A DNA stretch of 64,000 bases, from contig JAKPDB010000011.1 of the NCBI GenBank assembly GCA_029552985.1, positions 2,833 through 66,832 of the forward strand. The letters are read 5' to 3'. The position numbers and the translations under genes were made by a program. A model generated the notes under the pieces. The model was not told where the DNA came from, did no database searches, and was given only the letters and a program-made list of their open reading frames with translations. The stretch is from a bacterium. GTDB lineage: Bacteria; Ratteibacteria; UBA8468; B48-G9; DTJG01. Of this stretch, positions 1-64,000 are shown in pieces. Every line of letters begins with the position of its first letter. Positions within the stretch are counted from its first letter, which is position 1.

Positions 1-1
1 C

Positions 2-178
2 AAATGTTTTTTTGAAAAGATGAAAAAGGAACCGAAGTTTAATGTAAGGAAAAGAAATCGTTGCTGGAGATGCGGTAGACCAAGGGGATACTTGAGAAAA
101 TTTGGCATCTGCCGTATTTGTTTCAGAGAGTTAGCATCGCAGGGAGAAATACCTGGTGTTACCAAGGCGAGCTGGTAG
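2..178 (+). CDS. rpsN: 30S ribosomal protein S14, zinc-ribbon (type Z) form; 5' end outside window
   Basis: Frame ending at TAG 176-178 reads ...[43 protein letters not shown], the CxxC..CxxC S14 C-terminus. It lies directly upstream of S8 as in spc operons. Too short for the ORF track. Confidence 0.85.
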
Positions 179-186
179 GAGGAATA

Positions 187-579
187 ATGATGACAGACCC
201 GATTGCTGATATGTTGACGAGATTGAAGAATGCGAACATTGTTGCAAAACCATACGCTGATGTACCGTGGTCAAAACTGAAAGAAAGTATTCTCAGAGTA
301 TTAAAGGAAGAACATTATATTAAGGACTGGGAAATTATCGAGGTCAATGGTAAAAAAATTCTTCGAGTGCACCTGTTGTACTCAGGGAAAAAACCAGGGA
401 TATTAGAGGTTCGTAAATTAAGCAAGCCAGGTTGCAGAATTTATGTTTCTGCCGATGATATTGCAAGAAAAAGACAGGATTCTGGAATGGCGGTGTTGAG
501 TACCACAAGGGGAGTCATGAGCAGTCGGAAAGCAAAAGAATTAAACATTGGAGGAGAACTTTTATTTTACATATGGTAG
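187..579 (+). CDS. rpsH: 30S ribosomal protein S8
   Basis: MMTDPIADMLTRLKNA N-terminus is canonical S8. GGAGG at 178-182 precedes ATG 187. The ORF-track start at 118 overlaps S14 and is unlikely. Confidence 0.95.
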   Translation: MMTDPIADMLTRLKNANIVAKPYADVPWSKLKESILRVLKEEHYIKDWEIIEVNGKKILRVHLLYSGKKPGILEVRKLSKPGCRIYVSADDIARKRQDSGMAVLSTTRGVMSSRKAKELNIGGELLFYIW

Positions 580-588
580 GTGAATACT

Positions 589-1161
589 ATGAGCAGATTA
601 GGGAAAAAACCTATTGGAATACCTGATAATGTGAAAATATCGATGGAAGGCAGGACCTTGCTTATTGAGGGTCCAAAAGGCAGGATTACGCAGAATATTT
701 TTGATAATCTGGAAGTAATGATAGAAGATAGAAAGGTCATTGTCACTAACACCGTTTCACAGAGTCCAAAGTTCAGACGATTGTTTAAAAAAACTGATGC
801 ACTTCAAGGGTTATTGCGAACATTGATAATGAATAAAATTTTGGGTGTCACAAAGGGGTTTGAAAAGGTACTTGAAATCCACGGAACTGGATTCAAAGCA
901 GAAGTTAAAGGAAAAAAACTGATTTTAAATCTTGGGTTTACTCATCCAGTTGAAGTGGATATACCGGAACCAATTACTGTGCAGGTCGAGAAAAATACAG
1001 TGATAAAACTCAGTTCTTATGACAAAGAGCTGCTTGGGAATTTTGCTGCAACTATCAGGGATATATATCCGCCAGAACCTTACAAAGGAAAAGGAATTAG
1101 ATATGCAGGTGAATACGTCAGGCATAAGGTTGGTAAAGCTGCAGTTGGTGCTCAGAAATAA
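589..1161 (+). CDS. rplF: 50S ribosomal protein L6
   Basis: MSRLGKKPIGIPDNVKI N-terminus and two L6 repeats. The ORF opens at GTG 580, but ATG 589 matches the usual L6 start. Confidence 0.93.
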   Translation: MSRLGKKPIGIPDNVKISMEGRTLLIEGPKGRITQNIFDNLEVMIEDRKVIVTNTVSQSPKFRRLFKKTDALQGLLRTLIMNKILGVTKGFEKVLEIHGTGFKAEVKGKKLILNLGFTHPVEVDIPEPITVQVEKNTVIKLSSYDKELLGNFAATIRDIYPPEPYKGKGIRYAGEYVRHKVGKAAVGAQK

Positions 1162-1173
1162 AGGAGTTATCAT

Positions 1174-1551
1174 ATGAGGTTAGGCAGACAGGATAGAAGA
1201 AAAAAAAGACATTTGCGTGTAAGAAAGAAAATTTCAGGGAATCTTCAACGGCCACGATTAGTTGTTTACAGGAGTTTAAAACATATTTATGGTTCTCTGG
1301 TTGTTGATGATGTTCAACCAAACAAAATGCTTTTGACTGTTTCTTCTCTTGGGAAAGATTTTAAGAGTATTGCAAAACCTGATGAAAAAGGCGGAAACGT
1401 TAAGGGTGCATTTCTTGTTGGCAAACTTCTGGCGGAGCGTGCAAAATCTATGAACATAGAAACTGTTGTTTTTGACAGAGCAGGGTATAGCTACAAAGGA
1501 CGTGTAAAGTTTTTTGCTGAAGGTGCAAGACAAGGAGGGTTAAAATTTTAG
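1174..1551 (+). CDS. rplR: 50S ribosomal protein L18
   Basis: RKKRHLRVRKKISG..RPRLVVYRSLKHIY and a C-terminal FDRAGYSYKGRVKFFAEGAR motif; spc operon order. Confidence 0.95.
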   Translation: MRLGRQDRRKKRHLRVRKKISGNLQRPRLVVYRSLKHIYGSLVVDDVQPNKMLLTVSSLGKDFKSIAKPDEKGGNVKGAFLVGKLLAERAKSMNIETVVFDRAGYSYKGRVKFFAEGARQGGLKF

Positions 1552-2042
1552 CCAGTGATAATTTCATTCCGCAAAATGAACAGCAAGCCGGAGAAGAGAA
1601 GGAAATTGTTGTTGAAATCCGAAGAGTTATGAAGGTGACAAAAGGTGGCAAGCGTTTGAAGTTTCGTGCGGTTATTGTTTGTGGGAACCAGAAAGGAGAA
1701 GCAGGATTCGGAGTGGGAAAGGCATCAGAGGTTCCTGAGGCCATTCGTAAGGGTAGGGAAAAAGCATGTAGAAACAGGATTGCTATTTCCCTGAATGGTT
1801 CCACCATAGCAGCTGCTGTCGAGGCAAAATATGATGCGTCGCATGTGATTCTTAAACCAGCGTCAAAAGGACATGGACTTGTTGCGGGGAAAACAATGCG
1901 TGCTTTTCTTGAAGTGATGGGCGTAAGGGATGCTGTATGTAAAGTTATTGGCTCAACAAATACCATCAATGTTCTTAATGCAACTTACAAAGCCTTGAAA
2001 TTCCTCGAACTAAAGGAGAAAAAAGGTGTTGAAAATTCATGA
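1545..2042 (+). CDS. rpsE: 30S ribosomal protein S5; start probably a non-canonical ATT at 1545 (first ATG is 1629)
   Basis: VTKGGKRLKFRAVIVCGNQKGEAGFGVGKASEVPEAIRK is the S5 core. The conserved EKEIVVEIRRV strand is encoded in frame upstream of ATG 1629. The frame is open from 1521 with no ATG/GTG/TTG, and AAGGAGGG at 1532-1539 sits 5 nt before ATT 1545. Confidence 0.85.
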   Translation: MLASDNFIPQNEQQAGEEKEIVVEIRRVMKVTKGGKRLKFRAVIVCGNQKGEAGFGVGKASEVPEAIRKGREKACRNRIAISLNGSTIAAAVEAKYDASHVILKPASKGHGLVAGKTMRAFLEVMGVRDAVCKVIGSTNTINVLNATYKALKFLELKEKKGVENS

Positions 2043-2478
2043 TTTAAAACCGACAAAGGGAAGCAAGCACAAAAAAAAGATTGTTGGAAGAGGTCATGGT
2101 TCAGGTCACGGACAACAATCCACAAGGGGACACAAGGGACATAAATCAAGGTCAGGTTACCGTCGTGTGGGTGGCTTTGAAGGTGGACAGATGTCCTTGA
2201 TCAGACGCATTCCAAAAAGGGGTTTTAAACCTCTACCAGGAAAAATTTTTAAAGTAGTGAATATCAACCTGATCAACAGCAAGTTTAATGAAGGCGAAAT
2301 TGTTTCACCGGCGACGCTCGCTGAAAAGGGACTTCTTAAAAATAAAAATCAACTTGTGAAGATACTTGGAGAAGGCAAAATTGAAAAATCTCTTGAAGTT
2401 CATGCACATGCATTTTCAGAAAAAGCAAAGAATTTGATAGAAAAAGCAGGTGGAAAAATCGTGGTGCTTAAAAAATGA
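2026..2478 (+). CDS. rplO: 50S ribosomal protein L15
   Basis: LKPTKGSKHKKKIVGRGHGSGHGQQSTRGHKG glycine/basic N-terminus typical of L15. GTG 2026 or TTG 2029 start overlaps the S5 end. No L30 gene lies between S5 and L15. Confidence 0.92.
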   Translation: MLKIHDLKPTKGSKHKKKIVGRGHGSGHGQQSTRGHKGHKSRSGYRRVGGFEGGQMSLIRRIPKRGFKPLPGKIFKVVNINLINSKFNEGEIVSPATLAEKGLLKNKNQLVKILGEGKIEKSLEVHAHAFSEKAKNLIEKAGGKIVVLKK

Positions 2479-3785
2479 TTACAGCATTCAAAGACACATT
2501 AAAAGTTCCTGACTTGAAACGCAAGGTACTGATCGTGGTGGCATTGTTAACTGTGTACAGATTCGGTTGTTATATTCCTGTTCCTGGTATCAATGGGAAA
2601 GCGCTTGCTTCTTTTTTTGACAGGATGTCAGGGACACTTTTCGGTATTGCTGATTTGTTTGCAGGCGGTGCATTGAGCAACGCAACGATTTTTGCTCTGG
2701 GAATCATGCCGTACATCAGTGTTTCAATTATTCTTGAATTGCTAGCATCAATATTTCCATTTTTTGAGCATATGTTGAGAAGTGGCGTAGAAGGTAGAAG
2801 AAAGCTTACACAATGGACGCGTTATGGTACGGTGATCTTATGTTTATTTCAGGGGTTTGCGGTAAGTATATGGCTTGAAAATCCAGCTCATTTTGATGGC
2901 GTCGTGATGGTCAATTCTCCTGGCTGGTTGTTCAGGATTACGACAGTGTTGACCCTTACCACTGGTACAGTTTTTCTTATGTGGCTTGGTGAACAGATTA
3001 CAGAAAAAGGAATTGGAAATGGAATTTCTCTCATCATTACGGCCAGTATTCTTTCAAGAATGCCTGTTGCGGTTCATCAGACTGCTCAGCTGGTGAGTGC
3101 TGGAGAAATAAATCCCGGGCTTATTGTATTGATGCTGGGACTGATTTTTGTCGTTGTTGGCGCAGCAATCATGTTGAATGAGGGTGAAAGAAGAATCCCT
3201 ATACAGTATGCAAAAAGAGTTGTTGGCAGAAGGGTTTATGGTGGCCAGACAACGTATTTACCGATAAAGCTGAATCCAGGAGGAGTATTACCTTTGATTT
3301 TTGCTGTATCGTTTCTTACGTTTCCCTCGACAATACTTAGGTTTGCAAACAATCCGTTTTTACAAAAACTTGCCCATGTTCTCAGTCCTGTTTCGGGTCC
3401 AGGAATGGTGTTGTACGCCCTGTTGATTATTGGATTTTGTTATTTCTACGCAAGTGTCATCTTCAATCCTGAGCATGTTTCAGAAGATTTAAAGAAATAT
3501 GGTGGCTTTGTCGCTGGTATCAGACCGGGTAAAGCAACAAGTGAATACCTTGAAAGAATTCTTGGTAGATTGACGCTTCCTGGTTCTCTTATGTTAATGG
3601 TAATCGCAATTTTCCCATATATTATTATGCATATATTCAGGATTCCATATTTGATCGCAAGTATGTTTGGTGGTATCGGGCTTCTCATCGTGGTTTCTGT
3701 AATTCTTGAAACACTCAGGCAAATCGAAGCTCATCTGATCATGCGTCATTATGAGGGATTTCTCAAAAAGGCGCGAGCAAGATGA
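2475..3785 (+). CDS. secY: Preprotein translocase subunit SecY
   Basis: 436 aa, about 10 hydrophobic segments, GIMPYISVSIILELL motif; position after L15. Confidence 0.95.
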   Translation: MITAFKDTLKVPDLKRKVLIVVALLTVYRFGCYIPVPGINGKALASFFDRMSGTLFGIADLFAGGALSNATIFALGIMPYISVSIILELLASIFPFFEHMLRSGVEGRRKLTQWTRYGTVILCLFQGFAVSIWLENPAHFDGVVMVNSPGWLFRITTVLTLTTGTVFLMWLGEQITEKGIGNGISLIITASILSRMPVAVHQTAQLVSAGEINPGLIVLMLGLIFVVVGAAIMLNEGERRIPIQYAKRVVGRRVYGGQTTYLPIKLNPGGVLPLIFAVSFLTFPSTILRFANNPFLQKLAHVLSPVSGPGMVLYALLIIGFCYFYASVIFNPEHVSEDLKKYGGFVAGIRPGKATSEYLERILGRLTLPGSLMLMVIAIFPYIIMHIFRIPYLIASMFGGIGLLIVVSVILETLRQIEAHLIMRHYEGFLKKARAR

Positions 3786-4429
3786 GAAAAATTATTATTT
3801 TGTTTGGTCCCCCTGGCATAGGAAAAGGGACTATCGGTAAAAGTTTAAGTGAAAAATGGGGACTTCCTCTTATATCAATAGGAGACCTGCTTAGAGACAA
3901 CGTAAAAAAGAATACCAGCATCGGTATGAAGGCAGAGACATTTATGAAAAGGGGAGAACTTGTTCCGGATGATGTGGTACTTGATGCGCTTGTTGATAGA
4001 ATTTCTCAAGAAGACGCGTCGAAAGGATTTTTGCTGGACGGATTTCCAAGAAATTTGAATCAGGCGCAGATGTTTGAAAAAACGATTGATACAAACGATA
4101 GTGTTGTGGTGTTGCATCTTGTTGCTCCTGATCATGTTTTGATAGAACGATTATCAATGAGGAGAATATGCAAAAGTTGTGGAGCAATTTACCATCTAAA
4201 AAATATGCCTCCGAAAAAGGAAGGGATATGCGATATCTGTGGAGGAGTTCTGGTTCAAAGAGAAGATGATAAACCAGATGTTATTTCGAGGCGTCTTGAA
4301 ATTTTTCGTAGCGAAACAGAACCATTGCTTGAATATTATGACGGCAGGCATAAAATATTGACTATTTCTGCTGCTGACAATCGCGAAAATATAATAGAAA
4401 GAATTGAGGGGCTTGCACTGTGGGTGTAA
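3782..4429 (+). CDS. adk: Adenylate kinase with Cys4 zinc lid
   Basis: P-loop GPPGIGKGT, LLDGFPR motif, lid CKSCG..CDICGG; follows secY. Confidence 0.95.
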   Translation: MRKIIILFGPPGIGKGTIGKSLSEKWGLPLISIGDLLRDNVKKNTSIGMKAETFMKRGELVPDDVVLDALVDRISQEDASKGFLLDGFPRNLNQAQMFEKTIDTNDSVVVLHLVAPDHVLIERLSMRRICKSCGAIYHLKNMPPKKEGICDICGGVLVQREDDKPDVISRRLEIFRSETEPLLEYYDGRHKILTISAADNRENIIERIEGLALWV

Positions 4430-5175
4430 AAAGACCTGATGAAATAGAAAAAATCAGGGGCGCCGGAAAAGTCTGTAAGAAAATTCTGTTTGAAATTTCA
4501 AGTGTTCTACAAGCAGGTAAAACGACGTTTGAGATTGCGAAGTTCGCTGAATTGCTGATGGAAAAAGAAAAGGTAAAATCAGCATTTCTTGGATACAGGG
4601 GCTATCCTGGGGTAATCTGTATATCAATAAATGAAGAAGTAGTTCACGGAATACCGTCAAAAACAAGATATCTCAGGAACGGAGACATCGTGTCTCTTGA
4701 TGTAGGTGTAATAAAAGATGGTTATATCGGTGATTGTGCTATTACCTGTCCCGTGGGAGAGATTGATTCTGAAAAAAAGAGATTGATTGAAGTAACGAAG
4801 AAATCTCTTGAACTTGGAATATCAAAGGTAAAAGCAGGTTGCAGGACAGGAGATATAGGATGGGAAATTCAGAACTTTGTTGAAAAAGAAGGGTTCAATG
4901 TTGTGCGTGATTTTGCTGGACATGGTGTTGGAAAATATTTGCATGAAGAGCCGGATGTTCCCAATTTCGGACATCGTGGCAAAGGGTTTGAACTAAAGGA
5001 AAATATGGTAATTGCAATAGAACCCATGGTCAATATGGGCAAACCTGATTTGAAAATTTTGGCTGACGGTTGGACTGTTGTGACCATGGACGGATTGCCT
5101 TCTGCTCATTTTGAGGATACAGTGCTGGTGAAAAAAGAAGGCTTTGAGGTGTTAACAGATATTTCTGATGAATAA
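4420..5175 (+). CDS. map: Methionine aminopeptidase type I
   Basis: Metal-ligand motifs [33 protein letters not shown]; GTG start overlapping the adk end. Confidence 0.93.
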
Positions 5176-5386
5176 GAAACCAGACACAATCACACTTACC
5201 GGTACGATTAGCAAAGCGCTACCGGGTACAAGTTTTATTGTAGAACTGGAAAATGGAATGAAAGTCACTGCGCATCTTTGTGGGAAAATGCGTTTGCACT
5301 ATATTAAAATTATTCCTGGAGACAAGGTGATTGTAGAAATTTCTCCCTACGATATAACCAAAGGTAGAATTATCAAAAGATTATAG
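5168..5386 (+). CDS. infA: Translation initiation factor IF-1
   Basis: 72 aa S1-like fold; [49 protein letters not shown] matches IF-1. Confidence 0.95.
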
Positions 5387-5395
5387 GAGGTAAAT

Positions 5396-5521
5396 ATGAA
5401 GGTGCGTGCTTCAGTAAAAAAAATATGTCCTCAGTGTAAGATTATCAAAAGACGAGGAACCGTTATGGTGATATGCAAAAATCCCCAGGACGGTCCAAAA
5501 CATAAACAAAAACAGGGCTAA
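5396..5521 (+). CDS. rpmJ: 50S ribosomal protein L36
   Basis: Not in the ORF track (41 aa). Translated by hand: [46 protein letters not shown] lies 5 nt upstream. There appear to be four extra residues (QDGP) relative to the usual NPKHKQRQG tail. Confidence 0.9.
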
Positions 5522-5534
5522 GGAGGGTTTTACA

Positions 5535-5951
5535 ATGGCTCGTATTCTTGGAGTTGAAATTCCGAATGAAAAAAAGGTGCTTATTGGGTTAACTTATATC
5601 TATGGTATTGGCAAGTCAATTGCTGATAGGATTATCAAAGCCACTGGGGTTAATCCTGATAAAAGGGTTAAAGATTTAACAGAGGAAGAGATTGGGAAGA
5701 TTTCGGCATTCGTTCAGCAGAATTTCAAAATTGAGGGTGATTTAAGAAGGGAACTTGGTAGTAATATCAGCAGACTTATCGAAATCAACTGTTATCGCGG
5801 GTTAAGACACAGGAGGTCATTGCCGGTTCGTGGACAGAGGACGAGAACGAATGCGAGAACCCGTAAGGGACCGAGAAAAACTGTTGGTGTGATCAGGGAT
5901 AAGGCTGCAAGGAAAGCACTGAAAACCAAAATTAGTGAGGGTGAAAGCTAA
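5535..5951 (+). CDS. rpsM: 30S ribosomal protein S13
   Basis: [24 protein letters not shown]-terminus and a basic C-terminal tail. Confidence 0.95.
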
Positions 5952-5974
5952 TTTCTGTTATTAAGGAGAAAAAA

Positions 5975-6376
5975 ATGGCCGAAAAGGAAAGGAAAAAATA
6001 TACAAAGAAAAAGAAGAAGCATATGAATATACCGTTTGGGGTTGCACATATCAAGGCAACTTTTAATAATACCATAATTACTATTACAGACCCTGAAGGA
6101 AGGGTTATATCATGGTCAAGTGCTGGTGTAGTGGGATTTAAAGGTACAAGAAAGGGAACACCATTTGCTGCTCAGCTCATTGCTGAAAACGTGGCAAAAA
6201 AGGTGCAGAATCTTGTAAATATGAGGGATGTTGAGGTGCGAGTTAAAGGTCCCGGGCCAGGTCGTGAAACAGCAATCAGAGCATTGCAAACCGCGGGATT
6301 GAATATTACTGCAATAAAAGACGTTACACCGATACCACATAATGGTTGTAGACCTCCTAAGAGAAGAAGGGTATAA
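5975..6376 (+). CDS. rpsK: 30S ribosomal protein S11
   Basis: [49 protein letters not shown]. Confidence 0.95.
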
Positions 6377-6388
6377 AAAGGAGTATTT

Positions 6389-7006
6389 ATGGTAAAAATT
6401 ACTAAACCCGTATGTAAAATTTGCAGAAGGAACGGAGAAAAGTTATATCTGAAAGGTAGAAGATGTGAAAGTGATAAGTGTCCTCTTGATCCACGTAAAC
6501 AACGCAAGGGTATAGTTGCAACAAAAACATCTGAATACGGATTGCAGTTGAGAGAGAAAAACAAGGTAAAGTCTTATTATGGTGTTCTTGAAAGACAGTT
6601 TAGAAAATATTTTTCAACGGCCAAGAAAACAAAAGGTGTCACTGGCGAGGTTCTTTTGCGCCTGCTTGAATGTCGGCTGGACAATGTTGTTTACAAATTG
6701 AACTGGGCATTTTCCCGTAGAATGGCAAGGCAGGCAATATCTCACGGACACATTTTTGTAAACGGTAAAAGAGTAAATAGGTCATCATATCAGGTAAAAA
6801 TTGGTGATGAAATCAGTGTGGGCGATAACTCAAGATTTTTAGAAATTGCAAAAAATGCAAGGGAAACTGGCAGGACAACTCCTGTACCCGCATGGCTTGA
6901 GGTTTATGAAGATGAAATGAGAGCAAAGGTTGTGAGATATCCAACAAGAGAGGAAGTTAGTATACCTGTTGATGAACATCTGATCATCAACTTCTATTCA
7001 AAGTGA
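6389..7006 (+). CDS. rpsD: 30S ribosomal protein S4 (zinc-finger form)
   Basis: N-terminal CKICRR..CESDKC cluster, YGLQLREKNKVKSYYG, and an S4 RNA-binding domain (RLDNVVYKLNWAFSRRMARQAISHGHIFVNG). Confidence 0.95.
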   Translation: MVKITKPVCKICRRNGEKLYLKGRRCESDKCPLDPRKQRKGIVATKTSEYGLQLREKNKVKSYYGVLERQFRKYFSTAKKTKGVTGEVLLRLLECRLDNVVYKLNWAFSRRMARQAISHGHIFVNGKRVNRSSYQVKIGDEISVGDNSRFLEIAKNARETGRTTPVPAWLEVYEDEMRAKVVRYPTREEVSIPVDEHLIINFYSK

Positions 7007-7016
7007 GGTGGATATT

Positions 7017-7994
7017 ATGGAAGAAAAATCGATTGAATTTTTGTATCCGGCAAAAATTGCATGGGAAAAAGAGACATATAAATCTAATTATGGACAGCTA
7101 ATTGTTGAACCTCTTGAAAAAGGTTTTGGTGTGACAGTTGGAAACACCCTAAGAAGGGTTTTGCTTTCTTCTATTCCAGGGGTTGCGATTACAGGGATCA
7201 AAATTTCTGGTGTTCAACATGAATTCAGTGTTATTGAAGGTGTTAAGGAAGACACGACTCAGATTATCCTTAATCTGAAGCAAGTAATATGTAAGCCAAT
7301 TATCAAGGAATTTCCTCATAGATGTTCTGTAACAATTTCTGGGATTCCTGAATTGTGCGCAAGAGATCTCATTACTGATGGAAGTGTTGAGATTTTGAAT
7401 CCTGACCTTCATATTGCAACCCTTGATCCATCAACAAAATTGACGATTGATTTTGAAATTACTGAGGGAAGAGGGTATCTGCCTGTTGAAAAAATGAAGT
7501 TGATAAGAAGAAATATTCCAGCAGACATGATCTTGATTGATGGAATATATACACCGGTGAAGAAGGTCGCTTTCCATATTGAAAATACAAGAGTCAGGCA
7601 GCTTGTTGACTATGAAAAACTTATTCTCGACGTATGGACCAATGGTGCGATATCTCCAGCTGATGCTCTCAGCATTGCCACAGAAATTTTGAACAAGCAC
7701 TTTATGATCATCGGCACGATGCAGATGATAGGAGACCAGCTTGTGTCGGTTCCAGAAAATAGACAGGGTGATGTACTCGACACGCCAATCACTGAATTAA
7801 AACTTTCTACCAGAGTAATCAATGCACTCCAGATGCACAATATTCATACTCTGAGAGAAATTCTTGGGACACCCCGCGAGAAGTTTGAGGAAATGAAAAA
7901 TCTTGGAAAGAAGTCCCTTGAAGAGATAGAAGAACTTCTTGCAAAAAAGGGTTATAAACTAAAGAAAAATTCATCAGACACGGAGCAGTCATGA
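7017..7994 (+). CDS. rpoA: DNA-directed RNA polymerase alpha subunit
   Basis: N-terminal dimerisation domain (GVTVGNTLRRVLLSSIPG) and a C-terminal HhH domain (ELKLSTRVINALQMHNIHTLREIL). GAGGTGGA precedes ATG 7017; the ORF opens at GTG 7008. Confidence 0.93.
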   Translation: MEEKSIEFLYPAKIAWEKETYKSNYGQLIVEPLEKGFGVTVGNTLRRVLLSSIPGVAITGIKISGVQHEFSVIEGVKEDTTQIILNLKQVICKPIIKEFPHRCSVTISGIPELCARDLITDGSVEILNPDLHIATLDPSTKLTIDFEITEGRGYLPVEKMKLIRRNIPADMILIDGIYTPVKKVAFHIENTRVRQLVDYEKLILDVWTNGAISPADALSIATEILNKHFMIIGTMQMIGDQLVSVPENRQGDVLDTPITELKLSTRVINALQMHNIHTLREILGTPREKFEEMKNLGKKSLEEIEELLAKKGYKLKKNSSDTEQS

Positions 7995-8341
7995 GGCATA
8001 AGAAAGATATTCGTAAACTCGGACGGAATAAATCCCATCGTAAAAGCCTTTTGAGAAACATGGCTATCAGTTTTTTTCAGAATAAGAAGATCATGACTAC
8101 AGAAGCAAAAGCAAAGCAGTTAAGAACAGTGGTGGAAAGATTAATCACCACAGGAAAGAAGCAGGATTTAGCAAGTATTAGAAAGGTTAATTCATATCTT
8201 AATCACCCCGCCACGACAAAAATTGTGATGGACCTCGGTCAAAAGTTTAAGGAAAGGAATGGAGGTTACACAAAAATTATCAAGGTTGATAGACGTCGCG
8301 GGGATGCCAGTAAAATGGCAATAATTCAAATGGTGGAATAA
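7991..8341 (+). CDS. rplQ: 50S ribosomal protein L17
   Basis: MRHKKDIRKLGRNKSHRKSLLRNM N-terminus; follows rpoA. Confidence 0.95.
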   Translation: MRHKKDIRKLGRNKSHRKSLLRNMAISFFQNKKIMTTEAKAKQLRTVVERLITTGKKQDLASIRKVNSYLNHPATTKIVMDLGQKFKERNGGYTKIIKVDRRRGDASKMAIIQMVE

Positions 8342-8342
8342 T

Positions 8343-8558
8343 ATGAAGGACTCAACAAAAATTCTTGACAGATACGATAAGAAGGAAAATATTTATCGAC
8401 TGATACTGAAATTTTCTGAGAAAGGACACAAAATTCTTTCTGGAGGTACAGCATCTGTATCAGACGATTCGTTGAATGTGCTGGATGTGGTTCTGGAGAA
8501 TATTGAGTCCGAGAAGGAAACGGATGAATATAGAGAAACTACTGAAAAAGATGGCTGA
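8343..8558 (+). CDS. Hypothetical 71-aa acidic protein (possibly not coding)
   Basis: ORF only, with no recognisable motif. It starts 1 nt after rplQ and overlaps the likely pilT start by 35 nt. The same stretch contains a TTGACA (8365-8370), so it may instead be a pilT promoter/leader. Confidence 0.3.
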   Translation: MKDSTKILDRYDKKENIYRLILKFSEKGHKILSGGTASVSDDSLNVLDVVLENIESEKETDEYRETTEKDG

Positions 8559-9621
8559 AGTTGATGCCTCTGACCTCCACCTGAAGGCAGGAAGAAAACC
8601 CTTTTTTAGAATTAAAACTGTTCTTCAAGAATCCCTTGAAGATGAAGTATTGACCCCCCAGGAAATTGAAAATTACGCTTTTAGCATTATGAATGAGAAG
8701 CAGAAAGCATTATTTCTTGAGCAGATGGAAATGGACCTTGCCACAGAAACCCCTGAAACAGGTAGATTTCGTGTGAATATTTTTCGTCAAAGAGGATATG
8801 TGGGTATCGTCATGCGAAGAATTAAATCCATTGTACCATCATTTGAGCAACTTGGTTTACCGCCTGTACTGGCAAAAATTTCAGATTTTCCAACTGGTCT
8901 TGTTCTTGTAGCCGGGCCAACAGGATGTGGTAAATCTACCACTCTTGCATCCATGATCGAATATATTAACCAGAATAAACGGGCTCTGCACATCATGACA
9001 ATTGAAGACCCAATTGAATTTGTTTACACGGATAAAAACTGTGTCATTAATCAGCGTGAGGTGGGTCTTGATACACTGTCATTTCATGACGCATTAAAAA
9101 GGGTTTTGCGTGAAGACCCTGATATTATTTTGATAGGCGAATTACGCGATACAGAGACCTTTGAATCTGCTATTGGCGCGTGTGAAACCGGGCACCTGGT
9201 TTTTAGTACGCTTCATACAGTGGATACAGTTACCACGATTAATAGAATTCTTGATTTTTTCCCGCAGCAACAGCATGATATGGTAAGAAAAATTCTTGCT
9301 TACAACCTTCGTGCGACATGCTGTCAGAAGCTGCTACCCAGAAAGGATGGTACAGGAATGGTTCCTGTATGTGAGATTATGATAGTTACACCTATTATTT
9401 CAAGACTTATTATGGAAAACAAAATTGGTAAGATACCAAGTGCGATATCTTCAGATAAGGAAATTAGTATGCAAACATTTAATCAGCACCTTGTAAGATT
9501 GATTAGTGAAGGGAAGATTACAAGGGATACTGGTTTTGAAGCATCGCCTGCACCCAATGCTCTTGAAATGAATTTACGGGGAATATATCTTGATGAAGAT
9601 ACAAGAATTATAGGCGATTGA
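8524..9621 (+). CDS. pilT: Type IV pilus retraction ATPase PilT family
   Basis: MNIEKLLKKMAEVDASDLHL N-terminus, Walker A GPTGCGKST, Walker B ILIGELRD, His box TGHLVFSTLHT. AAGGA sits 6 nt before ATG 8524; the ORF-track start at 8476 adds an implausible MCWMWFW leader. Confidence 0.88.
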   Translation: MNIEKLLKKMAEVDASDLHLKAGRKPFFRIKTVLQESLEDEVLTPQEIENYAFSIMNEKQKALFLEQMEMDLATETPETGRFRVNIFRQRGYVGIVMRRIKSIVPSFEQLGLPPVLAKISDFPTGLVLVAGPTGCGKSTTLASMIEYINQNKRALHIMTIEDPIEFVYTDKNCVINQREVGLDTLSFHDALKRVLREDPDIILIGELRDTETFESAIGACETGHLVFSTLHTVDTVTTINRILDFFPQQQHDMVRKILAYNLRATCCQKLLPRKDGTGMVPVCEIMIVTPIISRLIMENKIGKIPSAISSDKEISMQTFNQHLVRLISEGKITRDTGFEASPAPNALEMNLRGIYLDEDTRIIGD

Positions 9622-9634
9622 GGAATAAAATAAG

Positions 9635-10894
9635 ATGAAAATACTTGTGATTGGAAGTGGTGGACGTGAACATGCGATATGCTGGAAAATCGCATCTGAA
9701 ATCAAAACAGGTGCACTATATGCACTTCCAGGAAATGGAGGCATAGGTGAAATAGCAAATCTGGTCAATATTTCTACCAATCAATTGCAGGAGATATCCT
9801 CTTTTGCCAAGAAAGAAAAAATTGATCTTACGATTGTTGGTCCGGAACTGCCGTTGGCTAATGGTATTGTCGATGAATTCAAAAGAAAAAGATTGAAGAT
9901 TTTTGGTCCATCTCAAAAAGCGGCAAAGCTTGAATCTTCAAAAGTGTGGGCAAAAGAATTTATGATAGAAAATGGAATTCCCACAGGATATTTTTTTGTG
10001 GCAGACAACTTTAATCAGGCCAGGATTATTCTTGAAAAGATTGAGTTTCCTGTTGTGGTTAAGTTTGATGGCCTTGCTGCAGGCAAGGGTGTAAGTGTTG
10101 CTACTGAAATGGGTCAGGCATTATCGTTTGTTGAGGATATTTTCGAAAAACATGTTTTTTCAGCCGAAAATAATAGGGTCATTATAGAACAGTTTCTTTC
10201 CGGAGAGGAGCTGTCATATCTTGTGATAACGGATGGGGAAAATTATATTCCGCTTGCCCCTGCGAGGGACTATAAAAAAATTTACGATGGCGATATGGGA
10301 CCAAATACTGGTGGTATGGGCTGCTATAGTCCAGTTTCAATGTGCAGTCCAGAACTGGAAAGTATTATAGAAAAAAAGATAGTAATTCCAACGATAAGAG
10401 GCCTTCAGAAGAAAAGTCTTGATTACTGTGGTATCATTTATTTTGGGTTGATGATAACAGAAAATGGTCCCTGTGTTCTTGAGTATAATGTGAGATTTGG
10501 TGATCCTGAAACAGAGGTTATTCTACCAAGGATGTCAAACGGGTTACTTGAAGTGCTGGATGCCGCGACAGAAAAACTATTGAACAAAACATCTATCAAA
10601 TGGAAAACAGAGTCTGCTGTCGATGTAGTCATTGCATCAGGCGGATATCCGGGAAAATATGAAACCGGCTATCCCATACGAGGACTTGATTATATTTCAA
10701 AGGATGTTGTAATTTTTCATGCAGGAACAAAGAAGGAAAACGACATTTTTATTACAGCCGGTGGTAGAGTATTGAATGTTGTTGGACTTGGAAAAACAAT
10801 TGCCCAGGCAAGGATGAAAGCGTATGAAAAGGTTGATACCATATTTTTTAAAAACATGTATTATAGAAAAGATATCGCATCTTTCCCTAGGTAA
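9635..10894 (+). CDS. purD: Phosphoribosylamine-glycine ligase
   Basis: MKILVIGSGGREHAICWK N-terminus, ATP-grasp core, GGMGCYSP and FGDPETEV motifs. Confidence 0.93.
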   Translation: MKILVIGSGGREHAICWKIASEIKTGALYALPGNGGIGEIANLVNISTNQLQEISSFAKKEKIDLTIVGPELPLANGIVDEFKRKRLKIFGPSQKAAKLESSKVWAKEFMIENGIPTGYFFVADNFNQARIILEKIEFPVVVKFDGLAAGKGVSVATEMGQALSFVEDIFEKHVFSAENNRVIIEQFLSGEELSYLVITDGENYIPLAPARDYKKIYDGDMGPNTGGMGCYSPVSMCSPELESIIEKKIVIPTIRGLQKKSLDYCGIIYFGLMITENGPCVLEYNVRFGDPETEVILPRMSNGLLEVLDAATEKLLNKTSIKWKTESAVDVVIASGGYPGKYETGYPIRGLDYISKDVVIFHAGTKKENDIFITAGGRVLNVVGLGKTIAQARMKAYEKVDTIFFKNMYYRKDIASFPR

Positions 10895-10901
10895 CCTTTC
10901 A

Positions 10902-10930
10902 TTGACAAAATTCGAATAACAGTATATACT
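10902..10930 (+). promoter_or_regulatory. Sigma70-type promoter for rpsO-pnp
   Basis: TTGACA (10902-10907), 17-nt spacer, TATACT (10925-10930), in the 85-nt gap upstream of rpsO. AAGGAG at 10966-10971 serves ATG 10980. Confidence 0.65.
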
Positions 10931-10979
10931 TAATCATAGTCCGTATTCAAAGACAAATACATATTAAGGAGAAAATGAA

Positions 10980-11246
10980 ATGTTGGATAAATCAGTGAAG
11001 GAACAATTAAAACAGAACTTTGGTCGGCATCCTCAGGATACTGGATCTCCTGAAGTCCAGATTGCTCTGTTAACGAAAAGAATTGAAGCGCTTGGTGAGC
11101 ATTTCAAAAAATACCCGAAGGACTTTAATTCTAGACGAGGTTTGTTGAAGCTCATAGGCCGCAGGCGACGTCTGTTGAAATATCTTCAGGCAAAAGATTT
11201 TGCGGCTTACCAAGCTCTTATTGAAAAGTTAAATTTGAGAAAATGA
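10980..11246 (+). CDS. rpsO: 30S ribosomal protein S15
   Basis: [45 protein letters not shown]. Confidence 0.95.
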
Positions 11247-13378
11247 TGGAAAAATTAGAAATAGAGCTTGGTAACAAATTGGTAACCATAGAAACGGGTT
11301 CTCTTGCAAAACAAGCTGCAGGCTCAGTAACAGTAAGCTGCGGCGAAACAGTTGTTCTCGTTACGGTCACAACAAAAAAATCAGAAGAAATCAGGGATTT
11401 TTTTCCGTTGACGTGCGACTATCGTGAACAGACGTCTGCTGCCGGTAAAATTCCAGGTGGATTTTTTAAAAGAGAAGGTAGACCCTCAGAGAGAGAGATA
11501 CTGGTCAGCCGTTTGATTGACCGTTCAATCAGACCTTTGTTTCCAGAAGATTTTACAGACGAGGTACAAGTAGTTTCTTTTGTCCTTTCTGCTGATCAAG
11601 AAAACGACCCGGATATTCTTTCTGTTATTGGTGCGTCAGGCGCTATTTTGCTTTCGGGGCTGCCTTTCAGTGGGGTTGTTGGTTGTATACGGATTGGTAG
11701 AATAGATGATAAATTTGTCATTAATCCTACGATTTCTGAACTTGAAAAAAGTACCCTGAATCTTGTTCTTTCTGGTACAGAAAACTCAATAGTAATGCTT
11801 GAGGGCTGGGCAAAAGAGCTTTCCGAAGATTTGTTTATCGATGCCACAAAGTTCGCTTTCGACTCAATAAAGCCCCTTGTCAAGTCATTGTCTTGCTGGA
11901 AACAGAATATTGATTACAAACCTGAAATTGAATTTGAGCCTGACATAGTTGAAAATGTGACATCTTTTGTAAAAAAGAAAATGGAATCAATATGGAATTA
12001 TCCAGAAAAAAAGCAGAGAAATCAGTACTACGAAAATATGCTGACAGAACTGAAGACATTCTATGGTGAACAACAGCATGCTAAGATTGAATTGATATTT
12101 AAGAAATGTCTTGAAAAAACTATCAGAGAGTTGATACTGCTGACAGGCAAAAGATTTGATGGCAGAAAACCTGATGAAATAAGACCCATTGAGTGTAAAG
12201 TGGGAGTGCTGCCAAGAACTCATGGTTCTGCACTTTTTACTCGCGGACAGACCCAGTGTCTCGCTTCAGTAACACTTGGTACAAAGCATGATCAACAAAT
12301 TATTGATGGTCTTTTTGAAGAAACATCAAAAAGATTTATGCTTCATTACAACTTTCCCCCATTTTCTGTAGGAGAGACTGGAGCTCTTCGTGGACCGTCA
12401 CGCAGGGAAATTGGCCATGGAGCGCTTGCTGAGAAATCTTTGCAGTTTCTCATACCTGATGAAACAAAGTTTCCCTATACGATAAGAATCGTGGCTAATA
12501 TTCTGGAATCAAATGGTTCCTCATCAATGGCAACAGTTTGCGCTTCAAGCCTAGCATTGATGGATGGAGGAATACCTATTCCACGACACGTCGCGGGAAT
12601 AGCACTGGGAATGATCAGGGAAAATGATAAATACATCATTTTAACAGATATAGCCGGTGAAGAAGACCATGTGGGAGATCTGGATTTGAAGATAGCAGGT
12701 ACCTACAGTGGAATCACTGCTTTTCAAATGGATGTCAAAACAGCAGAATTTTCATGGGAAATCTTGAAACAGGCCATCTTACAGAGCAAACAGGCAAGAA
12801 TAAAAATTCTTGATATCATGAATGGAGTTTTGAACTATCCCAGACCTGAAATTTCAAAATATGCGCCAAGAATTGTCTCTTTTAAGGTGTCTCCTGATAA
12901 AATTGGTCTGGTGATAGGAGGTGGTGGTAAAACCATCAGAAAGATTATTGAGGAAACAGATGTTGAAATTGATATAGAGGACGATGGAACCGTTGTAATT
13001 TATAGCCCTGAAATGGAAAAATGTCAGGCGGCGCTTGAACGGATAAAGGCAATAGTTGAAGAACCTGAAGTTGGGAAAATATATGATGGAACTGTTACAA
13101 GAATTTTTCCGTTCGGGGCCATGGTGAAATTTTTTAATGAACAGGAAGGTCTCGTCCATATTTCAGAACTAGCGCCGTACAGGGTCAATAAAGTTGAGGA
13201 TGTTGTTGGTGTCGGCGAAAAAATTAGGGTGAAATTTGTTGGTTTTGATGAGCAGGGCAGGGCAAATTTGAGCCGGAAACAGGCTCTCACACACGAGGAA
13301 CTGGAACAGGAAAGGAAAAAAACCGCCTTTCATCCCCGTTCATTCAAAAGAGATTCCCATAGAGAAACCAGAAGATAG
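11243..13378 (+). CDS. pnp: Polyribonucleotide nucleotidyltransferase (PNPase)
   Basis: 711 aa with two RNase PH domains, KH ([12 protein letters not shown]) and S1 ([15 protein letters not shown]) domains; classical rpsO-pnp pair. Confidence 0.95.
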
Positions 13379-13380
13379 CG

Positions 13381-14070
13381 TTATTTTTTATTTTTTTCAG
13401 TGGTCTGTTTGTATAGATGAACAATCATTGATACTTCCTGTTCAATCGTCAGGTAGGTTGTATCTATCGTGATCGCATCTGGGTGTTTTCTAAGCGGTGC
13501 AATGTTTCTGTTTTTATCCCTTTCATCCCTGAGGATGATTTCTTTTTTTAAATCTTCTATATTTGTTTCGATTCCCTGTTGTTTCAATTGAAGATATCTT
13601 CTTTTTGCCCTTTCTTCAACAGAGGCATCAAGATAGATTTTCAGTTGAGCATCTGGAAAAACGATAGTCCCAATGTCCCTTCCTTCCATCACAATGTCAT
13701 ATTTTTCTCGATATGAGCGTTGAATACTCCATAATATTTCCCTGACCTCTGGAATTGATGCGATGAAATGACTGTTTTTGCTGACCAGTTCACTGCGTAT
13801 GGCTTTTGTGACTTCCAGCCCATCAAGAAAAACCCTGTAATGATTTTCGTTCTGGATAAGTTCAATTCTGGTGTTTCTGCTCATGTCTATCAGTGCATTC
13901 CTATCATTGAGGTCTAATTTTAACTGAATTGCTTTCAATGTGAGTGCCCGGTACATTGCACCAGTATCAACATAAAGAAAACCAAGTGCCTTTGCCACAA
14001 GCATTGCCACTGTACTTTTGCCGGCACCAGCAGGTCCGTCAATTGCAATAACAAAACGCTTATGACTCAA
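13381..14070 (-). CDS. cmk: Cytidylate kinase
   Basis: IAIDGPAGAGKSTVA P-loop followed by YVDTGAMYRA. Confidence 0.92.
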   Translation of the reverse strand: MSHKRFVIAIDGPAGAGKSTVAMLVAKALGFLYVDTGAMYRALTLKAIQLKLDLNDRNALIDMSRNTRIELIQNENHYRVFLDGLEVTKAIRSELVSKNSHFIASIPEVREILWSIQRSYREKYDIVMEGRDIGTIVFPDAQLKIYLDASVEERAKRRYLQLKQQGIETNIEDLKKEIILRDERDKNRNIAPLRKHPDAITIDTTYLTIEQEVSMIVHLYKQTTEKNKK

Positions 14071-14617
14071 GAATTTCCTTTTCTTTTAGAGAAGTTTTCT
14101 TTTCAATTTCTTCGATAAATTTGTCTGTTAACTGTTGTAATTTTTCAGTTGCCTTAAAAGAATCATCTTCAGAAATTTTCTTCTCCTTCTCAAGTATTTT
14201 TATTTCCTCCTTTACTTTTCTTCTTATTTCCCTTACTTCAACTTTTGCCTGTTCTTCAAGTTTTCTCAGTATTTTGACCAGTTCCTTTCTCCTTTCTTCA
14301 CTCAGAGGTGGCACTGAAATTTTTATCGTTGCAGAATCAGCAACTGGATTCAATCCGAGATTACTCATCTGAATGGCTTTTACTATTTTGTCAATGGTCG
14401 TTTTATCCCATGGCTGGATTATAAGAGTTTGCGGATTGGGGATTGACACAGTCGCAATTTGATTGATTGGCAGTCTGGAACCATAATACTCTACCAGAAC
14501 TCCTTCAAGAAGTGATACAGAAGCGCGGCCAAGACGGAAATTGTTTATTTCTCTGACGAAATGGTCTTCAACCTTTTTCATGTTCATTTCTGCTTGCTGG
14601 CAGATTTCTTTTATCAT
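14060..14617 (-). CDS. frr: Ribosome recycling factor
   Basis: 185 aa; RLGRASVSLLEGVLVEYYGSRLPINQIATVS and a C-terminal coiled coil typical of RRF; pyrH-frr synteny. Confidence 0.93.
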   Translation of the reverse strand: MIKEICQQAEMNMKKVEDHFVREINNFRLGRASVSLLEGVLVEYYGSRLPINQIATVSIPNPQTLIIQPWDKTTIDKIVKAIQMSNLGLNPVADSATIKISVPPLSEERRKELVKILRKLEEQAKVEVREIRRKVKEEIKILEKEKKISEDDSFKATEKLQQLTDKFIEEIEKKTSLKEKEILES

Positions 14618-14630
14618 AGTACCTCCTCCT

Positions 14631-15371
14631 TTAAAGTAAATGACATAGTTTTGAACCGGTATCAGCGATCACTGTTTTTGTCCCTTTACCAAATATAATT
14701 TTCTTCAGATTTCCTTTCTTGAAAAGATTAAACACAATGATTGGTAATCTGTTGTTCAAACATAATGTTATTGCAGTATTATCCATTACCTTCAGCTCTT
14801 TTGCAAGAACATCCTTGTATGTTAACCAGTCATACCTTTTCGCATTTTTGTTTTTCAATGGGTCATCAGTATAAACTCCGTCAACCTTAGTTGCTTTTAA
14901 TATTACTTCAGCACCAATTTCTATTGCTTTTAACGCAGCGGCAGTATCTGTTGTGAAATAGGGATTCCCTGTTCCACCCACAAATATTACAATTCTACCT
15001 TTTTCAAGATGCCTGATCGCCCTTCTTCTTATGTAGGGTTCGCAAAACTGTCTCATTTCAAATGCACTCTGAACTCTGGTAATTGCGTTCATTTTCTCAA
15101 GACAACTTTGAAGGGCAAGGCCATTGATGACAGTTGCAAGCATGCCCATGTAATCGCCAGTGATTTCATCGATTACCTTTTCATCTCGAGTAATTCCTCT
15201 AAAAATATTTCCTCCACCGATAACTATTGCTGTCTGACATCCAAGTTCTGTCACTTCTTTGATTTCCTGTGCGATGGATATCAACGAGTTTGAGTGAATA
15301 CCAAATTTTTCATCACCCATCAGTGCCTCACCTGACAATTTCAACATGATTCTTTTGAATATTGGTTTCAT
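14631..15371 (-). CDS. pyrH: UMP kinase
   Basis: [37 protein letters not shown] motifs. Confidence 0.94.
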
Positions 15372-16861
15372 ATTTTTATCCTTTGAAACAGAATTTCACG
15401 TTGACCAGATTTTATGCCTTCTGGAATTTTCAAAGCATCCTTGTTAAGTAGAATATTGTTTTTACTGTGTGGTATATTGAGAATTTTCCAAATTTTCTGC
15501 GCAGTTTCAGGCATAAAAGGATAGATAAACAACGAAATAATGTGTATACCTGCGATACACTGTGAAAGTGTATTTTTTGCGCTGGTCAATGGCGAATTCC
15601 ATGGTTTTTCTGTATCAAGCAATCTGTTAATTTCTCCCACAATTTTCCAGATTTCACTAAGAGCATCCGAAAAACACACATCTTCCATTGTTTTGTCAAC
15701 ATTTGTTATGACACTGTCAACAAGTTGTTCCATTTCAGAACCGACATATCCTGTCGGGATAATTCCATTGAACAATTTTTCCACCAGGTTCAATGTTCTG
15801 TTGACAAGATTCCCAAGATCATTTGCCAGGTCACTGTTGAAACGCTTAATAAATTTCTCTTCCGAAAATTCGCCATCAAGTCCAAACGGTACTTCTCTCA
15901 GCAAAAAATATCTAAAACCATCAACTCCGAAACGATTCACCAGGTTGAGCGGGTCCACAATATTCCCTTTAGATTTTGATATCTTTTCGCTACCGATTGT
16001 CCACCAGCCATGTGCAAAAATTTTTTTAGGTAATTCTAGTCCAAGTGCCAGTAACAATGCTGGCCATATAATTGCATGAAATCTAAGAATGTCCTTTCCT
16101 ATCAGTTGAACATCAGGTGGCCAGTATTCGTTTGTTGTATTATTTTTGTAACCGACTCCGGTAAGATAGTTTAAGAGAGCATCAAACCATACATATACTG
16201 TGTACTTTTCAGGCGTCGGTGAGGGTATACCCCAGATAGAACCCTGCCTTGTGACAGAAAGGTCATTGAGTCCTTGAGATATAAAACTTTTTACTTCTTC
16301 AAGGCGAAACCGTGGTTGAATGATCTCAGGGTTTTTTTCAAAATAATTAATAAGAGCATTTCCATATCTGGATAACTTGAAAAAATATGATTTTTCGGTC
16401 AGTATTGTCACTGGTCTATTGCAATCAGGACATGCTGGATTTGATTGGTCAATTTTTGCTTTTGGTATGAAACATTCACAAGGAATACAATAATATCCAG
16501 AGTATTCTCCCTGATATATGTCTCCATTTTCCATTAGTTTTTTAAATACTTCACGCACTGTGAGTTCGTGTTCTTTTTCAGTTGTGCGTATGAATCTTGT
16601 ATAAGAAATGTTCAGTTTGCTCCACATGTTTTTAAATACATCAGACATTTCATCTGTGAACTGTTTTATTGTGACACCCTTTTTTTCTGCTGCTTGGGCG
16701 ATTTTATCTCCGTGTTCGTCTGTTCCGGTAAGAAAAAATACTTCTTTCCCTCTCATTCTGTGATATCTTGACAGACAATCAGCAGCGATTGTTGTATAAC
16801 AATGGCCAATATGTGGCTGAGCATTAATGTAATAGATCGGCGTGGTAATATAAAATTTCAT
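15368..16861 (-). CDS. metG: Methionyl-tRNA synthetase (short form, no C-terminal tRNA-binding domain)
   Basis: HIGH-type [16 protein letters not shown] (KMSKS), zinc knuckle CIPCECF..CPDC. Confidence 0.93.
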
Positions 16862-17520
16862 TGTTCACTTTCTCCGTTTTCATACATTTTGCTTTCGTAT
16901 ATTAAACAACACATCAATCTCCCGCATAAGCCGGATATTTTGCTCATATCAAGTGGAAGACTCTGTGTCTTTACAAGTTTCATTGTAATAGGTTCAAAAT
17001 CTTTAAGAAATCTATGACAGCATATTTCCTGGCCGCATATACCAAAGCCACCTTTAATTTTTGCTTCATCTCTTAGTCCGATCTGGCGCATTTCAATTCT
17101 GCAATTGAATATCGATGCAAGCTCTTTGACAAGTTTTCTGAAGTCGACTCGTCCAGGAGCCCAATAATAGAATGTGATTACTGTTCTATCAAATGAATAG
17201 GTCACATCGATAAGTTTCATTGGCAGATTAATTTCCTTAATTTTCCCATTACAAATTTTGAATGCCTCTTGTTTAAGAAGCTCATTTTCCTGGATTACAA
17301 GCATGTCTTGCTCATTTATCTTTCTCAAGATTTTTCCAGAAATGGCTTGCTTAGGATTCATCTGTCCAGGGTCAAAAATAGCATAAACTTTTGCATAATC
17401 CTGAGTTCCTTTGGCAAATTCAACTATACAAAGATCTCCAGGTGCCAAGTCAGGGATGTCTCCTGAAGCAAAGCATGGTTTTTCAACCTTTCTGACCTGT
17501 ATTTCAAAAATCTTTTCCAT
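16858..17520 (-). CDS. PSP1 domain protein (YaaT/RicT-like)
   Basis: The Cys-rich CGQEICCHRF..GLCGRLMCCLIYE pattern is characteristic of the PSP1 C-terminal domain. Confidence 0.8.
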   Translation of the reverse strand: MEKIFEIQVRKVEKPCFASGDIPDLAPGDLCIVEFAKGTQDYAKVYAIFDPGQMNPKQAISGKILRKINEQDMLVIQENELLKQEAFKICNGKIKEINLPMKLIDVTYSFDRTVITFYYWAPGRVDFRKLVKELASIFNCRIEMRQIGLRDEAKIKGGFGICGQEICCHRFLKDFEPITMKLVKTQSLPLDMSKISGLCGRLMCCLIYESKMYENGESEQ

Positions 17521-19294
17521 CCTTATATTCCTTAATTGTGCGTGCTTCGTCTTTGCTACTGGCCGGCAAATTCAATCCTTTTTCAAGATAAATTTTCGCA
17601 AGTTTCTCATTTCCTATTTTTTTATAAAATTCACCAATTTCGATGTTATAAAGTGCCTTCGATGGATACAAATTTATTACCTGTAAAAACTCTTTTTCGG
17701 CATCATCATTTTTACCAAGTTCAACGAACAACCTTGCAAGCATTTTGTGATAGAGCGGTACCAAAGGATTCATTTCTATGGCTTTTTTGTAAGCATCAAC
17801 AGCCCTTTCAGCAAACTCTATATTTCTAGTTTCTTGATACGCAAACCTGAAAATTTCTCCTTCAATAAAAAAGATTTCAGGTTCAGGAAATATATTAGAT
17901 GCCTGTTCCAGAACCTGAATGGGATTGTTGCTTTTACCTCTTTTAATGTTTTCTAAAATATTTTCTACTTGCCACGTCTTATATTCCAGAACGAGTGCGA
18001 TAGGCATCACAATAATGATAATGCCTGCAAGCGATTTTGTCAATGTTTTTGATTTAATATTTTGTGTACCTGAGTATGATTCTACAAGTCCAGCAAAGGC
18101 GAATAATATGCAGGTAACTGCCACATTAGCATAATCAAAATCTATAAGACTGTGGAGTAAAAATCCGGTCATACCAAATATATAACCGGCTATTAATTGA
18201 TTTTTTGGAAAAAGGAAATTGTGAAGATTTTCCTTGATGAAAAAAAATGCTGTTGTTACGAAAACAACAAGTCCGACGAGTCCAGTACATACAAGGATTT
18301 CTACAATTAGATTATGAGCAAATTTTGCTTCCATCGCACCAGGAATTTTGAACCGAAGATAAAATTGAGAAAAATTTCCGGGTCCAACACCTGTGAAAGG
18401 ATGGTTTTTGAATATTTGCATTCCTGATGACCAGTAGTTTATCCTGTCTATCAATGAACCAAATTTGGGCATCACTCCGGATGTGAATCCATGGTACGCA
18501 AGTAAAATGAGTATTATGAAAAAAAAGAAACAAAAATAAAGGTAATATTTTTTCGGAATTACAAAGTACATCAGCATCAAAATTGATACAATAATAAAAC
18601 AAAACCATCCGCCCATGGATTCTGTTGCTGCCAATACTGGTAATAACGTGATGAGAACAATTCCCGTCAGTATTTTCAGCGAGATACTCGTTTGTGAAAA
18701 AAGATAAAAAAATACAACAGGATAAAGCATTAATAAATACCCTGCAAATGTATTGGGATAAACAAATGTTGAGAAAATTCTGTTGCTTGCTATTCGATCC
18801 ATGTATGTGTCAGATATATTATCTATCAATTCTGGATGCTGCAATATGGTTTGTCGCGTGGCTTCCAATCCCCAGAAGTATTGATGAATACCATAAATCA
18901 TAATCAATACCATTGAACAAAGAAATATACTGGTAACACAGGAAATGTCCTTTTCTTCAAATACTATTTTAAAAAGGAACCATGTTGTAAGAAGGCTAAA
19001 AAAATAGGGAAACTGTTTTATTGTTGTTGTCCATGCAGGCCATAGAGGAACAAATGCCAGACACATTATTGTAAAAATCAGAAAACAAAGCAAAGGATAT
19101 GTGAATGTTAAATTTTTTTTCATCACAAAAATGCAAACAGGCAACAACGTGAAAAACGCGAGATTGTAAGTGTGATTGAATGCAGGACTTGAAAATCCAT
19201 CGAAAAAAGGCCTGAGAAATATCATGGTCACAATAATAAACTTGAGCACATTTACATAAAAACCAGAGTGACTACTTTCAATGTTTTTTTTCAT
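17504..19294 (-). CDS. O-antigen ligase/Wzy_C-family polytopic membrane protein with C-terminal TPR repeats
   Basis: About 12 hydrophobic segments. RINYWSSGMQIFKNHPFTGVGPGNF and AHNLIVEILVCTGLVGL match the Wzy_C loop. The last ~170 aa are TPR-like (AVDAYKKAIEMNP.., EKEFLQVINLYP.., KIYLEKGLNL). Confidence 0.75.
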   Translation of the reverse strand: MKKNIESSHSGFYVNVLKFIIVTMIFLRPFFDGFSSPAFNHTYNLAFFTLLPVCIFVMKKNLTFTYPLLCFLIFTIMCLAFVPLWPAWTTTIKQFPYFFSLLTTWFLFKIVFEEKDISCVTSIFLCSMVLIMIYGIHQYFWGLEATRQTILQHPELIDNISDTYMDRIASNRIFSTFVYPNTFAGYLLMLYPVVFFYLFSQTSISLKILTGIVLITLLPVLAATESMGGWFCFIIVSILMLMYFVIPKKYYLYFCFFFFIILILLAYHGFTSGVMPKFGSLIDRINYWSSGMQIFKNHPFTGVGPGNFSQFYLRFKIPGAMEAKFAHNLIVEILVCTGLVGLVVFVTTAFFFIKENLHNFLFPKNQLIAGYIFGMTGFLLHSLIDFDYANVAVTCILFAFAGLVESYSGTQNIKSKTLTKSLAGIIIIVMPIALVLEYKTWQVENILENIKRGKSNNPIQVLEQASNIFPEPEIFFIEGEIFRFAYQETRNIEFAERAVDAYKKAIEMNPLVPLYHKMLARLFVELGKNDDAEKEFLQVINLYPSKALYNIEIGEFYKKIGNEKLAKIYLEKGLNLPASSKDEARTIKEYKDGKDF

Positions 19295-20186
19295 TCCTGC
19301 TGCCGATAACAGAGTAAAAATTTTTTCTCGTCTTATTCAAATAATCGAGTATGACCTGACATACTCTCGATGCAAGATCAGGCATGATGACCAGAGATGT
19401 CCCTATTCCAACCGCTGAAGCACCTGAAAAAATCATTTCCAGTGCTTTTTGCCCGGAGTTAATACCGCCCAGACCTATAATTGGGATAGAAACTTTTCTG
19501 TACAACTCAAATACCATTCTCAAAGCCATTGGAAAAATCATTGGACCTGACACGCCACCCGCATACATTTTTTCTCTGTTCCAGTCATAATAAAGACCTT
19601 TGAATGTATTAACTGCGCTCAAAATGTCAGCGCCTGCTTGTTCTGCAGCCAGCCCTACTTCGCAAATGTCTGTTACATTTGGACTGAGTTTTGCAATTAA
19701 TACCTTGTTCGTGAGCCGCCTTGCTTCCTTGAGCATTTTGAATGTAAAATCTGGATTTTCTGCAATTGTTTTATTTGTTTCAATATTCGGGCAAGAAAGA
19801 TTCAGTTCCAATGCATCGATACCTTTTTTATTGCTGAGAAATTCAATACTTTTGAATATATCATCTTGATTTTTACCACCAATGCTTACTATCAGGGTTT
19901 TATTAAGGTTGCGTAGAATTTCCAATTTTTCTTCATAGAAACGTCTTACTCCGATATTCTGCAATCCAATACTATTCATCAACCCATTTTGAAATTCCCA
20001 TATTCGTGGTGGTGGATTACCTGCATTCTCTTTCCATGTCAAGGTTTTTGTGATAATTGCTCCAATATATTGATAATCTATGATATCTATTAACTCATCG
20101 CCGTATCCAAATGTTCCGCTGGCAGGTAGCACTGGAGTATCCAGTTTCAGTTTACTTAATTTTATTTGCAATTTTTTCATTTCCAT
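19278..20186 (-). CDS. pyrD: Dihydroorotate dehydrogenase, class 1B catalytic subunit
   Basis: PASGTFGYG, LNLSCPN, GGINSGQKALEMIFSGASAVGIGT; paired with pyrK. Confidence 0.92.
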   Translation of the reverse strand: MEMKKLQIKLSKLKLDTPVLPASGTFGYGDELIDIIDYQYIGAIITKTLTWKENAGNPPPRIWEFQNGLMNSIGLQNIGVRRFYEEKLEILRNLNKTLIVSIGGKNQDDIFKSIEFLSNKKGIDALELNLSCPNIETNKTIAENPDFTFKMLKEARRLTNKVLIAKLSPNVTDICEVGLAAEQAGADILSAVNTFKGLYYDWNREKMYAGGVSGPMIFPMALRMVFELYRKVSIPIIGLGGINSGQKALEMIFSGASAVGIGTSLVIMPDLASRVCQVILDYLNKTRKNFYSVIGSRNEKKH

Positions 20187-20929
20187 TTGATTAATCTGTT
20201 ATGAAATACTGGGCCATCTTTGCAAACTCTTTGATAACCCAATGTAGTTTCCACTACACAACCCTGGCATACACCAAGACCACAGAACATGACATTTTCA
20301 AGGGAAACATAGGCATCAATGTTTTCTTTTGCACACAGGAGTCCTAAGCTTTTTAACATAGCAAAAGGACCTGCAGAAAATATGATATCTGGTTTTTCTT
20401 TCAGTATTTCTTTTGTTAAAATTTCGATAACTGTAGCTTTTTCTCCTGCACTTCCATCATCAGTAGAGATAATTTTCTTATAGTTACCTTCTGGAAGCAA
20501 AAAGTCAAGCAGATCATTTTTTGTTCTTGCTCCATAGAGAATTTTGAAGTCATTGCCTGATTGAATGAATTTATCTGCGACAAATAAGATGGGGGCAATA
20601 CCTATACCTCCGGCAACAAGATAAATTTTTTGCTGTTTTTCAATACCTGGAAAACTGTTGCCAAGGGGTCCGAGAATATCGATCTTTGTTCCGTTTGAAA
20701 GTTCAGCCAGTTTTTTTGTTCCAGGACCTTTTATCTGAAAAACGATTCTAATTTTTTCGGGAGAATATCCTGCAATTGATAATGGACGCCTCATAAAGGC
20801 ACCGCCAGTAAAAATGTGAACAAATTGACCTGGCTGAGGAATTGAATCAAATCTATTTTCAAAAAATAATTCCACGTATTTTCCATTAAAAATTTTTTTT
20901 GACAGAACCCTGACTTTTTTGTGTTTCAT
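20177..20929 (-). CDS. pyrK: Dihydroorotate dehydrogenase electron-transfer subunit
   Basis: RRPLSIA FAD motif, GGIGIAP NAD motif, C-terminal CGLGVCQGC..C 2Fe-2S cluster. The internal ATG at 20929 gives a 4-nt overlap with uppP; the ORF-track start at 20983 is unlikely. Confidence 0.88.
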   Translation of the reverse strand: MKHKKVRVLSKKIFNGKYVELFFENRFDSIPQPGQFVHIFTGGAFMRRPLSIAGYSPEKIRIVFQIKGPGTKKLAELSNGTKIDILGPLGNSFPGIEKQQKIYLVAGGIGIAPILFVADKFIQSGNDFKILYGARTKNDLLDFLLPEGNYKKIISTDDGSAGEKATVIEILTKEILKEKPDIIFSAGPFAMLKSLGLLCAKENIDAYVSLENVMFCGLGVCQGCVVETTLGYQRVCKDGPVFHNRLIKWK

Positions 20930-21702
20930 GGTCTTATAAGAAAAAGGATCACTCCAGCAATAATTGTATAGAACCCAAACCATTTCATTTTATTTGCATA
21001 AACAGTTTTTGAGAGTAACATAAGCGCAATATAACCTGAAATCATACCAGTGATTGCTCCAATTATACTGTTGTAATTAAATCCCTGTGGATGTTTTATT
21101 AATTCAAGAACCAGGCCACCTCCTATGGCAATAATTCCGAGAAAAAAAGAGAATTCAAATGCATCCTCAGATTTGAGCCCGGCGTTTTTCCCCGCGGTTA
21201 TTGTGGTTCCTGAACGAGAAATACCTGGTAGAATTGCAACTGCCTGAGCAATGCCAATGACTAACGAAGAAAATAAATTGATTGGTATGTTTTTCTGATT
21301 TTTTTGAACCAGCAATTCTCCGAAGAATAGAATCAACCCGTTGACAATCCAGCATGCACTAACAAGAAAAACACTTGAAATCTGGTCTATTTTAGGTTCA
21401 ATAAAAAACCCTGCAATAGCAGCGGGAATAGAAGCTAAAATCAGATACTTCCAGAGTTTTCGTTCTTCTTTATAAGATGCGTCAGCAGTTTTTATTATGG
21501 AATATAGCATTCTTCGTATGCGATATCTGAAAAAAATCAAAATTGCTAAAGCTGTTCCCATATGGACAGAAATCATTAGTGGAAGGTCAAGATTATTCAA
21601 TAATATTTTTTGAGCAAGTAAAATATGGCCTGAACTGCTAACTGGAAGAAATTCTGTAAATCCCTGTAATAAGCCGAGTAATATCGCTTCAATCATATTC
21701 AT
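20926..21702 (-). CDS. uppP: Undecaprenyl-diphosphate phosphatase
   Basis: EFLPVSSSGHILL and PGISRSGTTI signature motifs; 8 hydrophobic segments. Confidence 0.93.
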   Translation of the reverse strand: MNMIEAILLGLLQGFTEFLPVSSSGHILLAQKILLNNLDLPLMISVHMGTALAILIFFRYRIRRMLYSIIKTADASYKEERKLWKYLILASIPAAIAGFFIEPKIDQISSVFLVSACWIVNGLILFFGELLVQKNQKNIPINLFSSLVIGIAQAVAILPGISRSGTTITAGKNAGLKSEDAFEFSFFLGIIAIGGGLVLELIKHPQGFNYNSIIGAITGMISGYIALMLLSKTVYANKMKWFGFYTIIAGVILFLIRP

Positions 21703-21763
21703 TTTATTTTATCACAAAAAGTGAGATTTTGAATTATTCTGCACTGTATATTAAGATATTATT

Positions 21764-22432
21764 ATGAAAATTTCGGTTTTGATTCCGGTCTACAATGAGC
21801 AAAATACTATTACTGAAGTCCTGGAAAAAATTGTAGCACTGCCTGTGGAAAAAGAAATTATTGTTATAGATGATGGTTCTACTGATGGTACAGCAAAGAT
21901 TTTAGAAACATTGTCAGCAAAAGAAAACATTCATGTCATTACTCAAAAATTTAATAAGGGAAAAGGTTTTGCTATAAAAACAGGAATCAAGTGTGTATCT
22001 GGCGACTACGTGATTATTCAGGATGCTGATCTTGAGCTCAATCCTCTTGATATCATCAAAATGGTGGAAGAAGTGAAAAATGGGGCGCAGGTTGTCTATG
22101 GCTCCCGTTTTTTGGAAAAAAGGAAAATGCCACTGATTAATCTCCTGGCAAACAAATTTTTAACTTTTTTAACCAATCTCCTTTACCGTTCAAATATTAC
22201 TGACATGGAAACCTGTTATAAACTTTGTGCAACAGACATTCTGACTGGATTAAATCTGAAATCTGAAAGATTTGAGATTGAACCGGAAATTACATGCAAG
22301 ATATTAAAAAAAGGTTATAAGATCAAAGAGGTTTCTGTGTCATATAATCCCAGGAAAGCAGGAAAGAAAATTGGATGGAAGGATGGATTTAAGGCAATCT
22401 TTGCCATATTAAAATACAGGTTTTATGAATAG
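21764..22432 (+). CDS. GT2 glycosyltransferase, small soluble polyprenyl-phosphate-sugar-synthase-like (GT2a)
   Basis: ISVLIPVYNE, IVIDDGSTDGT, IIQDADLE (DxD), YGSR. 222 aa with no TM segment. Paralogue of 28535-29218, with the same KKIxWKDG C-terminus. Confidence 0.85.
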   Translation: MKISVLIPVYNEQNTITEVLEKIVALPVEKEIIVIDDGSTDGTAKILETLSAKENIHVITQKFNKGKGFAIKTGIKCVSGDYVIIQDADLELNPLDIIKMVEEVKNGAQVVYGSRFLEKRKMPLINLLANKFLTFLTNLLYRSNITDMETCYKLCATDILTGLNLKSERFEIEPEITCKILKKGYKIKEVSVSYNPRKAGKKIGWKDGFKAIFAILKYRFYE

Positions 22433-24134
22433 GAAAGTATTGCCCATTGGAATCATATTGTTGATAGGAGTTTTTTTTCATACAAAAGGTATAAACTGGG
22501 GGGTTCCTGATAGTGAGAGAATTTCTCTTGTTTTTGGTGACCAGAGTATTGTGGAGGATTTAATCGACCCCATGTTGCAAACGCATCAGGATATACGTGA
22601 CATGCAAATATATTATGGAGCGCCATATTCATCGGATTACAATCCTGATGAAAAAATTTCTATTGTGATTAAAGGTAAAAAGAAACTTATATCGCGAGAA
22701 CTTGTGAACTCCATGAGAAGTTATCTCGTTAGATCCTATGGCGCTGATGAACAGGCGGTTCTTGCCAGTTTAAGTAAAATGGATCCATCACATCTTGATT
22801 TCAATCCCCATTTTTTTGAATACGGAGGAATTTATTTATATCCATTAGGAGCATTGTTAAAACTTTGTTCAATGACAGGATTGATTGAATTAAAATCCAA
22901 TATGGCTTTTTATTTAAGAAATCCCGATAAAATGGGAGAACTTTACACGGTTTCTCGTATTTTTGGAGCTTTTACCTTTGTCTTTGCAACCATAATTTTT
23001 TATCTATTGTGTCTTAGGATTTCAAAAGATCAAAACATTTCGCTGATAGTGGCAATTTTATTTTCCATGACACCTGGTTTTGTTATGTGGTCACATTATC
23101 TCAAGCCATATAGCAGCGGAATGCTGTGGGTGATGTGTGCACTCTATGGGATTTTTAGATTTTTTGAAGAAAGACAATTGAAATGGATGGTTTTTTCTTC
23201 TATTTTTTCAGGGTTTGCTTTTGGCAGTGTTCTTTCTTATGGTTATGTTTTTTTAACTGTGATTCTGTCTATATTTTTCGTTACCAGCGATGCACGAAAT
23301 ATCTTTAAGAATATTGTAATTTCCGGTGTATGCTTTGTTTTTTCGTATCTTCTAACAAATCCATATGTTTTATTATCCTTTAAGGAATTTGCTAATGAAC
23401 TTTCTTATATCCAATCCTACTGGAAAAATTCTACAAGTTTTGAAAATTTGAAATATTTTTTGACAGTGTCTTTACGATATGGGCTTGGAACAGGAATATG
23501 GCTGATTGCTGCCATTTTTCTAATTTTTTCTTTGTTTTCAATGGAAAAACGATGTCTGTTGATACTGATAAGTTTGCTACCAGCTGCATTGTATTTTGGA
23601 ATGACCACTGGCAAATGGGTTCACTATTCTTTTGTTATCTACCCATATATCTTTTTGATTATTCTATGTGTTTCATTAAAAATAGGAGGAAAAGCTCTGA
23701 TAGCAATACTTTTGCCTGTTTTAATATTTACGTTTATTTTCTCTCTTGCGCATGTAATGCTTTTCTGTGATAAGAATATTCGCAGTGTTGCTGGTTTCTG
23801 GATTAACAAAAATATTCCCACAGATTCTTCAATTGGTCTTCTTGAAGCACCATCTCCCTGGAGAAGTCCACCTTTTCAATTCTTGAAATATGATATAAAA
23901 ATAGGCGAGCCAAAATCGAAATCCAGCCCCAGATACTTTATCGTAAGCGAGTATCAATGGGTGAGGGGAGGATCGCTTCAGGATATCAGGAAACTTCTTT
24001 CTGATTATGAAATTATAAAAGAATTCAAAAAAGAACCAAAATTTTTTGGATTGAAATTCAGTCAATCTGAGAAGATACCGTATGACTGGTGTCATCCAAA
24101 CCCTATGATTTTAATATGGAAAAGAAGAATTTAA
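22425..24134 (+). CDS. Large GT-C-like polytopic membrane protein (GTC-L1)
   Basis: 569 aa. TM1 then INWGVPD, loop with GADEQ acidic pair and LDFNPHFFEY, then >10 hydrophobic segments and a ~100-aa soluble tail. Paralogue of 35873-37546. Confidence 0.65.
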   Translation: MNRKVLPIGIILLIGVFFHTKGINWGVPDSERISLVFGDQSIVEDLIDPMLQTHQDIRDMQIYYGAPYSSDYNPDEKISIVIKGKKKLISRELVNSMRSYLVRSYGADEQAVLASLSKMDPSHLDFNPHFFEYGGIYLYPLGALLKLCSMTGLIELKSNMAFYLRNPDKMGELYTVSRIFGAFTFVFATIIFYLLCLRISKDQNISLIVAILFSMTPGFVMWSHYLKPYSSGMLWVMCALYGIFRFFEERQLKWMVFSSIFSGFAFGSVLSYGYVFLTVILSIFFVTSDARNIFKNIVISGVCFVFSYLLTNPYVLLSFKEFANELSYIQSYWKNSTSFENLKYFLTVSLRYGLGTGIWLIAAIFLIFSLFSMEKRCLLILISLLPAALYFGMTTGKWVHYSFVIYPYIFLIILCVSLKIGGKALIAILLPVLIFTFIFSLAHVMLFCDKNIRSVAGFWINKNIPTDSSIGLLEAPSPWRSPPFQFLKYDIKIGEPKSKSSPRYFIVSEYQWVRGGSLQDIRKLLSDYEIIKEFKKEPKFFGLKFSQSEKIPYDWCHPNPMILIWKRRI

Positions 24135-25330
24135 AAATTTTGATGTTGATTTTTTTTGTCGCTCTTGTCGCGCGCATTTGCTTCATTTTAACACTGGATA
24201 ATTCAGTGGATGTATGGGGGGACTGGTGGGATGAACTTGGTTGGAAACTTGCTTCTGGACAGGGCTACTGGGTGAATAATCCATATTTTGTCGATGGAAA
24301 ACCATTCTATTCATGGAGAGCTCCTGGTTTTCCTTTTTTTCTTGCTGCTATCTATAAGATTTTTGGACACAGTTTTCTCGCTGCAAAGATTGGTCTTGCT
24401 TTTGTAAGTTCATTGACTGCTATCTTTTTGTTTTTACTTACTGGATTTTTGGTCAATAACAAAGCAGCCATCGTGTGTGCTACAATTTATGCTGTATATC
24501 CTGTTGCGATTTTCTGGACAGGATATCTTGCGCCTGAAACACTGACAGCGTTTTTCGTTGTCGTTTTGACTTTTTTATCAGTTCTTGCAGTGAGAACAGA
24601 TAAATTATTAATATACTTTGTTTCCGGAATAACATTTGGCTGTCTTTTCCTGACCAGACCTCTTGCCATTGTTTTGTTTCCTGTGATTCTTATTTATTTT
24701 TTTATTCACAAAAAGAATTTTCTTAAGAAGGTTTTGTTTTTCTGCAGTGGTAGTTTGATTATACTTCCATGGGTTGTGCGCAATTATCTTATACATCATA
24801 CACTTGTACTTGGTTCAACCGAAGGTGGGGTAGTATTTTACATTGCTAATAATGAAAGGGTATTAGGTGAACCCAGTGGCTTTTATCATGCTGAAAACAT
24901 AGAAGAATTCAGAGGACTTTCTGAGGTTGAGATAGATAGAAAATTCTATCGTATGGGTTTTGATTTTGTAAAGAAAAATCCAGTCCTTTATTTCAATCTT
25001 GTGATAGACAGATTTATCAGATTCTGGCGATTTTTCCCGCATACAATTTCAGGACCAGGCGAGCCATACAGCAAAAAGCACGTCATGATCAGTTTTTTTA
25101 TTGAAAGCCCGTTAATTATTCTGGGCTGGATTGGGTTTTTTTTATCCTTTCGACAATGGAGAAAATTTTTTATATTGCAAGGATTTGTTGTTACATTTTC
25201 GACTTTTACAATTTTGATTCGTGCTGCCATCAGATATAGATTTCCTGTGATGCCACTGATGTTAGTTTTTTGTATTTATGCACTTTGGTTTTTTAAGGAT
25301 TTTAGGAAGAATCATGTCAGGAAATTTTGA
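24116..25330 (+). CDS. GT-C glycosyltransferase, ArnT/PMT_2-like (GTC-S1)
   Basis: TM1 then a WWDELGW acidic loop, and SWRAPGFPFFLAAIYKIFG (compare YRPPLYPLFLVLF in 27357-28538). About 11 hydrophobic segments. ATG 24116 is preferred over 24089. Confidence 0.72.
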   Translation: MEKKNLKILMLIFFVALVARICFILTLDNSVDVWGDWWDELGWKLASGQGYWVNNPYFVDGKPFYSWRAPGFPFFLAAIYKIFGHSFLAAKIGLAFVSSLTAIFLFLLTGFLVNNKAAIVCATIYAVYPVAIFWTGYLAPETLTAFFVVVLTFLSVLAVRTDKLLIYFVSGITFGCLFLTRPLAIVLFPVILIYFFIHKKNFLKKVLFFCSGSLIILPWVVRNYLIHHTLVLGSTEGGVVFYIANNERVLGEPSGFYHAENIEEFRGLSEVEIDRKFYRMGFDFVKKNPVLYFNLVIDRFIRFWRFFPHTISGPGEPYSKKHVMISFFIESPLIILGWIGFFLSFRQWRKFFILQGFVVTFSTFTILIRAAIRYRFPVMPLMLVFCIYALWFFKDFRKNHVRKF

Positions 25331-25991
25331 TTCAGTTGCTGAAGTTTATGACAGCGTGTTTAAGAGGTTTGTCCGTGATCACTATATTGAAAAACGGATT
25401 CAGTACATTAAGAAAAATTTTGGAAGTAGAAAAAAAATTCTTGATGCTGGCTGTGGAACAGGCCTTTTGACTATGCATCTTTTACAGGCAGGGTTTGATG
25501 TATATGGCATTGATATTTCTCAAGAGATGGCAAAGATTGCAGAGAATAGACTTCCGGGCAGAATCGTATGTGCCTGCATTAAGAACATTCCATTTCCTGC
25601 CGAAAGCTTTGACGGTGTGATATGTGTTGCCACATTGCACCATTTAAACCATATAGAGTTTAGGCATGCTTTGAAGGAGATGGTACGTGTTTTGAAAGTT
25701 GGAGGAAGATTGCTGATATGGGATCATAATAGAATTAACCCTTATTGGCATTGGTTAATGAAACGGGTCCCGCAGGATACAGGCCGTGAAAAAATATTTT
25801 CCGCAAAGATTATTATAAGAGAAATGAAAAGTAATGGATTAAGTTTGATCAAACACGAACGAAAAGGGTTTGTACCTGACTTTGCGCCTGCTTTGTCCAT
25901 GCCCCTTTTCACTTTTCTGGAAAAGGGTATTGAAAATATTCCATTTTTGAATTACATATGTGCACATGAAGTAATATTAGGAGAAAAATAA
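25314..25991 (+). CDS. Class I SAM-dependent methyltransferase
   Basis: ILDAGCGTGLL motif I, DGVICVATLHHL, GGRLLIWD. ATG 25314 is preceded by AGGAAGA. Confidence 0.85.
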   Translation: MSGNFDSVAEVYDSVFKRFVRDHYIEKRIQYIKKNFGSRKKILDAGCGTGLLTMHLLQAGFDVYGIDISQEMAKIAENRLPGRIVCACIKNIPFPAESFDGVICVATLHHLNHIEFRHALKEMVRVLKVGGRLLIWDHNRINPYWHWLMKRVPQDTGREKIFSAKIIIREMKSNGLSLIKHERKGFVPDFAPALSMPLFTFLEKGIENIPFLNYICAHEVILGEK

Positions 25992-26710
25992 TGTGGAGAG
26001 ACAAAAAAGTGTCAGTGATTTTTCCAACTTATAATGAAAAAGATTCTATAAGACAGGCCATAGAAGATTTTTTTGGTTCTGGTTTTGTGGACGAAATCAT
26101 CGTTGTGAACAATAATGCAATTGCAGGAACAGATGAAGAAGTAAAAAAGACACAAGCAAAGATTGTTTATGAAAAAAGGCAGGGTTATGGTTATGCGATA
26201 TGGAAAGGACTTGAACAAGCAACCGGAGACCTTTTAATCATTTCAGAACCAGATGGCACATTCTCAGGCAGGGACGTTATTAAATTGCTTGCATATTCTG
26301 ATGATTTTGATTATGTGATTGGTACCCGAACGACAAGAGAATTGATATGGCATGGCGCAAATATGGGAGCATTTTTGAAATGGGGCAACTGGGCAGTTGC
26401 AAAACTTCTGGAGTTTTTGTATAACACAACGACCCTTACAGATGTTGGTTGTACTATGAGATTGATAAAACGACATTTGTACGAAAAAGTAAAACCGTAT
26501 TTTTCAGTAGGGACTCAACATTTTGGTCCGGAATTAACAATTCTTGTTGCAAAGCGCGGAATGAAATTTATTGAAATCCCGGTGAACTATAAACCACGGA
26601 TTGGAAAATCTTCTGTAACAGGAAGTTTCAGAAAGTCCCTGGTTTTGGGATTAAAAATGATTTGGTTAATCATATCTTACAGATTCAAAAAACTTAAGGC
26701 AAAACAATGA
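25991..26710 (+). CDS. GT2 glycosyltransferase, DPM1/ArnC-like (GT2b)
   Basis: VSVIFPTYNE, GYGYAIWKG, an ISEPDG acidic motif in place of DAD, and PVNYKPRIGKSSV near the C-terminus. Confidence 0.82.
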   Translation: MWRDKKVSVIFPTYNEKDSIRQAIEDFFGSGFVDEIIVVNNNAIAGTDEEVKKTQAKIVYEKRQGYGYAIWKGLEQATGDLLIISEPDGTFSGRDVIKLLAYSDDFDYVIGTRTTRELIWHGANMGAFLKWGNWAVAKLLEFLYNTTTLTDVGCTMRLIKRHLYEKVKPYFSVGTQHFGPELTILVAKRGMKFIEIPVNYKPRIGKSSVTGSFRKSLVLGLKMIWLIISYRFKKLKAKQ

Positions 26711-27396
26711 TTCTTGCTTATCACAGAATAAATCCCTGGTATCCTGACGATGCATTAAGCGTGACACCTGAGATGTTTGAATCCCAGGTAAAGTTTCTGC
26801 TCGACAAGGGATATAAACCTGTGTCTCTTTATCAGTACATTGAAGAAAGGTCATTCACAAATAGATTTTGTGTCACATTTGATGATGGCTTTGCGGATAA
26901 TTATTTTTTTGCATATCCTGTGATAAAAAAATATAACATCAGACCTACAATATTTCTCATTGCGCATTTTATTGGTACTGAGAAAATTTATAACAAATAC
27001 AAAGACAAAGAAAAAGATAGATACCTCAAATGGAAAGAGGTTCAGGAGATGTTGAGGTCTAATGTGGACTTTGGATCGCATACTCTTTCCCATCCTGACC
27101 TTACTGTCCTTGATAGAAAACACGCCTGGGACGAGATTTTTGAGTCAAAAAAATTTATTCAAAAAAATATTGGAAGAAAAATAGACTTTTTCTGTTATCC
27201 ATATGGCAAACAGAATAAGAAAATTAGGGACATGGTTAAAAATGCAGGATATACTGGTGCAGTTGTGACAAACTGGAAAGGTGATTTTGACATATACGCG
27301 CTTCCAAGAATTGGTATTTATGGACACAATTCGTTTTTCGTATTCAGGGTGAAAATATGGCGGGCAAAATTTTTAACAAAAAAATTTTTTTCATAA
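26707..27396 (+). CDS. Polysaccharide deacetylase (CE4/NodB-homology domain)
   Basis: TFDDGFADNY (Asp-Asp metal/catalytic motif), GSHTLSHPDL (His-His), and a FCYPYG motif. Confidence 0.85.
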   Translation: MILAYHRINPWYPDDALSVTPEMFESQVKFLLDKGYKPVSLYQYIEERSFTNRFCVTFDDGFADNYFFAYPVIKKYNIRPTIFLIAHFIGTEKIYNKYKDKEKDRYLKWKEVQEMLRSNVDFGSHTLSHPDLTVLDRKHAWDEIFESKKFIQKNIGRKIDFFCYPYGKQNKKIRDMVKNAGYTGAVVTNWKGDFDIYALPRIGIYGHNSFFVFRVKIWRAKFLTKKFFS

Positions 27397-28538
27397 TTCT
27401 TTTTGGCTTCATTTTGAGGATGGTATTTGTTCTTTATCTTAAACCAGCATTTTATTTTGATGATGAACATGAATACTGGAAAATGGTAGAAAATTTTTTG
27501 CAAGGTCGTGGTCTGATAGTTGGAGAAAACCTGAAAGCATACAGACCACCGCTTTATCCTTTGTTCCTTGTTTTATTTGCTAAATTTGGAATTGGACTGA
27601 AGGGAATCAGGATTTCACAGTGTTTGATTTCCACTGCAAGCATATATCTTGTTTATTGCCTCGGGAAAAGGATTTACAACAAAAAGGTTGGAATATTGGC
27701 AGCAGGCATTTCATCTATTTATCCATTTTTTATTTTTTATTCTGGTTTTTTGCTTACAGAAACCTTATTTGTATTTCTGGTGGCATGGTGTGTTCTATCA
27801 TTTATTAAATTGACGGAAAAAAATGTATTGCCGTTTTATGGATTTGTTTCTGGTGGGGTCTGCGGACTTGCTGGGCTATGCAGACCAACAATGGAATTAT
27901 TTTTTCCTTTCTGTGTACTTTTTGTGCTGTGCACTAAGCAGGAGATGAAAAACAAGTTAAAGAAAATGGCATTTGCCATTGCTGGATTTATTCTGGTTTT
28001 AAGCATGTGGGTGATAAGGAACTATATTGTTCTTGGTAAGTTTGTACCTGGAACCACAATGGGTGGAGCAGTGTTCTGGGAAGGAAACAATCCTTATTCA
28101 CAGGGAGGTCCATGCAGGTATTTTCCTGAAGGTGTCTGGCAGATTGAGGAATCGAAAAGAGACGCAGTTTTTTACAGTTTAACATTTGATTGTATAAAAA
28201 AAGATCCGCATAGGTTTACTTTATTGCTGTGGAAAAAATTTATCAGATTCTGGAACGTTGTTCCAAATGCTTCTGAGTACAGTGGAACATTATACAATGT
28301 TATTAGCGTGTTGAGCTTTGGATTATTGATTCCATTTTTCGTTCTTGGAATGTTTGTGCCTGTACGAAATTGCAAAACAGGATTTTTAATAGGAATTATT
28401 GCGTTTTTTACTATTTTTCATATGATTTTTATTGCTTCCATACGTTATAGAATTGCCATAGAACCCTTTGTGATTTTGTTTGCCTCAGCTGGATTTTTGT
28501 GGCTCGTGGATTCTATTAAAGGAAAGATAAATATATGA
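27357..28538 (+). CDS. GT-C glycosyltransferase, ArnT/PMT_2-like (GTC-S2)
   Basis: TM1 then an FDDEHEYW acidic loop, YRPPLYPLFLVLF, and about 11 hydrophobic segments. Paralogue of 24116-25330. Confidence 0.75.
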   Translation: MAGKIFNKKIFFIILFGFILRMVFVLYLKPAFYFDDEHEYWKMVENFLQGRGLIVGENLKAYRPPLYPLFLVLFAKFGIGLKGIRISQCLISTASIYLVYCLGKRIYNKKVGILAAGISSIYPFFIFYSGFLLTETLFVFLVAWCVLSFIKLTEKNVLPFYGFVSGGVCGLAGLCRPTMELFFPFCVLFVLCTKQEMKNKLKKMAFAIAGFILVLSMWVIRNYIVLGKFVPGTTMGGAVFWEGNNPYSQGGPCRYFPEGVWQIEESKRDAVFYSLTFDCIKKDPHRFTLLLWKKFIRFWNVVPNASEYSGTLYNVISVLSFGLLIPFFVLGMFVPVRNCKTGFLIGIIAFFTIFHMIFIASIRYRIAIEPFVILFASAGFLWLVDSIKGKINI

Positions 28539-29218
28539 AGCTTTCCATTATTATTCCTGTTTATAACGAAAAGGCAACGGTTGCACAGATTATTCAAAGA
28601 GTGCTTGAGGTTCCACTGGAGAAGGAAATTATCATTGTTGATGATGGTAGTACCGATGGAACAACTGAGATTATTGAACAACTGAAGGGCAGGCATCCTG
28701 AAATAAAAATTTGTTTTATTAAAACAAACATGGGCAAAGGCTATGCAATACGGAGAGGATTGCAGGAAACAACAGGAGATGTAGTTGTGATACAGGATGC
28801 AGATCTTGAGTATGACCCCATGGATTTTCTTCATCTGATCAAACCAATCAAGGAGGGTAGAGCGGATGTTGTCTATGGGTCAAGGGTACTCGGTAAAAAC
28901 CCGAAATCCTCATTTTCATTTTATGTGGGCGGAAGATTGCTATCATTCTTATCAAATGTGCTTTATGATACTTCTATCACAGACGAACCGACCTGCTATA
29001 AAATGTTCAAAAGTAGCGTGATAAAATCCATTAAACTGAATTGCAAAAGATTTGAATTCTGTCCTGAAGTGACTGCAAAAATCGCAAAGAAGGGGATAAA
29101 AATATATGAGGTTCCTATTAAGTATGCACCACGAACAAAAAGAGAAGGTAAAAAAATTAAGTGGAAAGATGGTTTGATTGCTATATGGACATTGATAAAA
29201 TACAGAATTCTTGTTTAA
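28535..29218 (+). CDS. GT2 glycosyltransferase, small soluble (GT2a-prime)
   Basis: LSIIIPVYNE, IIVDDGSTDGT, VIQDADLEYDP, YGSR, GKKIKWKDG. Alignable along its full length with 21764-22432. Confidence 0.85.
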   Translation: MKLSIIIPVYNEKATVAQIIQRVLEVPLEKEIIIVDDGSTDGTTEIIEQLKGRHPEIKICFIKTNMGKGYAIRRGLQETTGDVVVIQDADLEYDPMDFLHLIKPIKEGRADVVYGSRVLGKNPKSSFSFYVGGRLLSFLSNVLYDTSITDEPTCYKMFKSSVIKSIKLNCKRFEFCPEVTAKIAKKGIKIYEVPIKYAPRTKREGKKIKWKDGLIAIWTLIKYRILV

Positions 29219-30021
29219 TATGTGGAGGAGGTACCCGGGTTGTCTGGAAAGAAAAAAAGTATATTGCAAGAAGATGCAAAAGATGCGATGTGATCTTTTG
29301 TCCACCTGCATCCAATTTGACAAATTTGTATGATGAAAAATATTTTTTTCAATGGTACATAAAATCGTATTTCAAAAGAAAACGATATCTTCAAAAACTA
29401 TTTTCAAATATCGAAAAAAAAATAACATTACCCCGAGGAAATTTACTTGATATAGGTTGTGGTACTGGAATATTTCTCGAACTTGCAAAAAAGAGAAACT
29501 TCAATATTACTGGACTTGATATTTCACCATTTGCTGTAGAACATTGTAAAAAAAGGGGGTTTGATGTTATTTATGGTGATATAAGGCAGGCAAAGTTTAT
29601 TGATAACTATTTTAATATTGTAACAATGTTAGATGTTATTGCACATGTAGATTATCCATTAGAATATCTCAAGAGTGTTAACAAAATTCTTAAGGACAAT
29701 GGATTGATCATCATTAAAACACCTGTTCATTCCATGTTTCTTTTTCATATTGCCAATCTATTAAAATTTACTGGAAAATCAAAAAGTTTGCTTCATATCC
29801 CTGCACAGATATTCCATTTTAATTTTAGGTCGATTAGAAATCTTTTATTCCTTGCGGGATTTGAAAGCGTTTGTGTTATCCAAACAAGAGATCTGCCTGG
29901 TTTTTTTCTTTCTCTCTCACCGGGTGCAATTTTTCTTTACCTTGTTAAAATTTTATTTCAACCATTTTTTGTTCCGGATTCAATAATTATAATAGGCAGA
30001 AAATACAAAATTGGCCAGTAA
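29185..30021 (+). CDS. SAM-dependent methyltransferase with N-terminal Cys4 zinc ribbon
   Basis: CLICGG..x15..CKRCDVIF, then LLDIGCGTGIF motif I and a VTMLDVIAHV motif. ATG 29185 is preferred over GTG 29161. Confidence 0.8.
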   Translation: MDIDKIQNSCLICGGGTRVVWKEKKYIARRCKRCDVIFCPPASNLTNLYDEKYFFQWYIKSYFKRKRYLQKLFSNIEKKITLPRGNLLDIGCGTGIFLELAKKRNFNITGLDISPFAVEHCKKRGFDVIYGDIRQAKFIDNYFNIVTMLDVIAHVDYPLEYLKSVNKILKDNGLIIIKTPVHSMFLFHIANLLKFTGKSKSLLHIPAQIFHFNFRSIRNLLFLAGFESVCVIQTRDLPGFFLSLSPGAIFLYLVKILFQPFFVPDSIIIIGRKYKIGQ

Positions 30022-30037
30022 TTGCAGTGTTTCAGTG

Positions 30038-30043
30038 TATAAT
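30038..30043 (+). promoter_or_regulatory. Possible internal -10 element (TATAAT) in the only gap of the glycosylation operon
   Basis: A perfect TATAAT lies 18 nt upstream of ATG 30061, but no convincing -35 is present at 16-18 nt spacing. Confidence 0.3.
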
Positions 30044-30060
30044 ATAGTACTGATAAGGAC

Positions 30061-31086
30061 ATGGAAAAAATACTGATAACAGGTGGAGCTGGTTTTATAG
30101 GAACAAACCTGGCGTTAGATCTTGTGCGGAATCCAGGAAACAATGTGATTATTTTTGACAACCTTTCGCGACCAGGTGTTGAAAAAAATCTGAGATTTCT
30201 TTTATCGCATGGATATAAAAATCTTGAATTTATAAAAGGTGATATTAGAAATTACAAACTTGTCAAAGAAATCACCATAGGAGCGAAATCTATATTTCAT
30301 CTTGCGGCTCAGGTTGCTGTGACATCTTCTGTTAATGATCCGATTTATGATTTCCAGGTGAATGCAACGGGAACGTTATATCTCTTAGAAGCATGCAGAC
30401 AGAATTCCAGAAATGCGATGTTTCTATTTGCCTCTACAAACAAGGTTTATGGAGACCTTTCGCATCTGAAAATTAAACAAACCAGTACGAGATATAAACT
30501 TGTGGAGAGACCAGATGGTATATCCGAAAATGAATTACTTGATTTCCATTCTCCTTATGGCTGTTCAAAAGGCGCAGCAGACCAATATGTAAGAGATTAT
30601 TTTCGTATTTACGGAATGAAAACAGTTGTATTCAGACAGTCGTGCATCTATGGTCCTTATCAGCATGGAAATGTTGATCAGGGCTGGGTTGTGCACTTTA
30701 TTTTACAGAATCTTTCTTGTAATCCAATAACAATATATGGTGATGGAAAACAGGTAAGAGATATCCTTCATGTAAAAGACCTTATTGATGCTTATAAGAA
30801 GGTCATGCGTATGCCTGAGCAATGTGCTGGTAAAATTTTTAATATCGGCGGTGGAACAAAAAATTCATTCTCATTGCTTGAGTTAATATCCATTATCGAA
30901 AAAATCACAGGTAAAAAAATGAAGTATGGTTTTGATAACTGGAGGCCAGGAGACCAGAAGGTTTTTATCAGCCAAAATAAGAAAATTAAAAGAGAAATAA
31001 ACTGGAGGCCAAGAATTTCTGGATACGAAGGCATTAAGGAATTGATTAAATGGATAACATTACATCCAGAATTTTATTCAGGATAA
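30061..31086 (+). CDS. NAD-dependent sugar epimerase, CDP-paratose 2-epimerase-like extended SDR
   Basis: ITGGAGFIGTNL Rossmann motif; STNKVYGDL, LDFHSPYGCSKGAADQY (YxxxK), DQGWV, GKQVRDILHV. These closely recall the CDP-tyvelose/paratose 2-epimerase (RfbE) family. Confidence 0.78.
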   Translation: MEKILITGGAGFIGTNLALDLVRNPGNNVIIFDNLSRPGVEKNLRFLLSHGYKNLEFIKGDIRNYKLVKEITIGAKSIFHLAAQVAVTSSVNDPIYDFQVNATGTLYLLEACRQNSRNAMFLFASTNKVYGDLSHLKIKQTSTRYKLVERPDGISENELLDFHSPYGCSKGAADQYVRDYFRIYGMKTVVFRQSCIYGPYQHGNVDQGWVVHFILQNLSCNPITIYGDGKQVRDILHVKDLIDAYKKVMRMPEQCAGKIFNIGGGTKNSFSLLELISIIEKITGKKMKYGFDNWRPGDQKVFISQNKKIKREINWRPRISGYEGIKELIKWITLHPEFYSG

Positions 31087-31090
31087 AAAC

Positions 31091-32410
31091 ATGAAACACA
31101 TTGGTGTCATAGGAGCAGGACATGTGGGACTTGTAACAGCTGCATGTTTTGCAAAAATGGGTAATTTTGTCATCTGTGCTGACAATGATATTGTAAAGAT
31201 AAAGACCCTGAGAGAAAATCAGATGCCCTTTTATGAGCCACAACTTGAAAACATAGTCAAAGATACTGTAAAAAAAGGTAGATTAGTTTTTACATCTTCT
31301 GTGAATAAATTAGTTAAAAATTCAGAAATCATTTTTATTGCTGTTGGTACTCCTTCAACTGATAGTGGTGAAGCAGACCTGTCAGCAATAGAAAATGTGA
31401 TTTTTCAAATTGCAAAGGTGCTTAATTCAAAAAAACAAAAAAGAACATACAAACTCATCGTTGAAAAAAGTACTGTTCCTGTTTTTACTGGCCAATGGGT
31501 TAAGAAAAGTCTGAGTATTTTGACGCCGACAGGGATAGAATTTGATGTTGCGGCAAACCCTGAGTTTCTTCGGGAGGGAGCTGCAGTAAATGATTTCATG
31601 AAACCAGACAGAATTGTTGTGGGAGTGGAAAGCGAAAGGGCGAAAAGAATATTGCATGAACTTTACAAGCCTTTAAAATCGCCCATAATATTTACAGATA
31701 TTAAAAGTGCTGAATTGATCAAACATGCATCAAACTCTTTTCTTGCGACAAAGATTTCCTTCATAAACGCGATATCACAGATATGTGAAAAATGCGGTGC
31801 TGATATTGATAAGGTGGCTGAAGGTATGGGTTATGACAGAAGAATCGGTATGGCTTTTCTCAAAGCAGGAATTGGTTATGGGGGTTCATGTTTTCCTAAG
31901 GACATAAAGGCATTTATTCGTCTTGCAAAAAGATTTGGTATTTCCTTTAATCTTCTTAAAGAGGTTGAAAAAATCAATAAACAACAACGGGTAATTGTGA
32001 TAGAAAAAGCATTAAATTTCCTGAATGGAAGTTTAAAAAATAAAAAAATTTGTGCTTTGGGAGCATCATTTAAACCCTTTACAGATGACCTGAGAGAAAG
32101 TCCTGCTGTTGAAGTGATGAAAATGCTTATTTCAAAAGGAGCAAAAGTTATTTGTTACGACCCTGTGGCATTAAAAAATCTTTCGCGCACTTTACCTGGT
32201 GTTTTAGTAGCTCAAAATCCCTATGATGCATTGAAAGATGCTGAATTGATGATACTTTTAACAGAATGGCCACAGTTTCAATCTCTCGATTTCAAAAAGG
32301 TGAAGCAATTGATGAAAAAACCTCGAATTATTGATGGAAGAAATTTTCTCAATCCACAGTATCTCAAAAAACTCGGATTTCAGTATACCGGAATAGGAAG
32401 AAAAATATGA
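31091..32410 (+). CDS. ugd: UDP-glucose 6-dehydrogenase
   Basis: IGVIGAGHVGLVTAACFA, NPEFLREG, catalytic GGSCFPKD; 439 aa. Confidence 0.9.
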   Translation: MKHIGVIGAGHVGLVTAACFAKMGNFVICADNDIVKIKTLRENQMPFYEPQLENIVKDTVKKGRLVFTSSVNKLVKNSEIIFIAVGTPSTDSGEADLSAIENVIFQIAKVLNSKKQKRTYKLIVEKSTVPVFTGQWVKKSLSILTPTGIEFDVAANPEFLREGAAVNDFMKPDRIVVGVESERAKRILHELYKPLKSPIIFTDIKSAELIKHASNSFLATKISFINAISQICEKCGADIDKVAEGMGYDRRIGMAFLKAGIGYGGSCFPKDIKAFIRLAKRFGISFNLLKEVEKINKQQRVIVIEKALNFLNGSLKNKKICALGASFKPFTDDLRESPAVEVMKMLISKGAKVICYDPVALKNLSRTLPGVLVAQNPYDALKDAELMILLTEWPQFQSLDFKKVKQLMKKPRIIDGRNFLNPQYLKKLGFQYTGIGRKI

Positions 32411-33348
32411 ACATAATTGTTGTTGGAGGCGCTGGGTTTCTTGGAAGTCATTTATGTGATGCATTGGTGAGAAAGGGGGACAGGGTTTTGTGTATTGACA
32501 ATTTGATTACAGGAAATAAGGAAAACGTTGTGCATTTAGTGAAAAGCAGAAATTTTATTTTTATTGAAGAGGATATCATTACCTGTGAAGTTGAAAAAAA
32601 ATTGCTATTTACGCCTGATATTGTGTTTCATCTTGCAAGCCCTGCTTCTCCAAAAGATTATGTAAAATTTCCAATCGAAACTCTTCTGGTAAATTCTATA
32701 GGAACAAAGAAATGCCTGGACCTTTGCCTGAAAACAGGAGCAAAATTCCTTTTTACCTCTACTTCAGAGGTCTATGGAGACCCTTTAACAAGTCCGCAGA
32801 AAGAAGATTACTGGGGAAATGTTAATCCAATAGGACCTCGGTCAATGTACGATGAAGCGAAAAGATTTGGTGAGGCGATTACAATGGCTTATCACAAAAA
32901 GTATGGTATCAAAACATATCTCCCGAGAATTTTTAATACATATGGTCCAAGAATGCGACTTGATGATGGTAGAGTTATTCCAAATTTTATTTCGCAGGCG
33001 ATAAAAGGAGAGCCACTTACCGTATATGGTGATGGCAAACAAACAAGAAGTTTTTGTTATGTGGATGATTTAATAAGAGGTTTACTGATGCTTGTTGAAT
33101 CAAATTATCACATGCCTGTTAACCTTGGAAACCCCGAGGAATTCACGATTCTGGAACTGGCAGAAAAAATCAGGAATATTACACGAACGAATATTCAAAT
33201 TGAATTTTTGCCACCTCTTCCCGATGACCCGCGAAAAAGAAAGCCAGATATTGAGCTTGCAAAAAATCTTCTTGGATGGGAACCAACTATCAATCTTGAT
33301 GATGGACTTACAAAAACACTTTCTTATTATACTGGTAAAACATCATGA
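32407..33348 (+). CDS. uxs: UDP-glucuronate decarboxylase (UDP-xylose synthase)
   Basis: VVGGAGFLGSHLCD, TSEVYGDP..QKEDYWGNVNPIGPRSMYDEAKR, GDGKQTRSFCYVDD. Typical UXS/ArnA-C-terminal-like SDR located immediately after ugd. Confidence 0.85.
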   Translation: MNIIVVGGAGFLGSHLCDALVRKGDRVLCIDNLITGNKENVVHLVKSRNFIFIEEDIITCEVEKKLLFTPDIVFHLASPASPKDYVKFPIETLLVNSIGTKKCLDLCLKTGAKFLFTSTSEVYGDPLTSPQKEDYWGNVNPIGPRSMYDEAKRFGEAITMAYHKKYGIKTYLPRIFNTYGPRMRLDDGRVIPNFISQAIKGEPLTVYGDGKQTRSFCYVDDLIRGLLMLVESNYHMPVNLGNPEEFTILELAEKIRNITRTNIQIEFLPPLPDDPRKRKPDIELAKNLLGWEPTINLDDGLTKTLSYYTGKTS

Positions 33349-34469
33349 AAAAAGTGCTCATTACTGGAGGGGCAGGTTTTATTGGGAGTCATCTATGCGA
33401 CGCACTCATAGAAAAAGGCTACAAGGTTACAATTTTCGACTCACTTGACAGACAGGTTCATCCTGAGGGCAAAATTCCTGATTATATCAATAAAAAAGCA
33501 AATTTTGTAAAAGGCGATGTACGAAATTATGAAAAATTCAAGGACGTTTTGATTTTCCATGACTATGTTTTCCATTTTGCCGCAGCAGTTGGCGTAGGAC
33601 AATCTCAATATAAGATTTCAAAATATGTTGACACAAATATCTGTGGTACCGCAAATCTTCTTGATATACTTGTCAATACCAAGCATCGTATTAAAAAAGT
33701 AATAGTCGCTGCATCAATGAGCAGTTATGGTGAGGGTATGGCAAGATGTGAAAAGTGTGGAATATTTAAGCCAGAATTGAGAAACATTTCTAAAAGTGGG
33801 AAAAGAGACCGTAAATTCTGGGAAATAAAATGTCCAAAATGCAGGAAGATTGCAAGACCAATTCCAACAACTGAACAATCTCCATTATCGGCTAATTCAA
33901 TTTATGCTATTTCAAAAAAGGAACAGGAAGAAATGAGTCTTCTAATCGGAAAAACTTATGGCATACCTGTTGTTTCATTACGATTTTTCAATGTTTTTGG
34001 GCCGCGTCAATCCCTTTCTAATCCTTATACAGGAGTGACTGCTATTTTTATCAGTAGGATAAAGAATAATAATCCTCCTGTGGTTTTTGAAGATGGTTTT
34101 CAGACAAGGGATTTTATATGGGTAGGAGACGTTATAAAGGCAAATATTCTTGTCCTGGAACAGGATCGTGCAAATTATGAGATTTTCAATGTTGGATCTG
34201 GAAAGCCTGTAACTATTCTTGAAATCGCAAGACTTTTGATCAGGATGGCAGGAAAATCATTGCAGCCCATTGTGACCTACAACTTCAGAAAAGGGGATGT
34301 GAGACATTGTTTTGCAGATATAAAGAAGATAAAAAGAATGCTGGGATTTAAGCCGGAAGTTTCATTAAAGAAAGGGCTAACAATGTTATTGGACTGGTCA
34401 AAACAGACAGATGCCAGTGATGGTTTTGAAAGGGCGTTGAAAGAGTTAAAGGAAAAGAAACTTGTGTGA
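33345..34469 (+). CDS. NAD-dependent epimerase/dehydratase (extended SDR) with internal Cys4 zinc-ribbon insertion
   Basis: ITGGAGFIGSHLCD, YAISKKEQE (YxxxK). About 45 aa are inserted after the catalytic Ser region: CEKCG..x25..CPKCRK. Confidence 0.8.
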   Translation: MKKVLITGGAGFIGSHLCDALIEKGYKVTIFDSLDRQVHPEGKIPDYINKKANFVKGDVRNYEKFKDVLIFHDYVFHFAAAVGVGQSQYKISKYVDTNICGTANLLDILVNTKHRIKKVIVAASMSSYGEGMARCEKCGIFKPELRNISKSGKRDRKFWEIKCPKCRKIARPIPTTEQSPLSANSIYAISKKEQEEMSLLIGKTYGIPVVSLRFFNVFGPRQSLSNPYTGVTAIFISRIKNNNPPVVFEDGFQTRDFIWVGDVIKANILVLEQDRANYEIFNVGSGKPVTILEIARLLIRMAGKSLQPIVTYNFRKGDVRHCFADIKKIKRMLGFKPEVSLKKGLTMLLDWSKQTDASDGFERALKELKEKKLV

Positions 34470-35178
34470 GGAAAACAGGATTCTGTTAAGTATCGTTATT
34501 CCGGCAAGGAACGAGCAGGAAAATCTGGAAGAAACGATTGATTCCCTTTTTTCTTTTGTCAATGGGGATACTACTGAAATTATCGTTGTAAATGACCATT
34601 CAACTGATAACACAGAGATGATTGTGAGAAAAATTGCTAAGAAAAGACCGCAGGTAAAACTGGTTCATAATGACAATGAACCCGGTTTTGCGAATGCACT
34701 GAAAACAGGGTTCGCTCATGCAAAAGGTGAATATGTAATACCTGTAATGGCTGATGGATGTGATAATGCGGCAACGATTCAATTGATGATTGAAAAGGCA
34801 AAAGAAGGTTTTGATCTTGTATGCGGATGCCGGTACATGAAAAATGGTGGAAAATATGGAGGGCCAAAATTCCAAAACTTTTTTTCTAAATTTGTTTGCC
34901 TTTCTTTATATTATCTTGCTGGCATACCGACTCGAGATGTTTCCAATGCATTTAAGCTATACAGACGAAAATCGTTGCAGCAAATATGTTTGAATGAAAA
35001 GGGATTTGCTATTTCTATGGAAGCGGCATTAAAATTTTATTTTCAAGGATATAAAATATGCGATGTACCAACTGTATGGTATGGAAGAAAGAAGGGAAGA
35101 TCGAAATTTAAGATTTTAAAAACTTTTCCCTATATTAAACTTTACTTATGTGCGATAACGAATTCATGGAAACCTTAG
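34462..35178 (+). CDS. GT2 glycosyltransferase, DPM1-like (GT2c)
   Basis: LSIVIPARNE, IVVNDHSTDNT, acidic motif VMADGCD, CGCRY. TTG start overlaps the preceding stop. Confidence 0.8.
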   Translation: MCEENRILLSIVIPARNEQENLEETIDSLFSFVNGDTTEIIVVNDHSTDNTEMIVRKIAKKRPQVKLVHNDNEPGFANALKTGFAHAKGEYVIPVMADGCDNAATIQLMIEKAKEGFDLVCGCRYMKNGGKYGGPKFQNFFSKFVCLSLYYLAGIPTRDVSNAFKLYRRKSLQQICLNEKGFAISMEAALKFYFQGYKICDVPTVWYGRKKGRSKFKILKTFPYIKLYLCAITNSWKP

Positions 35179-35876
35179 AATTGTCTGTTGTAATTCCTGC
35201 CTATAATGAAGAAAAGAGAATACAACGAACTATTTCAAAAATATGCGAGTATTTTAAAGACAAGAATGCGGCGTTCGAAGTGATCGTTGTAGATGATGGT
35301 AGCATTGATTCCACCAGGAAAATTGTCTCATCCATGATTAATGAATTTCCAAACGTAAAACTTATCGTTCACTCAAAAAATGCCGGTAAAGGAGCAGCAG
35401 TTCAAACAGGTGTTTTGGCCGCGAAAGGAAAGATGGTTCTTGTCTCTGATGCTGATCTTTCTACGCCAATTTCCGAGATAGAGAAAATGGAACATTTTAT
35501 TTTCGAAGGATACGATATTGTGATTGGGTCAAGGAAATTAAAAGATTCAGTCATCCCTATTCCTCAGCCATGGCACAGGAAATTATCAGGATGGATTTTT
35601 CAATTTTTGGTACATCAAATTTTGAGATTGTCAATTTCTGATACACAGTGTGGATTTAAACTTTTCAAACTGGAAGTGGCCAAAAAAATTTTTTCAAATC
35701 TCAAACATAAGGGTTTTATTTTCGATGTAGAAATCTTATTCAGGGCAACACAGTTGAATTACTGTATAAAAGAAATTGGGGTCATTTGGATGAATTCGCC
35801 CTATAGTACTGTTAGAATTTTTAGAGATTCTATTCGCATGTTTATCGATTTGATTAAAATCAGGTTTGGAAAATGA
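35166..35876 (+). CDS. GT2 glycosyltransferase, ALG5/dolichyl-phosphate-glucose-synthase-like (GT2d)
   Basis: LSVVIPAYNEEKRI, VIVVDDGSIDST, NAGKGAAV, LVSDADLSTP, DTQCGFKLF, FDVEILF. ATG 35166 is preferred over 35148. Confidence 0.82.
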   Translation: METLELSVVIPAYNEEKRIQRTISKICEYFKDKNAAFEVIVVDDGSIDSTRKIVSSMINEFPNVKLIVHSKNAGKGAAVQTGVLAAKGKMVLVSDADLSTPISEIEKMEHFIFEGYDIVIGSRKLKDSVIPIPQPWHRKLSGWIFQFLVHQILRLSISDTQCGFKLFKLEVAKKIFSNLKHKGFIFDVEILFRATQLNYCIKEIGVIWMNSPYSTVRIFRDSIRMFIDLIKIRFGK

Positions 35877-37542
35877 AACACTGGTATGTGCTATCGCTGA
35901 TTTTGCTGTATATTGGATGCTGTACTTTGTATTTGCTCGGTATCACATGGGGTCTTCCTTCTTCATATATTGAGAATTATTATCATGGAAACATAAGCGT
36001 TTCACAACAGTATGTAAAACAAAGCTGGCAGATTTCAAAGGAAAAATCAGAAGAAAAATTACCACGTTCGGTTTTCAATTCCATCAGATCGTTTCATCCT
36101 GATGAACAAAATATTCTTAAAAGTATCAGCGCAATGTCTCCAGAGAAACTGGATTTCAATCCTCACTTTTTTGAGTATCCGTCCTGTCAGATATATCTTG
36201 TCGCCATTACTCTTGAAATATTTTCAATAATGAAATTTGTAAATTTAACCACTGATATTTCTTATTATTTCAATCACCGTGAAGAGATGGGAAAGATTTA
36301 TCTTGCGGGAAGATTATTGACAGTTACAATGGCAGTATGTGGTCTTATTTTTTTTACAATGGTGGCAGTTTTCCTGTATGGTAAATGGGGAGGGCTGTTT
36401 GCCACAGCGTGTCTGGGGTTATCTCCATTATATGTTATCAACAGCCACTATATGACAGTGGATATTCCTATGGTGTTCTGGATCATTGTATCACTTTTCT
36501 TTATAGTGAAATTTATCAGGACAAAAAAATTTTTATTCCTTTGCCTGTCTTCTTTTTTTATCGGTGTTGCATCTGGTACAAAGTATCCAGCTGTGACAAT
36601 GATTTTTGCTCTTCCGTTTGTATATTTTGCTGATAGGCGGAATTTTAATTTCCGCTTTTTTAAAGACACGATGATTTTGTTTTTCCTTCTTCTCGTGGGA
36701 TTTTTAATTACCACGCCTTATGCATTAATATCGTTTCAAGAATTTAAACGTGATGTAATGTACCAAACATTTTCACGGGGTGTCGGTGCTTCAGATTTTT
36801 TGAGTTATTTTCGATTTCCGGGAGAATGTTTTGGTGCATTGTGGGTTGGGGTATGGCTGATTTTGATTCTTTATATTGCTGGAATTTGCGTACAGGCAGT
36901 ACGAAGAAATTTTTCGGACAGAATTGTTCTTACTTGTTGCATGTTAATGTTTTTGCCGTTATTGAGTGCAGGCGGTTTTAAATATGCCCGCTACTATCTG
37001 ATTGTTTTGCCATTTTTAAGCTTAAGCGCTGGTTGTTTTTTTGACTGGATTTTACAAATTCGTAATTTACGGAGCAGACTATTGGGCGCTATGATGTGCA
37101 TGATTTTTCTTGTAGGTAGTTTTTCCAAATCCCTTGCCTATTCCGTCTTAATGAGTAAAAAAGATGTTCGCCTGATAGCTGCAGAATATATTGAAAGAGA
37201 AATTAAGCCAGCAAGCACAATTATTTACACAAAAGATCCGTGGATTTTTGAGGTTCCACCTGTTAGTCCATTAAAATATTCAGTATCAATTATTCCTGAA
37301 CACAGTTTACAGAATGCGAAACCAGGGAGTTTTTTAATTCTTGGCGAACTTCAGTATTTTCTGACTTCTGGTGACAGAATGCAAGAAATGAACAAAAAGA
37401 TCTGGCAGATGAAGAAAAAAGGATTTATTGTCAAAAAAATTTTCGCTAACCCTGCCAGGATTGGTCCATTTGAGTTTGATTTCAGGTGGACACTTCACGA
37501 TATGCTCTATGCTCATCCGTTAATATTTTTGTTTTATAAGCC

Positions 37543-37546
<4 letters not shown>
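35873..37546 (+). CDS. Large GT-C-like polytopic membrane protein (GTC-L2)
   Basis: 557 aa. TM1 then ITWGLPS, an RSFHPDEQ acidic loop, LDFNPHFFEY (identical decapeptide to GTC-L1), TTPYALISFQEF (compare TNPYVLLSFKEF), and a soluble C-terminal ~110 aa. Confidence 0.65.
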
Positions 37547-39971
<2,425 letters not shown>

Positions 39972-39975
<4 letters not shown>

Positions 39976-41126
39976 TAGGTTATCTGGACATCAAAAATGG
40001 TTGCGCTGGTGATATGATATGCGCAGCTCTTTCAGGTTGTGTAGATGTGAAGGAAGTTGAAAGACATCTAAAAAAAGTGAAATTTCCTTCAACATATGAC
40101 ATCGAGATACGTCAGGTGACGCGAGCTGTCGGGCATTTTCATGGAATTAAAGCCAATCAGTTTATTGTGAATGTTGAGGAAAAAGAAAATGAAAGGTCTT
40201 ACGATGAAATTGTTTCAATTTTTTTAAATAGCGGGCTATCTGCTTCAACAAAGAACAAAATACTGAAAATTTTTAATATTCTTGCAGAAGCGGAAGGCAG
40301 AGTTCATGGAGAGAATCTGGACCGATTGCATTTTCATGCTATTGGTCAAACTGATGCTCTTGTGGAAGTATCTTTTTCTGTCCTCGCGATGGAACAGCTA
40401 GAAATTACAAAACTGGTGGCTTCTTCTGTAGGTATTTCTAATGCTGCGCCCGCAACAATGGAGATGATTTCAGAAATTCCTGTGATACTTCGTAATATTC
40501 CTTTTGAAATATCAACACCAACAGGTATCGCAATCGTTAAAGGACTGGCAGATTCATTTGGTGATTCTCCGATAATGATGCCCCTTGGTTATGCGTTTGG
40601 AACAGGAACACAAACCACTGATTTGCCCAATACTGTTCAATTTGTGTATGGAAAAGAAGTTTTAGAAAGGGCAGAGACCATAGGCATCATTGAAACGTCT
40701 GTAGATGATATGAACCCAGTGATTTTTGAACATTTGATGGATACACTTTATCAAGCAGGCGCTCTTGAGGTTTGTTTTTTTACTGGTACCACGAAGAAAT
40801 CACGACCTGTTTTTTTGATTAGGATTTTGTGTAAGCCCGAACATAGAGAGGCAATTTCAAAAATCATTTTTCAGGAGACAACATCTCTTGGTTTAAGATA
40901 CAGAGAAGAAAACAGGATAGTTCTTGAAAGAGTTCAAAAAAAAATAAAAACTTTTTATGGTGAAATTAGTGTGAAATTTGGATATGTTGCTGGAGAAACA
41001 GTTAACATTATGCCAGAGTATGAAGATTGCAGGAGAGTCGCTATTGAGAAGAAAGTCCCCATTAAATTCGTAATGCAGGAAGCCGTGAAAACAGCGATTG
41101 AATTAGATAGGCAAAATAGAATATAA
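39972..41126 (+). CDS. larC: LarC-family (DUF111) nickel-insertion protein
   Basis: YLDIKNGCAGDMICAAL N-terminal motif (LD..G.SGDM..AAL), HFHAIGQTDALVEV, C-terminal EYEDCRRVA. Confidence 0.72.
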
Positions 41127-41169
41127 TATCTGGTTAACCATCTTCAGAATACAATAACTGGAGGAAAAC

Positions 41170-41466
41170 ATGGTGGTTGGTGTATGGATGGTTGAACTTC
41201 ATATGCCTTATGCGCAGAATCTCAAGGATAAAAGAAACATACTCCAATCAATTCTAACAAAGTCCAGAAGTCGTTATAATGTATCCATAGCAGAACTTGG
41301 CTATCATGATAAATGGCAAAGAAGTATTATGGGTGTTGCCTGTGTTGATTCTGAATCGTGCAGGGCTGAAAACATTTTTTCTGCAATTCGTAAAATTTTC
41401 GAAGAAAATGGAATGGTCATTGTGGTGAAAGAAAATATCAATTTTTATTCACTTGAGGATAGATAA
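41170..41466 (+). CDS. DUF503 family protein (YlxP-like)
   Basis: 98 aa; VGVWMVELHMPYAQNLKDKRNILQSILTKSRSRYNVSIAELG fits the DUF503 pattern; GGAGG RBS. Confidence 0.75.
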   Translation: MVVGVWMVELHMPYAQNLKDKRNILQSILTKSRSRYNVSIAELGYHDKWQRSIMGVACVDSESCRAENIFSAIRKIFEENGMVIVVKENINFYSLEDR

Positions 41467-41467
41467 A

Positions 41468-44131
41468 ATGACTGGAGATGTAAGATATAACCCTGAAAAA
41501 ATTGAAAAATACTGGTATGGCAGATGGGAAGAAGCAGGCTGTTTTCATGTGACACAGCATACTGGGATACCCTATGTCATTGTGATTCCACCGCCTAATG
41601 TTACGGGATACCTGCATATCGGGCACGCGCTTAACAACACAATCCAGGATATCTTAATACGTTGGAAGAGAATGTCGGGTTTTAATGCTTTATGGGTACC
41701 AGGCACTGACCATGCTGGCATTGCAACGCAGAATGTTGTCGAAAAGGAGTTATTGAAACAAGGATTGACCCGAGAAACCCTCGGCAGGGAAAAATTTCTT
41801 GAGCAAGTGTGGAAGTGGCGCGATGCATATGGAAATAGAATTATTGAACAATTGAAACGTCTCGGTGCTTCCTGTGATTGGCGAAGGACCTGTTTTACAA
41901 TGGACAAAAATTTTTCCAAAGCTGTCCAGACGGTATTTGTCAAGTTATATGAGAAGGGGCTTATTTACAGAGGTACAAGAATTATAAACTGGTGTCCCAG
42001 GTGCACAACAGCGTTATCAGACGAAGAGGTTGAATACAGACAACAACAGGGATTTCTTTATTACTTGAAATATCCGGTTGAAAGCAATACTTATATTGTA
42101 GTTGCCACAACGAGACCCGAAACAATGCTGGGTGATACTGCAGTTGCTGTGAATCCAGCAGACGAAAGATACAAAAATTTCATTGGGAAAAAGGTACGGC
42201 TTCCTTTTGTGAACCGTTTGATTCCTGTGATTTCAGATAGTCAGGTTGATATGGAATTTGGGACAGGAGCAGTAAAGGTGACACCTTCCCATGATCCAGT
42301 GGATTATTCCATCGCAAAAAGACACAATTTACAGTTTGTGACTGTGATGGATGAAACAGCGAAAATGAATGAAAGCGCAGGAATATTTGCAGGACTTGAT
42401 AGATTCGAGTGTCGCCGGAAAATTGTTGAACAACTACAACAGCAGGGACTTATTGAAAAAATTGAACCGTATACCTATCGAATTGGCCATTGTTATCGTT
42501 GCGATACAATTATAGAACCTTATATTTCCAGACAATGGTTTGTTAAGATGAAAGAACTTGCACAGCCCGCTATTAAAGTGGTATTAGACGGTGGACTGAA
42601 ATTTTATCCAGAAAGATGGACAAAAGTATATCTTCAATGGCTCTATAATATCCAGGATTGGTGCATCAGTCGCCAGATATGGTGGGGACATAGAATACCT
42701 GTATGGTATTGTTCAAATAGTGAGTGTCCTTTTATTGTTAGTGTTGAAGCACCTGAGGAATGTCCCTGTTGTCATAATAAGAATCTTGTACAGGATGATG
42801 ATGTTCTGGATACCTGGTTTTCTTCCTGGTTATGGCCATTTGCTGTTTTTGGATGGCCAGAAAAAACAAAGGATCTTGAGTATTTTTACCCCACCAGTAC
42901 CCTTGTTACTGCTCAGGAAATTCTGTTTTTCTGGGTTGCAAGGATGGTGATGGCTGGTTTTGAATTTATGGGAGAAAAGCCCTTCGAATCAGTATATATT
43001 CATGGCACGGTACGGGATGAAACAGGAAGAAAGATGAGTAAATCTCTTGGCAATGCAGTAGATCCCCTCGAAATTATTGATGAGGTTGGAGCAGACGCAT
43101 TGCGATTCAGTTTGATTTCATTAACTTCTTTTGGTCAGGATGTGTTTTTGCCTGCGAAATTTCAATACAAAGGAAGAAATTTTATTAACAAAATATGGAA
43201 TTCATTTAGGTATCTCGAGATGCTTGTGGGAAAGAACAATTGCAAAATGATTTCTATTGAAATAAGACAACAGGATTTTTTGAAAAATCTCAAGCTTGCT
43301 GAAAAATGGATCCTTACTTTACTTAACAACACGATACGTCATGTTAGTAGGTGTTTGGAAGAATTCAAATTTAACGAAGCAGCCGATTCTTTGTATGAGT
43401 TCTTCTGGCATCAGTACTGTGATTGGTATGTGGAGCTTTCTAAAATGTATCCTGAAAAGGATCAATACCTTGTTTCCAGAATTATTCCTGTCATGGTTTT
43501 CGTGATGACAAGAATATTGAAACTGCTCCATCCGTTTGTTCCGTTTATCACTGAAGAACTCTGGCATAGATTGAAAAACATGACATACATGGACAATGAA
43601 TTTATAACAAAGAGTGCCTGGCCGATTCCTGATGCCAGTTTTGAATTTCCTGAAGCCGTCAACCAGATGAATGAAATCAAGAAACTTGTCACAGAAATCA
43701 GAGATATAAAGACAACATTCAAAATACCGATTACCAGGAATATTGAAGCCATTTATCATGGAATTTCATTACTCGAGATGGATGATGCGCGACACAAAAT
43801 TGAATTTCTTTCGAGAACAGTATTTTTGCGTGATAACGAATCAAGTAAATATTCAGGAGATGCACTTGTTCGCGTCTGGGATGAAGGTTGGTTTGCATTA
43901 AAAGTAAAGGGCTTACTGGATATTGACGCAGAAAAGACCAAGATGTTGAAAGAAAAGGATAAAATTTCAAAAATTCTGGCTTCTACAGAAAAGAAATTAT
44001 TAAATCCTGATTTTCTCCGCCAAGCACCAGCAGATGTTATTGAAAAGACAAAAAATCTTCGTGATCATCTTGTCGCTGAGTTGGTAAGAATAGAGAAAAA
44101 TCTTCAACTGTTAACCAGGGAGAAAAGATGA
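41468..44131 (+). CDS. valS: Valyl-tRNA synthetase
   Basis: PPPNVTGYLHIGHALN (HIGH), KMSKSLGN, C-terminal coiled coil. ATG 41468 lies 1 nt after the DUF503 stop. Confidence 0.95.
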   Translation: MTGDVRYNPEKIEKYWYGRWEEAGCFHVTQHTGIPYVIVIPPPNVTGYLHIGHALNNTIQDILIRWKRMSGFNALWVPGTDHAGIATQNVVEKELLKQGLTRETLGREKFLEQVWKWRDAYGNRIIEQLKRLGASCDWRRTCFTMDKNFSKAVQTVFVKLYEKGLIYRGTRIINWCPRCTTALSDEEVEYRQQQGFLYYLKYPVESNTYIVVATTRPETMLGDTAVAVNPADERYKNFIGKKVRLPFVNRLIPVISDSQVDMEFGTGAVKVTPSHDPVDYSIAKRHNLQFVTVMDETAKMNESAGIFAGLDRFECRRKIVEQLQQQGLIEKIEPYTYRIGHCYRCDTIIEPYISRQWFVKMKELAQPAIKVVLDGGLKFYPERWTKVYLQWLYNIQDWCISRQIWWGHRIPVWYCSNSECPFIVSVEAPEECPCCHNKNLVQDDDVLDTWFSSWLWPFAVFGWPEKTKDLEYFYPTSTLVTAQEILFFWVARMVMAGFEFMGEKPFESVYIHGTVRDETGRKMSKSLGNAVDPLEIIDEVGADALRFSLISLTSFGQDVFLPAKFQYKGRNFINKIWNSFRYLEMLVGKNNCKMISIEIRQQDFLKNLKLAEKWILTLLNNTIRHVSRCLEEFKFNEAADSLYEFFWHQYCDWYVELSKMYPEKDQYLVSRIIPVMVFVMTRILKLLHPFVPFITEELWHRLKNMTYMDNEFITKSAWPIPDASFEFPEAVNQMNEIKKLVTEIRDIKTTFKIPITRNIEAIYHGISLLEMDDARHKIEFLSRTVFLRDNESSKYSGDALVRVWDEGWFALKVKGLLDIDAEKTKMLKEKDKISKILASTEKKLLNPDFLRQAPADVIEKTKNLRDHLVAELVRIEKNLQLLTREKR

Positions 44132-44454
44132 GAGCAATTATTGGATTGAGTGGTAAACAATTTTGTGTGAAAGAGGGCGATATGTTTGAAGTATTTAAAC
44201 TTCCCTATCAAAAGGGGAGTCAATTTACGATACAGGATGTTCTTGCAATTGAAAAAGAGGGTTCTTTGATTACAGATAAAAATATTCTTAAAAATTGTAG
44301 TGTTATTGCTGAAATAGTTGATGAGAAAAAGGGTAGAAAACTATATGTATTCAAGAAAAAGAAAAAAACAGGGTATTCAAAAAAAACAGGGCATAGAGAT
44401 ATTCTTTCTATCGTGAAAATAGTCAAAATACAAACTTCCAATGCAGCATCATAA
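44128..44454 (+). CDS. rplU: 50S ribosomal protein L21
   Basis: MRAIIGLSGKQFCVKEGDMFEV N-terminus and KKKKKTGYSKKTGHRD basic patch. Confidence 0.88.
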   Translation: MRAIIGLSGKQFCVKEGDMFEVFKLPYQKGSQFTIQDVLAIEKEGSLITDKNILKNCSVIAEIVDEKKGRKLYVFKKKKKTGYSKKTGHRDILSIVKIVKIQTSNAAS

Positions 44455-45571
44455 TATTCTAACAGGTACAGATATCGCTGGCAAAAGAGCACTTGTCATT
44501 TCTTTCAAGGAAAAATCTATTGACCATGAAGATGAAAATTTAAAAGAACTTGAATCTCTTGCCTGCACACTCGGGTTGAATGTTGCAAAATCTTTATTGA
44601 TAAGACATCCAGATCCTGTTCATCCTGCAACTTACATCGGAAAGGGAAAAATTCAGGAAATTTCTAAAATGATTCAGGAAGAAACCTGTGACGTAGTAAT
44701 TTTTGAAAAAGAACTTACACCTGTTCAGCAGAGGAATCTTGAAGAATCTTTTGGTGTGGCTGTTATTGATAGAACAGTGCTGATACTGTTAATTTTTGGA
44801 AAACATGCTCATACTCTTGAAGGAAAATTGCAGGTTGAACTTGCGCAGATGAGTTATCTTTTACCGCGACTCGTTGGTTCTTCAGGAAGGCTTTCGCGGC
44901 TTGGCGGGACAATCGGGACAAGGGGACCAGGTGAACAAAAACTTGAAGTTTACAGAAGGAGGGCAAGAGAAAGAATCAGATTGCTGAATGCAAGGATAAA
45001 GGAAATAGAAAAGCATAGAAATATTATCCGTGAGACAAGACAGAAAAAAAATCTGCCTGTGGCTGCAATTATGGGCTACACTAATGCCGGTAAAAGTACG
45101 CTTCTTAATGCTTTGACTCACAAACAGGATGCCATAGTAGACAATAAATTGTTTGCAACACTTGATCCTCTGACAAGAATTGTTTTTCTTGGAGATGGAA
45201 TTTTTTGTTTGGTTTCTGATACTGTGGGTCTCCTTTCTTCTTTACCACATCATCTTATTGCAGCTTTCAGAGCCACGCTTGAAGAATTAAAGTATGCCCA
45301 TCTTTTGCTCTGTCTTATTGACGCATCAGGTTTCAGCATTGAAAAACAAATCAATACAATTGATAATGTTCTCGAAATTATGTCAATACAACACAAACCG
45401 AGAATCAATGTGTTTAATAAAATTGACCTGATAGACGAAACCGAAATAAGTTTTCTTGAAAGAAATTATCCGGATTCGATTTTTATTTCTGCTAAAACTG
45501 GCTCTGGACTTTATGAATTGAAAAATGCGATTAAGGAAATAGTGAGGGAAAATGCTTATTTCAGAATATGA
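44441..45571 (+). CDS. hflX: GTPase HflX
   Basis: HflX N-terminal domain (FEKELTPVQQRNLEE..VIDRTVLILLIF), GPGEQKLE, G1 GYTNAGKSTLLNALT, G3 DTVG. Confidence 0.9.
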   Translation: MQHHNILTGTDIAGKRALVISFKEKSIDHEDENLKELESLACTLGLNVAKSLLIRHPDPVHPATYIGKGKIQEISKMIQEETCDVVIFEKELTPVQQRNLEESFGVAVIDRTVLILLIFGKHAHTLEGKLQVELAQMSYLLPRLVGSSGRLSRLGGTIGTRGPGEQKLEVYRRRARERIRLLNARIKEIEKHRNIIRETRQKKNLPVAAIMGYTNAGKSTLLNALTHKQDAIVDNKLFATLDPLTRIVFLGDGIFCLVSDTVGLLSSLPHHLIAAFRATLEELKYAHLLLCLIDASGFSIEKQINTIDNVLEIMSIQHKPRINVFNKIDLIDETEISFLERNYPDSIFISAKTGSGLYELKNAIKEIVRENAYFRI

Positions 45572-46559
45572 GAGAAAAATCGTCCGGAAAATCTGTGACG
45601 AAATAATCAAACATGATAGATTTTTTCTTACCACTCATCAGGTTCCTGATGGTGACGGACTTGGGTGTGAACTAGCTTTTTCCATTGTTTTACGTAAACT
45701 TGGGAAACAAGCGATTATTGTAAATGAAATGTTACCTTCAGCAATCTATAGTTTTTTGCCTGGCTACTCGGATATCTTGCCTATTGAAAAATACCCAGAA
45801 ATAAAATTGATTCCAGATGCTGCTATTATTTTTGATTGCAGTAACAAAGAAAGAATAGGCAGACCTTTATCTTTTATACCTGAATCTGTTGCAATAATTA
45901 ATATAGACCATCATCAGGGTAATACTCAATTTGGTCATATTAACTGGGTTTGTGAAAATTGTTCATCTGTTGGCGAAATGTGTTTTTTTATACTTGAGGA
46001 ACTCAACTGCGTTGATAAAGAGGTTGCAGAATGTTTGTATGTCGCAATTTTGACGGATACTGGTTCATTCAGACACCACTTTGATACCAGAACAATCAGG
46101 ATTGCTGAAAGATTGTTAAGTACTGGAATAAATCCTGAAAGTATTGCAGATCACATTTATAATAGTTATCCGGTTTCAACCTTGAAACTACTCGGACATG
46201 CTCTTGTATCGCTTCAGTACGATATGGATTTACATATTGCATGGACTGTTCTTGACGAACAGATGCTGATGGAAACGGGTGCCTTTGAACAGGATGCAGA
46301 GATTATTGTTGACATGTTACGTTCCATTGGCAATGTTGACTTTGTTTTTCTTGTGAAAGAAAGAAAAAATGAAATTAAGTTCAGCTTACGCAGCAAAAAA
46401 GGATTCAATGTTCGTTTGATTGCAGAGAAATTTGGTGGAGGCGGGCATGATGGTGCAGCTGGATTTTCAATGACTGGTATCACACTGACAGATGCTATTG
46501 AAAAGTTTTTACGATACCTGAAAAAACATCAATCTAAAAGGCAGGTTGAAAATGGATAA
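45552..46559 (+). CDS. nrnA: DHH/DHHA1 phosphoesterase, NrnA-like oligoribonuclease/pAp phosphatase
   Basis: HQVPDGDGLGC, NIDHHQGN (DHH), LTDTGSFRH, GGGHDGAAGF (DHHA1). Confidence 0.8.
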   Translation: MLISEYERKIVRKICDEIIKHDRFFLTTHQVPDGDGLGCELAFSIVLRKLGKQAIIVNEMLPSAIYSFLPGYSDILPIEKYPEIKLIPDAAIIFDCSNKERIGRPLSFIPESVAIINIDHHQGNTQFGHINWVCENCSSVGEMCFFILEELNCVDKEVAECLYVAILTDTGSFRHHFDTRTIRIAERLLSTGINPESIADHIYNSYPVSTLKLLGHALVSLQYDMDLHIAWTVLDEQMLMETGAFEQDAEIIVDMLRSIGNVDFVFLVKERKNEIKFSLRSKKGFNVRLIAEKFGGGGHDGAAGFSMTGITLTDAIEKFLRYLKKHQSKRQVENG

Positions 46560-47250
46560 ACAACTTGATGGATTTTTGAATGTTAATAAACCATCCGGAA
46601 TCACATCGTATGATGTGATCAGATTCATCAAGAAAATTCCAGGATTTAATGCCAGAATTGGACACACGGGAACGCTTGATCCTCTTGCCTCTGGTGTTCT
46701 TGTTGTGTGTATTGGCAGGGCTACAAGGAAGGCAGGTAAATTTTTAGCCATGGAAAAAGAATATCTGGCAACACTGCTTCTTGGAATTACAACTGACACA
46801 GATGATATTCAGGGAAAAATCCTTGAATCATCACAGGTTGATCCAGAGGCAATAGATGATCAACAGATTTATGAAACAATTTATTCTTTTTCCGGAGAGA
46901 TTGAACAGGTTCCTCCGAATGTTTCAGCATTGCGAAAACAAGGTGTACGACTTTATAAACTTCACAGGCAGGGTAAATCAGTTACTCCTGAACCGCGAAA
47001 GGTTTTTATTCATGAAATAGAAGTGAAAAAGATAGAAATTCCAAGAATCGTTTTCAGGGTAGTGTGTTCAAGGGGTACTTACGTCAGGGCGTTATGTAGA
47101 GATATTGGCAAAAAACTTGGATATGGAGCTGTTCAAGAATCCCTAATAAGATTACGGATTGGAAAATTCACAATTGAGGATGCTGTTGAATTGAAGGAAT
47201 TGAACGAAAAGAACTTGCACAAATACATTATACCTTCTTCAGTGGTTTGA
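46546..47250 (+). CDS. truB: tRNA pseudouridine(55) synthase
   Basis: GFLNVNKPSGITSYDV, GHTGTLDPLASGVLVV (catalytic Asp), QVPPNVSALR. Confidence 0.93.
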   Translation: MKMDKQLDGFLNVNKPSGITSYDVIRFIKKIPGFNARIGHTGTLDPLASGVLVVCIGRATRKAGKFLAMEKEYLATLLLGITTDTDDIQGKILESSQVDPEAIDDQQIYETIYSFSGEIEQVPPNVSALRKQGVRLYKLHRQGKSVTPEPRKVFIHEIEVKKIEIPRIVFRVVCSRGTYVRALCRDIGKKLGYGAVQESLIRLRIGKFTIEDAVELKELNEKNLHKYIIPSSVV

Positions 47251-47251
47251 G

Positions 47252-48601
47252 ATGAATAAGTTGATTATTAGCGCTTCAGGTATCAGGGGGATGTACGGAA
47301 ATTCTCTGACAGAAGATATCGCTGCTGATGCCGGCAGGGCGTTTGGATTGTGGATGAAGACAAAAAACGTTATTGTTGGTAGAGATACCAGGCTTAGTGG
47401 AGAATCACTTATGCAGGCCTTTGTGGCAGGGGTTATATCCACTGGAAGGCATGTTTTTGACTGTGGTATTGTTCCTACTCCGGCATTGACGTGGTTTGTT
47501 GAGAAACATCGTGGTTTTTGCGGTGCTGTGATTACTGCGAGTCATAATCCCGTTGAATATAATGGTATAAAATTGATCAGTCCATCAGGCACTTTCCTTA
47601 ATTCGGACGAGTTCAGAACTTTTTTTAATATATATCAAAAAGTTCGTGGCAGACCCATAAAAAGCAAAAATGATGGTGTTAGTAAGAAAGAAGTGATGGA
47701 TGGTTTTTTTTCCTACCTTTTCAATTGCATAGATGTTTCGGCAATAAGAAAAAAAAGATTCAAGGTGATTGTTGACCCGGTCCAAGGAGTAGGAGCTCTG
47801 TATTCAAAAAATTTTCTAGAAATGCTTGGATGTGAAACAGGCATTATCAATGATAGTCCATTAGGTAAATTTTCTCATCGTCCTGAGCCAGTTCCATCTC
47901 ATCTGAGAAAACTTTCATATGTTGTGAGAGCTGAAAATGCTGATATCGGATTTGCTCAGGACCCGGATTGTGATCGACTGGTGCTGGTTGAAAAAGGAGG
48001 GAAATTTGTTAGTGAAGAACAGGGTCTTGCAATTTCAATTTACTGGATGCTGCAGAGAAAAAAGGGACCTGTTGTTGTAAATATTGCCACAACAAGGCTT
48101 ATTGACGATATATGCGCAGAATTCCAAACGCAACTATTCAGGACAAAGGTAGGAGAAGTATTTGTTGTTGAAGAAATGAAAAAGGTTAGTGCTACTGCTG
48201 GTGGAGAAGGCAATGGCGGAATAATTTTACCTGAATTTCATTATGGTCGTGATAGTTTCATTGGTATGGGATTAATTCTGGAAATGATGGCAAAAACTTC
48301 GTTATCACCATCAGAAATTCTTAAAAAATTGCCCGCGTACACATTTGTTAAAAGAAAAATTATATTTTCCAGGGACCGTATCGAATGTTTGTACAAATTT
48401 CTTGAAAAAGAATTTTCAAGTGGGCGTATTAATTATCTGGATGGATTAAGAATTGATTTTGACGATGTTTGGTTTGGGGTTAGAAGTTCTGGAACTGAAC
48501 CAGTGATAAGAATTTTCGTTGAGGGCAAAAAACAAAGCAAAGTTTACCAGATTGTTAATCTGATTAATCATTATATTACGGCTTGCGATAAAAACTCTTG
48601 A
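47252..48601 (+). CDS. Alpha-D-phosphohexomutase family enzyme (phosphomannomutase/phosphoglucosamine mutase-like)
   Basis: ISASGIRG, phosphoserine loop ITASHNPVEYNGIKL, Mg loop FAQDPDCDR, sugar loop GEGNGG. Substrate not assignable by eye. Confidence 0.82.
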   Translation: MNKLIISASGIRGMYGNSLTEDIAADAGRAFGLWMKTKNVIVGRDTRLSGESLMQAFVAGVISTGRHVFDCGIVPTPALTWFVEKHRGFCGAVITASHNPVEYNGIKLISPSGTFLNSDEFRTFFNIYQKVRGRPIKSKNDGVSKKEVMDGFFSYLFNCIDVSAIRKKRFKVIVDPVQGVGALYSKNFLEMLGCETGIINDSPLGKFSHRPEPVPSHLRKLSYVVRAENADIGFAQDPDCDRLVLVEKGGKFVSEEQGLAISIYWMLQRKKGPVVVNIATTRLIDDICAEFQTQLFRTKVGEVFVVEEMKKVSATAGGEGNGGIILPEFHYGRDSFIGMGLILEMMAKTSLSPSEILKKLPAYTFVKRKIIFSRDRIECLYKFLEKEFSSGRINYLDGLRIDFDDVWFGVRSSGTEPVIRIFVEGKKQSKVYQIVNLINHYITACDKNS

Positions 48602-49217
48602 TAATCTTCAAAACCTCTTCGGCAGTGTCCACCACACTAAGTATTTTCAAATCGTTTTTGTCAATGTAAGACTTTTTCACAAGAAAAGTTTTCATCCATT
48701 CAACCAGAGGTTCCCAGTGCTTAGTATTAACAAGTATTATAGGAAATTTTTCAACCCTGCCTGTTTGAACCAGCGTAATGGCTTCTGTAAATTCATCAAG
48801 AGTTCCAAATCCACCTGGAAAGACCACAAAACCTTTTGCATACTTTACAAACATTACCTTTCGTACAAAAAAATAACGAAATGTAATAAGATGTGAAATG
48901 TATTTATTTGGTTTTTGTTCATATGGCAATTCTATGTTCAGCCCAAAGGATTGTCCGCCTGCTTCAAAAGCGCCTTTATTTGCGGCTTCCATAATACCTG
49001 GTCCACCGCCTGTAATCACAGCATATTTGTTTTTTGCAAGAAGTTTTCCGAGTTTTTCTGCTTCTTTGTACCAGTGATCATCTGAGGAAACTCTGGCAGA
49101 ACCCCAGACAGTAACTGCTTTTTTCACATTTTCAAAAGTTTCAAAGCCGTCAACAAATTCTGCCATGATTCTGAAAATTCTCCACGATTCCTCGTGATAT
49201 GTCTCTTTATTTTTCAT
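48576..49217 (-). CDS. LOG family (TIGR00730) nucleotide 5'-monophosphate nucleosidase
   Basis: GGGPGIMEA and PGGFGTLDE signature motifs. Confidence 0.85.
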   Translation of the reverse strand: MKNKETYHEESWRIFRIMAEFVDGFETFENVKKAVTVWGSARVSSDDHWYKEAEKLGKLLAKNKYAVITGGGPGIMEAANKGAFEAGGQSFGLNIELPYEQKPNKYISHLITFRYFFVRKVMFVKYAKGFVVFPGGFGTLDEFTEAITLVQTGRVEKFPIILVNTKHWEPLVEWMKTFLVKKSYIDKNDLKILSVVDTAEEVLKIIKSFYRKP

Positions 49218-50565
49218 TATCTTGCCTTATTTCTTCGACAACAAGCATCATTCCATCAAGTTCCTTCACCCGCACTTTTGTTTGTGCAGGAATTTCTTTT
49301 CCACGACTTATTGCTTTCCAGTATTCTCCGTGCACATAAACTGTGCCTTCTGGTTTCAAGTCAGTAATAGTTTTACCTATTTCACCGATGATACCTTCTT
49401 TTCCTGTTGTTACTTTTCTGGTACGAGTACGTTTTACAAGCACTAACAGCCCCGTAACAAGGATCACCAGCATTAAATAGATTGGCACAAAAACAGCTGC
49501 AGAAGGATGAAATTCACTTTGAGGCGAACGGAAGAATAAGTAAGTTCCAAGTCCCATGGCAATGAAACCTCCTATTGCAAATATTCCAAACCCTGGGGCT
49601 GCTATTTCCATCAAAAGTAATATCAGGCCTGTTACTATCAGTAAAATTCCCGCAATACTCTGCGTAAAAGTTTGAAAGGCAAACATGGAAAGGATAAGAC
49701 AAATTGTACCCACCACTCCTGGCACAGCAAAGCCAGGATGGGAAAATTCAATGATAATTCCCAGTATGCCGATTGTCATAAGAAGGTATGCAACAGTTGG
49801 GTCTCCTATGGTATTAAGCAGCTTTTCTCCAAAGCTTTCAGTAATTTGTTCAGCAGACATGCTTTTTGTATCCAGTATTACAATTTTTCCTGAAGCAAGT
49901 TTCACCTGCTTTTGATGAAGTTTATTGATGAGATCTTCAATGTCAGTGGCGATAAAATCAGCAACATTGATTTTTACGGCTTCCTCAGCCGTTATTGCAA
50001 TGCTTTCTCTGACTGCCCTTTCTGCCCATTTTTCATTTCTGCCTGTTTGATGGCAAATACTTTTGATAAAACTTACAGTATCATTGATAACCTTTTGCTC
50101 CATGGTTTTATCCATTTCTTTTCCTAAACTTACTGGATGAGCTGCTCCAATATTTGTTGCAGGAGCCATCGCAACGATGTGACAGGAAAGAGCGATAAAT
50201 GTTCCTGCTGAAGCGCACTGCGCTCCCCGTGGAGCGACATAGCATACAACTGGTATTTCTGAGTTTAAAATTTCTTGGACTATTTTTCTTGTTGAAGCAA
50301 GAAGACCACCAGGGGTGTCCATCATAAGAATCAAACATTGCCCATTTTGTTTTTTAATATTTGAAATGGCTCTTTTTATCTTGTAGTAAACGACTGGATT
50401 GATTGTTCCGTCGATCGGCAAAACATAAACGTTTCTGTTTAAAGACTTTGCACCTTCTGTATTTACTGAAGCAAAGCCAAGAATCAGTAAACAGCAAATT
50501 AAGGTACAAGTATATCGGGTCTTGCAATACATGTTCCGCCGATTTCTATTTCGATTTTTGGCCAT
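49207..50565 (-). CDS. NfeD-family membrane-bound ClpP-class serine protease (long form)
   Basis: Signal/TM segment, ClpP-like domain (MMDTPGGLL..CASAGTFIAL), about 5 TM segments, and a C-terminal OB-like NfeD domain (GTVYVHGEYWKAIS). The start could be the internal ATG at 50532. Confidence 0.8.
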   Translation of the reverse strand: MAKNRNRNRRNMYCKTRYTCTLICCLLILGFASVNTEGAKSLNRNVYVLPIDGTINPVVYYKIKRAISNIKKQNGQCLILMMDTPGGLLASTRKIVQEILNSEIPVVCYVAPRGAQCASAGTFIALSCHIVAMAPATNIGAAHPVSLGKEMDKTMEQKVINDTVSFIKSICHQTGRNEKWAERAVRESIAITAEEAVKINVADFIATDIEDLINKLHQKQVKLASGKIVILDTKSMSAEQITESFGEKLLNTIGDPTVAYLLMTIGILGIIIEFSHPGFAVPGVVGTICLILSMFAFQTFTQSIAGILLIVTGLILLLMEIAAPGFGIFAIGGFIAMGLGTYLFFRSPQSEFHPSAAVFVPIYLMLVILVTGLLVLVKRTRTRKVTTGKEGIIGEIGKTITDLKPEGTVYVHGEYWKAISRGKEIPAQTKVRVKELDGMMLVVEEIRQDNEK

Positions 50566-51587
50566 TTATCATCCTCAGTAATAATAAGGTTTTTATCTGT
50601 TGTTACTATGATTGTATCCTCTGACTTTGTTCCAGTAATTGAAGGGTTCCATGCAAAAGCATAGCCAGGTTTAATAATATCAGAACTTTCTGATGTTGCT
50701 CTGTAGTATCTTGTTTTATAACCACATGGGCCACCCTGATGGTGTTTTTCCCATTCATCAGAAAATCCTGTTGTCTTGTAAGCGTCAATACCTGCCTTAA
50801 ATGCCTTGCCAATTGTTTTCCCAGGTCTTGTTGAGTTGATAAATGCGGCATCGACATAACATACTGCCTGATGCTTTTTTGAAATTTCTTCAGGTATCTT
50901 TGAAAAACTGACAAGCCGTGTCATAGAGACAATCAACCCATTTTCATATACACACACGACAACCATCACATATTTTTCAATTCTTTTGTCAGTTGCTACA
51001 GGATGCCTGAACTTTACAATTCTTTCGTCTGCCGCGATAAGAAGCACTACAGGAATTGTTCCACTTGTCCACAATTTTTTACTCAAAGTTCCAGCTACCT
51101 CATTTTCTGTTATGCCTGGTTTTATCTCATGACACACCTCTGATACAATTTTTGTAACCTTTTGCCCGAGATTATGGAATTTTTTAATTTCTTCGTCTGT
51201 TAATGGAAAATGCAGATGGTCAATATCAACATATTCGAATTTTTCTCCGGGTTTATCAATGGCAATCTTACCATTGACAATTTTCCGGGCACTTTCAAAC
51301 AATTTTTCATCCTGATGCCAGTTTACAATAATGTCTTCTACTGGAATATCCACAAGTTCTTCCTGTTTTATTCTTGTTGCTTCAATATTATTTGAAAGCA
51401 AGAATAATTTTTTTTCTGTCACAAGAAGGCTACTGGCACCAAATTCTGTGTTTAATGCCACATAATTTTTTCCACCACCTGTGAACCATGCAAAATTGGA
51501 AACTCTGTTAAGGATAATGCCCGAAAGATTTCTTTCTGAAAGAAAATTTCTGATTCTTGTCCATTTAATATTAATTTCATTGTTCAT
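50499..51587 (-). CDS. M24 (creatinase/prolidase fold) family protein, metal ligands apparently substituted
   Basis: Creatinase-like N-domain plus a pita-bread C-domain. Positions expected as D..D..H..E..E read VVCVYENG, VSMTRL, HHQGGPCGY, AWNPS, SEDTIIVT. Confidence 0.7.
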   Translation of the reverse strand: MNNEINIKWTRIRNFLSERNLSGIILNRVSNFAWFTGGGKNYVALNTEFGASSLLVTEKKLFLLSNNIEATRIKQEELVDIPVEDIIVNWHQDEKLFESARKIVNGKIAIDKPGEKFEYVDIDHLHFPLTDEEIKKFHNLGQKVTKIVSEVCHEIKPGITENEVAGTLSKKLWTSGTIPVVLLIAADERIVKFRHPVATDKRIEKYVMVVVCVYENGLIVSMTRLVSFSKIPEEISKKHQAVCYVDAAFINSTRPGKTIGKAFKAGIDAYKTTGFSDEWEKHHQGGPCGYKTRYYRATSESSDIIKPGYAFAWNPSITGTKSEDTIIVTTDKNLIITEDDKWPKIEIEIGGTCIARPDILVP

Positions 51588-51651
51588 GATTTCCTCCTGA
51601 TGGATATCATATTATATCAAAGAATAAATCGAAAAGAAATATTAAATATGT

Positions 51652-51680
51652 TTGGCAGCTATTCGTTTTTTTGCTAAAAT
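51652..51680 (+). promoter_or_regulatory. Sigma70-type promoter with extended -10 for the ThuA-like/M55 gene pair
   Basis: TTGGCA (51652-51657), 17-nt spacer ending in TGc, TAAAAT (51675-51680). AAGGAG RBS lies before ATG 51709. Confidence 0.6.
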
Positions 51681-51708
51681 CTCACCATAAATTCTACAAG
51701 GAGCAAGT

Positions 51709-52362
51709 ATGAAGAAATTTGTTCTTTTTCTTTGCGGTGGCTGGGAAGGACACGAGCCGCAAGAGTGTGTTCATCTTTTTTCAGATATTATGAAAAATGA
51801 CGGAATGGATGTTTATATCTCACATTCACTCGATATATTACTTGATAAAGGGTTTATGGCAAAAGTTGACCTTATTGTTCCTGTCTGGACAGCAGGAAGT
51901 ATTACTGTAGAGCAGGAAAAAGGGTTACTTTCTACAGTGGAATCTGGTACTGGAATTGGTGGCTGGCACGGTGGAATGGGCGATGCATTTCGCAGCAATC
52001 CTTCCTATCAGTTTATGGTAGGCGGTCAATGGGTTGCTCATCCTGGTGGAATTGTTGAGTACGAAGTTAATATAGTGAAACCTGAAGACCCTATTGTACA
52101 GGGTATCAAAGATTTCAGGATGAAATCAGAGCAATATTATATGCATGTCGACCCTTCAAATGAAGTTCTTGCGACAACGACTTTTACAAAAGCCACAGTT
52201 CCATGGATAGAAAAGTGTACAATGCCTGTTGTATGGAAAAGAATGTATGGCAGGGGAAGGGTTTTTTATTCTTCTCTCGGACACCAAAGAGTTGATTTTG
52301 ATATTCCTGAAGTAAGAGAAATTACAAGGCGGGGTCTTATCTGGGCTATTGGTCAGACATAA
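51709..52362 (+). CDS. ThuA-like (trehalose utilisation) class I glutamine-amidotransferase-like domain protein
   Basis: 217 aa; [11 protein letters not shown].., GGWHGG.., and the YSSLGH tail pattern recall ThuA domains. Confidence 0.65.
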
Positions 52363-52391
52363 ATATAAACTATTTTAACAGGGGGGATAAA

Positions 52392-53165
52392 ATGAAAATT
52401 TATATCTGTACTGATCTGGAAGGAGCGACAGGTGTGTTTAAGTTCAGCCAGACAAGGCAGCACGGTCCAGAGTTTGAGTCAGCAATGAGATTATTGATGG
52501 GAGATGTCGCTGCTGTTTGTGAAGGATTGAAACAGGCAGGAGTGGATGAAATTTATGTGCTTGATGGACATAATGGGGGAAACAATTTTATTCCAGAATG
52601 CATGATAAAAGGTGTAAGGTACATTACAGGATATCCAAGGCAGGGTAAAGTTCTTTATGGGCTGGATGAATCTTTTGATGGGTTTATCATGGTTGGCTGT
52701 CATGCAATGAATGGGACTCCTGATGGAGTTTTACATCATACCCAGAGTTCAACAGTAGAAGCCAAATACTTTTATGATGGTGTGGAACGGGGTGAAATTT
52801 ATCAGGGTGCAGTTATTGCGGGGCATTTTAATGTTCCAGTAATTCTTGTGACAGGCGATGAAGCCGCATGCAGAGAAGCAAAGGCAATGCTTGGGGATGA
52901 ATTACCAGTTGTTGCAGTGAAAAAGGGTATCAGCAGAGAAGCCGCTATTTTGATTTCACCTGAAGAAACAAGGGAAATGTTGATTGAAGGTGCAAAGAAA
53001 GCCGTCAAAAAGATGCCGGTTCTCAAACCATACAAGGTTAAATTTCCGATAAAACTGCATATAAAGCGACTTGGTCCAGAAGGTGCAACGCTAGAAAATC
53101 CGTATTTTTCTGAAAAAGAGGTAGAAGTCAAAAATGGCCTGGATATAATAAGTGGAAGCATTTAG
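52392..53165 (+). CDS. M55 family D-aminopeptidase (DppA-like)
   Basis: MKIYICTDLEGATGV N-terminus, VLDGHNGG, GCHAMNGT; characteristic of peptidase M55. Confidence 0.8.
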   Translation: MKIYICTDLEGATGVFKFSQTRQHGPEFESAMRLLMGDVAAVCEGLKQAGVDEIYVLDGHNGGNNFIPECMIKGVRYITGYPRQGKVLYGLDESFDGFIMVGCHAMNGTPDGVLHHTQSSTVEAKYFYDGVERGEIYQGAVIAGHFNVPVILVTGDEAACREAKAMLGDELPVVAVKKGISREAAILISPEETREMLIEGAKKAVKKMPVLKPYKVKFPIKLHIKRLGPEGATLENPYFSEKEVEVKNGLDIISGSI

Positions 53166-53187
53166 TTTCAATGAAAAGGAATCAAGC

Positions 53188-53271
53188 ATGTTTATAGATA
53201 TTCATGTGCATTTTTGGAACTTGGTTTGTTGGTTCAGGATCGTCACGGGGCTCAAACCGTTTTTGACATAG
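53188..53271 (+). pseudogene. 27-codon ORF resembling an amidohydrolase N-terminus (gene remnant) or an upstream ORF of cimA
   Basis: MFIDIHVHFWNLVCWFRIVTGLKPFLT. IDIHVH is the HxH metal motif at the start of amidohydrolase/TIM-barrel hydrolases. AAGGA lies 8 nt upstream, and the stop TAG directly follows the TTGACA of the cimA promoter. Confidence 0.3.
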
Positions 53272-53291
53272 CTATATAACAAAAGTACAAT
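53263..53291 (+). promoter_or_regulatory. Sigma70-type promoter for cimA (near-leaderless geometry)
   Basis: TTGACA (53263-53268), 17-nt spacer, TACAAT (53286-53291). ATG 53301 follows 9 nt later with no Shine-Dalgarno. Confidence 0.55.
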
Positions 53292-53300
53292 AATGTTGCT

Positions 53301-54881
53301 ATGGAAAAACGAAAAAAAATTGAAATTTATGACACCACATTAAGGGATGGTGCCCAGGGAGAATCTATTTTCTTCACGCTTCATGACCAGATGAAAATAG
53401 TCGAAAAACTTGATGAATTTGGTTTCAATTTTATTGAAGGTGGCTGGCCGGGTTCAAATCCCAAGGCAGAAGAATTTTTTAAAGAAATGGCTAAAAAGAG
53501 ACTTAAAAATAGTAAGCTTGTTGCCTTTGGAAGTACCAGAAGGAGGACCTTTTCTGCGAATAAAGATCCCTTTTTGAAGGCGCTTGTCGAAGCCGGGACA
53601 GATGTAGTTATCATTTTTGGAAAATCCTGGGATTTGCACGTAAGGGATGTATTACGGATTTCTCTTGAAGAAAATCTTGATCTAATCGGTGATTCCATCA
53701 GTTATTTAAAGTCAAAAGGGAAAACGGTTTTTTTTGATGCTGAGCATTTTTTTGATGGTTATAAAGAAAATCCAGAATATGCTGTAAAAACGTTGTTGGT
53801 GGCTGAATCCAGTGGAGCAGAGAGGATTGTTCTGTGCGATACCAACGGTGGTGCACTGCCTTTTGAAGTAGAGGAAATAGTCAAAAAGATTTGTAAGATT
53901 TTGAAGACACCAGTAGGAATTCACGCTCATAATGATTCTGGCACAGCGGTCGCGAACACTATTGCTGCAGTTCGGGCCGGAGCAGTCCATGTACATGGAA
54001 CAATCAATGGTTTTGGAGAAAGATGTGGCAATGCAGATTTGACTGCGATTATCCCGATACTCCAGATAAAAATGGGTTTTGAGTGTCTTGACGAAGAAAA
54101 ATTACATCATTTAACAAGTCTCTCAAGATATGTCTATGAAATTGCCAATATTGTGCCGCCGGGAAATCAGCCGTTTGTTGGCTACAGTGCCTTTGCCCAT
54201 AAGGGTGGGGTGCATGTTGATGCTGTTGGCAAAAATCCTCGCACCTATGAGCATATACCTCCTGAAAAAGTGGGTAATCAACGAAGGGTTCTGGTTTCTG
54301 AACTGTCAGGTAAGAGTACAATTTTACAGAAACTCAGGAAATACAAACTGGAAAAACAACCAGAATTAATAAAGAGGATTCTTGAAACTGTTGGGGAGAT
54401 GGAAAAGAAAGGTTATCAATTTGAATCCGCAGAAGCGTCTTTTGAACTTATGGTAAGAAAGCTACTGGGTATATATAAGAAACCTTTTCATGTTGAAGGG
54501 TTCCGGGTAATCGTAGAAGAAAGAAATGCAAGGGTTGTGGCTGAGGCCACAGTGAAACTCAAAGTAGGCAAAACAGTGGAATATACAGTGGCAGAAGGAA
54601 ATGGTCCTGTTAATGCTCTTGATAATGCGCTCAGAAAGGCACTCATTCCTTTTTATCCATTTCTTTCGAGTTTGCGACTTATCGATTATAAGGTGAGAAT
54701 TCTTCATCCAGAGAAGGCAACTGCAGCAGTGACAAGAGTATTGATCGAATCTATGGATGAAAAAGAGAGCTGGGGAACCATAGGACTATCTGAAAATATT
54801 ATAGAAGCATCCTGGAATGCACTGGTGGATGGAGTTGAATACAAGATTTTGAAAGAAATAGAAAATCTTAATCAGACGTAA
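53301..54881 (+). CDS. cimA: (R)-citramalate synthase (LeuA/CimA family)
   Basis: IEIYDTTLRDGAQGE, GIHAHNDSGTAVANT, and a C-terminal LeuA-dimer-type regulatory domain. The 526-aa length fits the CimA subgroup. Confidence 0.8.
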   Translation: MEKRKKIEIYDTTLRDGAQGESIFFTLHDQMKIVEKLDEFGFNFIEGGWPGSNPKAEEFFKEMAKKRLKNSKLVAFGSTRRRTFSANKDPFLKALVEAGTDVVIIFGKSWDLHVRDVLRISLEENLDLIGDSISYLKSKGKTVFFDAEHFFDGYKENPEYAVKTLLVAESSGAERIVLCDTNGGALPFEVEEIVKKICKILKTPVGIHAHNDSGTAVANTIAAVRAGAVHVHGTINGFGERCGNADLTAIIPILQIKMGFECLDEEKLHHLTSLSRYVYEIANIVPPGNQPFVGYSAFAHKGGVHVDAVGKNPRTYEHIPPEKVGNQRRVLVSELSGKSTILQKLRKYKLEKQPELIKRILETVGEMEKKGYQFESAEASFELMVRKLLGIYKKPFHVEGFRVIVEERNARVVAEATVKLKVGKTVEYTVAEGNGPVNALDNALRKALIPFYPFLSSLRLIDYKVRILHPEKATAAVTRVLIESMDEKESWGTIGLSENIIEASWNALVDGVEYKILKEIENLNQT

Positions 54882-55443
54882 TCGCGGGTGAACTTCTGAT
54901 TGCAACACTATTAAAATACTTCAGAAAATATGAAGCAATTTCTTTTGAATCAATGATAACAGCGGTCTCATTATTTTTTTCAAGGCTGTAATAAGACCAG
55001 TTAAAACTTCCCACAACAACGAATCTATTATCCACAATGATCAGTTTTGCATGGGTGGTTTGGTCGACTGGATCTAACAAAACTTTTACTCCAGAATTTT
55101 TGAGTATTCTGGCTGTGTGAATATTACTATCTGAATCTTTAACAAATCCGGGTTTATCTATGTTTAAAATTACTGTAACGTTTATCTTTTTTCTGGCTGC
55201 TTTGCATAACGAGTCAATCAGTTTATTAGAAGGGCTGTCAGGATATTTCTCATACCATGTCATATTGTACATCATAACATTTATTGAGGTTTCAGCATTT
55301 CCTATTAACTCCATTACCTTTGGCAAATAATATTGGTTGGTTATTGGTTCTACTTCTGCTGGTGCACATAAAGCCAGTGATTGGTAAATACAAGATGTAA
55401 TTGTCAGCGCACAAAAGAAAAATATTTTGAAAATGTTTTTCAT
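54868..55443 (-). CDS. Secreted single-HKD phospholipase D/Nuc-like protein
   Basis: N-terminal signal peptide (MKNIFKIFFFCALTITSCIYQSLALCAPA) and one HKD motif, HAKLIIVDNRFVVVGSFNWS. Confidence 0.8.
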   Translation of the reverse strand: MKNIFKIFFFCALTITSCIYQSLALCAPAEVEPITNQYYLPKVMELIGNAETSINVMMYNMTWYEKYPDSPSNKLIDSLCKAARKKINVTVILNIDKPGFVKDSDSNIHTARILKNSGVKVLLDPVDQTTHAKLIIVDNRFVVVGSFNWSYYSLEKNNETAVIIDSKEIASYFLKYFNSVAIRSSPAITSD

Positions 55444-56297
55444 GTTTGATATTTTTTTATGATTGTGTGGAGATTAATCTTCTGTTCGTAAATGGCTTTG
55501 CCAATTACAATACCTGCGACTGGAAGATTTGATTGTAAAATTGTTTCTATATCCTGTTGTGAACCAATACCGCCACCAATAATAAATTCAATATTTTTTG
55601 TCGTAAGTTTTCTGACCTTGTGAATAATGCTGGCGAAAACATCGATGTTGATTCCGTACAGAGTTCCATCTCTGCTGGTGTCTGTGATCATGAAGGATGA
55701 AAAATTTTTCTCAGCCAGTTTACTGATCACCCATGAAGGTTCTATAGGTATCACAACCTGCCAGCCACTAAGAGCGACTGAAGTTCTGGATACATCAATA
55801 CTGACAATAACCCTTTTCTTAATTTCGTCATTGATTTTGTCAATAAGGTCTGGTTCAGGAATTTCTCTTTCAACAGAAAATTTTTTGTCGGCAAGCGCGT
55901 AGGCTTTTGAAATGTCGCTGATAGTGAAGTTCGCTTCCAGAATCTGTGGTAACACAATGGCAGTTCCAATGATTACATAATCAATCCCCATTGAAAACAT
56001 TTGTTTGATCTCATTCATTTTTCTGATGCCTCCACCAATCTGCATTGTGCATTTTCCAGGTGCCATCAAATTCCTCATTTTTACCATGTTTTCAATTACT
56101 GAAATGTCCTGATCAAGTATTTTCCCTTCTTTTGCGCCCAGAAGGGATACAATATGTATACGCCTTGCACCTTTCAAAATAAAGTCCTTAACAATTTCTT
56201 CAGGATTTAATCCATAAGATGTTGCTATTTCAAATTTACCCTTATAAAGGCGAACAACCTTACTTTTTTTTAGGTCAATGGCTGGAATGATAATCAT
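55440..56297 (-). CDS. HisA/HisF-family (beta/alpha)8 barrel protein with a central insertion
   Basis: IIIPAIDLKKSKVVRLYKG, QIGGGIR, SIDVSRTSVALSGWQ, ITDTSRDGTL, IGGGIGS. About 40 extra residues lie between the barrel halves. ATG 56297 is preferred over 56360. Confidence 0.65.
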   Translation of the reverse strand: MIIIPAIDLKKSKVVRLYKGKFEIATSYGLNPEEIVKDFILKGARRIHIVSLLGAKEGKILDQDISVIENMVKMRNLMAPGKCTMQIGGGIRKMNEIKQMFSMGIDYVIIGTAIVLPQILEANFTISDISKAYALADKKFSVEREIPEPDLIDKINDEIKKRVIVSIDVSRTSVALSGWQVVIPIEPSWVISKLAEKNFSSFMITDTSRDGTLYGINIDVFASIIHKVRKLTTKNIEFIIGGGIGSQQDIETILQSNLPVAGIVIGKAIYEQKINLHTIIKKYQT

Positions 56298-58152
56298 TAT
56301 TTTTGATTTTTTCTGTGTATCTACATTTTGGAAAACCAGTACAACCAATAAATTTACCATACTTGCTTATTCTAATAATTAAAGGCTTCCCACATTTTGG
56401 ACAGTTTTTTTCGATTTTTTCAACAATACTATCTTTTTCCCTACTCATTGTTTTAATACCTGTGTTCATTTCCGCTGCTGCTTTGTCAAGAGAAGGCTTG
56501 AAATTTTCGTAAAACTCTTTTAGTACAATGACTCCATCTTTTTTCCCTTCTGCGATCTCATCAAGTTGTTTTTCCATTTCAGCAGTAAACTGTACATTAA
56601 TGACATCAGGGAAATATTTCGATAGTATTTCTGAAACTATCATTCCGAGCTTTTCTGGAATAAAGACCCTTTTTTCTTTTCTGACATATTTTCTTTTTAT
56701 TAATGTACTGATCGTAGGGGCATATGTTGAAGGCCTGCCGATACCAAATTTTTCCAGTGTTTTAATCAAAGAAGCTTCTGTATACCTTGGTGGCGGATTT
56801 GTTTTCTTTTCTTCTGCTTTAACATCCATTAGTTCAAGTGCTGTTGTTTTAATGATGTCATCGGGGATGTCTTTTTCACCTTCATCGATTTTAATATTCC
56901 AGAGTTTTGTAAATCCATCAAAAACTATTTTTGATTTGAATGCCTCAAATTCATATTTTCCTGCAATTGCCTTTACAGTCATGGTTTCAATAATAGCGGG
57001 TTTCATCTGGCTTGCGATAAATCTTTCCCATATCATTTTATACAGTAAGAACTGATCTCTAGTTAGATGTTTTTTCAGATAATCTGGTGTAAAATTTATA
57101 TGTGTTGGTCTTATTGCTTCGTGGGCTTCCTGTGCACTCGATATCCGGGCAGCATAATGAGGTGGTTTCTCAGCCACACATTCACTACCGAAAGTTTCCT
57201 GAATAAATTTTGCGGCTTGGTGCTGCGCAATTTTTGACACTGAGGGAGAATCTGTTCTCATATAAGTAATGAGTCCGACAGGTGTCTTCTTTTCAATGGG
57301 TATGCCTTCATATAATTGTTGCGCGATAAGCATTGTTTTTGAAGATGTAAATCCCAGTTTTATCGATGCTTCCTGTTGAAGTGAACTTGTAATAAATGGA
57401 GGATAGGGACCTGTATTTCTCGTTATTCTGGTAACATCAGAAACAACGATTTGTTGTAAATTTTTGATTTCTTTCATGTATTGTTCTACCTTTTCTTTAT
57501 CCATGATGCCAGGTGCCTGAATTTTTTCGTTGTTAACAGATACCAGTTGCATTTGAAATAATTTACCACAATGGTTCACAACGACTTTTATAATCCAGTA
57601 GGGCTGGGGTATAAAATTCTGGATCTCTTTTTCTCTGGTTACAATTAACTGGAGTGCCACTGATTGTACTCTTCCTGCTGAAAGATTTTTTCCAAGCAAA
57701 GGGCTGAGGGTGTAACCAACAATCCTGTCAAGAATTCTTCTTGTTTGTTGTGCTGAAACAAGATTCATGTCAATTTTTCTTGGTTTTTGAAAAGATTCAA
57801 GAACTGCTGGTTTTGTAATTTCGTGGAACGCAACCCGTTCCACTTCCTCAATATTTTTGTTAATAACATTTGCGGTGTGCCATGCAATTGCCTCGCCTTC
57901 TCTATCTTCATCAGTTGCTATATATATTGTTTCAGAGTTTTCCGCAAGTTTTTTCAAATAAGATACAATCTTTTTTTTGCCGGGAAGTATTATGTATTCG
58001 GGAGTAAAACTTTCAAGGTCAACCCCAAATGTGTTTTCCGGAAGGTCCATGATATGTCCGAGTGTTGCTCTAACGACATAGTCGGACCCAAGTATATATC
58101 CAATTGTCCGGGCTTTTGCCGGGGACTCCACAATTACGAGTTTTTTTGCCAT
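56275..58152 (-). CDS. topA: DNA topoisomerase I (short form, one C-terminal zinc ribbon)
   Basis: Toprim LVIVESPAKARTI, DEDREGE, active-site region ITYMRTDS, CPKCGKPL..CTGFPKC. Confidence 0.94.
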   Translation of the reverse strand: MAKKLVIVESPAKARTIGYILGSDYVVRATLGHIMDLPENTFGVDLESFTPEYIILPGKKKIVSYLKKLAENSETIYIATDEDREGEAIAWHTANVINKNIEEVERVAFHEITKPAVLESFQKPRKIDMNLVSAQQTRRILDRIVGYTLSPLLGKNLSAGRVQSVALQLIVTREKEIQNFIPQPYWIIKVVVNHCGKLFQMQLVSVNNEKIQAPGIMDKEKVEQYMKEIKNLQQIVVSDVTRITRNTGPYPPFITSSLQQEASIKLGFTSSKTMLIAQQLYEGIPIEKKTPVGLITYMRTDSPSVSKIAQHQAAKFIQETFGSECVAEKPPHYAARISSAQEAHEAIRPTHINFTPDYLKKHLTRDQFLLYKMIWERFIASQMKPAIIETMTVKAIAGKYEFEAFKSKIVFDGFTKLWNIKIDEGEKDIPDDIIKTTALELMDVKAEEKKTNPPPRYTEASLIKTLEKFGIGRPSTYAPTISTLIKRKYVRKEKRVFIPEKLGMIVSEILSKYFPDVINVQFTAEMEKQLDEIAEGKKDGVIVLKEFYENFKPSLDKAAAEMNTGIKTMSREKDSIVEKIEKNCPKCGKPLIIRISKYGKFIGCTGFPKCRYTEKIKNNDYHSSH

Positions 58153-58169
58153 ATGTTGTTCCTTTTCGA

Positions 58170-58198
58170 TTGCATTATTATAATACTTTTGATAAAAT
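58170..58198 (+). promoter_or_regulatory. Sigma70-type promoter for argH-lysA
   Basis: TTGCAT (58170-58175), 17-nt spacer, TAAAAT (58193-58198). An AGAGGA RBS serves ATG 58234. Confidence 0.5.
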
Positions 58199-58233
58199 TA
58201 TTAAATACAACCTGTTTCAAAAATAGAGGAACT

Positions 58234-59610
58234 ATGAAATACATATGGAGTGGACGATTAAAAAAAGATCTTCACCATCTTGTCAGGCAATTTACATTTT
58301 CCATTGAAATTGATAAGAAGATGGCATTGTTTGATGTCCTGGGCAGTATCGTTCACGCCGAGATGCTGGTAACGCAAAAAATTATATCCAGGCAGGATGG
58401 TCATAGAATAATTTCAGGACTAAAGAAGATACAAAATGAAATAAAAACCGATTCATTTGTTTTTATGCCTGATGACGAAGACATACATACTGCTGTTGAA
58501 AGAAGACTTACTGAACTGATTGGGCCCTGTGCAGGCAAGCTTCATACGGCCCGGTCAAGGAATGACCAAATTGTTCTTGACGAAAAATTATACCTGAAAC
58601 ATATCATTCCTGAAATGATAGCCAGTATTGTATGTTTTCAAAAAAATTTAGTGAAAAAAGCAGAGGAATGTCTCGGAATATATATGCCTGAGTTCACACA
58701 TTTTCAGCCGGCACAACCAGTGTTATTCGCTCATCACCTTCTTGCGTATGTGACAATGTGTGAAAGGGATAAAGATAGATTTATTGATGCGTTAAAACGT
58801 ATAAATGTTTCTCCTCTTGGGGCGTGCGCCTGTGTGGGAACATCTTTTAATATTGACCCAGACTATGTCGCTGAAAAACTTAATTTTGAAACGATATTCT
58901 CCAATAGTATTGATGCTGTAAGCGACAGAGATTTTATTATTGAGACAATTTCAGCAATTGGGATATTGATGGTTCATCTTTCAAGAATATCAGAAGAGTT
59001 TATTATATGGCATTCTCCACTGATTGGGTTTGTGGACTTGCCGGAAGAATTTTGCACTGGTTCCAGTATCATGCCGCAGAAAAAAAATCCTGATGTTCTT
59101 GAATTGATAAGAGGAAAGACATCGACAGTGATTGGAAATCTTACAGGGATATTTACTTTGATAAAGGGGCTGCCTCTTTCCTATAATAGAGATCTTCAGG
59201 AGGATAAAAGGTTCTTATTTGAAAGCTGTGAAATTTCTGCTGTATCATTGGCAATTTTGACTGAAATTATAGAAAAGACCAAGATTAATGCAAACCGGAT
59301 GAAGGAATCCTGTAAAGTTGGATACATTGAAGCAACAGATATTGCAGAGTATCTTGTAACCAGAGGGACACCTTTCAGACAGGCACATCATCTGGTTGGA
59401 AAGCTCGTTGGTATCGCTGCTGAAAGGAATCTACCAATGGCAGAGATTGACGAGGAAACATTAAAGATGATGGGCTGTGATACTGAGACAATTCATTTTA
59501 TTAAAACCCTTGATAGTCAGAAGTCCATCAGTTTAAAAAAATCAAAAGGCGGAACAGGAATAAATCAGGTTAAACAGGAAATAAAAAAATGGAAAAGTAT
59601 CTTGAAATGA
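58234..59610 (+). CDS. argH: Argininosuccinate lyase
   Basis: MKYIWSGRLKK N-terminus, TARSRNDQ, signature GSSIMPQKKNPD. The ORF-track start at 57787 is antisense to topA and is rejected. Confidence 0.93.
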   Translation: MKYIWSGRLKKDLHHLVRQFTFSIEIDKKMALFDVLGSIVHAEMLVTQKIISRQDGHRIISGLKKIQNEIKTDSFVFMPDDEDIHTAVERRLTELIGPCAGKLHTARSRNDQIVLDEKLYLKHIIPEMIASIVCFQKNLVKKAEECLGIYMPEFTHFQPAQPVLFAHHLLAYVTMCERDKDRFIDALKRINVSPLGACACVGTSFNIDPDYVAEKLNFETIFSNSIDAVSDRDFIIETISAIGILMVHLSRISEEFIIWHSPLIGFVDLPEEFCTGSSIMPQKKNPDVLELIRGKTSTVIGNLTGIFTLIKGLPLSYNRDLQEDKRFLFESCEISAVSLAILTEIIEKTKINANRMKESCKVGYIEATDIAEYLVTRGTPFRQAHHLVGKLVGIAAERNLPMAEIDEETLKMMGCDTETIHFIKTLDSQKSISLKKSKGGTGINQVKQEIKKWKSILK

Positions 59611-60854
59611 TATCAGCCGGACTTTACAGATTTGTAAATGGCCAATTAATGATTGAAGACGTTTATGCCGAAGAGATATGCAAACAATTTGGAACACCTG
59701 TTTATGTTTACAGTGCAAATCACATAAAAAATCAAATTCGAAAATTGTATAATTCATTCAAAAAATCTCATCCGCTCATCTGCTATTCAATGAAGGCAAA
59801 TGGCAATACGAAAGTTCTGGAACTTATAAAAAAGCAGGGATGTGGACTTGACATTGTTTCGCAGGGGGAGCTATTTAAGGCAACAAAACTGGGTTTTTCG
59901 CCAAAAAAAATTGTATTTGCAGGCGTGGGAAAAACAGAACAGGAGATTGCTGCTGGCTTGAAATGCGGGATATATCTTTTTACTGTAGAAAGTGTAGAAG
60001 AATTAAAAACAATAGATAAAATTGCTAATAGACTTAAAAAATTGGCAAATGTCACCTTAAGAATTAATCTGGATGTAGATGTTGACACTCATCATTATAC
60101 AAAAACAGGAAGAATAGAAACAAAGTTTGGAATGCCGCAAGAGCAAGTGAGTTTTATCCTTGCCAGCAGGTACGATTTGAAACACGTAAGAATTAAGGGA
60201 TTGCAGTTCCATCTCGGGTCTAACATAAAAAATTCTGCTCCGTATCTGAGTGCATTGAAAAAATTGAAAAATTTCTTAAGACGAGTTGATTTTTGTCCTT
60301 CAGTTATAGATATTGGCGGAGGATTTGGTATTCCGTATAAAGATGAAGAGATAGAATCGGTACAACAGTTTGGCAGTAAAATTTCTGATTGCTTTGTTGA
60401 AAATTTTCCCGGTGTTTCAATGGTCATTGAACCAGGTCGGTTTATTGTAGGAAATGCAGGCGTTCTTCTGACAAAGGTCATATACAAGAAACAAACCAAT
60501 GTCAAAAACTTTTTAATAGTTGATGCAGGAATGAATGATTTGATAAGACCCGCTTTGTATAATAGTTATCACGAGATTTTACCTGTTTTGAAAAAAGATG
60601 GAAAATTCTTAAAATTTGATGTTGTGGGTCCTGTTTGTGAAACAGGAGATTTTCTAGGTAAAGAAAGAGTGTTTCCTGACACAATTGATTCAGGTGATTA
60701 TCTTGCCGTAATGGGTGCGGGTGCGTACGGCTTTTCAATGAGTTCAAACTATAATGGAAGATTGCGACCTGCTGAAGTGATGATTTGTGGCAAAACCGCA
60801 ATTCTGTGTCGTAAACGTGAAAAAATGTCTGATTTATGGAAATACGAGTGTTAA
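59589..60854 (+). CDS. lysA: Diaminopimelate decarboxylase
   Basis: FGTPVYVYS, PLP lysine in YSMKANGN, GGGFGIPY, CETGD. An alternative ATG at 59607 forms an ATGA overlap with the argH stop. Confidence 0.92.
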   Translation: MEKYLEMISAGLYRFVNGQLMIEDVYAEEICKQFGTPVYVYSANHIKNQIRKLYNSFKKSHPLICYSMKANGNTKVLELIKKQGCGLDIVSQGELFKATKLGFSPKKIVFAGVGKTEQEIAAGLKCGIYLFTVESVEELKTIDKIANRLKKLANVTLRINLDVDVDTHHYTKTGRIETKFGMPQEQVSFILASRYDLKHVRIKGLQFHLGSNIKNSAPYLSALKKLKNFLRRVDFCPSVIDIGGGFGIPYKDEEIESVQQFGSKISDCFVENFPGVSMVIEPGRFIVGNAGVLLTKVIYKKQTNVKNFLIVDAGMNDLIRPALYNSYHEILPVLKKDGKFLKFDVVGPVCETGDFLGKERVFPDTIDSGDYLAVMGAGAYGFSMSSNYNGRLRPAEVMICGKTAILCRKREKMSDLWKYEC

Positions 60855-60857
60855 TGA

Positions 60858-61211
60858 TTACTTTTTAATTTTCTCTTTCAATCTCTCCACGAGAGTTTGT
60901 TCATCAGGGATATTTTTTAAATTGATTTGGGCTTCTCTGAAGGCATCAATACACGCTCTTATTATGGAATTTTTAGTAATTCTTTCTTTCTTATAAGAAC
61001 GCTCCCTATTTTTCAAAATTTCTCTCTGGAGTTTATCAAGAAATTCAAGGTGCTGCTGTGAAAATGGAACCGTCAATCTGATATCAAATGTTTGAAATTT
61101 CGGAATGTGCTTTGGAATTGCTTCTGCACCATTATCTTTTTTTCTTTGTTTTTTTGGTACCGTTGATGTGATCCAGCTTAAAGGGTCTTTTCCCAGCCCG
61201 CTCTTTTTCAT
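60858..61211 (-). CDS. 117-aa ParA partner candidate: Spo0J-like N-terminal GLGK peptide, basic linker, ribbon-helix-helix-like C-terminus
   Basis: A strong AGGAGGT RBS lies 4 nt before the ATG. MKKSGLGKDPLSWI resembles ParB/Spo0J N-termini (MAKGLGKG..AL). FDIRLTVPFSQQHLEFLDKLQREI..ITKNSIIRACIDAFRE fits the strand-helix-helix RHH pattern. Immediately downstream of parA. Confidence 0.6.
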   Translation of the reverse strand: MKKSGLGKDPLSWITSTVPKKQRKKDNGAEAIPKHIPKFQTFDIRLTVPFSQQHLEFLDKLQREILKNRERSYKKERITKNSIIRACIDAFREAQINLKNIPDEQTLVERLKEKIKK

Positions 61212-61971
61212 ATGTACCTCCTATCAAAATTTCTTTCGCAAGCTTCTTATAATCCTCTGCGCCATAGGAATCAGGTGCAAACTCGAAGATTGTTTGGCCA
61301 AACCCTGGTGCTTCTGCCAGCTTAACATTTTCTCTTATTTTCGTTTTAAAAACCTTTTCACCAAAGTGTTCTTTGACCTTTTCCGCCACCTCTTTGCAAA
61401 TATTTTTTCTTTTGTCAAACATTGTAATCAAAACGCCAGAAATGTGTGTCGAGGGATTAATTCTTTCAGTTACCAGTTGCACGGTTTGGATGAGTTTTGT
61501 AAGTCCTTCAAGGGCAAAAAATTCTGCCTGTATTGGAATAATGATTTCTGAAGCAGTCGTTAGGGCGTTAAGAGTTAAAAGTCCCAAAGACGGAGGGCAA
61601 TCGATAAAAAGATAATCATAGTGACTTCTAGTTTTTTTCAGCGCCTCTCTTAAAACAATTTCCCTTCCTATGGTGTTGACCATTTCTATTTCAGCGCTAG
61701 CCAGGTCAATTTTTGCGGGCAACAAAAAAAGATTTTTCACGTGTGTTTCAAGAATAATTTCATCCGGGCTCACTTCATTGACAAGAACATCATAAATAGA
61801 TTTTTCAAGCTTGAATGGTTCAAGGCCAAGATGAATTGTCGTATGTGACTGTGGATCAAGATCAATTAAAAGAACCCTGAATCCTTTTTCCGCTACCGCA
61901 GCGCCGAGATTAACAACCGTTGTGGTTTTCCCTGAACCGCCTTTTTGATTTATGATGGCAATTTTTCTCAC
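61132..61971 (-). CDS. parA: ParA/Soj-family partition ATPase
   Basis: Deviant Walker A NQKGGSGKTTT, LIDLDPQ, IDCPPSLG. The likely start is GTG 61971 (MRKIAIINQKGG), 5 nt after AGGAGA; the ORF opens at TTG 62007. Confidence 0.88.
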   Translation of the reverse strand: MRKIAIINQKGGSGKTTTVVNLGAAVAEKGFRVLLIDLDPQSHTTIHLGLEPFKLEKSIYDVLVNEVSPDEIILETHVKNLFLLPAKIDLASAEIEMVNTIGREIVLREALKKTRSHYDYLFIDCPPSLGLLTLNALTTASEIIIPIQAEFFALEGLTKLIQTVQLVTERINPSTHISGVLITMFDKRKNICKEVAEKVKEHFGEKVFKTKIRENVKLAEAPGFGQTIFEFAPDSYGAEDYKKLAKEILIGGTYEKERAGKRPFKLDHINGTKKTKKKR

Positions 61972-62010
61972 ATTATCTCCTATGAAGTTCATAACTTTTG
62001 ATTTCAATAA

Positions 62011-62038
62011 AGTATAAAATTTAATGAATTTTTGTCAA
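62011..62038 (-). promoter_or_regulatory. Sigma70-type promoter for parA, with an inverted repeat over the -35
   Basis: The minus strand reads TTGACA (62038-62033), 16-nt spacer, TATACT (62016-62011). The plus strand shows TGTCA-agtcc-TGACA (62033-62047) overlapping the -35. Confidence 0.5.
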
Positions 62039-62104
62039 GTCCTGACATTTTATTTTTGAGCCAAAGTTGGTTTCTTCAAATGTAAACTTTTTGTACTTCT
62101 GAAA

Positions 62105-62133
62105 TTGCTTATCCTGAAAAGAGGATGTAAAAT
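62105..62133 (+). promoter_or_regulatory. Sigma70-type promoter for aroE (leaderless geometry)
   Basis: TTGCTT (62105-62110), 17-nt spacer, TAAAAT (62128-62133). The A of ATG 62140 is the 7th nt after the -10. Confidence 0.45.
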
Positions 62134-62139
62134 TTATAT

Positions 62140-63012
62140 ATGTTCATTACAGGGGAAACTATTATTACTGGTGTTTTTGGATATCCTGTACGGCATTCTC
62201 TTTCGCCAGTTTTTCAAAACGCGGCCTTCCAGTACATGAATTTGAACTGGGTATACATTCCGTTTGAAGTTTCTCCACACAATTTGAAAGATGCTGTCAA
62301 ATCAGTCAGAATTTTTTCATTTAAAGGCGTTAACATTACAATTCCTCACAAAAAGGAAGTGGTTGAGTATCTTGATGTTCTTGATGAAGAGGTGAAACTT
62401 CTCGGTGTTGCAAATACCATTGTTAATAAAAATGGTTGTTTAACTGGATATTCTACTGACGGCGAAGGATTTTTGCGTTCCTTGAAAGAAGATGGAAATT
62501 TTATTTGTGAAAAGAAGATAGTTTTTCTGTTTGGCGCGGGCGGTTCATCCTTTGCCATCACTGGTGCCCTTGTTAGGGCAGGAATATCAGAGCTAAAAAT
62601 CTGCAACCGCACAATTGAAAAGGCTGTAATTTTAAAGGAGCATATTCGAAAGTGTTTCAATTTTGAAAATGTTGAAATAGTGCCATTTGAAAAAAGAAAC
62701 GACTCAGGAATCTGGAAGAATATAGACCTTATTGTGAATACAACTTCTGTTGGAATGAAGGATGACGATGTGGTGCTAGTGGATGAAAAGAATTTGAAAG
62801 AGAATATGTTTGTCTATGACATTGTCTATAACAGGGAGACATCGTTAATTACCAGTGCAAAGAAGAAAAATGTTAAATGTCTTGATGGTCTGTCCATGCT
62901 TGTCTTTCAAGGCGCAGTTTCTTTTACCCTATGGACGGGTCTGGATGCACCGGTCAGTGTTATGAAAGAATCTTTGTCACTATATAGAAAGAGCTTAGAT
63001 GCAAGGAGATGA
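62140..63012 (+). CDS. aroE: Shikimate dehydrogenase
   Basis: VFGYPVRHSLSPVFQNAAF, NITIPHK, NADP motif GAGGSSFAI, and a DGLSMLVFQG tail. Confidence 0.92.
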   Translation: MFITGETIITGVFGYPVRHSLSPVFQNAAFQYMNLNWVYIPFEVSPHNLKDAVKSVRIFSFKGVNITIPHKKEVVEYLDVLDEEVKLLGVANTIVNKNGCLTGYSTDGEGFLRSLKEDGNFICEKKIVFLFGAGGSSFAITGALVRAGISELKICNRTIEKAVILKEHIRKCFNFENVEIVPFEKRNDSGIWKNIDLIVNTTSVGMKDDDVVLVDEKNLKENMFVYDIVYNRETSLITSAKKKNVKCLDGLSMLVFQGAVSFTLWTGLDAPVSVMKESLSLYRKSLDARR

Positions 63013-63518
63013 CATTGAAAATTGTACTTGCTGGATTCAATGGAACGTGGAGAAAAGAAGCAGGGCATATACTATCTATGAGGTTAGGTCGGGAATTTTT
63101 TGACATAGAGCAAATGATAGAAGAAAAAGAAAACGATAGAATTGCACATATCTCACAGATCAAAGGCGCTATTTACGTCAGAGACCTTGAAAGTTCAATC
63201 ATTAAAAGAATTTCAGTTTTTGAACACAGTGTGATCTCTGTGGGGCCTGATGTCATTGCTGATCAGAAAAATCGTTTATTCCTCAAATCTAATGGTATCA
63301 TAATTTGGTTTACGGCCGAACCTTCTGTGATTTTACTTCGGCTTCATCCAGGCAAGGAAGGTAAAGCCTTGTTGAAAAAACAGAATGCAATTTCTCACAT
63401 CCGCCAGATATTAAAAGAACATGATTATTCATGTTTTGCTGATAAAGTCCTTGATACTTCATTCCTTACCCCTGAAGAAACTGCAGATCAAGTGCAGCAG
63501 ATGTTAGCATCTTTTTAA
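63009..63518 (+). CDS. Shikimate-kinase-like protein with degenerate P-loop
   Basis: The length, the position between aroE and aroA, and the FFDIEQ, YVRDLE and IIWFTAEP blocks align with AroK. However, Walker A reads GFNGTWRKE (not GxxGxGKS/T) and the GGG shikimate loop reads SVGPD. Confidence 0.6.
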   Translation: MTLKIVLAGFNGTWRKEAGHILSMRLGREFFDIEQMIEEKENDRIAHISQIKGAIYVRDLESSIIKRISVFEHSVISVGPDVIADQKNRLFLKSNGIIIWFTAEPSVILLRLHPGKEGKALLKKQNAISHIRQILKEHDYSCFADKVLDTSFLTPEETADQVQQMLASF

Positions 63519-63560
63519 TGCTATCAGATGATTTAATGTATTTTGTAATCGAAATTCAGT

Positions 63561-63578
63561 TAAGAATCTCAATTCTTA
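63561..63578. terminator. Weak AT-rich hairpin between the convergent aroK-like and aroA genes
   Basis: TAAGAAT-ctca-ATTCTTA: a 7-bp stem with a 4-nt loop, abutting the aroA stop codon and flanked by T-rich sequence. Confidence 0.3.
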
Positions 63579-64000
63579 TTAGGCTCCTTCTAATTCTATA
63601 TTTGCTCCAAGATTTTTCATCATGGAGAAAAATTCAGGGAAAGTGATTGCCACACATTCTGCATCACTTACTACAGTTTCCCCTTCTGCAATAAGTCCTG
63701 CAAGGGTCAAAGCCATAACAACTCTGTGGTCCTTATGACCATTAACAGATGCTCCCTTAAGAATACTTTTCCTTATAATAAGTCCGTCTTCAATTTCCTG
63801 AATGTTTGCACCCATTTTCGATAGTTCCTGTGCCATAACCCTTATTCTATCTGTTTCTTTAATTCGTGCCTGTGGAACATTGTAAAGCTTTGTGGTTCCT
63901 TCAGCGACGCAACCGAGTACAGCAAATGCTGGCAGCGCATCAGGTGTGGAATTCAAGTCAATTTCTATTCCTTTCAGATCGGCTGTTTTTATCAAAATAC
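63579..64000 (-). CDS. aroA: 3-phosphoshikimate 1-carboxyvinyltransferase (EPSP synthase), C-terminal part; 5' end outside window
   Basis: LPAFAVLGCVAEGTT, RIKETDRI, VNGHKDHRVVMALTLAGL and the ITFPEFF tail are EPSP synthase C-terminal motifs. The frame stays open to the window edge. Confidence 0.9.
   Translation of the reverse strand, partial: ILIKTADLKGIEIDLNSTPDALPAFAVLGCVAEGTTKLYNVPQARIKETDRIRVMAQELSKMGANIQEIEDGLIIRKSILKGASVNGHKDHRVVMALTLAGLIAEGETVVSDAECVAITFPEFFSMMKNLGANIELEGA

Follow-up and report, generated by a model that had tools for sequence, protein, structure and literature searches.

Extracytoplasmic glycosylation from polyprenyl-phosphate-linked sugars (Pren-P-sugars) is known from several bacterial systems. 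In Rhizobium, where RgtE and RgtA-D carry out galacturonosylation of the LPS core and lipid A, one GT2 loads a UDP-GlcA-derived sugar onto polyprenyl phosphate and four ArnT-like GT-Cs act in the periplasm, all with one sugar type; LgmABC of Bordetella is a lipid A aminosugar system related to the Arn pathway. The three-component systems considered here are GtrA/GtrB/Gtr of Shigella and Salmonella and CsbB/GtcA/YfhO, together with CsdAB/CD/EF+CflA of L. lactis, SccN/M and SccP/Q of S. mutans and the GT136 system of Citrobacter. Several pairs may coexist in one organism or locus in such systems, and the flippase may be encoded elsewhere (PMC9574508, PMC11754754, PMC11127046). In L. lactis a single flippase encoded elsewhere is common to three GT2/GT-C pairs (PMC9574508), and in S. 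mutans two pairs act on one polymer (PMC11754754). These two organisms set a precedent for a missing flippase as well as for multiple pairs (PMC9574508, PMC11754754). NaxD is a precedent for deacetylation of a lipid-linked sugar (PMC11279074), and PpgS makes Pren-P-GalNAc, whose sugar is finally found as GalN on arabinogalactan (PMC3485146).

A sequence-only reading had placed 16 co-directional ORFs at 21764-37546 of the window, the whole stretch of 64,000 nucleotides analysed here, which comes from an uncultured bacterium of the Ratteibacteria type. All 16 were recovered on the + strand at those coordinates, as were the 39-nt gap at 30022-30060 and the 4-nt overlap of the 3' end of g16 with queA. 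Neighbouring ORFs within the run overlap by 1-53 nt or are separated by gaps of 39 nt and of 4 nt. Alternative starts exist for g3 (24089 GTG or 24116 ATG), g4 (25278 or 25314), g9 (29161 or 29185) and g15 (35148 or 35166). By Pfam the genes comprise five GT2, four PMT_2, two class-I SAM methyltransferases, a CE4, three SDR and a UDP-glucose dehydrogenase. The ORF overlaps suggest that g1-g16 are co-transcribed. The genes and their neighbours are as follows.

g17, 17504..19294, - strand: 596-aa polytopic protein, Wzy_C (PF04932; O-antigen ligase/polymerase family) plus TPR
uppP/bacA, 20926..21702, - strand: undecaprenyl-diphosphatase (PF02673 E 5e-64), divergent neighbour
g1, 21764..22432, + strand: TM-less GT2, 222 aa, DAD motif, polyprenyl-phosphate sugar synthase-like (PF00535 E 4e-34)
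g2, 22425..24134, + strand: long GT-C, 569 aa, PMT_2 and PMT, C-terminal periplasmic domain
g3, 24116..25330, + strand: short GT-C, 404 aa (PMT_2 E 3e-15)
g4, 25278..25991, + strand: cytoplasmic UbiE-type SAM methyltransferase
g5, 25991..26710, + strand: TM-less GT2, 239 aa, EPD motif (PF00535)
g6, 26707..27396, + strand: CE4 deacetylase, Polysacc_deac_1 (PF01522 E 1e-27; PDB 6dq3 E 3e-16)
g7, 27357..28538, + strand: short GT-C, 393 aa, FDDE motif after TM1 (PMT_2 E 3e-16)
g8, 28535..29218, + strand: TM-less GT2, 227 aa, DAD motif
g9, 29161..30021, + strand: SAM methyltransferase, N-terminal CxxC...CxxC zinc ribbon, C-terminal hydrophobic anchor
g10, 30061..31086, + strand: SDR nucleotide-sugar epimerase, CDP-tyvelose 2-epimerase-like (TyvE-like; PDB 9rl0 E 1e-97, 1orr E 3e-94)
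g11, 31091..32410, + strand: UDP-glucose 6-dehydrogenase, three UDPG_MGDP_dh domains
g12, 32407..33348, + strand: UDP-glucuronate decarboxylase (UDP-xylose synthase)
g13, 33345..34469, + strand: GalE/UDP-GlcA-4-epimerase-like SDR, inserted CxxC...CxxC zinc ribbon at residues 135-166
g14, 34462..35178, + strand: TM-less GT2, 238 aa, ADG motif
g15, 35166..35876, + strand: TM-less GT2, 236 aa, DAD motif (PF00535 E 2e-33)
g16, 35873..37546, + strand: long GT-C, 557 aa, HPDEQ motif, PMT_2 and PMT
queA, 37543-38541: downstream neighbour of g16

The five small GT2s had been likened to polyprenyl-phosphate-sugar synthases, and this held up. Pfam places them in PF00535 (starts 21764, 25991, 28535, 34462 and 35148/35166; E 4e-18 to 4e-37), and a hydrophobic-segment scan found no TM segments in any of them. 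For g5, g8 and g14, the GT2s tested against the PDB, the top solved relatives are DPMS, ArnC and GtrB, with alignments that span the entire catalytic domain and its acceptor-loop region, whereas Leloir GT2 structures align over the N-terminal half only. The best match of g5 is ArnC (9hwj, residues 5-208), and Pyrococcus DPMS 5mlz leads for both g8 (E 2e-21, residues 1-211; then ArnC, GtrB) and g14 (E 1e-24, residues 8-226; then GtrB, ArnC). Near its C-terminus g14 carries GRKKGRSK, which is R-x-x-G-x-S-K-like. AglJ, ArnC, PgfS, PpgS or a Dol-P-hexose transferase is among the best NCBIfam matches of all five (AglJ and ArnC for g1; PgfS, ArnC and PpgS for g15), always below cut-off; indeed, the specific NCBIfam matches of GT2s and GT-Cs alike all lie under the curated equivalog cut-offs. 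g1 is a paralogue of g8 (47% identity). The five are thus predicted to belong to the DPM1/ArnC/GtrB/PpgS class and to attach individual sugars to a carrier lipid.

The four polytopic proteins match PMT_2 (PF13231) at 22425 (E 2.7e-7), 24089 (E 3e-15), 27357 (E 3e-16) and 35873 (E 1e-8), and each has 9-11 hydrophobic segments. In the AF2 models of g2 (pLDDT 91.5) and g7 (pLDDT 91.7) all structural matches are GT-C with probability 1.0: Foldseek retrieved ALG12, STT3, ALG9, ArnT, AftB and PglB for g2, and AglB (TMq 0.61-0.63), STT3, PglB, ALG3, ArnT, Pmt4, AftB and AftD for g7. The remaining two are paralogues of these, g3 being 31% identical to g7 and g16 25% identical to g2 over about 540 residues; g3 also has a weak ArnT match (PRK13279, E 2e-8). 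The acidic loop-1 motif on which the GT-C proposal had been based survives proper alignment: D108-E109 of g2 is kept in at least 90% of 24 orthologues, GDWWDE after TM1 of g3 in at least 90% of 28, D36 and E37 of g7 in at least 90% and at least 70%, respectively, of 72, and HPDEQ of g16 in 7 orthologues. On these models and paralogies, all four are GT-Cs whose first external loop carries a conserved Asp/Glu motif of catalytic type.

In g6 the TFDDG and HTLSHPD metal/catalytic motifs are intact when aligned with 6dq3, and inspection of the N-terminus together with a TM scan revealed no signal peptide or TM segment; hence g6 is assigned to the cytoplasm. g11 scores 437 bits as a nucleotide-sugar dehydrogenase (NCBIfam cut-off 190) and 512 bits as TuaD, and g12 matches human UXS1 (4gll/2b69) over its full length (E 9e-108, 363 bits). 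The predicted products of g11 and g12 are UDP-GlcA and UDP-xylose, and g10 (2-epimerase type) and g13 (4-epimerase type) may widen this set by epimerizing them or other nucleotide sugars.

Many MAG contigs show the gene order of the cluster, with proteins 45-90% identical, which indicates that the arrangement of the 16 genes is not a chance one. Four MAGs labelled Ratteibacteria or "Omnitrophota" share the order uppP|g1-g16|queA, so that the unit is real and lineage-specific. The GC content of the locus equals that of its surroundings and the flanking genes are housekeeping; together with the conserved boundaries, this points to a core, vertically inherited trait. The divergent uppP does lie at 20926-21702 (-), as described earlier, but it carries less weight, its adjacency being confined to the close clade. 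UppP is mechanistically dispensable for the Pren-P-sugar cycle.

Among relatives g6-g7-g8-g9 is the most constant block, with g9 a conserved partner of g7-g8, and the g7+g8 pair persists down to 40% identity. One protein, P0106, is a g7-g8 fusion; it is a single sequence, and a 1-nt error at the 4-nt gene overlap could produce such a fusion. Of all the cluster genes g5 is the best conserved: identity is 77-89% in relatives and 67-70% in other phyla. At three unrelated loci (L087, L089, L090) a GT2 of its family adjoins a GT-C of the PMT_2 type; in a Nitrospirota MAG, g4 is paired with a g5-like GT2. Some relatives have an extra long GT-C in place of g4, and the GT-C count reaches five (e.g., L008, L010, L015), while in other phyla one GT-C occurs with at most one GT2. 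Pair persistence, the fusion and the adjacency in unrelated loci argue for functional coupling of GT2 and GT-C, with g8 the likely donor synthase for g7.

We consider it probable that this lineage-specific operon joins several extracytoplasmic glycosylation modules of the 'three-component' or ArnC-ArnD-ArnT type, one after another, and that these decorate an envelope glycan made elsewhere. Each GT2 would attach to the membrane via an amphipathic C-terminal helix and, at the cytoplasmic face, transfer one sugar to undecaprenyl phosphate. Before export the sugars would be modified by g6, the cytoplasmic CE4, and by both methyltransferases, of which g9 is membrane-anchored. Since SAM and a leaderless CE4 are found only in the cytoplasm, it is most likely the lipid-linked sugar that is tailored, as with ArnD and NaxD; the intact active site of g6, the C-terminal anchor of g9 and the constancy of the g6-g9 block are consistent with this. 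The Pren-P-sugars would cross the membrane by a flippase encoded elsewhere, and at the periplasmic face the four GT-Cs would add sugars to an envelope glycoconjugate with a backbone made elsewhere. From adjacency, fusion and co-conservation, the likely pairs are g1-g2, g8(+g6, g9)-g7, g15-g16 and g5(+g4)-g3.

As acceptor, a glycan of LPS type or derived from Und-PP would be most likely, with a member of the Wzy_C family, g17 for example, handling it; this is a guess, because the 64 kb contain neither a flippase nor a priming transferase nor any backbone glycosyltransferase. The claim that flippase and priming transferase are missing thus holds for the whole window, GtrA, SMR and MATE flippases included, but the companion claim of no Wzy needs the caveat that g17 sits 2.4 kb upstream of g1. 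Upstream of the cluster g17 is retained in L007 and L013, and in L046 the cluster with g7-g8 includes a g17-like gene; g17 is a possible partner of the g1-g16 system. In more distant relatives the core g7-g8 pair is found inside ordinary polysaccharide loci with Wzx (Polysacc_synt/MatE), GT4s, AsnB, a PF00953 transferase resembling WecA and a Wzy_C gene resembling g17; the block lies directly 3' of Wzx, GT4 and AsnB genes and adjoins WecA-like and Wzy_C genes. This context, the position of g17 and the shared flippase of L. lactis (PMC9574508) support an acceptor made elsewhere. Against the favoured reading, besides the lack of flippase, primer and backbone genes in the 64 kb, GtrB, ArnC and archaeal DPMS have C-terminal TM helices that these GT2s lack, the small membrane partners of soluble Ppm1/PpgS-type enzymes (PMC3485146) are absent at the locus, the GT2/GT-C family assignments are all below equivalog cut-offs, and the self-contained unit of the closest clade would fit autonomous stepwise assembly just as well.

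In such assembly, which we regard as unlikely albeit the best of the alternatives, the four GT-Cs would act in turn, with their own Pren-P-sugar donors, to build an oligo- or polysaccharide in the periplasm with lipid, peptidoglycan or protein as the primer, like mycobacterial LM/LAM/arabinan or lumenal ALG steps, dispensing with an Und-PP-linked backbone and Wzx/Wzy. The sequence-only reading had inclined this way from the missing flippase, Wzy and primer, and had set a conserved self-contained unit against genes scattered in ordinary loci. The former is what the closest clade shows, with fixed boundaries, housekeeping flanks and its own nucleotide-sugar block; the latter, named beforehand as counting against the idea, is what g7-g8 shows in distant relatives, and together with g17 and the L. 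lactis and S. mutans precedents it weakens the argument. No priming transferase within 64 kb, the five GT-Cs of some relatives, which resemble chain-building diversity, and fold matches to the successive chain builders ALG12, ALG9, ALG3, AftB and Emb fit autonomous assembly. However, ArnT, PglB and AglB score equally well, so that the fold cannot split chain builders from single-sugar decorators, and Pfam detected no DPA-type donor pathway in the operon. The earlier mechanistic reading is thus only partly supported.

Protein O-glycosylation is improbable. Here the GT-Cs would use Pren-P-sugars to modify proteins that are secreted or displayed at the surface, such as S-layer proteins, pilins and lipoproteins, much as in actinobacterial Ppm1/Pmt or archaeal AglD/AglS. 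The Pfam PMT model (PF02366, threshold 22.7 bits) is narrowly passed by g2 (24.9) and g16 (25.8), the DE motif resembles that of Pmt enzymes, Pmt4 and Pmt1-2 are among the fold matches, and AglJ is the best NCBIfam match for three GT2s. Yet in the g2/g7 searches Pmt structures score below OST, ALG and ArnT, Pfam finds neither a PMT_4TMC nor a MIR domain, the operon has no candidate acceptor protein gene, and the Wzx, GT4, WecA and Wzy_C association in relatives indicates polysaccharide. Very improbable is that the GT2s are ordinary cytoplasmic Leloir enzymes elongating an Und-PP-linked repeat unit and the PMT_2 proteins have polymerase, ligase or flippase-associated roles: the great breadth of the GT2 family, NCBIfam scores far below equivalog cut-offs, the missing TM anchors of GtrB and ArnC and a weak match of g7 to the 'flippase activity-associated' Agl23 model would allow it, but the consistent full-domain relationship to Pren-P-sugar synthases, GT2/GT-C adjacency across phyla with fusion P0106, and the catalytic-type acidic loop of the GT-C models speak against it.

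Compared with the three-component systems, the favoured reading retains a cytoplasmic GT2 making a Pren-P-monosaccharide, a GT-C transferring it outside and adjacency of the two genes. It had been claimed that known examples are single pairs, an overstatement given the multi-pair precedents (PMC11754754, PMC9574508). What differs is that g1-g16 combine five GT2s and four GT-Cs in one operon with nucleotide-sugar, deacetylase and methyltransferase genes, and that the GT2s have no TM anchor and no GtrA, SMR or MATE flippase at hand.

The Arn pathway (Ugd, ArnA, ArnB, ArnC, ArnD, ArnE/F, ArnT), considered with Francisella FlmF2/NaxD/FlmK, shares the sequence UGDH, UDP-GlcA decarboxylase, GT2 on Und-P, cytoplasmic deacylase on the lipid-linked sugar and ArnT-like GT-C. 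ArnC, ArnD and ArnT are mirrored by g5/g8, g6 and g7; ArnC is among the top solved GT2 relatives and ArnT among the GT-C fold matches. On the other hand, Pfam found no ArnB aminotransferase, formyltransferase domain or ArnE/F among the operon genes, g12 is a true UXS and not ArnA, the CE4 g6 does not match the ArnD model (NaxD being a YdjC-type enzyme, not CE4), and Arn NCBIfam scores are all far below cut-off.

The mycobacterial and corynebacterial systems (Ppm1/D2 with PimE/Mpt GT-Cs; PpgS/Rv3779; Emb/Aft arabinosyltransferases) likewise feed GT-Cs from TM-less small GT2 synthases (Ppm1 D2; PpgS, NCBIfam model 226 positions) and direct many GT-Cs to one envelope polymer, and AftB, AftD and Emb are among the fold matches of g2/g7. 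Their genes, unlike g1-g16, are dispersed and not in one operon, Ppm1 and PpgS have the small membrane partners (PMC3485146) lacking here, and arabinan donors come from PRPP via a UbiA-type enzyme and DprE1/E2, also absent from the locus. Like the favoured reading, the Rhizobium Rgt system has UDP-GlcA-derived sugars placed on polyprenyl phosphate by a GT2 and passed on by several ArnT-like GT-Cs, but g1-g16 have five distinct GT2s and tailoring enzymes. Under the favoured reading, g1-g16 would be an unusually large version of a known mode of cell-envelope decoration.

All 16 plus-strand ORFs described in the sequence-only reading were recovered, and their coordinates, their overlaps and the junction with queA were reproduced. 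Neighbouring genes of g1-g16 overlap by 1-53 nt or lie 4 nt or 39 nt apart, and g16 overlaps queA by 4 nt. Promoter and terminator scans gave no difference from shuffled sequence and were uninformative, so that the ORF overlaps are the basis for the operon structure. The family make-up was likewise confirmed by a Pfam check, with five GT2s (g1, g5, g8, g14, g15), four PMT_2 proteins (g2, g3, g7, g16), two SAM methyltransferases (g4, g9), one CE4 protein (g6), and, in the nucleotide-sugar block g10-g13, three SDR epimerase/dehydratases and one UDP-glucose dehydrogenase. The features of the window referred to here are the following.

1448-1969 (-): long ORF antisense to ribosomal-protein or topA genes
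6172-6564 (-): long ORF, likewise antisense
8476-9621 (+): PilT/T2SSE-type ATPase gene between the rpoA block and purD, isolated among housekeeping genes; looking up this stretch gave no record
17504-19294 (-): g17, Wzy_C/TPR gene
21764-37546 (+): operon g1-g16, between divergent uppP and queA
~29212-29286: N-terminal CxxC...CxxC ribbon of the g9 methyltransferase
33747-33842 (+): zinc-ribbon-like insertion in g13
39972-41126 (+): LarC-like (Ni_insertion) gene after yajC, isolated among housekeeping genes
56528-57055 (+): long ORF, antisense like the first two

One of the three antisense ORFs was examined and had no Pfam match, and two have 3 predicted TM segments; all three are most likely spurious. 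The upstream flank contains a ribosomal-protein/secY/adk/map/rpoA block, the PilT-like ATPase gene, purD, pnp, cmk, frr, pyrH, a class-I aminoacyl-tRNA synthetase gene, PSP1, the Wzy_C/TPR gene, pyrD, pyrK and uppP, and the downstream flank queA, tgt, yajC, the LarC-like gene, valS, rplU, hflX, truB and a PGM/PMM-family mutase gene. The GC content of the cluster (0.34-0.37) equals that of its immediate flanks (~0.35-0.37), with values up to 0.40 across the window. Because GC is flank-like, the flanks are housekeeping genes and the boundaries are kept in relatives, a horizontally acquired island is ruled out, and the cluster belongs to the core genome. The window is matched by a 72.6-kb metagenome contig (JGI 3300009712, Ga0116165_1000091) and by a MAG contig of GCA_035359415.1, and its proteins have their closest homologues in entries assigned to Candidatus Ratteibacteria or Candidatus Omnitrophica. 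The samples containing its contig come from anaerobic digesters. Ratteibacteria are a candidate phylum of the PVC supergroup whose genomes are frequently deposited as Omnitrophica.

The four PMT_2 proteins had been proposed to be GT-C enzymes, polytopic transferases that use monosaccharides on polyprenyl phosphate, with an acidic motif in loop 1. A hydropathy scan gave 9-11 hydrophobic segments for each of them. Searches of PDB sequences with g7, a g7 profile and a g2 profile returned nothing significant, so that a comparison of folds was required. AlphaFold2 models of g2 and g7, built from alignments of 29 and 42 homologues, reached a pLDDT of 91.5 and 91.7, respectively, and a pTM of 0.91 in both cases. 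When these were compared with the PDB by Foldseek, the top ~30 matches of g7 were exclusively GT-C structures (AglB with TMq 0.61-0.63, STT3, PglB, ALG3, ArnT, Pmt4, ALG12, AftB and AftD). Those of g2 were nearly so (ALG12, STT3, ALG9, ArnT, AftB, PglB, Pmt4 and Emb), the exception being a single low-probability match to GLUT3 at rank 26. As g16 is paralogous to g2 (25% identity across ~540 residues) and g3 to g7 (31%), their paralogy and PMT_2 matches place them in the predicted GT-C class as well. In alignments of orthologues from 80 genome loci the acidic motifs after TM1 were retained, as D108-E109 in g2, GDWWDE in g3, D36 and E37 in g7, and HPDEQ in g16. The proposal thus stands, on the fold for the two modelled proteins and on the motif for all four.

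Sequence comparisons support assignment of the five GT2s to the polyprenyl-phosphate sugar synthase class. Among all PDB sequences, the best matches of g8, g5 and g14 were the Pyrococcus Dol-P-Man synthase (DPMS), ArnC and GtrB, with alignments that extend across the entire catalytic domain (residues 1-211 of g8, for example, pair with 23-234 of DPMS), whereas Leloir GT2s aligned over the N-terminal nucleotide-binding half only. The best NCBIfam matches of all five were AglJ, ArnC, PgfS, PpgS and Dol-P-hexose transferase, each far under its equivalog cut-off. g1 and g8 are 47% identical. While GtrB and ArnC are typically TM-anchored, a hydropathy scan detected no TM segment in any of the five; each ends in an amphipathic, basic helix, which may act as a monotopic membrane anchor.

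A role of the GT2s as donor synthases is further supported because they are found with GT-C or methyltransferase genes in other genomes. The g7-g8 pair is kept in relatives down to identities of 40%. In P0106, a database protein of 624 aa from a 13-kb JGI contig, a g7-like GT-C (51% identity to g7) is followed by a C-terminal g8-like GT2; the fusion is either a Rosetta-stone link or an artefact of a 1-nt misassembly where the two genes overlap by 4 nt. In three unrelated loci (among L087-L090) a PMT_2 protein of 526-537 aa immediately precedes a g5-family GT2, and in a Nitrospirota MAG a g4-like methyltransferase takes that place. The g5 family is a very large one (at least 7761 clusters) of unusually conserved small GT2s with an EPD motif, and g5 itself (25991-26710, +) is 67-70% identical to homologues from Hydrogenedentota and Nitrospirota. 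No NCBIfam model names this family, and we flag it as a widespread, highly conserved group of GT2s that pairs with PMT_2 GT-Cs across phyla.

The precursor genes include the UDP-glucose dehydrogenase g11 and the genuine UDP-xylose synthase (UXS) g12, which scores 363 bits against human UXS1 versus ~96 bits against ArnA. The nearest match of g10 is CDP-tyvelose 2-epimerase (E 1e-97). g13 resembles GalE or UDP-GlcA 4-epimerases, and Pfam gives two matched stretches for it; the insertion of ~32 residues (CxxC...CxxC; C135, C138, C163, C166) splits its SDR epimerase fold. The g9 methyltransferase carries, besides its own N-terminal ribbon, a C-terminal hydrophobic anchor. In the g6 CE4 protein the TFDDG and HxxxH motifs are intact, and a hydropathy scan found no leader. 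Since SAM and a leaderless CE4 enzyme are cytoplasmic, deacetylation and methylation must precede export, and the most plausible substrate of this tailoring would be a lipid-linked sugar. ArnD provides a precedent for deacylation on a lipid-linked sugar. NaxD provides one for deacetylation (PMC11279074).

To follow the cluster in other genomes, relatives of g7 were collected with one genome per species, giving the 80 loci, and the 16 window proteins were mapped onto them. The full g1-g16 order recurs in L007, L008, L010, L011, L013, L015, L040 and others. The uppP/cluster/queA boundaries are identical in L008, L013 and L015, and in L010 queA is kept downstream with other genes upstream. A conserved self-contained unit, as had been envisaged, therefore exists in close relatives. 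Some relatives have an additional long GT-C in place of g4, and others carry further GT-Cs of 480-530 aa. By HMM counts over the loci, the combination of at least four GT-Cs with five small GT2s is confined to this clade; in other phyla a locus has a single GT-C and no more than one GT2, usually of more than 290 aa, which judged by size alone is in the range of the TM-bearing GtrB/ArnC type.

More distant loci differ in what surrounds the block. In L004/L040 it is preceded by two genes of Wzx type, a larger GT2, a GHMP kinase, a pair of GT4s and AsnB, and in L021, L030, L035 and L042 by GT4-GT4-AsnB. In L048 the g7-g8 pair comes after genes for Wzx, methyltransferases, GT4 and AsnB, and in L046 its cluster also holds a UXS-like gene, a PF00953 transferase resembling WecA and a Wzy_C gene resembling g17. 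Because distant relatives hold this core pair beside such genes, its ancestral setting was an ordinary Und-PP/Wzx/Wzy polysaccharide locus. L048, from a marine Omnitrophota MAG, also has a B12-binding radical-SAM enzyme at 1173-2636 (+) and three methyltransferases in the Wzx/GT4/AsnB locus ahead of g7-g8. The asparagine-synthase-like amidotransferase (625-648 aa) lies directly upstream of the GT-C/GT2 block in L004, L021, L030, L035, L042, L046 and L048, usually flanked by one or two GT4s; AsnB/GT4 identity was confirmed in L004 and L048 and assigned elsewhere by ORF size. Its recurrence in distant relatives suggests that the acceptor glycan contains amidated uronic acids. The AsnB-like and GT4 genes are absent from this window.

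No candidate for a Pren-P-sugar flippase (GtrA, SMR or MATE) emerged in the operon, which has no unassigned ORF, or among the unmatched ORFs inside the clusters of 19 related loci. When every ORF of 70 aa or more in the 64-kb window was scanned for TM segments, no small multi-TM ORF turned up except the antisense artefacts. In L019, the g5 and g6 orthologues are separated by a SatD-family gene of 209 aa and an ORF of 114 aa with three TM segments (4772-5771, +). This ORF, the sole small multi-TM ORF inside a related cluster, was taken as an unrelated insertion, since it has no Pfam match and a SatD-family neighbour. Wzx/MATE-type genes adjoin the block in L004 and L048 only. In L. lactis a single flippase, CflA, encoded at another locus, serves three GT2/GT-C pairs (PMC9574508), so the absence of a flippase here is not anomalous.

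Our preferred model is that the locus concatenates several modules of the three-component or ArnC-D-T-like kind. Five kinds of sugar would be loaded onto Und-P, likely including ones derived from UDP-GlcA and UDP-Xyl and a HexNAc converted to HexN. Part of them would be tailored on the cytoplasmic face. A protein encoded elsewhere would flip the sugars, and on the periplasmic side they would be attached to an envelope glycan with a backbone synthesised elsewhere. An autonomous assembly line, in which four or five GT-Cs build a core envelope glycan wholly outside the cytoplasm, appears unlikely. It would need no Und-PP primer and neither Wzx nor Wzy. Its five different Und-P-monosaccharide donors would include pentoses or uronates supplied by the UDP-GlcA/UDP-Xyl block as well as donors N-deacetylated and methylated on the lipid carrier. 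Flipping would fall to an unrecognised protein, or to a GT-C or its partner. If true, one bacterial operon would then parallel the lumenal ALG pathway or LM/LAM assembly. Genes for an initiating PGT and Wzx were indeed not found in the window. The claim that Wzy is missing too needs qualifying: g17, 2.4 kb upstream of the cluster, encodes a 596-aa polytopic Wzy_C protein (O-antigen ligase/polymerase family) with a C-terminal TPR, a gene of this type lies upstream in L007 and L013, and the L046 relative clustered with g7-g8 is 26% identical. The adjacency of uppP hints weakly at a functional link, as it is confined to the close clade and a Pren-P cycle yields no Und-PP. Of the original interpretation, the component-level part is supported, and extracytoplasmic assembly as a mechanism only partly so.

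If the preferred modular model is right, the operon specifies a major, chemically unusual envelope glycan, whose likely building blocks are pentoses or uronic acids, methylated sugars and a free amino sugar. It would also offer glycoengineering a compact toolkit, with four GT-Cs matched to five Und-P-sugar synthases, and a clean genetic setting in which to seek the poorly defined Pren-P-sugar flippases. The operon merits experimental work for the size of its array, its apparent lipid-level tailoring and its place in the core genome of an uncultured phylum.

Among known systems, those built from a Pren-P-sugar synthase and a GT-C have one or two pairs and decorate O antigens, teichoic acids, rhamnans or lipid A with side branches. 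Three-component systems share with the operon the GT2 class and a polytopic GT-C with an acidic first external loop, but their in-locus flippase has no counterpart here. In S. mutans two GT2/GT-C pairs act on one polymer (PMC11754754), and the general logic of such systems and their variants has been set out by Kelly et al. (PMC11127046). We found no paper on Ratteibacteria glycosylation or Omnitrophota GT-Cs. Wzx/Wzy-dependent loci have a set of PGT, Wzx and Wzy, of which the window has the Wzy_C/TPR gene alone. PMT (PF02366) matches are marginal for g2 (24.9 bits vs 22.7) and g16 (25.8 bits) and lacking for g3 and g7; the loop-1 DE motif is present, and Pfam, at E up to 0.01, gave neither the PMT_4TMC module nor the MIR domains of protein O-mannosyltransferases. 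Domains of the decaprenyl-phosphoarabinose donor pathway (UbiA-type DPPRS, phosphatase, DprE1/E2) were found in neither operon nor window. Membership of the Arn pathway is rejected, with no ArnB or formyltransferase (Pfam gave no aminotransferase or formyltransferase domain in the 16 proteins), g12 being a UXS, and scores far under cut-off: 34-75 bits for the GT2s with the ArnC model (cut-off 529), 33 bits for g3 only with the ArnT model (cut-off 567), and no match of g6 to the ArnD model; the likeness is functional only. The locus demonstrates no new principle. It is an expanded, lineage-specific form of a known type of system, in which a candidate phylum-level lineage has extended the synthase/GT-C principle to nine transferases, with precursor and tailoring genes, in one conserved core-genome operon.
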